Shown here: positions 1-63,733 of the stretch, one piece after another
How positions within the stretch are numbered: position 1 is the first letter of the stretch
Layout: every line of letters begins with the position of its first letter
Assembly (NCBI RefSeq): GCF_001194135.2
Contig: NC_068996.1
Span: 49,888,309-49,952,041 of the forward strand
DNA from: Octopus bimaculoides
Taxonomy: Eukaryota
DNA length: 63,733 nt
Direction: 5' to 3'
Translations under genes and position numbers: made by a program
The notes under the pieces: model-generated
The model's input: only the letters and a program-made list of their open reading frames with translations
What the model was told of the DNA's origin: nothing
The model's database searches: none

Positions 1-653
1 GAATGAGAGTAAGGATTTTAACTGGAGTGTGACATGGCTTGCACAATAAATTGCGAATACTGTCAGCATTAATAATTATACATTCAATCTTAAAATTCAC
101 TTAATCTTGTGGGAAAGCTAAATTATGAGAAGATACCAGGAGGAAACCTCATAGGCAGATATCAGTACAAGCTGACTTTTAGTAGAAAGTTGTCATTGTT
201 ATCATCATAATCATCGCTTAATGTCCACCTTCCATGCTGGCATGGGTGGGATGATTTGACAAGAGCTGGCCAAGCAGAAGCCTGCACCAGAATTCTGTGA
301 CTATTTTGGCAGGATTTTTACAGCTGGATGTCCTTCCTAACACCAACCACTCAGCAGAGTGGACTTAGTGCTTTTTATGTGGTACCAGCACAGGCGAGGT
401 CAGTTTTGACAAGGTTTTTGCAACTCGATGCCCTTCCAAATGCTAACCACTTGGTGCTTTTTCTGTGGCACCTGCACTGGCAGGGTCACCAAGTAACTTG
501 CAAGACAAAAATCTTTTGATACTTATACAAATGCTTAAAAAAACTATGGAAGGCCATAAGAGAGATGTATGAGAAGAAGCTTAAGATTAGTAGACAGCCT
601 TTGAATGCTGTATGACATTGCTCAGGCAACACTTGTTAGACAAAGGCACTATA

Positions 654-736
654 CCATATGCCCGTGGGCATATGGCGTAGTGGTTAAGAACGTGGGCTAC
701 TAACCCCAAGATTCCGAGTTCGATTCCAGGCAGTGA

Positions 737-772
<36 letters not shown>

Positions 773-921
773 CATTGAAAAATACCTTAGGAATGAGAAC
801 CCAGGTTTGAAATTTCCCCAAGACACCTGAAGAAGGCTGGAGGGTATATCAGCCAAAACGTTGTGTTAACAACAAACAAGATGAGGACAAATATCCGTCA
901 AATGTAAATAATGTAAATAAT
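654..921 (+). mobile_element. tRNA-headed SINE with (AAT)n spacer and a hammerhead-like, Penelope-type 3' tail
   Basis: A box TGGCGTAGTGG (673-683), B box GTTCGATTCC (718-727), AAT repeat, hammerhead-like motif at 822-867, tail (AATGTAAAT)2. Confidence 0.75.
822..867 (+). ncRNA. Type I hammerhead ribozyme-like motif (G12 to A variant)
   Basis: Stem I GACAC/GTGTT; core CTGAAGA plus extra A; stem II GGCTG/CAGCC; AAAA instead of GAAA; stem III ACGT palindrome; GUU site. Confidence 0.7.
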
Positions 922-1189
922 AAAACAAGTTCTCAAAATGAAGTAAATAACATTCTATGAATTGGTAAAATTCTTGAGAACTCTTTATGAAACACTCACT
1001 TCCTGATAATTTTACCCCATACAGACCTAGAACTGCAGGGTTGGGTATCTCAGCAAAGACCTAGAAGAGGAGTTTAATACTGGCTGTCTATGGGAACTCC
1101 CTATATATTGATAGTTTGGCTTTTAAAATTGAATCTATAGGAGAATTAGAAAAGAAATTCTAGGTTTCACAGCTAAACCTAGAATTGAG

Positions 1190-2410
1190 AGGTCTTATGG
1201 TAAACAATGTAATGTATGCAAGAGTGGTTAGGTGTGTGTTTGTTAGTGTAAAGTGAAATGATATTGTTTAGACAGATGTCACAAATACGTTTCTCCAATA
1301 TGTAAGTGTCAATAGAAGTGACGTTTAAAAGAGGAAATAAAATTTTTTTAGTGATGGTCAAATGGCCAGTGGCAAGGAAGTGGATCCAAGGTGCATAGAA
1401 GTGTTGTGGATGTAAAGGTTCAGGAGCAAAAGAAAAATCAAGGCTGGATGAAGAGTTACAGATCAGAAGGGTATGCAAAGTAGGGACTTGGTTGAAAGAA
1501 GGGAATGGATATTCATAGAATATGGGAGAGGTGACAGGATCTAAGTGAAGTATCTACTTCACTAGGAAGTGTGCTGGATGGGCTATTGAAAGGATAAGAT
1601 ATTAAGGGTGGAAAGTGAAGGGAAGAGCAGATGGTGGTGGGGTGGAGCAAGATGTGAGCATGGAAATGCAACAAATGTTCCAGGTGTGGAGGCAGGTATT
1701 ATTGACAATAATCTGGGGGTAACAGTGATGCGTTAACTGGAGGGCCGTCAGGTGTGTCTAGATCTTGAAGTAATGATCATGGTTACAGAGACAGCAAATG
1801 CATAGAAACTGTGAACATGGGATGGGGGTGGGAAAAGGTGAAGTCAGTTGACTTATAGGTGTAGAGTAGAGAGGGAGAGATTTGGATAGTTAACAGTGAT
1901 AGTGATGTCGAAGAAATTGAAAGAGGATGGGTTGGTGGTAGAAGCAAAATCAATGATTAACTGAAAGGAATAAATGAAGTTGATGAAGGTGGTGAGTTGA
2001 GTATGAACAAGAGAGCTGGCCCCGGTGCAACCATCGATAAATGTACCATACAGTTCAGGGATGGACCAGTTAAGTAGATAAATATTTGAGCCTCAACATA
2101 AGCAACAAACAAGATAGCATAGGTAGTTTGCATGGTCACCTCAGTGACCTACTAGTAAAATTTACAGTAGAATGAGAACTAATTCAAAGGAGGAGCGTAG
2201 AGGTGCTGGGATCCAAGAAGTACTTAGGAGCAAGAGGACTATCATCTTGTAGGATGTCAGTATATAGGGATTTAATATCTAGAGCAAAGAAGGAGAGAGG
2301 AGCTAGGTGAGGAAGAAGAGGAATTGAACAGAAGAATGTAATTAGCATTATAAATGTGAGAAGTGCAGTAATCAATGGTTGGAGAATCCTTTTGAAGTTT
2401 CATTCATTTT
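1190..2410 (-). mobile_element. Decayed Penelope-like retroelement (RT plus GIY-YIG endonuclease remnants)
   Basis: Frameshifted peptides ALDIKSLYTDI, PSTSTLL, YAILFVAYVEAQIF, PELYGTFIDGCTG (YIDD-type motif) and LHIGET (GIY-YIG second motif) occur in the expected order. Confidence 0.8.
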
Positions 2411-2589
2411 CAGCACTTCCAGTTATGACTAGGAAACCTATAATGAACAGAAAGGGGTTGAAGACAGAGCCATAATAAATCCCACTAAATTCATTATAAG
2501 CTATCACCTTACTGGTTGCTCCTCAATACATAGCTGGTATAACTCTCTCCAACTCATTCATCTACCTTTAGCTTTCTTTGTGACCACTA

Positions 2590-2790
2590 AATAACAAAGC
2601 AAGGATCCTTTCAAAGACATTTTCCAGATCTACAAACGCTAGGTATAGTTTACTTCTAGTTAAGTACTTCTCTTGCAGTCATCTCATGAGGAAGATGGCA
2701 CCAGTGGTACCTCTTCCTGGCACAAGACCAAACAGCATCTTATCTAGATTAATCTTGTTCCTAATCAGTTTTGCAATAAATTGTAAGTAT
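2590..2790 (-). mobile_element. RTE-type LINE reverse transcriptase fragment
   Basis: LFGLVPGRGTTGAIFLMR*LQEKYLTRSKLYLAFVDLENVFERI matches the QFGF..GRGTTDAIF..RQLQEK..LYLAFVDLEKAFD motif. Confidence 0.85.
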
Positions 2791-3120
2791 ATCATCATCA
2801 TTTAATGCCTCTTCTCCATGCTAGCATAGGTTGGATAGTCTGACAGGATCTGCACAGGCAACAATTGTCTGTTTTGTTATGGTTTCAACAGCAGGATGCC
2901 CTTCCTAATGCCATTCTTGAAAAGTAGTATGGGATTTCTCACAGATCAATACATCTGTCAATTGCACACATAGATGTGTAACAAAATGGTCTGACACTGC
3001 TATAAGACAATACATTCTTGAGCAAACAAATAACCATTCAATGCAAATGATTGTAACATAACATGAGCAATACTTCTATTCTTATTTTTTTTACTATCAA
3101 TATATATCTATATATATATA

Positions 3121-3160
3121 TAGTCTGACGAATGGGAATGTGAAACTCTGAGTAATAGAT
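3121..3160 (+). ncRNA. Degenerate type I hammerhead-like motif
   Basis: CTGACGA (3125-3131), GAAA (3142-3145), near-palindromic stem III ACTC-T-GAGT, GUA site. Stems I and II are weak. Confidence 0.45.
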
Positions 3161-3574
3161 TTTGTGATGTCTTTGCAGCTTTATTAATAAAGCATATGGC
3201 TCTACTTCTGGTATTCAAGTACTATTTATGTGCTCACTCTAGTATGTATGTATATATATATATGAGGGAAGATCATTATCAGAAATGTTCTGAGTTCAAA
3301 TCTCACCAATGCTGACTTATCCCACTTCTAGGTTTGATAAAATTAATTCCAGGCAAGTACCAGGACTAGGATATTTAACTGTCCTCAGAACACATCAAAG
3401 AAATCCCTAGGACTTGAACCTCAGATCACAGAAAGGTGAAACCTCTGGCAATTTATCTGAATAAGTGCATGCATGGATAAATAGTAATAATACACATATG
3501 TATGTTTAAGGAGTTTTTGCTTTGCAACCAAATGAATTCAATTTTGGTCACACAGGATATTTTTCACGTGATCG

Positions 3575-3915
3575 ATGTCAGAACCGTCTGACTCATGCTC
3601 GTGCTGGTGGCATGTTAGAAGCACCATCCAAACATGGCCGATTCCAGTACCCACTGACTGGTTCTCCTGCAGGTGGCATGTAAAAAGCACTATCCGAATG
3701 TGATCAATGCCAGGCCCGCCTAATTGGCCCTCGTGTTGGTGGCATGTAAAAAGTACCCACTACACTCTCGGAGTGGTTGGCATTAGGAAGGACATCCAGC
3801 TGTAGAAACTCTGCCAGATCAGATTGGAGACTGGTGCAGCGGTTGGTTCTCCAGACCTCAGTCAAACCGTCCAACCCATGCCAGAATGGAAAAACAGATG
3901 TTAAATGATGATGAT
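3575..3915 (+). mobile_element. RTE-LINE 3' UTR family copy (GATGATGAT tail)
   Basis: Family motif GGAAGGGCATCCAGCTGTAGAAACT...CCAACCCATGC.AGCATGGAAA.CGGACGTTAAA(TGA)n. Other copies near 200-520, 8050-8225, 9885-10207, 10510-10625, 14850-15030, 41826-42135, 45630-45870 and 55150-55340. Confidence 0.8.
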
Positions 3916-5155
3916 CATCATGATGGTGGTGGTGGTGGTGGGCAGATATCTTTCACTAGAGCAGACCAACCAAAAGCCATGTCAGTGGAACTAGTAGGCA
4001 GAAACAGAAAGAAGCCTATTGTATGTACGCATTCATGAATGCATACATACATACATACTAGGCATGTGCCATCAGTAATTACTGAGGGTAGGTAGTTGTG
4101 ACCTTTATGTAATAAAACATACAAAAAATAAGCGAAACAAACACAGGTGCACGACTGCCTTTATAGGTGTTGTAGGAATGTACGCAGCATGAATACTACA
4201 GCAATCCTATGCATAGCTTAAATACTAAGATTGAAAGGCAGGGGCGAATTATGCCTACGTAATCTATGAAAAAATAAAATATTTTGCATTTTATGCATAG
4301 TAATCAGAGTAACCTTCATAATTCTATTGAATTAGGTGCATATTTTGCCATAAAAGGTAAATGTTACTATCGATCTATTTCATTCAGGTTAGGCACTGCC
4401 TACCTTGTCTATCTAGGCAGCACGTCCCTGATACATACATACACACACGTATGGTACTAACATAATTGTTTGTTTTAGGAGTTTTTGGTTCACAACCACA
4501 TGGATTCAATTCCAATCTCACTGAGTGATACTTAGAGCAAGTACCTTTTACTAAAGACCTTGGCCAACCAATGCCATGTGAGTGGATTCGATAGACAGAA
4601 ACAGAAAAGTGTATAATGTATGTGTGTGTATGCACATCTGTGTGTGTGTGTGTGTGTTCATGTCTCTTTGTTTTGACACAGCATGTTAATTGTAAACAAA
4701 GATCATCGTCACAAAAGTATTGTTGTTCATTTGAGATCATCCGTGAAAATATGCACAGTCATTGTACTCTTCATGTTCGAATAACAAGAAAATATTACTT
4801 TACTAGGAAATAGGGCAAAGTTGGCAACCCAAAAAGCATCTGGCCTTAGAAAACCTGCCACAATTAATTTTATCTGACCCAAGGAAAGTATTAAAATGGT
4901 GATGATAATTTCTAAAACTGAATGTTTCTTTCTAGTAATGCATGGAGAGTTATTGTCACAGAAATTATTTATCTATCTAGCTATTCCTACATGTAGCTAA
5001 GACTCACACACACACAATAGAATACAAATGAGAGTGGCAGGAGCAGTTAAGCCAACAATTTATCATGCTCTCTCTCTCTCCCTCCCTCTCTCTCTCTCAA
5101 TCTATCTCTTTACTACTTTCTCATGTATTCTTGCGTCATTACTATCTGGACACAC

Positions 5156-5205
<50 letters not shown>

Positions 5206-5907
5206 CTACCCCTCTCTCTATTAACACACACACACACACATAAATACTATTTACTGTTTACTTGTTTCAGTCATTTGGCTGTGGCCATGCTGGGGCATTA
5301 CCTTGAAGTTTAGTCAAACAAATCGGCCCCCAAAACTTATTTTTTAAGCCTAGTACTTGTTCTATTGGTTACTTTTAGCTGAACTGCTAGGTTACAGGGG
5401 TTTAAACACACCAACACTGATTGTCAAGCAGTGGTAGGGGACAAACACAGACATAAAGATACACACACATAGATATATAAATAAATATATATATATATAA
5501 ACCTAAATATATATAAACACACACACACCCACATATATATATATATATATACACACACATACATACATGTTGAAACAAATCCATTCACAAGGATTTGGTT
5601 GACCCAAGGTTATAGTAGAAGACACTCACCCAAGGTGCCATGCAGTGGGACTGAACCTGAGACCATGTGGTTGGTAAGCAAGCTTCTTACTATACAGCCA
5701 TGCCTGTGCCTATATCATTATCATCATTTAATGTCCACTTTCCATGCTAGTATGGGTGGATGGTTTGACTGAAAATTGGTGAGCTGCACCAGGTACCAGT
5801 CTGATTGAGCATGGTTTCTATGGTTGGTTCCTTATGCCAACTACTCCAAGAGTGTAGCAGGGGAGGGCTAGCTTAGCTATTTCTCTGTAGAGTGAGAAAA
5901 TGATGAA

Positions 5908-5955
5908 CAGCTTTAATCGATTTTCAAACCTTATTGGATTCTCATCAGAGGAGAC
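5908..5955 (-). ncRNA. Degenerate type I hammerhead-like motif, sense to the kibra transcript
   Basis: CTGATGA (5948-5942), decayed stem II GAATCC/GGTTT, GAAA, palindromic stem III AATCGATT, UUA site. Stem I is poor. Confidence 0.5.
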
Positions 5956-6587
5956 TACATCAATTTGACCCATCCCAGAGAAACAAACAGCTAATCTGTT
6001 TGTAGACTCAACAATTAGACAGTAGCTACAGAAAACTGGTGCCCCTCATTTGCATACCAAATGTATTAAATCATCACAGGCACAAACACTTTTAGTTACA
6101 TTGCTTGATACGTCAATCAACCATTTTCTCTCCCTCTCTGTTTACCAGTCTGTCATGTGCTCCTTCAGTCTTAGTCACATACTTACACACACACACACAC
6201 CCCTCATCTTTCCCTCCACACTTCCCTATATATTAATCAATTTATCTATCTCTGTGTGTGTGTGTGTATACACACACAAGCATATATGTGCATGTGTATG
6301 TCCAAGTCCACACCAAGCCACACACAAACCACTACATCAAGTCTTTCTCCCTCTAAACATCAGCTACCTGGAAGCTCCTACCTGTTCATGTTTTCCTGCA
6401 AGTGTCAACATGCAGTAGTGAAAGTGGAACATTGCCAAGGGCAGTTTGACTGCCTTTGGATGCTCTAGATGCAACATTTATACACATACACATTCATGTG
6501 TATATAACATATAAATGCATCATCATTTAATGTCCGTTTTCTGTGGGTTAGGTGGTGTGTATGTGTCTGTATGCCATGGGTTGGGTG

Positions 6588-6635
<48 letters not shown>

Positions 6636-6709
6636 TTGTTATAAGATCATAAGCCAGAAAAAGAGTATACCCTAAAATAAATAGATATATATAAATATAC
6701 ATACATTTA

Positions 6710-6781
<72 letters not shown>

Positions 6782-8801
6782 CACACACACATATATATAT
6801 AAATATATATAGTGAAGGCGCATGGTTCAGTAGTTAGAACACTGAGCTCACAATCATGATGTTGCAAGTTCGAATCCCGGACAGGGCTGTGTGTTGTGTT
6901 CTTGAGCAAGACACTTTATTTCACGTTGCTCCAGTTCACTCAGCTGTAGAAATGAGTTGCAAGATTACTGGTGCCAAGTTGTATCGGCCCTTTTGCTTTT
7001 CTCTTGGATAACATCGGTGGTGGGGAAAGGGAAGGCTGGTGTGCATGGGCAACTGTTGGTCTTCCATAAACAACCTTGACCAGACTTGTGCCTTGGAAGG
7101 GAACTTTCTAGGTGCAATCCCATGGTCATTTATAACCAAAGTGGGTCTTTACTTCTCTTTTACATACTGTTGCCACAATTATTATTTATCAGAGCTTAAT
7201 GGCAATATTTCATTAAATCCAAAAGGGTGAAAAAGCAGGGTTTGAACTGAGAATTTACATAGAATATATAGCATGAAACCAAGAAAACAAACAAAAAATA
7301 AAAAAAGAAAACACAATAAACATATTCACCACTATTATTGACAGAACGGGTACACTGGTATGTGTGTATCACGGTATCAAAAAATTGACCAGGCTATCAT
7401 ATGATGTTATACAATGCTGATCACAATGCGCTTGCATCATTTTAGCTTTTGAATGACACCACCTCACTGGTTAGGCGAGCAAACTAACATTTCCCCTGAT
7501 AGAAAGGCTATTCCATCACAGGAGTACCCTTTTATACCCCTTTACAACTAAGTTGACTAGAACAACATGCCACCCAATCCAGAAAATGAACCCACTAGGC
7601 CACATACCTATCACACACGCACACATTCCAGAAGGTGACAAGTTCTAAAGAAACTATGCCGCACTACTTAGCATACAGTACTCAAGAGTAAGTCTGAGAG
7701 TGAATAAAATATTTAATCCTAAGTCATTTGTCTGAAAAAATATATTCTGTTGGAATGATTATGGCTTATATATATATATATATATNNNNNNNNNNNNNNN
7801 NNNNNNNNNNNNNNNNNNNNNNNNNNNNNNNNNNNNNNNNNNNNNNNNNNNNNNNNNNNNNNNNNNNNNNNNNNNNNNNNNNNNNNNNNNNNNNNNNNNN
7901 NNNNNNNNNNNNNNNNNNNNNNNNNNTGTTTGCATGTGTGTGTGTGTGTCACACTCTAATCTTTCATCATCCAGCACAGGATCACCTCCTCCAATGCCAC
8001 ATCCCCTCTCAAAAGATCTTTTTCTTGAAAGTGACCTTGCCAGTGCTGGGACCACATAAAAAGCACTCAGTCCACTCTATGGGGTGGTTGGTGTTAGGAA
8101 GGGCAACCAGCTGTAAAAACCCTGCCAAAACAGGCAGTGAAGCATGGTGCAGTCTTTTGCCTTGCTAGCTCTTGTCAAACTGCCCAACCCATGCCAGCAT
8201 GGAAAGCAGATGTGAAATGATGATGTATGTATGTAAACAAGAGATATGAAAACACATCATTTGGTGAAACAGACCAATATTTTCCAAAACTCAAACACAA
8301 ACATGAATTGTTCTTATGGAAAATTTTGAACATCCATTTCACATAACAAAATAAGTTACTGAACTGAGGCATGGTATGAATGGTTAAGAAATTCATTTCA
8401 CAATCTTATTATTCCAGGTTTTATTCCCTTAGCACCATCTGAGTGACAGAGCTGTGTGGAAAAAACTGTTTGTTGTACACGTGTGTCTGTGTCTGTCTTT
8501 TAATAATGTAGATCAGTGATGGATATAAACATCAGTGAGAAAAACAAAAAAACTAGTATTTCCCAAACAAAATTCATTGAGATATATTTGTTCCGCATTA
8601 AGGTACAGACACTTCCTTGTCATATTCAGCATCAGAAATACACAGAGTTGAATGCTTATTGTCCAGCAATCTCCATATACAACTTATATATATATATATA
8701 TTTATTATTATTATTTTGCTTAAGAAGAGCAATACTAATAACCAACTGTTAGAACTCGATATACATAAGAATCAAGTATCAGTTGAGTATAGACCAGTAA
8801 T

Positions 8802-9101
8802 GTGGAGGCGCAATGGCCCAGTGGTTAGGGCAGCGGACTCACGGTCGGAGGATTGCGGTTTCGATTCCCAGACCGGGCTTGTGTGTATTTATTGAGCAAA
8901 AACACCTAAAGCTCCACGAGGCTCCAGCAGGGGGTGGTGACGACCCCTGTTGTACTCTTTCGCCCCAACTTTCTCTCACTCTTTCTTCCTGTTTCTTGAG
9001 TAACGCTGCGATGGTCTAGTGTCCCATCCAGCTGGGGGGAACACCTACGCCATAGAAACTGGGCCCATGAGCCTGGCTAGGCTTTGAAAGGGCGACGTTT
9101 T
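8802..9101 (+). mobile_element. Full-length tRNA-derived SINE with 14-bp TSD
   Basis: A box TGGCCCAGTGG, B box GGTTTCGATTCC. TSD TATAGACCAGTAAT at 8788-8801 and 9102-9115. Confidence 0.9.
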
Positions 9102-9810
9102 TATAGACCAGTAATAAATTAAAATGACAAGTGAATAAGAAATTATGCTGTGAACTTCATTAGCTTATGGCTGTTTCTGCAATAACATGCAATACGCTAT
9201 CTGAATGCTTTTCTATCACTCTATAGCTTCAAACATAGAATGCAACATACTCACTTATTCTTGTGGGACTAGTTTTTAATAGCCAAACAACTTGATTACG
9301 ATCCAAACAGAATAATTGAAATTCTTATCTAAGTACTGAAATTTTAACCCAAATACCAATCTCCACCTAGCATCATTGAAAATTCGGTCCACTTATCTCA
9401 ATTATTTTTTCTATTGCTACCACTACAACCTCTTGCCCCTCTGACCTTACTAACTTACATTTATGTTAGACTCTACTGTGTCACAAGGTTCAATTACGTT
9501 TCCACTCATGCTTCTGTTTATTAATGACCTACTAGCAGACACTATTAAACACATGCACTCTTAAGTAGATACAACCAACTTTCACTCCTTAACCTTCTGC
9601 ATACAAGCATCACACACACACTCCACATGACCAAGAAAACTTATGTCAGACTGGCAGATTCCAAGAAACATTCTTGCAGCACTGTTGTTTACTTACTGAT
9701 CAACAACGCACAGTTTAAAATTCTCAAATTTAAAATACTGCATACAGAACATGGATGAAAAAAAATAATATTTTTTTCAAAGCCTTGCATTACAGGTGAA
9801 GGTCTTTTGT

Positions 9811-9880
9811 CATCTTTTGTCATTCATCCCCGATAACACAATATGCATCTTTTGTCATTCATCCCTGATAACACAATATG
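9811..9880. repeat. 35-bp tandem duplication
   Basis: CATCTTTTGTCATTCATCCC(C/T)GATAACACAATATG occurs twice with one mismatch. Confidence 0.9.
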
Positions 9881-11496
9881 CTTTACCAGCATTGCCTTAC
9901 TGGCACGTTAGAAAATCATTTGAGCGAGGTCATTGCCAGTGCCGCTGGACTGGCTCCTGTGCAGGTGGCACATAAAATACACCATTTTGAGCATGGCCAT
10001 TGCCAGTACCGCCTGACTGGCCTTCGTGCCGGTGGCACGTAAAAGCACCCACTACACTCTCGGAGTAGTTGGCATTAGGAAGGGCATCCAGCTGTAGAAA
10101 CTCTGACAGATCAGATTGGAGCCTGGTGCAGCCATCTGGTTCACCAGTCCGCAGTCAAATCGTCCAACCCATGCTAGCATGGGAAGCGGACGTTAAACGA
10201 TGAACGATGTGAGCAAACTGTTACACTTGTCACAAATTAATTTGTAATATGAACATGGTCAACAATCAGTCAAAGTTTCTGCTTGAACTGCAAAAGCGCA
10301 CCCAGGCAGCCTTCGACAATCACAAGACAAATTGGGGTCTCAGAATGAAACTTATTTTTCCTATATGTTCTATAATGCCTTTATCACTGGTTCATTTAAC
10401 ATGGCTTTTTTTTTTTTAAACCAAACACCAGTAATAAATGAAGATAGATGTACTTTAGCCCAGATTAGTTGCTGGCCCTCAAAACAAAAATGCAAAAGTG
10501 AAACTCATTTTAGAATGCTACTTTCTTGCCAGATCAGACTGGAGCCTGGTTCAGCCTCCTGGCGTGCCAGTCCTCAGTCAAACCATCCAACCCATGTCAG
10601 CATGGAAAGCGGAAGTTAAACAACAATGATAATGAGGACTTTCATATCTGGTTTAATGAAACTGGTAACACACACAGACACATACATCCACTAGAAGGCT
10701 TTGTTAACAAAGACTCAGTGATTAACAAGCTATTGGTATTCATTTTTTTCTAATTCTCCTACCACTACTACATGGCTCCTGTGTCAATGTACTGGCTAGC
10801 CATTTGTGTTAATATCTCCACCCAACTCTCACGCGCACTGACCAACCTTATTTTGACTCCCTCCCAAACTGCATTTTATACTTTTTCCGATTCTTCCTAT
10901 CTGGAACTGCTGAACAGCGCTAACCACGACATTATCAACAGACTAGGAAGAGCCACAAAGGTCATGGTACTGTTCCTTACTTATATTAAGCTTTTTAAAA
11001 AAATTACAGTTTACATCCCCTCCCCTTCTGAATGAGCATCTGGCACGAAAATATTGCAAAGATTAATAGTATACAAATCAATAATAATAATAATAACAAC
11101 AATAATAACAGTAATAATACATATCACACATCAATTGTTTCAACCTCACTTTGTCAATGAAAATTACACATTTGGGAGCACCCAAAAAAGTCCATGGGTC
11201 TTTTGCTCTCAAACCAGATAAAACAAATAAAGAAAAGCCTATTTTAGAGTCAATCATCTCTGAATAATTTCTGTAATGATCTGCCAAATCAAGACGAGGA
11301 ACTGTAAAAAAATTCTCATGTTTGACAGGTAAACAGTTCTTAAAACCATTTATCATATTTCAAGAAAATTATGCATTAGGAAAATTATTCCAGTGTAACT
11401 GCAAATTCAGACAAACATTGAAATTTACAGAATTATATATAAGTGGTCTTTGCAATAAATAACACTTTGATTAAAAATCATGTGAAATATACTTAC

Positions 11497-11656
11497 GCAG
11501 CTAGAGTTTCTACACCTTGCTCTTTGTAATGCACTCGGGCTCGAACTTGTTCCAGTTCTTGCTTAAGCCTTGCAACTCTCTGTTTTGCATGAGAAACATC
11601 AGCTTTCAGCAAATCTGGGTCGTATTTGGTGCTTCCTACGCTCGAGTTGGAATTCA
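11497..11656 (-). CDS. kibra: kibra/WWC coding exon 5 (coiled coil)
   Basis: (L)NSNSSVGSTKYDPDLLKADVSHAKQRVARLKQELEQVRARVHYKEQGVETLA(A), 160 nt. TTTCAG acceptor, GTAAGT donor. Resembles KIBRA KYDPEILKAEIATAKSRV. No further exon recognised in 1-11496. Confidence 0.95.
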
Positions 11657-11802
11657 CTGAAATATAACAATTAGGTTAATTTAAAATTCTATAATGCATA
11701 ACTTTTGGAATCAAAATGATAAATAAGATAAATGATCTATTTAGTCTTTGTATTTGGTTTGCAAGATTCCTGATGTGAATTTGCGTATTGAAACAAATTT
11801 TG

Positions 11803-12133
11803 TTGTGTCTTGGGAGGGTCATTATGCCAATAACAACAACACATGTACAGGTTCAGTTCCACTTCTTTATTATTGGTTAAATATCTAACTAACTAACTAA
11901 CTAATGGATCATTTGTTTAACATGTTGGTTAAACAATCAATTGAAAGCTGACCTTGGAGTGAGTAGGGATGTCACGGGCTACTGAAAAGGTTGCAAATAT
12001 TAACGAAAGAACTTTGACAGACAAAAAACAACTGATAGATTGTTTAACCAACGATTAGTTAATAATAAAGAAGTGGAATTGAACCTGTGTTTTGTGTTAT
12101 TAATATTGGTGTAATGACTCTTCCAAGACACAA
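11803..12133. mobile_element. Fold-back/MITE-like element in kibra intron 4
   Basis: Imperfect inverted arms TTGTGTCTTGGGAGGGTCATTA...GTTCCACTTCTTTATTATT and AATAATAAAGAAGTGGAATT...TAATGACTCTTCCAAGACACAA, plus inner arms GTTGGTTAAACAATC/GATTGTTTAACCAAC. Confidence 0.8.
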
Positions 12134-12291
12134 ATTATCTACATTAGGCATAACGTAAGTATGTTCTTTAAAGAAACATACTTACATGACAAAAATTGTC
12201 AAGGGTTTTCAAAATAATTATTTCATTCATTAAGCATTTTAACTTAATTTTCTATATTATTTAAAAAAACGATTTTAAAAATCAAACTTAC

Positions 12292-12400
12292 AACTAGTAT
12301 GTGATGATTTCCATCCACCCAAAGCTTCATTGTAATGTTTGTAGTCTTCTTGAGCAAGTTGCAACCGTTGTTCTTTCACAGAGAAAATTTCTCTGGTTGC
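12292..12400 (-). CDS. kibra: kibra/WWC coding exon 4 (coiled coil)
   Basis: ATREIFSVKEQRLQLAQEDYKHYNEALGGWKSSHTS(L), 109 nt. TTTTTCTAG acceptor, GTAAGT donor. Resembles KIBRA KEIYQVKQQRLELAQQEY. Confidence 0.95.
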
Positions 12401-12838
12401 CTAGAAAAAATGAAATAACATGAGAATTATTTATATCCAACAAGGCCAAACATTTCTTAGTTTACTGCTTATGAAGGAAACAGTTTTAGTTAGAACAATC
12501 TGAATAAAATGTAAACATGACTTTAAATAATCTATTTAAAAGATTGACATGTTCAATTTAATGTTTGGTATTTTGGGTAAGTGTTTTCTACTATTAACCC
12601 TCGGTCAACCAAAGCCTTGTGAATAGAACTGGAAACTGAAAGAAGCTTGTCTTAATATGTGCACATATTTATGTGAGTGTCTTTGTGTTGGTGTTTGTCA
12701 CTCACCACTGCTTGACAGCCAGTGTTACATTAACATCTCTGTAACTTAGCAACTGATAGAACTAGTACCAGGGTTGATTTAGAAAATTACTATTTCTAAA
12801 TCTCACAACGAGAGATATTCAGCAACAGTACTTTGGAA

Positions 12839-13200
12839 TAAAGATTGTTTGCCAACATAACATGGAAGTCCTGGTTTAGGACTAATGTTGCTGTAATTTA
12901 GCCCCAGGAGACGCCGTCTCTAGCTGGCTATACGACATGATCTGTGTCCTTATATTTTTGAACAAGGGAATCCTCACTTAGCTCAAAACAATATCTGTGT
13001 ATCGTGATGAAGGGAAATAACCCAGAAATCGCAATACACAGATATTGTTTTGAGCTGAGTGGGGGTGCTAGATTCCCTTGTTTAAAAATATAAGGACACA
13101 GATCGTATTGTATAGCCAGCTGGAGACAATGTCTCCTGGGGCTAAATTACAGCAATATTTGTGCTAAACCAGGTCTGTCCTGTTATGTTAGCAATCTTTA
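12839..13200. mobile_element. Fold-back/MITE-like element with long inverted arms in kibra intron 3
   Basis: Arms from TAAAGATTG...GATATTGTTTTGAGC pair over about 160 bp around a short core. The element is nested in a SINE. Confidence 0.85.
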
Positions 13201-13209
13201 CTCCAGGGT

Positions 13210-13470
13210 TGATTTGTTGGACTAAACTTTTAAGGTAGTGCTCCAGCATGGCCACAGTTCAATGACTAAAACAAGTAAAAGATAAAAGATATACTGGGAT
13301 TGTTTCGTTCAACTAAAACCCTTCAAGGTTGTGCCTCAGCATGGCCACAGTGCAATGACTGAAACAAGATAAAAGATATACTAGGATTGATTTGTTCAAC
13401 TAAAACCCTTCAAGGTGATGCCCCAGCATGGCCACAGTCCAATGACTGAAACAAGAAACAGATAAAAGAT
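13210..13470 (+). repeat. Tandem array of a 93-bp SINE-3'-end unit
   Basis: Three units with periods 93 and 87 bp. The same unit and GATATACTGGGATT junction recur near 50700-50880, 51470-51720 and 60550-61290. Confidence 0.85.
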
Positions 13471-14700
13471 CATGCTGATATGGGCTGGATGGATTCTCAC
13501 ACTCCAAATCACTTCTTGTTGTTGGGAGTTACTGCTTCCAAAGACTGGCACTCATAATATGTTGACTTTGGTATGATTTCTACAGCTGGGTGTCCTTCCT
13601 ATTGCCAAATGCTTCACAGGGTGAATTGGTTGTATTTTCTTGTGGCACCAACACCAAAGATGTTGAATAACCCTGAGCAAGACAGGACTAACAGAATATC
13701 TCACAACTCTATGCCCTCTCTGCACATTTTCCAACCACATTAAGTGTGCACTAGGTGCATTAAGTGTGCATTTTGTGGTATCAACACTACAGAGGTTGCC
13801 TCAGTCAACAATCATCCATAGGGGGAATGTGAAAGGAGGAGTCCATTGTGGTACCAGCATAGGTGCAGGGTGTCATGTACATATTAAAGGTAGAGAGTAC
13901 ACGGCAACATAAGACATATAGACTGAAGAAGGGAATGGGAGACAACAGGGACAACAGTAGGAAGGCTCGAAAGGAATGGCTGTGAGGTCAGTGCAAGAAT
14001 TAATGTATTCTTACATTATATGCAGTATAGTCTTTTATTCTTTTATTTGTTTCAGTCATTTGACTGCAGCCATGCTGGAGCACTGCCTTTAGTAGAACAA
14101 ATCGACCTCAGGACTCATTCTTTGTAAGTCTCTTTCGCCGAACCGCTACGTTACAGAGACATAAACACACCAGCATCAGTTGTCAAGCGATGGTGGTGGT
14201 GGTGGTGGTGGGGACAAACACAGGCACACAAACGCACACACACACACACACATATATACACGATGGGCTTCTTTCAGTTTCCATGTACCAAATCCATTCA
14301 CAAGGCTTTGTTCAGCCTGAGGCTATGGTAGAAGACACTTGCCCAAGGTGCCACAGAGTGGGACTGAACCTGGAACCATGTGGTTGGTAAGCAACCACAT
14401 GGTTCCAAAATAACTCATCTTCCCCACCTCTCTCTCTCTGTGTATATATATATTTTTTTTTTGGGGGGGGGTAATATATATCCCTTCTTAAACATGGATG
14501 TTCTGTGGTAGATACCATGAGAGAAAATCTCGTATTGGCTTTGATGCAAAATGCACTCTTGTTTATATTGCAAGCTGAAAGATAAATCCTCATCAGAGAC
14601 AGATAGATGTATATATATATTTACATGTATATGTATAATGCTGAGCATGCATATTAGCGCATACATGTAAACATGATTTATTATACACTGAAATTATTAT

Positions 14701-14735
14701 TACATGATGAAGGCTGTGAAACAGCTGTAATCCTA
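14701..14735 (+). ncRNA. Highly degenerate hammerhead-like remnant
   Basis: (A)TGATGA-A-GGCTGT-GAAA, palindromic ACAGCTGT, GUA site. C3 lost and stems I/II collapsed. Confidence 0.35.
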
Positions 14736-17463
14736 AGGATGACAAGTGGTTAAATAAATATATCCACCTCTCATACCTCCTTACATTTTATGGTTTATGT
14801 GTGTGTGTGTGTGTGTGCGTGTGTGTGTGTATCAGGACTACAATCATTGTTTAACGTCCACTTTCCATGCTGGCATGAGTTGGATGGTTTGACAGGAGCT
14901 GAATAAGCAGAAAACTGCACCAGACTTCTGTGTCTGTTTTGGCCTGGTTTTTACGACCGGATGCCCTTCCTAACACCAACCACCCCGCAGAGTGCTTTTT
15001 ACATGGCACAAGCACAGGCGAGGTCAGTTTCAGCAGGATATTTACAGCCTGATATATGTGTGTCTGTGTATATTTATACATATATGTATCGAGAGGGGAG
15101 GAGCAAGATGATGATGATGATGATAATGAAATTAGAGTACATTAGTACTATGAACAACTCGTTCAATATATATGAGACAACATACCAGAGTCAAGATAGT
15201 TAACTCTGATCGGTTCAGTCTAGCAAGCTGCATATACATATCACTTGACAAAAATTCCAGTACTGCTGGTGAAGGGTGTAAATAGACACTACATGGTATC
15301 TGTTTGTTACCTTAATGGGCAATATTGTAAATTTAGACAAATGTTCTTGTAATTTAACCCTGACAAATTCAAGCACTGACCATCTGACATTTTTAGGTAT
15401 AGTATATCCTGAATAACAGCATTCAGTATATCAGATTTTTAAAGTGGTTTCAGCAAAATTTTACCCTTCAGCATACAGATTATTGTCAAATGTCATCCTT
15501 ATTCATTCACATTGTTTTGAATTAATCACGCATTATCTCATAGCTTTGAGATTTTTATGATGTGACTGTTTATTTTTAGAATGATATTGTCTGGTAGGTG
15601 TGTGAGGCTGGAACTGATTGGTTAAGACATAAAACAGGTAGAAGAATATTTGGGGCCAGATATGGGCAGTTTAAATACTGAAGGGTTAACAGTTATTTAC
15701 AGCCAGGTCAGTGACCATATAGATGCTACCTTTTAATAAACTGATGAAAATGGTGCTGAAAAACATAGCAGGACTTTGGTAACTGTTTTGTTAGTTGGCA
15801 GTACTAAGTTCATAGCCTCTTGTTGGGTTTAGGAGAGAATGGAAGTGGAAAAGATAAGATTTTATTTTTTCATTCCATCATCAATAATAAAATTGAAACC
15901 CCATCTTACATAGAGGTAAACAATAAAGAAAAAAAATAAAACTTCAAACAAAAAAAATATAAGATCAATATAAAAAATCATTAAGAAATGTGAGACACTG
16001 TGTTATTTTGAAAACTGACCCTAGGAAAAGAAGAACGAATACAGAAATCTATAACAACTGAGCTGCAAGTGGGAGACCAGCTACATTTATTGATGTTTCC
16101 TGTCATCAAATTGTTTGCTTGCTCTGAATTGTTCTAGAATACAGAACCCCTTACTTAGAAAGAGGTAATAGTTGAGAACAGGAAAAGCATCTGACTATAA
16201 CAATCCTGTCTTAAGTACGTTTAGTTATATACAAAATCATTGAAACATTTATTGAAGGGGTAACTCAATACAATTAAGTAGAGTATCACATTTTATTTTC
16301 CCCAGGAAGAGGTTGACAGTAACATCGAAATTTCACCTCTATTAGCTTGAGATAGATTATATATATATATTATCTATTTTGAGTACACAGATACCTCTTA
16401 AAGGAGATGTTAACATCCAAGCTTTGCTGGTTTAATCTTATTTATTGATTTATATATATTTCCTGAGGAAATATTTAATTCAATATTTCAAGATGCAATT
16501 CTTAATTTCTTAATTTGTAATTGATTAAGTTTAGTATGGAAACAAATTGCAGGTTACAGAGAATTTTGACAATATGTAAATAAATTGAATTTTATTGGTA
16601 AAAATTCTCCATTTTCTCCTTATAATATTTCTTATATACATATAGCATCATTATCATCCTTAATCATGTTATATTTTCTTTTCCATTTATGCTGGCAAGG
16701 GTTGGACAGGATTTCTAAGGTAAATAAATGCCATTCGGAATTTTTTGTTTTTCAGTGTGCTAACGATTCTAACAATTCATTGCTTTGGAAGGGTATTTTA
16801 TTATTTTATTTTTGTTTTATTTTTGTTAGTCACTTGTAGTCCAAGAAAGACGATTACGCAATTCTTGCTGAAAAAGTTGCACATATGATTTGTTTCTGGT
16901 GATCAAATGTTTCTACTGTACATTAGCTCAATCCCTCCATCAAAATGACACTATCTGTAGAGGTAGGTGCACAGTGTGCCACATGTCAAGATATTGAAGT
17001 ATTCAAAGAGCAACTCGAAATAAAGTATTTTGTTCAAGAATACAATGATCTGGGAACCAAAACCACATTCCTGCAATCGAGGGTGTAATATCTTAACCAC
17101 ATGACCCCCATATTTTATAGATACCAGAAAAATGGAAGGAAAAGTTGACCTCAGCAGGATTTGAACTCAGAACCCCCTCCAAAAGATAAATTTCATGAGG
17201 CATTTTGTCTAATGTCAAATGATTTTGTCGATCCATCATGTTTACATGTAGAATGGGTATGTTTCTACAATATGAGAATAGGTTATGTTAATGGTTTAAA
17301 TCAAATAGTAAATGCTGGGAATCAAAACATATCATTACCCAGTATGTTTCCAAGATAAACATCAATCTAGTCTTAAGACTGACTGACTGACAATAAATTA
17401 GTTTCTCTAACGACTTGTAAACTTACAGACCAGAATATTAACTTAAGAGAAATATCTGGTTAA

Positions 17464-17694
17464 GGTGACGAGCTGGCAGAAACGTTAGCATGCCGGACGA
17501 AATGCTTAGCAGTATTTTGTCTGTTTTTACATTCTGAGTTCAAATTCAGCCGAGGTCGACTTTGCTTTTCATTCTTTTGGGGTCGATAAATTAAGTACCA
17601 GTTACATACTGGGGTCAATGTAATCAACTTAATCCTTTTGTCTGTCCTTGTTTGTCTCCTCTATGTTTAGCCCCTTGTGGGCAATAAAGAAATA
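17464..17694 (+). mobile_element. Full-length SINE (GAGCTGGCAGAAACGTTAGCA family) with 16-bp TSD
   Basis: TSD AGAAATATCTGGTTAA at 17448-17463 and 17695-17710. Other copies near 20870-21068(-), 22705-22900, 23002-23213, 56231-57090, 57765-57900(-) and 58503-58727(-). Confidence 0.9.
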
Positions 17695-18779
17695 AGAAAT
17701 ATCTGGTTAAAATATTAACACCTCAACCCTTTAGCATTTAAACTGACCATATCCGGCCCAAATATTCTACAAGTTTTAAGTTCAAACTGACTGGTTCTAA
17801 CCTCTCACACCTACCCTACAATGTCATTCTAAAAATAAAAAATCACATCCTTGAAATCTTGAAGTTACAAGATAATGCATGATTAATTTCATAATGATGT
17901 GTTTAAATAAACATTACATTTGATAGAATAATGTGAATGCTAAACGGTTAAATTACAACACACCCAAATGAGTGTAATCTAAGTTACAAAGGAACAGTAT
18001 GTCACACGTAGCCAGTTTATTTCAACAGAGTTTATAATCAAGAATTTGAAAGAATTTAATTTAAATTAACCATTTCCTTGGTATATTAAGTTGGATTTTA
18101 GAATAAATCTTAAAAATGATAGAAGATTTTAATCTAAATGAACAATTCTTTTAAAAACATGTGGTTTAGTATCAAAAATGGATATCAGTTGTGATTGATT
18201 CCTTTCATTGATTAATGCTAAAATCAAGATTAATCCAAAAATTGGTTATATCTGAATGAATGCAATCAAAACCATTCAAAACTAATTCCTAAAGTCTTTT
18301 GATACAAACTCACCTGAGACTCCCCCGTCCCACCCGTGATACAGGTTGCCCATTTTAAAGTGATCTAAATTAAAACCTTCCTTCAAGATTTCATGTTAAT
18401 TTATGTTCCAAGCACCAGCTTAATAATGCCAAAGTTATTTCATAAAATTCATCATTATTTTCAAAGTTAATTGTAACTAAGGCAGTACTTAAAAAGAAAT
18501 GTAACAGAAGAAAAAAGTTGAAACAGTAATGGACTGAAAAAACTGTAGATTTTCATTTGTATAATACAATGCCCCACTCAACCGTGAATAAAAAAAAAAC
18601 TGACAGATTTAAATATCAAAGAAAAAGCTATTCTCCAATATCCATCACTAGTCTATTGTGAAATATTAGCAACTGATTTTACTAAATTACTTCAATTGTT
18701 TGAAGATTAATTACAAAAGTAAGGATTTAAGCTACTTCCAGCTCCTACAATATTGGGGATTTGATACGTTTTGATTCCC

Positions 18780-19140
18780 AGCATTTACTATTTGATTTAA
18801 ATCATTAACATAACTGGTTCTTATATTGCAGAAACACAACACCCATGATTTTCGAAAACATTTTTCCGTGCTTAGAATTGCTGAAACATGGGATAAACTA
18901 CCTGTGTCAGATGTTAGCTGTCAGGACACAACATCCTTCAAAATTGTCATGCTTCCTGAAGTTTGCCAACAGTACACCTGATGCCCCCTCAACTCACCCA
19001 CCTCCCTCCTTTTTTTGTTATTGACTCATTCACTATTCACTTCCTCTGCATTATTCTATGTACTGTTCATGCACTTCTGGTTACTTTTTCTGATGAGTTC
19101 TTGTGCACCTGAGCACTGTATACAATAAGTTCATTATTAT
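18780..19140 (+). mobile_element. CR1/L2-like LINE 3' end fragment
   Basis: RKHFFRA*IAETWDKLPVSDVSCQDTTSFK resembles the FFS.RV...WN.LP..VV......FK C-terminus of CR1/L2-group ORF2. Confidence 0.55.
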
Positions 19141-19335
19141 ATTATCTTAGAAATGAATCTACATTTTATCGCTCTAAGTTTGAAATGTTGCTATGATGCA
19201 ATGATTAAAGAGCAGAACTTCGGCATCAGATTCATAAATGGTAGGCTAAGTTATACAAAGCATTAATATGTAATATAGAACAGACTTTTAGAATATTCCA
19301 AATTTCCAAATAAAAAATTTTTTAACAGTAAATAA

Positions 19336-19612
19336 TCATCATCATCATCATCATCATCATTGTTTAACGTCCGCTTTCCATGCTAGCATGGGTTGGACAA
19401 TTTGACTGAGGACTGGTGAAACCGGATGGCAACACCAGGCTCCAATCTAATTTGGCAGAGTTTCTACAGCTGGATGCCCTTCCTAACGCCAACCACTCAG
19501 AGAGTGTAGTAGGTGCTTTTACGTGTCACCAGCACGAAAACGGCCACGCTCGAAATGGTGTCTTTTACGTGCCAGCTGCACAAGAGCCAGTCCAGGGGCA
19601 CTGGCAACGATC
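19336..19612 (-). mobile_element. Young RTE-LINE 3' UTR copy
   Basis: (CAT)n tail, near-identical to the copies at 27571-27791 and 56302-56484. Confidence 0.85.
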
Positions 19613-19719
19613 TCATGTTAAAATGAAAAAAAAATTGATGGGTGAGATGGAAAGAAAGATGGGAAACAAATAAATAAATAAATAGAGTCAAACAAAGAGA
19701 GAGAAAAGCGAAGACTAAC

Positions 19720-19814
19720 TTCTAAATCTTCTTGAGCTGTAATTATGTATTCTTTCAACATTTCTTGCTGCTTTTCCCTCCATTGTACTCTTGGATCTTC
19801 TAACTGGTTTGTTT
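19720..19814 (-). CDS. kibra: kibra/WWC coding exon 3 (end of WW2, start of coiled coil)
   Basis: (E)TNQLEDPRVQWREKQQEMLKEYIITAQEDLE, 95 nt. TTGCAG acceptor, GTTAGT donor. Resembles KIBRA TTQIEDPRVQW...MLKDYL. Confidence 0.95.
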
Positions 19815-20235
19815 CTGCAACATTCAAATTTCACACATTTCAAAATATGTTAGATACAAAAGCTAGATGATTCTGACATGTTAAATTCAAGCAAAACTTT
19901 TCATTTATAATTTTACTGTTCAAAATTAACTTTAAGCTTAATAGAAGAAATAATTTGTTGCAATTAAAAAAAATCTTTTTTTAATTTCAATAAAAATTTA
20001 AATACCAAGCTCAAGAAACATCTTAATTTATGAACATGTCTTCACTAAACACACAAGCTGAACCTAGATAGGCTAAAGAAGAATGGTTTGAAATACAAAT
20101 CATTGATTATAAACAATGAATAAAAAAAGAAAAAAGCCAAAGGATGACAACACTGAACGTAAACAAGTTAAACATTAATGATCTTTAAAACATATTAAGT
20201 TGTCTTTAGAATTAAAAGAGAAGATAATTTGATTA

Positions 20236-20511
20236 CAGCGTGGAAGGTGTTTATAAGCCATTTACAATAACACACAAAATCCGTTAGATTCACTTCAACA
20301 TTTAAATTTAATTTGTCAAAATATTTTCGTCGCTTTGAGACCGCGACCTGTTCACTGACAAAATTCTGAGATGCAGCACAGAATTTTGTCAGTGAACAGG
20401 TCGCGGTCTCAAAGCGACGAAAATATTTTGACAAATTAAATTTAAATGTTGAAGTGAATCTAACGGATTTTGTGTGTTATTTTAAATGGCTTATAAACAC
20501 CTTCCACGCTG
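20236..20511. repeat. Near-perfect palindrome: 133-bp arms, 10-nt loop, one mismatch
   Basis: Arms at 20236-20368 and 20379-20511, loop AGATGCAGCA. The right arm plus its extension to about 20577 is homologous to 47890-48097. Confidence 0.95.
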
Positions 20512-22929
20512 CAATTGTTTTCGTTCCAGCACACGATCTCAGATCAGGTCACTTGCTATGCAAGTGCATCTCCGTAATAATTTGATTAAAACACTTGATA
20601 TTTTAGTGTATTCTGAGAGGCTGACCAGCAACAAAAAATAAAATAGGTTTTTCAACAATAAAGAAAGAGCATCAACAACAATAATCCACTGTCATTAAGA
20701 GTTAAATATTTAATAACAGAATGGAATTTGTTCTAGTTAAATATTTGATAGCAAAATAAAACTTGTTCTAGTTATTTACGACAACAATGATACAAACTAA
20801 ATTTTTGTTTAGACAATAATTTTTCATTACTATCTCAATATCAGGGCTTGAAAACTTAATGAGATATAATAATGGTTTCACATTTTGGCACAACGCCAGC
20901 AATTTTGGAAGAGGAGTAAGTTTATTTCATCAACCCCCAGTGATCAACTGGTACTTATTTTATTGACCCCAAAAGGATGAAAGGTAGAGGTGACCAGAAT
21001 GTAAAGACAGATGAAATGCCATTAAGCGTTTTGCCAGGTGTGCTAACAATTCTGCCAGCTCGCTGCCCTTTGGGATGTAATAAAGATGCAGCAGAAGAGT
21101 TTTTATCTGCATTTGATCATTATCTACATCAATTTGATCATTATCCACATCAATAACAAAAATATTTCATTTTCAGCTCGAAATTGCACGTGTGTGGATT
21201 TAGCATTTAAAAGGAAAAAATAAATGAATTAACTCTTTAAATTTTAGTTGATTCTGACTGGAAAGAAACTTTACAGTAAGATGCTAATATATTTCTTAAT
21301 AGAAACTAAGACAGGTCTAACATCAGACCAAAATACATGTAAATGGTTATCAGTCCTCAAGAAACTTTACTTTGGAAATTAGTTGTCATGCCAGCATGAA
21401 TTAACAAGAGAACTTATGAATTATGCTTGTAACGACCATATAATTAGAATGGATAATTAAAGCCATATGAAGTAAGTGCAGTAAAAGAAATAATTCTAGA
21501 AGTTTCTCAAGAAAAATTACAGGAACAGAATTAGCAAATATAATCAATATAGTTTTAATTGCAACTAAATTTAGAGATAACTAAAACATCTTTTGTTAAA
21601 AAAAATATATTGAGACAACTTAACTGGGAACAGTTGTAAAGAGATTGATATGGGTGACATCACAACATAAAAGACTGAGGTAGTAGCTAATATTTGTATT
21701 ATTTTTAAATAATCTTTTTATTAAAGCTGCTTTAATTGAAAACTTTTCATCCAAACTTAATTCAAATATTTAAAATTAATGCAGGAAACTTGTAGAAATT
21801 TCAGCAACACGACATGCGAGACTCCAGTGAAATACTGAAAGTAATAAGACATTCATTTCCATTTACTGAGGACACCAACATGCTCTTCATAATGACAACA
21901 TAATTGAGACATGCTACCCAGGTTTGAACATAAAAACATGCTGCAGAATCTAACAAAAGAAATTCACATGCTATTTCAAGTAACTATTTACGTTTCGTTT
22001 TAAAATGATGATTTGCAATCAAAGTAACCATTAGATATTGAGAATTAACTTTGCTGGCTAGAAAGGTGTGCATTAATTAAGCAGTTGTAATATTATGTGT
22101 CCTCCAGATTCTGCTGAAATCAGTATGGCATGACGGTATCTAAAACATTGGTATTTAGAATCGCTGTAGACTGTAGGCTAGTGTATGGTTCAGAGTTGAT
22201 ATCATGCCTTGAAATTATATACAAACATATATATATATATATATATATATACATACATACACACATACACATATGCATATACAAATACATACATGCACAG
22301 ACACAACACATATATATTTATGTATAACTGGCAGAAGTTACAGAGTACAGAGTGGCTCAAGGGCTGAGAATTTTGTGCATTGGCACTTATCAAACTTTGA
22401 TAAGTACCAATAAATGAAACCCTCAGCCTTTGAGTCACTCTAATTTCTCCCGATTATTAATAAAAAGTACGTATTTAGTCATGCTTTTTAAGTTCTATTT
22501 TTCTGTTTGCATCACAAAACCTATATATAGCTACCATCATCATGGAGAGGATTGGACAATTTGATAATGATCCAATAGGCCCAAAGCTGCACCATGCCTC
22601 AATATCTGATTTTGCAGACATAATTCCAAACACCAACCATGAAAAGTACCCAGCATACTGGGTACTTCTTCAGAGCATCATCATCATCATCATTATTAAA
22701 GCAGCAAGCTGGCAGAATTGTTAGCATGCTGGACGAAATGCTTAGTGGTATTTCACCCGTCGCTACGTTCTGAGATCAAATTCCTCCGGGGTCGACTTTG
22801 CTTTTCAACCCTTCGGGATCGATTAAATAAGTACCAGTTACGCACTGGAGTCGATGTAATCAATTTAATCCCTTCCCTCAAATTGGAAGCCTTGTACTTC
22901 CAGTACAAAGGATTATTATTAGTATTATC

Positions 22930-22961
<32 letters not shown>

Positions 22962-22966
22962 TATTA

Positions 22967-22997
<31 letters not shown>

Positions 22998-23525
22998 TAA
23001 GCCGGTGAGCAGGCCGACTAGTTCTCACGCCGTGCAAAGTGCTTAGCAGCATTTCGTCCGACTTTACGATCTGGGTTCAAATTCCGCCGGGGGTCGACGT
23101 TGCCTTTCACCCTTTCGAGGTTGATAAAATAAATACCAGGTACCAATGGAACAGTTGCGGTCGCTCTCATCGCCATATCCCCTCCTCCGAAATTGCTGGT
23201 CTTGTGCCAAAATNNNNNNNNNNNNNNNNNNNNNNNNNNNNNNNNNNNNNNNNNNNNNNNNNNNNNNNNNNNNNNNNNNNNNNNNNNNNNNNNNNNNACT
23301 AGTTGTGAGAAGTTACTGGCTCTGATGATTGCTAATATGGTTAAATTTAAATTTGTTTAATTAAATATATTTACTAGAGAATAATTTCTGGAATTCAAAT
23401 TTTAAAAACATACTTTCAGATTACTAAAAATTATTGTTTTCAGAATGAAAACCAATAATCTGTTTTAAAGAACTTAACATGGTACATATCTCAGTAAAGC
23501 TTTGACATTAAACTTTGATTGTCAA

Positions 23526-23562
<37 letters not shown>

Positions 23563-23950
23563 CAACACTGTTTTATTATTGATTTATTTTATATTTGAAA
23601 TCCAACTAACAGATACAATATCTGAAATTGACAAAGTGCCAGGGGCTTTACCTTTCTTTTGGTCCTTGTGGCAATTGTGGGGAAAAAATTAAAATTTTTA
23701 AAAATATCTTCAAATTAATAGAATATTTTTTTAAAAGAAAATCTATAAATGATCACTTTTGAATATTCAAAAGTGTTATCAGAACAAAAACTCTTAATAT
23801 CATACTCAAAGAACAAACACAAATATACATCTGGAAATAATTTTTCAAAACAAATTCAAAGTTAGAAAAATACAAAAAGTGCAGAAATGAAATCCTGATT
23901 AGCTAGACCTGTAAAACACCATCTAACTAAAAAGAAATACACATATATTT

Positions 23951-24179
23951 TTAACCCTTTAGCATTGAAACAAGCCATAATTGGCTCAAATATTCTATCA
24001 GTTTTATGTTGAAGCCAGCCAGATCCAGCTTCTCACACCTACCCTAAAATGTCATTCTAAAACTAAATAATCACATCAATGAAATCTCAAAGCTCTGACA
24101 TAATGAATGATTAATTGAAAGCAATGAGAGTTAAATAAGCATTACATTTGGCAGAATAACCTGAATGCTCAAGGGTTAA
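23951..24179 (+). mobile_element. piggyBac-type MITE
   Basis: TTAA|CCCTTTAGCATT...AATGCTCAAGGG|TTAA. Related copies near 15355-15688(-), 17725-17950, 49135-49335 and 49625-50122 (the last has a nested insert at about 49737-50025). Confidence 0.8.
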
Positions 24180-24423
24180 AGAACAGTTGAACAAGACAAC
24201 ATTAAAAATATCTTCAAATGCTGAAGTAAAAATATGCAGAGAGAAAAAGCTAGAAAAAAAAACAAAAAACAAAGTTTAGCAAAAAGTTCAGAAATCTTTT
24301 TCATAATATAAGTTAAAGTAAATTTTAAATTCATTCTCATCTTTTGAAATTCACAAATCAAGAATCCATTAACATATGTATCTCATATATATGTACATAT
24401 ATAAAATATAATATATATATATA

Positions 24424-24876
24424 GGCGTAGGAGTGGCTGTGCGGTAAGTAGCTTGCTTACCAACCACATGGTTCCGGGTTCAGTCCCACTGCGTGGCACC
24501 TTGGGCAAGTATCTTCTACTATAGCCTCAGACCAACNNNNNNNNNNGGCACCTTGGGCAAGTATCTTCTACTATAGCCTCAGACCAACCAAAGCCTTGTG
24601 AGTGGATTTGGCAGACGGAAACTGAAAGAAGCCCGTCGTATATATATATGTGTGTGTGTGTGTGTGTATGTATGTGTATGTTTCTGTGTTTGTCCCCCCA
24701 ACATCGCTTGACAACCGATGCTGGTGTGTTTACGTCCCTGTAACTTAGCGGTTCGGCAAAAGAGACCGATAGAATAAGTACTAGGCTTACAAAGAATAAG
24801 TCCAGGGGTCGATTTGCTCAACTAAAGACGGTGCTCCAGCATGGCAGCAGTCAAATGACAGAAACAAGTAAAAGAG
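24424..24876 (+). mobile_element. Long tRNA-derived SINE (GGAGTGGCTGTGTGGTAAG family)
   Basis: tRNA-like head, CCTTGGGCAAGT motif, internal (TA/TG)n, 3' end GAAACAAGTAAAAGAG. Copies near 5250-5710(-), 14040-14400(-), 26000-26350(-), 45240-45620(-), 50405-50880, 51740-52080(-), 53573-53976 and 61230-61590(-). Confidence 0.9.
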
Positions 24877-38722: not shown

Positions 38723-39085
38723 CAGAGGTTGAATAAAATAATGGAAACACCACTTTATATTTAACCATGTTTTTTTTCTTTTGCCATTTCTAAGTCTTTA
38801 TACATGTGTTCAAAGCCTATCTGATTTCCAAAGAGGACAAATTGTTGGAGTATGCATGGCTGGAGATTCAGTCACTAAAATTGCTGAATTATTCAATGTT
38901 TCAAGAGAAACAGTCTCTAAAATCATACTGGTATTCCAAAAGCAAGGCTAAAACCAACTCTTGTAAGCATAATTCTCGACAGAATGTAAAGCTTACAAAG
39001 AAGGATTTAGAACAGTGAAATTTATTGTATGTAAAAAGTATTGAGTTCTGACAGTAAAAATAACCAAAAGCATTCATTGTGTGCT
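38723..39085 (+). mobile_element. Tc1 transposon 5' remnant
   Basis: TIR-like CAGAGGTTGAATAAAATAATGGAAACACC and HTH peptide LSDFQRGQIVGVCMAGDSVTKIAELFNVSRETVSKII. Confidence 0.85.
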
Positions 39086-39213
39086 TAATAATGCTAGATA
39101 CCATGGGTAAGCTGGAGGACCTTTGCTGCCCTCCATCAACACAGATAAGTGGTAAAAATAGTGTCTTGATCATCCGAAGTGATCATTGGAACAGTGTCGA
39201 CTCTGATAAATTA

Positions 39214-41530
39214 CACTGGATAACAAAGACTTAGCTAAAAGCAGGTGTTTTAAACTAAACCAAGGCTGCTGATTCCGAATCTGCACTCAGAATTGTTCTA
39301 GCATGTCAGGAGTTTGAGTTATGTGCATGTGCAAGATTATAACTATACTTTTGGCTAGATATAGGCTGTATTATAAAATTTGCTAAAATGAAAGCGGTCT
39401 TAATTGGAAATTAAAGAAATAACAGCAATAAAACAAATTATGATGTATTGTGTGCAAAGCCAAATATGTCAGTTTGTTCTTGGTAACTCTCAGTGTCGTT
39501 TGCACTGCCGTCACGTGTGGTATGTGTATCTCTTGCACTGCATGATTACTATTTTAACAGTGTTCATTGTGTTAGATCATGAATAGGAGAGACTGTGTGA
39601 ATCACCCAGACAACTTTTGTTATGTCTGTGAAAAATTTGCTCCACATGACCAGCAGAGGAACATTGCCACCAAATTAAAAATTGCCTATAAATATTATTT
39701 CGGGTGTTGGGGACCAAGACAAGAGGTGGGCACTTCATATATGCTGCACTGTGTGCTACTCAGGGCTTACACAGTGGCTGAATGAAAAATGGAAGGGAAT
39801 GTCTTTTGCTGTACCAATGGTTTGGTAGGAGCCAACCAATCATGTCTCTGATTGTTACCTTTGCATAACTAATATTAGTGATTTTTCAAATTAGACCAAA
39901 GCAAAAATTGTGTATGCAGATTGTAAATTGGCCCTAAAACTAGTCCCACATGACTTCTAGAACCCTGTCCCAGCTCCCCTCTCACATAATTCACTGGAAG
40001 ACCTTAACACGTCGCATGATGAAGCCCCTGAATCTACTATCAATGAAGAGTCCATAGGTGATTCTAAAAAAAATGAGCCAGGCTAGTTTAATCAAGAAGA
40101 TTTGAATGTTTTAGTAAGAGACCTAGCATTGTCAAAGGAGAGGGCCAAAGTTTTGGGATCCAAACTACAACAATGGAATCTCCTACAGCAAGGTATGAAC
40201 ATTTCCATTCTCTGTTCTTGCCATAAAAGTTTATCTGTCTTTTTCAAGCAAGAAAACAATGCTTGCTTTTGTACTGATGTTAATGCACTCATGCAAAAAC
40301 TAGAACACGTGCATGTTGCTAATCGATGGAGATTGTTTATAGACTCAAGTAAGGTTAGCCTCAAAGCTGTGTTGTCACATAATGGTAATGAAAAACCTTC
40401 CATTCTTGTGGGTCATGTTGTTGGTATAGAAGAAACTTATGAATCGATGGAACTCTTTCTGAAAGGAGTTAATTACTCAGTTCATAAGTGGAAGTGGAGG
40501 CACGTGGCTTAGTGGTTAGGGTGTCAGCATCATGATTGTAAGATTGTGGTTTTGATTCCTGGACCGGGCGACGCGTTGTGTTCTTGAGCAAAACACTTCA
40601 TTTCACATTGCTGCAGTCTACTCAGCTCGCAAAAATGAGTAACGCTGCGATGGACTGGCATCCTGTCCAGCTGGGGAACACATACGCCATTGAAACCAGG
40701 AAACCGGGCCCATGAGCCTGGTTAGGCTTTAAAAGGGCGCATTTATTTATTTTTATTTTCATAAGTGGAATATTTGTGGTGATTTAAAGGTGATTTCCCT
40801 CCTCCTAGGATTACAGCTTGGATATACCAAAAAACATGTGCTTCTTGTGTGTTTGGAACAGCTGTGATGATAGCAATCATTACACTGTAAAAGACTGGCC
40901 TAAAAGAGATGAGCGCATAGTTGGTCAGTACAATGTGCAGCATATGCCACTGGTAGACCCATAAAAGATCTTCCTTCCACCCATTCACATCAAACTCAAC
41001 CTCATGAAAAACTTTGTAAAAGAATGACATATGATGGTTGTGGCTTCCAGTACCTAAAAGTAAAATTTGGGGCAGAGAAAAGAGACGCAAAACTGAAAGC
41101 AGGCATTTTCATTGGACCTGAGATCAGAGAATTGATATCTGATAGCAAATTCAAAGGTAAACTGAATCCAGATGAGCTGATGGCATGGGATTCATTTGTG
41201 TTAGTTATACAGAACTTTCTTGGAAATCATAGAGCTGAAAACTATGCTGATTTAATAAATAACATGCTAACAGCGTATGAAAGAATGAGATGCCAAATGT
41301 CTCTTAAAATACACTTCTTGCATTCTCATCTTGATTTTTTTCCAACGAATCTTGGTACCCTTAGTAATGAGCATGGTGAGAGGTTCCACCAGGACATATC
41401 TGAGATGGAAACAAGGTATCAAGGCTGATTCAATGCACACATGATGGGTGTCTACTGCTGGTTTCTACAATGAGAGACCAGCACGACGCATAAGTGCTAG
41501 AGCAAATATCTCAAACATTTCTGAGTTGAG
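39214..41530 (+). mobile_element. Decayed DNA transposon, probably Chapaev3/CMC-type transposase pseudogene
   Basis: CACTGG 5' end. Peptides CVNHPDNFCYVC, FAVPMVW*EP, DLNVLVRDLALSKE, WRLFIDSSKVSLKAVLSHNGN, WNICGDLKV, FLPPIHIKL, MSLKIHFLHSHLDFFP and HGERFHQDI..ME.RYQG, with stops and frameshifts. Superfamily assignment is from recall. Confidence 0.8.
40494..40757 (+). mobile_element. Full-length tRNA-derived SINE inserted in the transposase
   Basis: 13-bp TSD TTCATAAGTGGAA at 40481-40493 and 40758-40770. Removing it restores HKW-NICGDLK. Confidence 0.92.
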
Positions 41531-43608
41531 AATATCAAAAACAAAGTGAGTATTCTCTTGTTGTTGTTTAACCTCAGGTCATCTTTCATCAAAGCATTCC
41601 AGCCATGGTCATCAAGTCTTTTCTCTATGTGCACAGAACCTGGAACCACGTTATCCAATGTGTTTTTCATTCTTTCATGATTGGTAAAATAAAGTACCTG
41701 TCCCAACTGGGTACTCTATTTCTGGTGCATTCAATATGATGCTTTATAGTACTTGTTCAGGCTTGTGATGTTCTGTGTACCCAGCTGGGTATGGTGAACC
41801 TGTCTGTATCTAGCTGGACAGTAGATCATCATCATCATCACCATCATCATTTAATGTTCTCCTTCCATGCTGACATGAGTTGCAGAAGACTGCACCAGGC
41901 TTCAGTGTCTGTTTTGACACAGTTTTTACAGCTGGATGTCCTTCCTAACACCAACCACCTAGCAGAGTGGACAGAATGCTTTTTATGTGACACCAGCACA
42001 GGTGGGGTTGGTTTCAGCATGGTTTTTACAGCTGGATGCCCTTCCAAATGCCAACCACTTTACAGTGTGGACTGGATGCTTTTTATGTGGTACCTGCACT
42101 GGAACGGTCACCAATTAACTTGCAAGACAAAGATCCTTTGAGAGGAGGTGGGGGGCATTGGAGGAGAAAGACAAAGATCCTTTGAGAGGAAGTGGGGGAA
42201 TTAGAAGAGGTGATCTTAGGCTTATAACCAACACAGAATGACAACTTCAAGTTGGATCTCAATATACAAAGTATTCAGCAGCCCAAAACAACCAACATAT
42301 GTGACCTGTTATCCTAACTTTAAATAAGAACTGACTCAAACTGGGAGACGACATGTCTAAGTCATACAAGTACAATAAAGCAGATGAATTATGATGATAA
42401 TGATGATGATGACAATGGTGTTGATGATGAGAACAGTGATGACAACAACAATGATGATAACCACATCTCTTTTCCGTAGGTACTGTTACTTGAAGACCAA
42501 GTATATGTGACCATCTCTTCTTAATTCTTGGTTGGTTTCATCATTAATCATAAGAAAAGTCATTGACAATCGATGAAGAGATATCATCAACAACCAAGAT
42601 GAATTGCTCTAAGTTGTAAGTGAAATTAAAGACATTTGTTACCAGTTCTTCTGATAAAGGGCCACCCTGTTCAAACTGTCAGCCCTTCCCTTTTTATTCA
42701 CCTGGAAAAAACTAAATTAGTTTACTTTGCAAACTGTTTGTCATCATCATCATCCTCATCGTCATCATCATCATCATCAACATCATTGTGCATTGGTTTT
42801 TCCATGGCAGTACGAGTTGGGCAAGTTTCATACTTGTTTTATACGTGTTGCCCTCATACATGGGTTGAGTACCAAGACTTGCTCGTATGTTTCATTTTTA
42901 GCATGGTTTCTGTGGCAGGATACCATTTCTACTGTGTCAGCCACTAGACAGAGTGTAGTTTTACTAGGTTCATTTTATTAAGGCACCTGCATAAGAGAGG
43001 TTGCCTTATTTCTGGCAGGCTTAAAAAGGATCCTTTCTATCCTTTGATGTCACTGTTCATTCAAAGCAACATTACTGTGAGGTTTGTCCTTATAGCAAAC
43101 TGTGAAATCTGAAGAAACTGGCTGACACAGATGATCACCAAGCAGATCTGCGATCAAAGCAGTTTCAGACATGAACATCCCATCCTTTTTGTAAAGTCAT
43201 AGTTCATAGTATATCTGAAACCTCATTCTGCACTATGTTCTTCCGTTTTGTTTTATGATAATATGATATAACATGAGAGATAATTAGCTTCAATTTATTG
43301 CAAGTCAAAAGGCAAATTGGCAGAATTTTAAGAGCAACAGGCAATGAATATAATTTAAGTTTGCACATTTTGTTTATTCAGAACCTGTGTTGCCTTGGTA
43401 TTCGAGTAATTACCATTGAGCCACCAATCATTATGCAAATGAGTTATGTCAATGAAAGGCGCTGACTTGATAGAATTGTTAGAGTATTTGGTGTGATGTC
43501 TTGCATCATTTGTTTTGACTCTCTGCGCTCCATGTTCATATTAGGTCAGCTTTGCCTTTCATCAGTTTGAAATCAACAAATGAAGTATCAGTCAAGTTCT
43601 GGAACCAC

Positions 43609-43663
<55 letters not shown>

Positions 43664-46343
43664 TTACTCTTCCCCCCATTTCTCTCTTTAAAATGGTACC
43701 TTGTTGTGGTGCAGAACACTGACAGAAGCAGTTATAGACTCTGTAGTTCTGTTGTGTTACATTAGATTTAGCAAATCAAAGTGCACTACATGTTCACATA
43801 TGACAGGAATGTGAGGACGTATGGCCAAATGGTTAGGCTGTCAGACTTGCGATCATAAGATGAGGAGGTTCAATTCTCTGACCAGCTAAAACATTGTGTC
43901 CTTGAGCAAAGTGCTTTAATTTTTTTGTTGCTCTAGGCCATAAGCTGAAAAATGAAATTACCTACTGCAGAATGGTATCTCACAGTCTGTTAGCCTTAAA
44001 ATTTTACAAATAGCTAGTTGTAAAATGCCAAGAAGAGATCAGAGTAGTAATTATACTAACAAGTAAAGTAATTTGCCACAAGCTATTTTGCTTGTTGCAA
44101 ATCAGTGTTGATAATGATATATAGTTCACGGGGAGGAACAATGACATGAAGTTGTTGTGCAAGCCCTTGGCTGTCAGATAGATTATGGATGAAAAGAGGG
44201 GGCTGGTGTGTTGAGTGGGGCCAGGTGGAAGTAGTTAACTACTTGTATAATTAGCTTATTTGGTGAAGCACTGGTCCTTGTAACTGCAACAGAAGAGGCA
44301 GAGGAGACAGCATAGCCAGAAAGGGACACGTAGGAGCAGTCACTTCTCAATACAGGTGGATGCAGTGCAAAATTTCCCCTGTATATGATGCCTATTAATA
44401 TATGGAGTGGAGGGGAGGCACCGAGTGTAAGTTTTACCTCTAGTTGTTGAGTACCTTTACAACACCACAACATGTCTAAGGAACAGAGGTTGCATTCTGT
44501 TAGTGAATGAGTCCTTGCCAAACAATGGAGTGGCTTTCATTTAGATACAGTGTAGGATATTTGCAGTAATAGTGGCACTGTCCAGAGGTTTGTGTGGGGG
44601 TCAGAAGTTGGCCAGTGCCATATTTTATGACCATGAAGTGTAAGGCTTTTCTTAGGGGTACAAATTTTTGGCTATGAAGGCTTTTAGTTACATGTTGGCC
44701 AAGATAATGGTGTATGAGGTACAACATTGCTTCCTTGATATGACAAGTGACGGGAGTTTATTATTTACTGTTGAAAGAGATAAAGTTATTATACTTACAT
44801 TTGTGAATGTTTTTGATGTGGGCTTGACATGTAATGTCTAGGCAGCATGCAGATGACGCCTTTGTATTTTGGAGGTCAAGGGAAGGTGAAGAGTGATGTT
44901 GTCTGTATTTGGGGGTGACTACTGCATGAGTTGACAGCAAGCAGGTAACAAGAAGAGGGTGGTGTAAAAAAATTGATAAACATAACTGAGAGTTGAAATA
45001 TTGAAATATGTTTGTACTGTCAGCCTATTCGACCTGTCTCCCTTTTTGTACCAGACCAGATGATACATAAACATACATTTAAAATACCCACATTGAAATT
45101 AAAACTGCCAATGATAATTTCATATAAAAAAAAATTTGTTAAATTGTGTTTCAAATAACAGCTTAATAATGGCTTCAAATTTTAGCACAAAGGCAGCAAA
45201 GTTCAGCGGGTCGGGGTAAGACCAGTGCTCAAACGGTATTCTTTTATTCTTTTACTTGTTTCTGTCATTTGGTTGTGGCCATGCTGGGGCACCACCTTTA
45301 GTTAAGCAAATTAACCCCAGGACTATTCTTTGTAAGCCTAGTACTTATTCTATCGGTCTCTTCTGTTGAACTGCTAAGTTACAGGGATGTAAATGCACCA
45401 GCATTGATTGTCATGTGATGCTGGTGGGGGACAAACACAAATACACAAACATACACACACACATACAACAGGCTTCTTTCAGTTTCCATCTACCCAATCC
45501 ACTCACAAGGCTTTGGTTGGCCTGAGGCTTTAGAAGAAGACTGTTGCCCAAAGTGCCACACAGTGGGACTGAACCTGGAACCATGTGGTTGGTAAGCAAG
45601 CTACTTACCACACAGCCACTCCTGGTACTTCATTTCAGATGGTTTGACTGAAGACTAGCAAGCCAGAAGGCTGCACCAGGCTCCAATCTGATCTAGCAAT
45701 ATTTCTACAGCTAGATGCCCTTCCTAACGCCAACCACTCTGAGAGTGTAGCGGGTGCTTTTTATGTGCCACCGGCACAGGAGCCAGTCAGGTGGGCCTGG
45801 CATCGGCCACGTTTGGATGGTGCTTTTTACATGACACCAGCATGGAGAGCCAGTCAGGCAGCACTGGCATCACCCACAACTACAATTAGGTGATGATAAA
45901 CTAGTCTTTGTTGCTTTGTTAATAAAAAGGATACTAAAATAATCAAAATACTAATGAACATGTATGATACTATTGATAGATTATTTTTTATAATAATGTT
46001 TTTGGATTCAGTCCCACTGCATGGCACCTTGAGCAAGTGTCTTCTGCTACAACTCTGGGCTGACTAAAACCTTGCGTGTGTGGATTTTGGAATAAGTTTG
46101 TGTCCTCTTGCCTTCTCGACATCACATGATAACTGGAGACAAGCATCACTGTCATACAAGTTGTGTTTTTCATTTTCAATCTTCAGTGTGTAAACATGTT
46201 TTAACCATGGATGGGGAAATATTACTTTTCTTCAAAACAAGAGAGGGTTGGTGGAAGGGCATTCATGTAGAGAAAATGTGCCTCAGCGAATTCTGTCTGA
46301 CCCATGCAAGCATGGAAAAGTGGACTGTAAAGTGATGAATACA

Positions 46344-46395
<52 letters not shown>

Positions 46396-46933
46396 AGTGT
46401 ATGGTAGTGGGAGCAGTGCCTGCAGAAGCAATGGCATTAGTAGCAGTGGTGGAGGGGTGGTGATGTGACACCTTTACTGCGTATCTAATTTTGATTGGGT
46501 TTCTTTGAAGTTTACCAATTTTTTTTACAGAAACTTTACTAAAAATGTTTTCCCCTAAAAAAAAAAAAAAAAAAATATTTTAATAAATCTAAATATTTGA
46601 TTCCAGTTCAGAAAATTAGCAGATTTACAAATATGAGTGACACTTAATAAAAGAAATATAAATTAAGAACAACAGCCACAAGCATGGTTGAGTGGTGAAG
46701 AAGACTGCTTCTAAACCAAGTAGGTACAGTGCAATGGGTATGTCTTCAACAATAGTCCCATGCCTACTAATGCTTTGTGAGTGAATTTGCTAGATGGAAA
46801 CTGTGCAAAAGCCTGTCATGTGTGTGCATTTGCATATGTATGTATGTATGTATGTATGTAAAAATTTGAAATGATAAAACATTAAAAAGACATACTAAAA
46901 TGCCACAAAAATATTACAAAGATTTAAAAGTTC

Positions 46934-47016
46934 CATCTATGGGCCATTTCAGAGACGTGCCAAGTAATATGATATATTTCATATTTTTAAAAATTGACAT
47001 TCCCCTCATCAGGATG
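46934..47016 (-). ncRNA. Type I hammerhead-like motif with complete core
   Basis: Stem I CATC/GATG; CTGATGA; stem II GGGGA/TCTCT with a long loop; GAAA; stem III ATGG-C-CCAT; AUA site. Confidence 0.7.
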
Positions 47017-47822
47017 TTTACACATAATGCAAAAAATAATGCATACCACTCACTTGCAGTGACTGGTATGTAATTGTATAATTTACATTTCTGTATNNNN
47101 NNNNNNNNNNNNNNNNNNNNNNNNNNNNNNNNNNNNNNNNNNNNNNNNNAGATGGAACTTTTAAATCTTTGTAATATTTTTGTGGCATTTTAGTACGTCT
47201 TTTTAATGTTTTATCCTATCAAATTTTTATTACACCAGTGTATTGTAACTTAAATTAAAAATTCACTGTGTTTTATGTATTATATCGATATTTATCCATT
47301 TATATTTGTATATATTTATATATTTTTATATTTATATATTTGGAATTTTTATATCGATTTTATTAACGTAGAAGAATATACATATATATTGGATTTTGTG
47401 TGTAGTTACTAATTATGTTCCTCTAGTTTCTGATTGCATTGCCTCCATTGAGATTATTAAACAGAATATAGCTCAATTGGAGCACTACAACTCCAGTCTG
47501 TATTTTATTTGCGAGTAATGTTAATATTAGCAATCTCAAAATAAAGCAATGTATTTTGTATGTATGTATGTACATATGTATGTATGTATGTATGCTCATG
47601 TCTGTGTATGCATCTTTGCACTTGGTGTTTGTCTCCTCTTACACTATTTGATAAGCAATGTTCATTTGTTTACATTCTCATAACTTAACAGTTCAACAAA
47701 CAAAAGCTAAATGGATAGAATAAAACCAGGTTTTAAAATATGCATCTATACTGAGGGTCGATTTGATAATCTAAACCCTTCAATGCATTTCTCCAGTACA
47801 ATCACAGTTCTATGACTGGAAC

Positions 47823-48495
47823 CAGAGGCATCGCCAGGTTTTGAAGTTAGTGGTAGCATATGAAAGAAGGTACCGTAACATATAGCAAATCACAGAATTT
47901 TCTCAGTGAACAGGTTGTGGTCTCAAAGCGACAAAAATATTTTGACAAATCAAATTTAAAATTTTAATCTTGAAGTGAAATTAATGGTTTTTGTGTGTTT
48001 TTAAATTGTTTATAAACACCTTCCATACTGCAATGGTTTTTGTTTCAGCACACAATCTCAGATTAGGTCACTTGCTATGCAAGTACATCTCTGTAATCTT
48101 TAACTCATTTTTCTTATATAGCATAAAATATTTCATTAGTTATAATAAACGTATTTGTATTCTACCAGGGGTGAACTGAGCCATCAGTCAATTGGGCACT
48201 GCCTGAGGGCCCGGAGCAGTCAGGGGCCCGCACTCTACATGTTAACTCTATTGATATCAATGCTAAGGGGCCTGGTAAACAGTTACACCAGGGGGCCCTT
48301 AATACTCTCAGTCCACCCCTCTATTCTACATTCCTTAGTTTCATGTTTCAGTAACAATGTCATTATGTATGAAACTTATAATGACTGATATAGCTAACTG
48401 AAGATTTAAAAATATTGTTGAGGCGGCACCAGTTTTGAAAATGTACTGAGAGGGTAGCAGTCACTCCCCCTGCTCCCCTATTAGCTACACCACTG
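47823..48495. mobile_element. Non-autonomous hAT-type element
   Basis: Degenerate TIRs CAGAGGCATCGC/GCTACACCACTG and perfect 8-bp TSD ACTGGAAC (47815-47822, 48496-48503). Confidence 0.8.
48166..48321. mobile_element. hAT MITE nested in the previous element
   Basis: TIRs CAGGGGTGAACTGAG/CTCAGTCCACCCCTC and perfect 8-bp TSD TATTCTAC. Confidence 0.85.
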
Positions 48496-48609
48496 ACTGG
48501 AACCAGCAAAAGTGTAAATGAGTGAAAAGATATGTAAAATCCATGTTGGAGAAATTCAGTTTGTTTAATTAAAAAAAGAAATTTTCTTCAAAACTCTTCC
48601 TCTGCAAAC

Positions 48610-48708
<99 letters not shown>

Positions 48709-51287
48709 AGAACAGATAAGAGAAAAATGAGTGAGAGAGAAAGTTGATCCACAGAAGACCTGGCTAAGATTAGATGTTATTAAAGAAGCAATAATCATTG
48801 CAGATATACACCATGTGTCTATATACCATTACTGTGTACGGTAGATTGGTAATCTATTGAAACTGTTTTTGGTATATCACTGAAGGTTTTCAACATCATT
48901 TAATCTAAGACATGTTAGCTTGGTTGCTGCCATTGTTTTTCAAAGCAAAAATCCATGGAAATATTTGAATCATCATCACAAACTAATGAATCATTTGTAA
49001 AACTTTATGCTACCAGGTTCTTACTGGAGTATACTGTGCTCCACGCTGTAAGAATCTTATTACTGCCAAGTTGACTCAGCATAAAGCAATCTTGAAGATA
49101 TTCATATATAAGCAACACTGTTTCAGTCAATAAACTTGACTCTTTAGCATTTAAACTGGCTGCGTCTTGTCCAGTTATTATATCTGTCTTATGCTGAAAT
49201 TTGCCAGATTCAGCCTCTCACACCTACCATACAATGTCATTCTGAAAATACATCATTGAAATCCTAAAGCCATGAGGTAATGTATAATTAATTCAAAACA
49301 ATGTGAATAAATAAGATGATTTACTAAAGGGTTAAAGCAAATCATTCAGATGTTAGTGTTAAACCTTTGGAGATGCGGCCTCATTTGAAGTTTCAGAGCC
49401 CAGAAGATGGAGCCCTTTTCACAAGCCCTACAGAAGGCATGCACTTATTTTTCAAAGAAATTTTATAAGAAATAAAGTAATTACTTTACATGTATAAAAC
49501 TATATATATTCTTGTTGGAAATTGAATGAACTATTACAATCTTCATCATTCAACTTTTCAGCCGATACATCGGCTCTGTCATCTCCTTAGGGGTTAAAAA
49601 CCACCAGGAAAGAAATATCAATTAACACTTTACCATTTAAACCATCCATATCCAGCTCAAATATTCTATCAGTTTTATGTTCAAATTGGTCAGATCCTGC
49701 CTCTCACACCTACCCTACAATGTCATTCTAAAGATAAACAAGAGCACTCAGAGAGCGCAAACCTCTGCCAAGGCAACACCAATGTCCTCTCAACGATTAG
49801 CCAGAGATGATTGTTAAAATGAGAATATCTGAAATAACCTCAACTGCTCTCACAAATGTGAATACTAAAAATGAACCTGACCGCTCTCAAAAATTAAGTA
49901 AGAAAAAAAACAGAAAAATGATCCAGAATCCGTGTCCGGTACTGGATCAATCCCAAAATCCAATCAGTTCATGCCAGTCATGAGGCCAAACATCCCTGAA
50001 ATTTTAATCTGAATTCATCCAGTGGTTCAAGTTACAAGATAATGAATGAATGATTAATTGAAAACATTGTGGATAAACAAGCATTACATTTGACAGAATA
50101 ATCTGAATGCTGAAGGGTTAAAGTAGTTCATTGATAGCAATGTGACCTTGTAGTTAGAATGTTGCACTTGTGATTACAAGATTGTGGTTTCAATTCATGG
50201 ACTTAATGGTGCATTATGTTCATAAGTAAAACATTTCACTTATGCTCTGACTCTCAGGACTTGAGACAATAATAGTTGGGGAATCAGTGATGATGGCGCT
50301 CATAGTAATGATGAATTCCCCCCCAAAAATAGTATATAAAATCTTTTGAATTATCATGAATGGTACTAAATCTTAAGATTATATTTTTGGTTTTTACATA
50401 TGCACAGGCATAGGCATGGCTGTGAGGTAAGAATTTTGCTTCTCAACCACATGGTTCTCGTTTCAGACCCACTGCATGGCACCTTGGTCAAGTGTCTTCT
50501 ATTATAGCCAACCAAAGCCTGGTGAGCAGATTTGGTTGCTGGAAACTGAAAAAAGCCTGCTGTGTGTGTGTGTGTGTGTGTGTGGTGGAGTTGTCCTCCA
50601 CCACCACTTGACAACTGGTATTTGTGTGTTTATGTCCATATAACTTAGCAATTTGGCAAAAGAGACTGATAGAATAAGTACCAGGCTTTAAAAAAAGCAC
50701 TAATATTGAATCATTCAACTAAAATTCTTCAAGGCAGTGCCCCAGAATGGCCACAGTCAAGTGACTGAAACAAGTAAAAGATAAAAGATATACTGGGATT
50801 GATTTGTTCAACTAAAACCCTTCAAGGTGGTGCCCCAGCATGGCCACAGTGCAATGACTGAAACAAGTAAAAGATACACTGTATTGCCCTTATTTAAATT
50901 GATTTAGAAAATCATGAAAAATTTAGTAAAATAATTTAGTAAAATTATTAACTTGGAATCTGAAACATAAATTACTATGAAATTTTGATGGAAGAGTTTA
51001 ATCTAAATCCCTTTAAAATAGAGAAGTTTGTATCAGAACTAGGGGTGGTTCCCTGATCACCATTGGGCATCTTATTTTTATGTGTTCAGAGTACCAGATT
51101 GGTTCTTTTGGGTAATTACTCTTGGTTTAGAGAAAAAAAAGGCTTCATAATTTGTATTCAGTCTAATATTTATTTCTTTATTGCCCACAGGGGGGCTAAA
51201 CGTAGAGGAGACAAACAAGAACAGACAAAAGTATTAAGTCAATTACATCGACTCCAGTGCGTAACTGTATGTTTATGTATGTATGTA

Positions 51288-51319
<32 letters not shown>

Positions 51320-52422
51320 AAATGTATGTGTGCATGTGTGACTTTTGTGTCTGTCTTTGTCCCATCCACTACTTGGCAACCAGTGTTGGTTTGTTTACAT
51401 ATCCATAACTTAGAAGTTCAGCAAAAGAAAACCCATAAAAGAAGTTACAGACTATAAAACAAAATAAGTACTGGGACGGATTTGTTCAACTAAAATCCTT
51501 CAAGGTGGTGCCCCAGCATGGTCACAGTCCATTGAGTGAAACAAGTAAAAGATAAAAGATATACTGGGATTGNNNNNNNNNNNNNNNNNNNNNNNNNNNN
51601 NNNNNNNNNNNNNNNNNNNNNNNNNNNNNNNNNNNNNNNNNNNNNNNNNNNNNNNNNNNNNNNNNNNNNNNNGCATGGCCACAGTCCAATGAGTGAAACA
51701 AGTAAAAGATAAAAGATATCTGTTTGTCTCTTCTTTTACTTGTTTCAGTCATTAGACTATGGCCATGCTGGGGCACAGCCTAGAAGAATTTTTGTCAAAG
51801 AAATTGACTCACTTTTTATTTTTTTTAAAGCTGAACCACTAAGTTACAGGGATGTACACACACCAACACCTGTTGACAAGCTGTACTGGAAAGAAACAAA
51901 CACACACGTACACACAACAGGATTCTCTCTGTGTTTGTCTACCAGATCCACTCACAAGGTTTTGGTTGGCCTGAGGCTATAGTATAAGACACATACCAAA
52001 GGTACCATACAGTAGGACTGAACCTAGAACTATGTGATTAAAAAACTAGCTTCTTATCATATAGTCACGCCTGCCCCTATAAACATGATGTTTTTTTTAA
52101 TAGCCAGAAAAATTATAAGTTCCAGTAACAATTCATCCTAAGAACTGAGTGTATTTTTTAAAAACCCCAACAAAGAGAAAACTGAAATGGAACGGAGAGA
52201 TATATCATCTGTAATGGTTCTACAATGATCTTATAAATGGTAAAATTTTAAGACACGTCTTTCTAAATACCTAAAAGTTTTTATGAATGTAAAACGTAAA
52301 CATCACTTAATAAAATGCTTATTTCTAGAAATGCTACTTATTAATGGATTTTCCCTCTTTTTTCTTTTAATTGTTGATCCTTTAATTATTTATTTATTTT
52401 ATTATTATTAATATTATTATTA

Positions 52423-52460
<38 letters not shown>

Positions 52461-52480
52461 TCTACTACTACTATTACTAC

Positions 52481-52514
<34 letters not shown>

Positions 52515-54060
52515 ATTATTATTATCTTTTGATTTCTAAGTCTTAATGCATTTTCTTTCCAAAGATAAAGAATATTTTTCAAAAGGTTTTTTGCCTGGTT
52601 AAGTATACAGTTTGTTTGTTTTGTCACTGATTTTTTTTCTTTAATCTTTTCTTTTTTTTTATATTCTTTTTTTTTTTAGTGAGTCTTTTTCTCTTTTTGC
52701 TTCTTTCATTTATCTTTCTTCTTCTTCTTCTTCTTCTTCTTCTCCTCCTTCTCCTTCTTCTTCTTCTTCTCTCCTCCTCCTCCTCCTCCTCCTTTGTTGT
52801 TCTCATACAAAAATTAATGCTACTTAAACTAAACCATTTTAATTAAACAGTGATTTATTAAAATCCATTAATGGGACATCATACTGATAATAATATCTAT
52901 CAGTTTCTAAGAATGGAATGTTGTTGGTTTAATTTTCTTTTCGTTTTTCTTTCTTTCTTTATTTCTTTCTTTCTTTTTCTCCACACACCTCGCACCTCCC
53001 CTCCTTATGTAGATACCAACATTCTTTACTGTAGAACTCTTTTTGCTTGCTACTCGGTTACATTACCGATATCAGCCATAATTTCAATGATAAAAATGTA
53101 CACATTTGAAAAGTTCAGTGCAGGTTTTCATATTCATTTTGTTTGGCTGCAGTTCTTCACTGTTACTTGGAGATAAGAAGGAAGACAGACACCATATTTC
53201 TATTTCAAGGGGTGGAGAATTATAGGGCACCACTTATTGCATGTAACAATCAAATATCATTTTATGTGCTAAAATCTTTTTTTTTTAAATCAAAAATAAG
53301 AAGAAAAAAGACAGGAAATAAATATATAAACGAAAATAAACATGCAACATTTTAGTGATTGCTCGAAAAGCAAAACTAGTTCGTCAAGTGGGAACAGTAA
53401 ATGAGAGCATAATTAAGTTTGGGTGTAAAGGCGGCAAACTAGCAGAATCATTACCGTTCCAGACAAAATGCTTAGCTGCATTTCTTCCAACTCTTTATGT
53501 TCAGTGTTCAAATTCCAACAGGGACGACTTTACCTTCCATCCTTTTGGGGAATGACAGAAATAAGTACTATAGGTGCAGGAGTGACTGTGTGGTAAGTAG
53601 CTTGCTTACCAACCACATGGTTCAGGGTTCAATCCCACTGCGTGGCACCTTGGGCAAGTGTCTTCTACTATAGCCTTGGGTCAACCAATGTCTAGTGAGT
53701 GGATTTGGTACATGGAAACTGAAAGAAGCCCGTCGTATATATGTATATATATATGTGTATGTGTATGTGTATGTTTGTGTTGGTCCCCCTAGCATTGCTT
53801 GACACCAGGTGGTGGTGTGTTTACGTCCCCGTAACTTAGCGGTTTGGCAAAAAGAGACTGATAGAATAAGTACTAGGCTTACAAAGATTAAGTCCTAGGA
53901 TCGATTTGTTTGGCTAAAGGTGGTGCTCCAGCATGGCCGCAGTCAAATGACTGAAACAAGTAAAAGAGTAAAAGAGTGGAGTGGAGAACTTATGGGAAAT
54001 GCTGTAATTGATTTTTCCCCACCCCCTCAAAACTGCTGGCCTTGGGCCAAAATTTGAAAC

Positions 54061-54119
<59 letters not shown>

Positions 54120-55143
54120 GNNNNNNNNNNNNNNNNNNNNNNNNNNNNNNNNNNNNNNNNNNNNNNNNNNNNNNNNNNNNNNNNNNNNNNNNNNNNNNNN
54201 NNNNNNNNNNNNNNNNNNNNNNNNNNNNNNNNNNNNNNNNNNNNNNNNNNNNNNNNNNNNNNNNNNNNNNNNNNNNNNNNNNNNNNNNNNNNNNNNNNNN
54301 NNNNNNNNNNNNNNNNNNNNNNNNNNNNNNNNNNNNNNNNNNNNNNNNNNNNNNNNNNNNNNNNNNNNNNNNNNNNNNNNNNNNNNNNNNNNNNNNNNNN
54401 NNNNNNNNNNNNNNNNNNNNNNNNNNNNNNNNNNNNNNNNNNNNNNNNNNNNNNNNNNNNNNNNNNNNNNNNNNNNNNNNNNNNNNNNNNNNNNNNNNNN
54501 NNNNNNNNNNNNNNNNNNNNNNNNNNNNNNNNNNNNNNNNNNNNNNNNNNNNNNNNNNNNNNNNNNNNNNNNNNATCCACATACCTATAATCAAGGAGGT
54601 AAGCTGTCAGAATAGTGAATGCATTGGACAAATGGTTCAGCAGCATTTCTTCCAATTCCTTACATTCTAAGTTCAAATGCCACCAGGATTGGCTTTGCCT
54701 CCCTTTAAACCTGTTGGCACTCTGCCAAGATTTGAAGAAATAATTAAGTTCGTGCATAAAACTATAGAGATTTGAAATGGCTCCAGTTTGGGGTTGAGAA
54801 ATAATAGAATTTGGAATTGCCATAGAAAAGTTCCAATTTGGAATTGCTATGAAGAGACTTTACCATTATGTTTTTATATTTTATTTTCTGCTTGTTTCAG
54901 TTACTGGACTATGGTCATACTGGAGCATTTCCTTAAAGGGTGTAGTCAAACAAATCAATCCAAGAACTTTGTTTTTTCTTTTTTTCTTTTGAAAGTCTAG
55001 TACTTAATCTGTCAGTGTCTTTTGCTGAACTGCTAAGTTATGGAGATGTAAACAAACCAACACTGGTTGTCAAGTGGTGGGGGGTCAGGAAGGGATAGAG
55101 GTGCCAACAGAAGCACAAAGACATGCACACATAGATATATATA

Positions 55144-55178
<35 letters not shown>

Positions 55179-55973
55179 ACACTTAATGTCCATGTCCCAT
55201 GCTGATATGGGTTGGATGGTTTGACAGGATCTGATTCCCCTAAGGATTGCATCAGGCTCCAATTTCTGCTTTGGTACAGTTTCTATGACTGGAAACCCTT
55301 TCTAATGACAACCACTTCACAAACTGGACTGGCTGCTTTTTTTCCAGTACTATTGAGGTACTATTGAGGTCCTGTACTATTGAGTACCAGCACTATTGAG
55401 GTCACCACTATTGAGGTTACCAGTTCACTGGGCTAAGAGCCTTGGGGGTGGGAGGTGGAAGCAGGGGTTAGGTTCATGCTAGGAATGTGAGGCTTTACTA
55501 TGAGTTGGAGGGGAGGGGCAGAGCAGGTTTCTGCATTGGGATCTACATGGTTACACACATCTAGCAGTGGAGAAGGGGAGGGGTGGCAGAGAAAGACAAA
55601 GAGAAAATGATCGGGTGGGGGGTGGGGGGCTGCAAGACATAGATAATGGCAATAAGGTGCCCAAACTGAGAAGAAGTGGGAGGTTTGCATGATTGTATGA
55701 GAAGGTGAATGAGGGAGTGGGGAGGAAGAGAGCCAAAATGGGTTAGGGCTGATTGAAGGGTGAATGAGACAAAAACCATGCGGTGGGGGTGGATACAGGG
55801 ATGTAGAAGAATTGGGGCAGGGAGCAGGAGTAACAAAGATGAAACAGTTGCTGGAGTGGGTGGGGAGGACAAGAGATTATATATGGATGGAGCCAGGAGG
55901 GAAGGGGCCAGGGAGCAGGCATTATGCATGAGGTGGGGAGAGTCACAGTAATGGATGGAGAACCTAAAACTCC

Positions 55974-56006
<33 letters not shown>

Positions 56007-56301
56007 TACTGCTAAGTATTTTGCTCCATGTGCTAATTATCTGACCAGCTCATCCCCTTTCCCATCATTTAATATTCGTTTTGGATTTTGGCCCAAGGCC
56101 AGTAAGTTCAAGGAAGGAGGTAATTCAAATACATTGACCCCAGTGTTCAGCTGGTACTTACTCTATTGAACCCCAAACAAGATGAGAGGCAAGGTTGACC
56201 TCAGCAGAATTTGAACTCAGGATGTGAACAAGGCGGTGAGCTGGCAGAAACGTTAGCACGCTGGGCGAAATGCTTAGTGGTATTGCGTCTGTCGTTAGGT
56301 T

Positions 56302-56928
56302 CATCATCATCATCATCATCATCGTTTAACGTCCGCTTTCCATGCTAGCATGGGTTGGACGATTTGACTGAGGACTGGTGAAACCGGATGGCAACACCAG
56401 GCTCCAGTCTGATTTGGCAGAGTTTCTACAGCTGGATGCCCTTCCTAACGCCAACCACTCAGAGAGTGTAGTGGGTGCTTTTACNNNNNNNNNNNNNNNN
56501 NNNNNNNNNNNNNNNNNNNNNNNNNNNNNNNNNNNNNNNNNNNNNNNNNNNNNNNNNNNNNNNNNNNNNNNNNNNNNNNNNNNNNNNNNNNNNNNNNNNN
56601 NNNNNNNNNNNNNNNNNNNNNNNNNNNNNNNNNNNNNNNNNNNNNNNNNNNNNNNNNNNNNNNNNNNNNNNNNNNNNNNNNNNNNNNNNNNNNNNNNNNN
56701 NNNNNNNNNNNNNNNNNNNNNNNNNNNNNNNNNNNNNNNNNNNNNNNNNNNNNNNNNNNNNNNNNNNNNNNNNNNNNNNNNNNNNNNNNNNNNNNNNNNN
56801 NNNNNCACCACCTCAGCCCAGGTCTTCCTGGGCCTACCTCTTCCACGGGTTCCCTCAACTGTTAGGGTGTGGCACTTTTTCACGCAGCTATCCTCATCCA
56901 TTCTCACCACATGTCCATACCAGCGCAC
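56302..56928 (-). mobile_element. 5'-truncated RTE LINE inserted in a SINE
   Basis: ORF end VRWYGHVVRMDEDSCVKKCHTLTVEGTRGRGRPRKTWAEVV, then a gap, then the common 3' UTR with (CAT)n tail. The host SINE resumes at TGAGTTCAAATTC. Confidence 0.88.
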
Positions 56929-58745
56929 TGAGTTCAAATTCTGCTGAGGTCGACTTTGCCTTTCATCCTTTCAGGGTCAATAAATTAAGTACCAGTTACG
57001 CACTGGGTCGATGTAATCGACTTAATCCCTTTGTCTGTCCTTGTTTGTCCCCTCTATGTTTAGCCCCTTGTGGGCAGTAAAGAAATAAGAATTTGAACTC
57101 AGGATGTAAATGTGGATGAAATGCCACTCACAGGTGTGCTAACAATTCTGCCCGCTCAGCTCAGCTAATATTGGTTTCAAAAAACTTTGGCACAAGGTTA
57201 GTAATTTCGAGGAGGGTGGGGTGGGGGGTAAGTGGATTACATTGACCCCAGTGATTAGTTATTAGTTTTAGTTATCTTCTCAAGTCATGCTGACTCATAA
57301 GGGCTGGTTTCCTGGTTTCATGGCATAGAAAATCCCCAACAAGACGAGACACTGGTATGTCACAGGATTACTCCTTTTTTTACCAGCTAAGTGAACTGGA
57401 GCAATATGAAATGAAGTGTCTTGCTCAAGAACACATGTTGCTCAGTCCAGGAATTGAAAGCATAATCTTACTATCATGAGTCCAAACACCCTAACCACAA
57501 AAGTAAAGTTAATTTCATGAGTCATGCCGACTCCTAAGGGCCAGTTTCCAGGCTTCCATAGCATTTAAATTCCCCACCTGGATGGGACACTGGTCTGTTG
57601 CAGGGTACTCCTTTTTACCAGTTCAGTGAACTGGAGCAATGTGAAAATGAAGTGTCTTGCTCAAGGACACAATGTGTCACCCGGTCCAGGAATCAAAACC
57701 ACAATCTTACGATCATGAGTCCAACACCCCTAACCACTAAGTTGTGTGCTTCCACTAGTGTTCAACTGAAACTTATTTTATCGACCCCGAAAGAGTGAAA
57801 GCAAAGATGACCTTGGCAGAATTTGAACTCAGAACATAGTAGTGGACGAAATACCACTCAGCATTTTACCTGGTGAGCTAACAGTTCAACCAGCTTATCT
57901 CAGTTAATATTGACGGGTGTTAGTTAAGCTGTGGTCTGATGATGTCATTAACATCTGGCATTGTGATTTTGGTTGTGTTCTTCTTCTTATTATTATTATT
58001 GGTGGTGGTGATTTTATTTGTGTTATTAGTGCTACATGTGATGCTTGTAATTGTAGCTGCTGTTGTTAGTTATGCTAGAGCTATTAATGTAGCATGTGGG
58101 AATTGGTGGTTTCAGTTTATGGTTTTTAGTAAAGTAGGTGATATTAACTATACTGGTGGTTTGTATAACATGTAGTGTTGTTAGTGTGATAGGTGGTGGT
58201 GGTGGTTTTTACATTGTTGTACTTAGGTATGCACATGTTGCTAATTTTAACATGTGGTGTTAATGTAGCAAGATGTATTGACAGCTTTGGCTGATGTCAT
58301 TTACTTATTTATTTATTTATTTATCTTTTACTTGTTTCAATCATTTAATTGCAACCATGTTGGGGTGCCACCTTTTGAAGATTTTTAATTGATTAAATTA
58401 ACCCCAATCCATTTTTTTATAACTATGCCTGCCTGCCTGTCTGTCTGCCTGCCTGCCTGCCTACCTACCTACCTATCTATCTATCTATATCTATCTATCT
58501 ATCATTTCTCTATTGCCCACAAGGGGATACACATAGAGGGGACAAACAAGGACAGACAAATGGATTAAGTCGATTATATTGACCCCAGTGTGTAACTGGT
58601 ACTTAATTTATCGACCCCGAAAGGATGAAAGGCAAAGTCGACCTCAGCGGAATTTGAACTCAGAATGTAGCGGCAGACGAAATACCGCTAAGCACTTTGC
58701 CTGGCGCGCTAACGTTTCTGCCAGCTCTATCTATCTATCTATCTA

Positions 58746-58784
<39 letters not shown>

Positions 58785-58822
58785 AACTATCTGTCTGTCT
58801 GTCTGTCCGTCCGTCCGTCCAC

Positions 58823-58870
<48 letters not shown>

Positions 58871-59125
58871 TTGCATAGCAATTATTAGTTAATAGCTAAT
58901 GATTAAAGTAGATATTTATATTCATTACATTTCCCTTTATTGCATTTGAAATTATTAAAAAAAATCATTTCATAATGCACTGTCAATTAACTAATTAATC
59001 CCCATTGTCATCACATGCATTCTCGTACATATCACACAGACTAATTTAACACCTTGTTTGAGATTGTATATATTAAAAATAACTATAAGCCAAAAAAGAA
59101 GTCAGTCCTTTCTATCTGTTCATCT

Positions 59126-60323
59126 AATGGCTGGTTGGTTGGCTGGTTTGCAGGCTAGCAGTTAATCTGCATAATTATATAACTATCTATTCGTCTATAT
59201 GTTTGACTAATGAGCTCTCTAACAGCTCTACTCTAGATAAATTCAGAAAAGATTTTACAGATATCTTTAGAGAATTTTGTATGAAAATTAAAATCAACAC
59301 TGTTATAAAAATATTCATTTCCTAAACATCACGCTGAACCAGTCATAAGCATGAGATTTTCTGATTGGTACACCTATTAATAAGAAAATTACCTTCAACT
59401 TTTAATTGGTGTGGCCCACCGGATGATGAGCCATGTCTCATGCAGCCCACTTCTCAAAAAAGGTTACCCATGTCTGCCCTAAACCAAAATACAAGCAAAT
59501 AGCTTTTCAACAGAGAATCCAATTTCATATTTACACACACACATGCACACACAAAGTATCAAGCAGACCATCAAATACTGTTATACACCACTGATTATAA
59601 TGTGCTTCCAATTCTGTCTTGATTGCACCATTCTTTTACAGCTCTACCCAAATTGCTTAATTAAATTGTCTTCCCATCATCATCATGGAGGCCTTCCAAT
59701 TAGTCTTTTTCCATCTCTTGGATATCACTCAATAATTGCACAGGTCCACCTAGTGTCTGCGAACCTTGTTATATGTCTGTCACAGTGGAGCTTCTGCTTT
59801 CGGTACTCTTCAATCACATTGTTCACTCTGCTCTGTTCTTGAATTATCTCATTCCAAATGTGTTCTTTTAATAATATTTCTAGTATGGATCTAGTATGGA
59901 TCTTTCCATACTGTTGAAAAGCTATTTGCTTGTATTTTGGTTTAGGGCAGACATGGGTAACCTTTTTTGAGAAGTGGGCTGCATGAGACATGGCTCATCA
60001 TCAGGTGGGCCACACCAATTAAAAGTTGAAGGTAATTTTCTTATTAATAGGTGTACCAATCAGAAAATCTCATAGGGCTACAGTTTGCTTATGACTGGTT
60101 CAGCGTGATGTTTAGGAAATGAATATTTTTATAACAGTGTTGATTTTAATTTTCATACAAAATTCTCTAAAGATATCTGTAAAATCTTTTCTGAATTTAT
60201 CTAGAGTAGAGCTGTTAGAGAGCTCATTAGTCAAACATATAGACGAATAGATAGTTATATAATTATGCAGATTAACTGCTAGCCTGCAAACCAGCCAACC
60301 AACCAGCCAACCAACCAGCCATT
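59126..60323. repeat. Large near-identical inverted duplication (388/413-bp arms)
   Basis: Arms at 59126-59513 and 59911-60323 differ by about one substitution and two small indels (13 and 12 nt). Confidence 0.92.
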
Positions 60324-60515
60324 GCATTGTGGCTAATCAATGTTCTGTCCTCTTCTTATTTGTCCACATCTCACCTGTGTATAAGAACACATGTAGTGTG
60401 TTCTATTGAATAGTCTGACATGTATGGCATTGTCTAGCTTGGTTTTGAACAAATCCTTTATGGAGTTAAATACCTTACATCCTGCCCTTATTCTCTTTGA
60501 GATTTGAGCATCCAT
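59543..60515 (-). mobile_element. Decayed RTE-LINE fragment split by the right arm of the inverted duplication
   Basis: AQISKRIRAGCKVFNSIKDLFKTKLD...NAM (60515-60324) continues as MERSIL...EHIWNEIIQEQSRVNNVIEEY...RW (59909-59700). Confidence 0.75.
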
Positions 60516-63484
60516 ATCTCAGTGCATATTCATATATACGCATGTATCTTTTTCTTCTTATTTGTTTCAATCACTGGATTGTGGCCATGCTGGGGCACCA
60601 CCTTGAAGGGTTTTAGTTGAACAAATCAATCCCAGTATATCTTTTATCTTTTACTTGTTTCAGTCATTGCACTGTGGCCATGCTGGGANNNNNNNNNNNN
60701 NNNNNNNNNNNNNNNNNNNNNNNNNNNNNNNNNNNNNNNNNNNNNNNNNNNNNNNNNNNNNNNNNNNNNNNNNNNNNNNNNNNNNNNNNNNNNNNNNNNN
60801 NNNNNNNNNNNNNNNNNNNNNNNNNNNNNNNNNNNNNNNNNNNNNNNNNNNNNNNNNNNNNNNNNNNNNNNNNNNNNNNNNNNNNNNNNNNNNNNNNNNN
60901 NNNNNNNNNNNNNNNNNNNNNNNNNNNNNNNNNNNNNNNNNNNNNNNNNNNNNNNNNNNNNNNNNNNNNNNNNNNNNNNNNNNNNNNNNNNNNNNNNNNN
61001 NNNNNNNNNNNNNNNNNNNNNNNNNNNNNNNNNNNNNNNNNNNNNNNNNNNNNNNNNNNNNNNNNNNNNNNNNNNNNNNNNNNNNNNNNNNNNNNNNNNN
61101 NNNCAGTATATCTTTTATCTTTTACTTCTTTCAGTCATTGCACTGTGGCCATGCTGGTGCACCACCTTGAAGGGTTTTAGTTGAACAAATCAATCCCAGT
61201 ATATCTTTTATCTTTTACTTGTTTCAGTCATTGCACTGTGGCCATGCTGGGACACCACCTTGAAGGGTTTTAGTTGAACCAATCAACCCTAGGACTTGTT
61301 TTTCTTAAGCCTAGTACTTATTCTCTTGGTCACTTTTGCCAAACTACTATGATACAGTGATGTAAACAAACCAACACCAGCTGTCAAGTGGTCGTGGTAG
61401 TAGGTACAAACACACACACACACACACATCATATACAATGGATTTCTTTTAGTTGTCTACCAAATCCATTCACAAGGCTTTGCTCAGCCTGAAGCTATAG
61501 TAGAAGACATTTGCCCAAGGTGCCATGCAGTGGGACTGAACCTGGAACCATCTGGTTTGGAAACAAGCTTCTTACCACACAGTCGCACCTATACCTATGA
61601 TATATGATAAACTTTCAAATAACTCTTCTCTTATGGTCAGACATGTAATATGGCTAGTTCTTCAAACCAAAAACATGGACCATCTATGGGTTCTCACACA
61701 ATTTTTGCCGATTCAATTTTGCTCACTAAACTTGGGTTGGCACCAAGGTTTTAGTAGAAGACACTGGCCCAAGATGCTGCACCGAGGAACAATAAATAGA
61801 GACAACAAATGGTAAAAAGTAACGACCGGGCTTAATTAAATAGGCACTTGGTTTGGTTGATATGGACTGACTTAAAACCCCTCAAAGGTGATGTTCCAGC
61901 ATGGCCGCAGCCCAATGATATAAATAAAACCCAGTAAAAACAATGAAAGAATATTGTGTTTAATAGAGATGCAGTTATTAAAATGAGAGAACTGAAGTGG
62001 ACCATTCACTGGTTTGTCCTATTGCTGAGAGGTTAGCAGGAAACTTACAAGTACAGGATATGCATTATTGAAACCAGAGCAGAAAGAAGTCATCACATCC
62101 ATGGAGAGGAAAAAAAACAACAAAACAAAACAAAAAACAAAAAACAAAAACGAAACAGAACAAAAACCCACAAAAAAGAAAGAAAAAGAAAACAAATATA
62201 TTTGGTTTTCACCCACCCTATTACCACCACCACCACTGCTACTATTACTACCACCACCACCACCACCACCACAACCACCACAGCCACCACAATCACAGCG
62301 ACCACCACCGAAACCACCAGTGCAACCATCACTACCACCACCGAAACCACCACCGCAACAGNNNNNNNNNNNNNNNNNNNNNNNNNNNNNNNNNNNNNNN
62401 NNNNNNNNNNNNNNNNNNNNNNNNNNNNNNNNNNNNNNNNNNNNNNNNNNNNNNNNNNNNNNNNNNNNNNNNNNNNNNNNNNNNNNNNNNNNNNNNNNNN
62501 NNNNNNNNNNNNNNNNNNNNNNNNNNNNNNNNNNNNNNNNNNNNAACACAGCTACTTCCACCACTACATACTTCTCCACCACCATTATCTTGCCTATGAA
62601 AGCCACTAATACCACCACCAGTGCCATCGCCGCCGCAACCGTCTCTTTTACTTTCACCACTCCTGCTTCTACCACCACCATCACCACTTCTTAATATTTC
62701 CATATTTCCTTATCCTCTTTACTAAAGTAACCTGTAATTTTAAAACAACAACTTCTAAGAAATATTTTTGTTGTTGTTAAAATGTTTAAAGTGAGCGATG
62801 CCATCATTAGAATTAACCGTATACTTTATTCATGCTTTTTAACTAACCGCATCTATGGTACTGGTTAGATATGTTTTAAGAGTGCAGTAAAAGAGTGTGG
62901 ACACATCTGTGTGGTTAACAAGAATTCGTTTTACAACCACATGGTTTTGCGTTCATTCTCACGCTGTATACCCTGAATTTAATCAAAAGTTTCGTGAGGG
63001 AAATTCAGTGAATTTTCTTCTGTTATGATTCCATTCATATTTAGGATGCATTAAACCGACTTCGAAATGTGATTAATGCTATATTTCATCAATGCCAGAA
63101 AGATGAAAGAAAGATGAAAGTTGAATTTGACAGTGTTTGACAGCCTATATCTAAATAATAAAAGGTATTCTGTCTGGTGCTTAACAACCTAGTTAGGTGC
63201 AGGCTACAACATGTAATGTGGTTCCAGGTTTAACCCTACTAAGCAGAGCTTCAGGTATATACTGTTATGAACTCAGATTGAATTTATACAAGCATTAAAA
63301 AAAAGACAGTAAAATAAGGTCAGGCATGGCTGTGAGGGTAAGAAGTTTGCTTCCTAGCAAAGTAGTCTTGGGTTCAATCCCACTGCAAGCCATAGTCTTG
63401 TGAATGGATTTGGTAGATGGAAACTGTAAGAAGCTTGTCGTTTATATATAGAGAGCAGTCACCATATTTCATTCCATAATGGCT

Positions 63485-63567
63485 ATCTCTGATGAGCACA
63501 TGATTACATAATCAGACTGTCACTTAACACTCTGTTGAAACCCTAGTGTGAAACCAATTGGTAAGAT
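63485..63567 (+). ncRNA. Type I hammerhead-like motif with complete core
   Basis: Stem I ATCT/AGAT; CTGATGA (63489-63495); stem II GCAC/GTGT with a long loop; GAAA (63550-63553); perfect palindrome ACCAATTGGT; GUA site. Confidence 0.75.
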
Positions 63568-63615
63568 TGGCTGTAATGGATATATAATACTGTAAACTTT
63601 GATTAATGTGCATAT

Positions 63616-63689
<74 letters not shown>

Positions 63690-63700
63690 AATAGATAGAC

Positions 63701-63733
<33 letters not shown>

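What the first reader, a model, noticed from the sequence alone, without database searches (positions are those of the whole stretch)
822..63567. Eight hammerhead-like motifs with different stems in 64 kb, all with self-complementary stem III
Seen: motifs at 822(+), 3125(+), 5908(-), 14705(+), 28104(-), 28273(-), 46934(-) and 63485(+). Stem III reads ACGT, ACTC-T-GAGT, AATCGATT, ACAGCTGT, ACGT, ACATATGT, ATGG-C-CCAT and ACCAATTGGT, each directly after the GAAA position and followed by H17. Stems differ while the architecture is kept, which argues for several ribozyme-bearing repeat families rather than chance. Palindromic stem III is the known signature of dimer-cleaving, PLE/retrozyme-associated type I hammerheads. 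Inference: about one per 8 kb would imply a large, diverse, probably under-annotated ribozyme-repeat complement in this genome.
Basis: partly seen in the sequence, partly recalled or inferred. Interest (0 to 1): 0.85.

Follow-up and report, generated by a model that had tools for sequence, protein, structure and literature searches.

The report
Dispersed relic hammerhead ribozymes, retroelement type
Six of the eight flagged sites are real hammerhead self-cleaving-RNA sequences of the small, pair-forming kind already known to ride on Penelope-like retroelements in animal genomes; several are mutated relics and two sites may be chance, so this is a correct but ordinary finding.

Summary

- **Intact cores (4):** 3125(+), 5948(-), 47012(-) and 63489(+) carry both invariant boxes (CUGANGA and GAAA). 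Each has an 8-10 nt self-complementary helix III and a helix II of at least 3 bp. I expect 0.005 such hits from dinucleotide shuffles and 0.016 from 3,779 decoy box permutations. The reversed window gives none.
- **One-substitution copies (2):** 827(+) has G12>A at a CpG, and 28135(-) has A6>U. Both otherwise match the published minimal hammerhead of Penelope-like elements. Two are observed against about 0.03 expected.
- **Unsupported by motif (2):** 14704(+) and 28273-28363(-) cannot be separated from chance.

No Rfam hammerhead model detects any site tested. Flanks are not shared between sites. I found no tandem copies and no reverse transcriptase or GIY-YIG remnant. One locus (47012) has an inverted second copy running into a gap. 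Seven of eight motifs lie within 100 nt of a microsatellite.

Best reading: dispersed solo relics of ribozymes from Penelope-like elements or retrozymes, which act as dimers. This class has been known since 2014. The genome-wide extrapolation cannot be tested here.

The parts
822..867 (+). Type I hammerhead relic. Layout: helix I GACAC/GUGUU (5 bp), CUGAAGA, unpaired A, helix II GGCUGG/UCAGCC (6 bp, G10.1-C11.1), AAA in place of GAA (G12>A, a CpG>CpA change), helix III ACGU, then U17.
   Evidence: The minimum-free-energy fold is exactly helix I plus helix II. It matches the min-HHR hallmarks of PMC4209133.
3123..3156 (+). Hammerhead motif with an intact core. Layout: CUGACGA, weak helix II AUG/UGU (3 bp including 2 G.U), GAAA, helix III ACUC-U-GAGU, then A17. 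Helix I is only 2 bp. It sits directly 3' of a (TA)n microsatellite.
5913..5949 (-). Hammerhead motif with an intact core. Layout: CUGAUGA, helix II GAAUC/GGUUU (5 bp including 2 G.U), GAAA, helix III AAUCGAUU, then A17. Helix I is only 1 bp.
28104..28140 (-). Type I hammerhead relic. Layout: helix I UCUUU/AAAGA (5 bp), CUGUUGA (A6>U), unpaired A, helix II GAGC-GUA-GCUC (G10.1-C11.1), GAAA, helix III ACGU, then C17.
46934..47016 (-). Type I hammerhead with an intact core and a long branched helix II. Layout: helix I CAUC/GAUG, CUGAUGA, helix II GGGGA...UCUCU closing a structured 45-nt insert, GAAA, helix III AUGG-C-CCAU, then A17.
   Evidence: The extended helix II appears in the predicted dimer fold.
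63485..63567 (+). Type I hammerhead with an intact core and a long helix II. Layout: helix I AUCU/AGAU, CUGAUGA, helix II GCAC...GUGU closing a 46-nt insert, GAAA, helix III ACCAAUUGGU, then A17.
   Evidence: The fold shows helix II plus an ACC-AAUU-GGU hairpin, and the dimer fold shows a 10-bp intermolecular helix III.
28273..28363 (-). Doubtful, possibly a decayed copy. Layout: CUGACAA (G8>A), helix II of 3 bp around a 49-nt insert, GAAA, ACAUAUGU, A17, and a helix I of 8 bp of which 4 are G.U.
   Evidence: About 0.17 chance hits are expected in this class. It lies 220 nt from the 28135 motif and 55 nt upstream of a (TA)n microsatellite.
14704..14729 (+). Doubtful. AUGAUGA (C3>A), with only 7 nt before GAAA and so no helix II, then ACAGCUGU and A17. 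GCUGU-GAA-ACAGC can simply form a hairpin.
   Evidence: It was not recovered by any stem-requiring descriptor.
46859..46938 (-). The 80-nt 3' tail of the 47012 hammerhead, running from A17 to a (TATG/CATA)n microsatellite. It forms one arm of an inverted repeat.
47150..47229 (+). Second arm of the inverted repeat, 96% complementary to the first. It starts at the first base after gap 47097-47149 with A-GAUGGAAC..., which is the sequence from A17 onward. The rest of an inverted second hammerhead copy is therefore probably hidden in the gap.

Best explanation
The window is a stretch of a bilaterian animal genome with introns and upstream region of a KIBRA/WWC-like gene, strong CpG depletion and many SINEs and microsatellites. 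It carries at least four, and probably six, dispersed single copies of type I hammerhead ribozyme sequences. They are of the minimal, dimer-forming kind carried by Penelope-like retroelements (in their pseudo-LTRs) and by the retrozymes derived from them.

**Inferred mechanism, from established hammerhead biochemistry and the cited papers.** When the element is transcribed, helix I and helix II form within one molecule. Helix III is too short to be stable alone, but it is self-complementary. Two copies therefore pair helix III with helix III, either in a tandem transcript or between molecules. This builds two complete catalytic cores, and each cuts 3' of position 17, releasing unit-length element RNA.

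**Shown here.**
- The sequence architecture is present.
- Its occurrence is far above chance.
- Helices I and II are predicted for 827 and 28135.
- A 10-bp intermolecular helix III is predicted for 63489.
- There is an inverted second copy at 47012.
- The motifs are associated with microsatellites.

**Inferred.** Retroelement origin, the dimer mode of action, and present-day inactivity.

The copies look old and solo. Two have lost an invariant catalytic base (G12>A at a CpG, and A6>U). Three of the four intact ones have U in place of C at 11.1, the other product of decay at that same CpG. Most are therefore probably relics rather than working ribozymes.
For: **Statistics.**
- Exact-core hits with a palindrome of at least 8 and helix II of at least 3: 4 observed against 0.005 in 1,000 dinucleotide shuffles and 0.016 across the decoy box permutations on the real sequence, where the true descriptor ranks first.
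- Three-helix descriptor with at most one core mismatch: 4 observed against 0.03 (shuffles) and 0.04 (decoys). The two one-mismatch hits alone are 2 against 0.03-0.04.
- The reversed window gives 0 for these strict descriptors.

**Match to the published class.** Sites 827 and 28135 show the features that PMC4209133 lists as emerging beyond its descriptor: an unpaired nucleotide after A9, a G10.1-C11.1 pair, a 4-5 bp helix I and a palindromic helix III.

**CpG decay.** CpG observed/expected is 0.32 and TpG+CpA is 1.29. This fits decay of the C11.1-G12 CpG to UG in three copies and to CA in site 827.

**Folding.** The minimum-free-energy fold of 827 is exactly helix I plus helix II. The 63489 dimer uses the 10-nt palindrome.

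**Locus 47012.** An 80-nt inverted duplicate at 96% starts at A17, abuts an assembly gap and ends at a microsatellite. This matches the inverted 5'-truncated copies, the assembly problems and the microsatellite target bias described for Penelope-like elements (PMC8557442).

**Microsatellites.** One lies within 100 nt of 5 of the 6 supported motifs (P=0.006) and of 7 of all 8 (P=0.0006), against 27% of random intervals.
Against: - No Rfam hammerhead family matches any site tested, even in 151-161-nt or 3-kb searches at E<=10.
- No reverse transcriptase or GIY-YIG remnant was found by Pfam in the flanks.
- There are no tandem or same-family copies in the window, so neither family structure nor covariation could be shown.
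- Helix I is only 1-2 bp in 3125 and 5948, and helix II of 3125 is three weak pairs.
- Folding energies are no better than shuffles (z from -0.1 to -1.1), and the 47012 monomer prefers another fold.
- Published min-HHRs themselves cleave poorly in vitro.
- The stem and palindrome thresholds, and the 100-nt microsatellite cut-off, were chosen after I had seen the data.
Confidence: 0.75

Rival explanations
1. All eight motifs are chance matches to a loose pattern in AT-rich, microsatellite-rich DNA.
For: With one core mismatch and no stem requirement there are 47 hits in the window. CUGANGA-N7..17-GAAA alone is not enriched: 4 observed against 1.8 expected, P=0.11. Rfam finds nothing. Folding energies are unremarkable.
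Against: The strict descriptors give 4-5 hits against 0.005-0.4 expected in shuffles and decoys, and 0 in the reversed window. Among 3,780 box combinations, the true one comes first on every palindrome or stem count. Chance remains plausible only for 14704 and 28273-28363.
Confidence: 0.03
2. They are working host ribozymes under selection, for example intronic hammerheads that act on the KIBRA-like pre-mRNA, as HH9 and HH10 do in amniote introns, rather than retroelement debris.
For: 5948(-) and 28135(-) lie in the sense orientation downstream of the KIBRA-like exons at 35604-35732 and 30815-30922. Four cores are intact.
Against: There is no match to the HH9 or HH10 models or to any other Rfam hammerhead. 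Both strands and intergenic positions are used. Two copies carry lethal core changes. The stems are weak, there are no loop-loop tertiary motifs, and the copies sit next to microsatellites and one inverted duplicate, which is typical of insertions.
Confidence: 0.05
3. The two long motifs (47012 and 63489) are box C/D small nucleolar RNAs. CUGAUGA contains box C, and there is a short terminal stem.
For: There are sub-threshold hits to several C/D snoRNA families over exactly these two motifs: 12-17 bits at E of 1-7 against gathering scores of 38-70. In 47012 a CUGA lies near the 3' side.
Against: The scores are far below threshold. Site 63489 has no CUGA box D. In 47012 the would-be box D lies 11 nt from the terminal stem instead of next to it. 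The snoRNA reading does not explain GAAA followed by a 9-10-nt palindrome and a non-G. The same architecture also occurs in the four short motifs, which cannot be snoRNAs.
Confidence: 0.03
4. They derive from tandem non-LTR retrozymes (small circular-RNA-forming repeats) rather than from pseudo-LTRs of autonomous Penelope-like elements.
For: Animal type I hammerheads with a palindromic helix III are reported mainly in retrozymes (PMC7229834 abstract). Retrozymes are proposed to be non-autonomous derivatives of pseudo-LTRs of Penelope-like elements (bioRxiv 10.64898/2026.07.22.740005). No reverse transcriptase or endonuclease remnants flank the motifs. Sites 28135 and 28355 lie 220 nt apart on one strand.
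Against: No tandem array or repeated unit contains any motif. The 28135 and 28355 units share no similarity beyond their overlap and (TA)n. The two origins are related, and one window cannot separate them.
Confidence: 0.25

Closest known systems
Minimal hammerheads (min-HHR) of metazoan Penelope-like elements (Cervera & de la Pena 2014, PMC4209133)
   Same: Type I topology, CUGANGA and GAAA boxes, and a short palindromic helix III that implies dimers. Helix I is 4-5 bp. Sites 827 and 28135 have the unpaired nucleotide after A9 and the G10.1-C11.1 pair. The copies are mostly solo and highly variable. Pairs in opposite orientation occur close together, as at 47012.
   Different: No pseudo-LTR or reverse transcriptase / GIY-YIG context was found. 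Three copies have G.U and one has A-U at 10.1-11.1. Four copies have an 8-10-nt helix III rather than the minimal 2-4 nt. Two copies have a helix II enclosing about 45 nt, against 6-8 bp in the published families. Family-level covariation was not shown.
Canonical metazoan type I hammerheads and non-LTR retrozymes (Schistosoma, newt satellite, Cervera & de la Pena 2020, PMC7229834)
   Same: Helix III forms as 2-3 bp capped by a 3-4-nt palindromic loop: ACC-AAUU-GGU, AA-UCGA-UU, AUG-GCC-CAU and ACU-CUG-AGU. A dimeric active form is expected.
   Different: There are no tandem repeat units and no recognisable loop 1 / loop 2 tertiary contacts. There is no hit to Rfam Hammerhead_1, whose seed sequences, to my recollection, include such canonical type I hammerheads.
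'HHR_half_core' cases in Naiad-type Penelope-like elements (Craig et al. 2021, PMC8557442)
   Same: The two halves of the catalytic core are separated by tens of nucleotides (35-50 nt in the paper, 54-55 nt here). The location is near a 3' end, next to (TA)n-type microsatellites.
   Different: In this window the two halves are framed by clear helices I, II and III. No Naiad open reading frame was found nearby. The link is a lead from the paper's methods text, not a tested homology.

Membership tests
Hammerhead ribozyme (core definition) | Box C3-U4-G5-A6-N7-G8-A9 | tested here: met
   Exact in 827, 3125, 5948, 47012 and 63489. Not met in 28135 (A6>U), 14704 (C3>A) or 28355 (G8>A).
Hammerhead ribozyme (core definition) | G12-A13-A14, then the A15.1-U16.1 pair, then a non-G at position 17 | tested here: met
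   Met in 7 of 8 sites. Site 827 has A12. Position 17 is U, A, A, A, C, A, A, A across the eight sites.
Hammerhead ribozyme (core definition) | Three helices (I, II, III) radiating from the core | tested here: inconclusive
   All three are present in 827, 28135, 47012 and 63489, with helix I of 4-5 bp and helix II of 4-6 bp. Helix I is only 2 bp in 3125 and 1 bp in 5948. There is no helix II in 14704.
Hammerhead ribozyme (core definition) | Site-specific self-cleavage 3' of position 17 | not testable with these tools
   This needs in vitro transcription of monomeric and dimeric constructs.
Min-HHR of Penelope-like elements (PMC4209133) | Unpaired nucleotide between A9 and 10.1, and a G10.1-C11.1 pair | tested here: inconclusive
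   Both features are present in 827 and 28135. The pair is G.U with no bulge in 5948, 47012 and 63489, and A-U in 3125. G.U is consistent with CpG decay.
Min-HHR of Penelope-like elements (PMC4209133) | Palindromic 15.2-16.2 / loop 3, allowing a dimeric helix III | tested here: met
   All eight sites qualify: 4 nt in 827 and 28135, and 8-10 nt in the others. A dimer duplex is predicted for 63489.
Min-HHR of Penelope-like elements (PMC4209133) | Location in the pseudo-LTR of an element encoding reverse transcriptase plus GIY-YIG endonuclease | tested here: not met
   Pfam gave no reverse transcriptase or GIY-YIG hit on open reading frames of at least 90 aa, on six-frame fragments of 1-3900, or on same-strand fragments 3.5 kb upstream of the other four motifs. 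Sensitivity for decayed genes is low, and the paper states that most copies are solo.
Min-HHR of Penelope-like elements (PMC4209133) | Genome-wide consensus families with compensatory changes | not testable with these tools
   The source genome is not in the searchable collections. Only one extra, partial copy was seen in the window.
Rfam hammerhead families (no family of that name appeared in any output) | Covariance-model score at or above the gathering threshold | tested here: not met
   No hammerhead hit at gathering threshold. None at E<=10 in the whole window, a 3-kb stretch or four stretches of 151-161 nt.
Animal non-LTR retrozymes | Tandem repeat units (from memory, roughly 150-400 nt), each carrying a hammerhead | tested here: not met
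   No tandem array or second copy contains any motif.
Box C/D snoRNA | Box C and box D adjacent to a terminal stem, plus a family-model score | tested here: not met
   Only sub-threshold hits of 12-17 bits against gathering scores of 38-70. Box D is absent in 63489 and misplaced in 47012.

The most novel reading that the evidence does not exclude
This genome may hold an unusually dense and diverse population of dimer-type hammerheads. Extrapolating one selected window gives about one per 10-15 kb, which is tens of thousands or more per genome. The population would include a variant with a 45-nt structured insertion in helix II. That variant escapes both the Rfam models and the published min-HHR descriptors, and it could be the missing ribozyme of Penelope-like-element lineages reported to lack canonical hammerheads.
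Probability: 0.2. Interest if true: 0.5.

Novelty: new member of a known kind. Interest (0 to 1): 0.3.

Why it matters
The result confirms that a reader working from sequence alone can spot real hammerhead cores that the curated Rfam models miss. It adds copies from an unidentified animal genome to a class known to be widespread in animals. The practical lesson concerns annotation. Dimer-type hammerheads with a palindromic helix III, decayed 10.1-11.1 pairs or long helix II inserts are invisible to standard covariance-model scans, so repeat and ribozyme censuses of invertebrate genomes probably undercount them. It does not reveal a new kind of ribozyme or mechanism.

Tried and rejected
- **Rfam.** I ran it at gathering threshold and at E<=10 on the whole window, a 3-kb stretch and four stretches of 151-161 nt. 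No hammerhead family was hit. The only matches were microsatellite-driven miRNA hits and sub-threshold snoRNA hits.
- **Simple core count.** CUGANGA-N7..17-GAAA is not enriched: 4 observed against 1.8 expected.
- **Other topologies.** A search for type II/III topology gave 0 hits.
- **Shared flanks.** Self-BLAST of 600-nt flanks and pairwise local alignments showed SINE copies and microsatellites near the motifs, but no shared motif-bearing family.
- **Retroelement genes.** Pfam on long open reading frames and on six-frame fragments around the motifs found no reverse transcriptase or GIY-YIG domain. It found one WW exon and a weak RNase H-like hit at 40102-40512.
- **Source organism.** A SINE 38-mer had no match in the metagenome contigs. 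A transposase-like fragment hit many animal phyla. The KIBRA exons hit insects and vertebrates at 69-71%. The organism remains unidentified beyond bilaterian animal.
- **Folding energies.** They do not discriminate the motifs from shuffles.
- **Alternative parse of 14704.** I considered helix II GGCUG/CAGCU followed by GUAA and AUCCU-A-AGGAU. It needs two core changes and a G at position 17, so I rejected it.

Full report
**Context.** The window has 63,733 bases, of which 61,139 are determined, at 36% G+C. It contains 11 N gaps, and five of them (51573-51672, 54121-54574, 56485-56805, 60689-61103 and 62362-62544) are not in the list attached to the finding. It is full of microsatellites and SINE-like repeats. 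CpG observed/expected is 0.32 and TpG+CpA is 1.29. On the minus strand it carries the first two coding exons of a KIBRA/WWC-like gene: Met plus WW1 at 35604-35732, and WW2 at 30815-30922. These are 69-71% identical to insect and vertebrate KIBRA. This is nuclear DNA of a bilaterian animal, and I could not identify the species.

**Gaps first.** None of the eight motifs contains or spans a gap. The closest gaps lie 85 nt upstream of the 47012 motif and 125 nt downstream of the 28135 motif. The gaps therefore matter only for the density estimate and for the inverted repeat described below.

**Checking the observation.** The cores differ in quality.

| Site | CUGANGA box | GAAA box | Other |
|---|---|---|---|
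| 3125(+) | exact | exact | |
| 5948(-) | exact | exact | |
| 47012(-) | exact | exact | |
| 63489(+) | exact | exact | |
| 827(+) | exact | AAAA (G12>A) | |
| 28135(-) | CUGUUGA (A6>U) | exact | |
| 14704(+) | AUGAUGA (C3>A) | exact | only 7 nt between boxes, so no helix II |
| 28273-28363(-) | none; best is CUGACAA (G8>A) 56 nt upstream | exact | |

If one core mismatch is allowed and no stems are required, the window holds 47 hits.

**Is it more than chance?** For four to six sites, clearly yes.
- Exact boxes plus a self-complementary stretch of at least 6 nt starting at A15.1 plus a non-G: 5 hits at 4 sites, against 0.43 in 1,000 dinucleotide shuffles.
- Palindrome of at least 8 and helix II of at least 3 bp: 4 observed against 0.005.
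- On the real sequence, the decoys made by permuting the two boxes (3,779 besides the true pair) average 0.016. The true hammerhead boxes rank first. The only other decoy scoring above 1 is CNGAUGA/GAAA, which overlaps the true descriptor.
- A full three-helix descriptor allows an optional unpaired base after A9 and at most one core mismatch, and requires helix II and helix I of at least 4 bp each. It returns exactly 827, 28135, 47012 and 63489, against 0.03 in shuffles and 0.04 in decoys. The two one-mismatch hits alone are 2 against 0.03-0.04.
- The reversed, uncomplemented window gives zero for both strict descriptors.
- Sites 14704 and 28273-28363 are not separable from chance by motif. 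About 0.17 chance hits are expected in the class that includes 28355.

**Anatomy.**
- **827:** GACAC-CUGAAGA-a-GGCUGG[8 nt]UCAGCC-AAA-ACGU-U-GUGUU.
- **28135:** UCUUU-CUGUUGA-a-GAGC[GUA]GCUC-GAA-ACGU-C-AAAGA.

Both show the features that Cervera and de la Pena list as emerging beyond their descriptor in hammerheads of Penelope-like elements. These are an unpaired nucleotide between 9 and 10.1, a G10.1-C11.1 pair, a 4-5 bp helix I and a palindromic helix III. The minimum-free-energy fold of 827 is exactly helix I plus helix II with an open core.

The four intact-core copies have longer helix III palindromes: ACUC-U-GAGU, AAUCGAUU, AUGG-C-CCAU and ACCAAUUGGU. As hairpins these are 2-3 bp capped by a 3-4-nt palindromic loop. 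That is the form described for canonical metazoan type I hammerheads, which need a second copy for an extended helix III. The predicted homodimer of 63489 uses the 10-nt palindrome as an intermolecular duplex.

Sites 47012 and 63489 have 55 and 54 nt between the boxes. A 4-5 bp helix II closes this stretch, and the insert has further internal structure.

Three of the four intact copies have U at 11.1, and 827 has A at 12. In a genome this CpG-poor, both are the expected transition products of the C11.1-G12 CpG (inference).

**Surroundings.**
- The motif-bearing segments have no other copy in the window and share no flanks except microsatellites.
- There are no tandem arrays around them.
- No reverse transcriptase or GIY-YIG endonuclease remnant was detected nearby, though sensitivity for decayed genes is low.
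- There is one informative exception. The 80 nt from A17 of the 47012 motif to a (CATA)n microsatellite (46938-46859) recur at 96% in inverted orientation at 47150-47229, starting at the first base after gap 47097-47149. An inverted second copy of this hammerhead-bearing element therefore very probably runs into the gap.
- Inverted 5'-truncated copies, assembly breaks at such structures, hammerheads near the 3' end and insertion into microsatellites are all described for Penelope-like elements (PMC8557442). Close pairs of min-HHRs on opposite strands are also reported (PMC4209133).
- A perfect microsatellite of at least 14 nt lies within 100 nt of 5 of the 6 supported motifs (P=0.006) and of 7 of all 8 (P=0.0006). 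The figure for random intervals is 27%. I chose the threshold after looking at the data.

**Comparison with known families.** No Rfam hammerhead model matches any site tested, even at E<=10 in stretches of 151-161 nt. Membership of those curated families is therefore not met. The motifs do meet the core definition of a hammerhead and, for 827 and 28135, the published hallmarks of the Penelope-like-element type. Weak sub-threshold C/D snoRNA hits over 47012 and 63489 arise because CUGAUGA contains box C, and the rest of a snoRNA is missing. No type II or type III hammerhead is present.

**Interpretation.** The best-supported reading is that these are dispersed solo copies, mostly relics, of the dimer-forming type I hammerheads of Penelope-like elements or their non-autonomous retrozyme derivatives. 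I put confidence at about 0.75 that they are genuine hammerhead-derived sequences, and lower that the carrier is specifically a Penelope-like element. Catalytic activity, the dimer mechanism and retroelement origin are inferred from the literature and were not shown here.

The local density is one per 10 kb overall and one per 15 kb for intact cores. The 2014 paper counts about 2,000-9,000 motifs per genome. This is a lead and not a result.

**Verdict.** The motifs are new members of a known kind, and interest is modest.

Noticed in passing
window 20327-20420: A 94-nt hairpin with a perfect 42-bp stem: -80.4 kcal/mol, z = -18.5 against shuffles. Rfam gives only sub-threshold miRNA-family hits there (mir-148, mir-128). 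It may be a foldback or MITE-like element, or a hairpin-RNA locus.
   Followed up: partly
window 12970-13066: A 97-nt near-perfect hairpin: -63.1 kcal/mol, z = -15.4. There is a sub-threshold mir-624 hit of 44.5 bits against a gathering score of 100.
   Followed up: partly
window 35604-35732 (-) and 30815-30922 (-): The first two coding exons of a KIBRA/WWC-like gene (start Met plus WW1, then WW2), 69-71% identical to insect and vertebrate KIBRA. Much of the window below 35.7 kb is therefore probably its introns.
   Followed up: partly
window 19347-19567, 27571-27791, 56309-56484, 10023-10203, 3731-3915, 45643-45777 and others: A SINE-like family of about 200 nt with at least 10 copies, each preceded by an (ATC)n-like run. 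The youngest copies are 98% identical. A second family has copies at 5576-5681, 14289-14394, 24413-24826, 45297-45618, 53569-53918 and 61300-61582. A 38-mer of the first family has no match in the metagenome contigs.
   Followed up: partly
window 40087-41425 (+): Open fragments of a transposase-like protein, 51-78% identical to 'hypothetical proteins' of a pseudoscorpion, moths, a fish, a spider and a leech, plus many metagenome fragments. The neighbouring fragment 40102-40512 gives a weak RNase H-like Pfam hit.
   Followed up: partly
window about 2500-2900: Short open fragments (...FGLVPGRGTTGAIFLMR and LQEKYL...LYLAFVDLENVFERI) that resemble, by eye and from memory only, a conserved reverse-transcriptase motif of LINE retrotransposons. 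Pfam did not report them at E<=0.01.
   Followed up: no
whole window: Strong CpG depletion (observed/expected 0.32) with an excess of TpG+CpA (1.29), while GpC is normal (1.03). This points to germline cytosine methylation.
   Followed up: partly
window 13205-13464 and 9919-10044: Tandem repeats with long units: 87 nt x 3.0 copies at 82% matches, and 67 nt x 1.9 copies at 81% matches.
   Followed up: no
window 63532-63563 (+): Inside helix II of the 63489 motif lies a second box, CUGUUGA, 11 nt before the same GAAA. This is the same A6>U variant box as in the 28135 motif. It may be coincidence.
   Followed up: no
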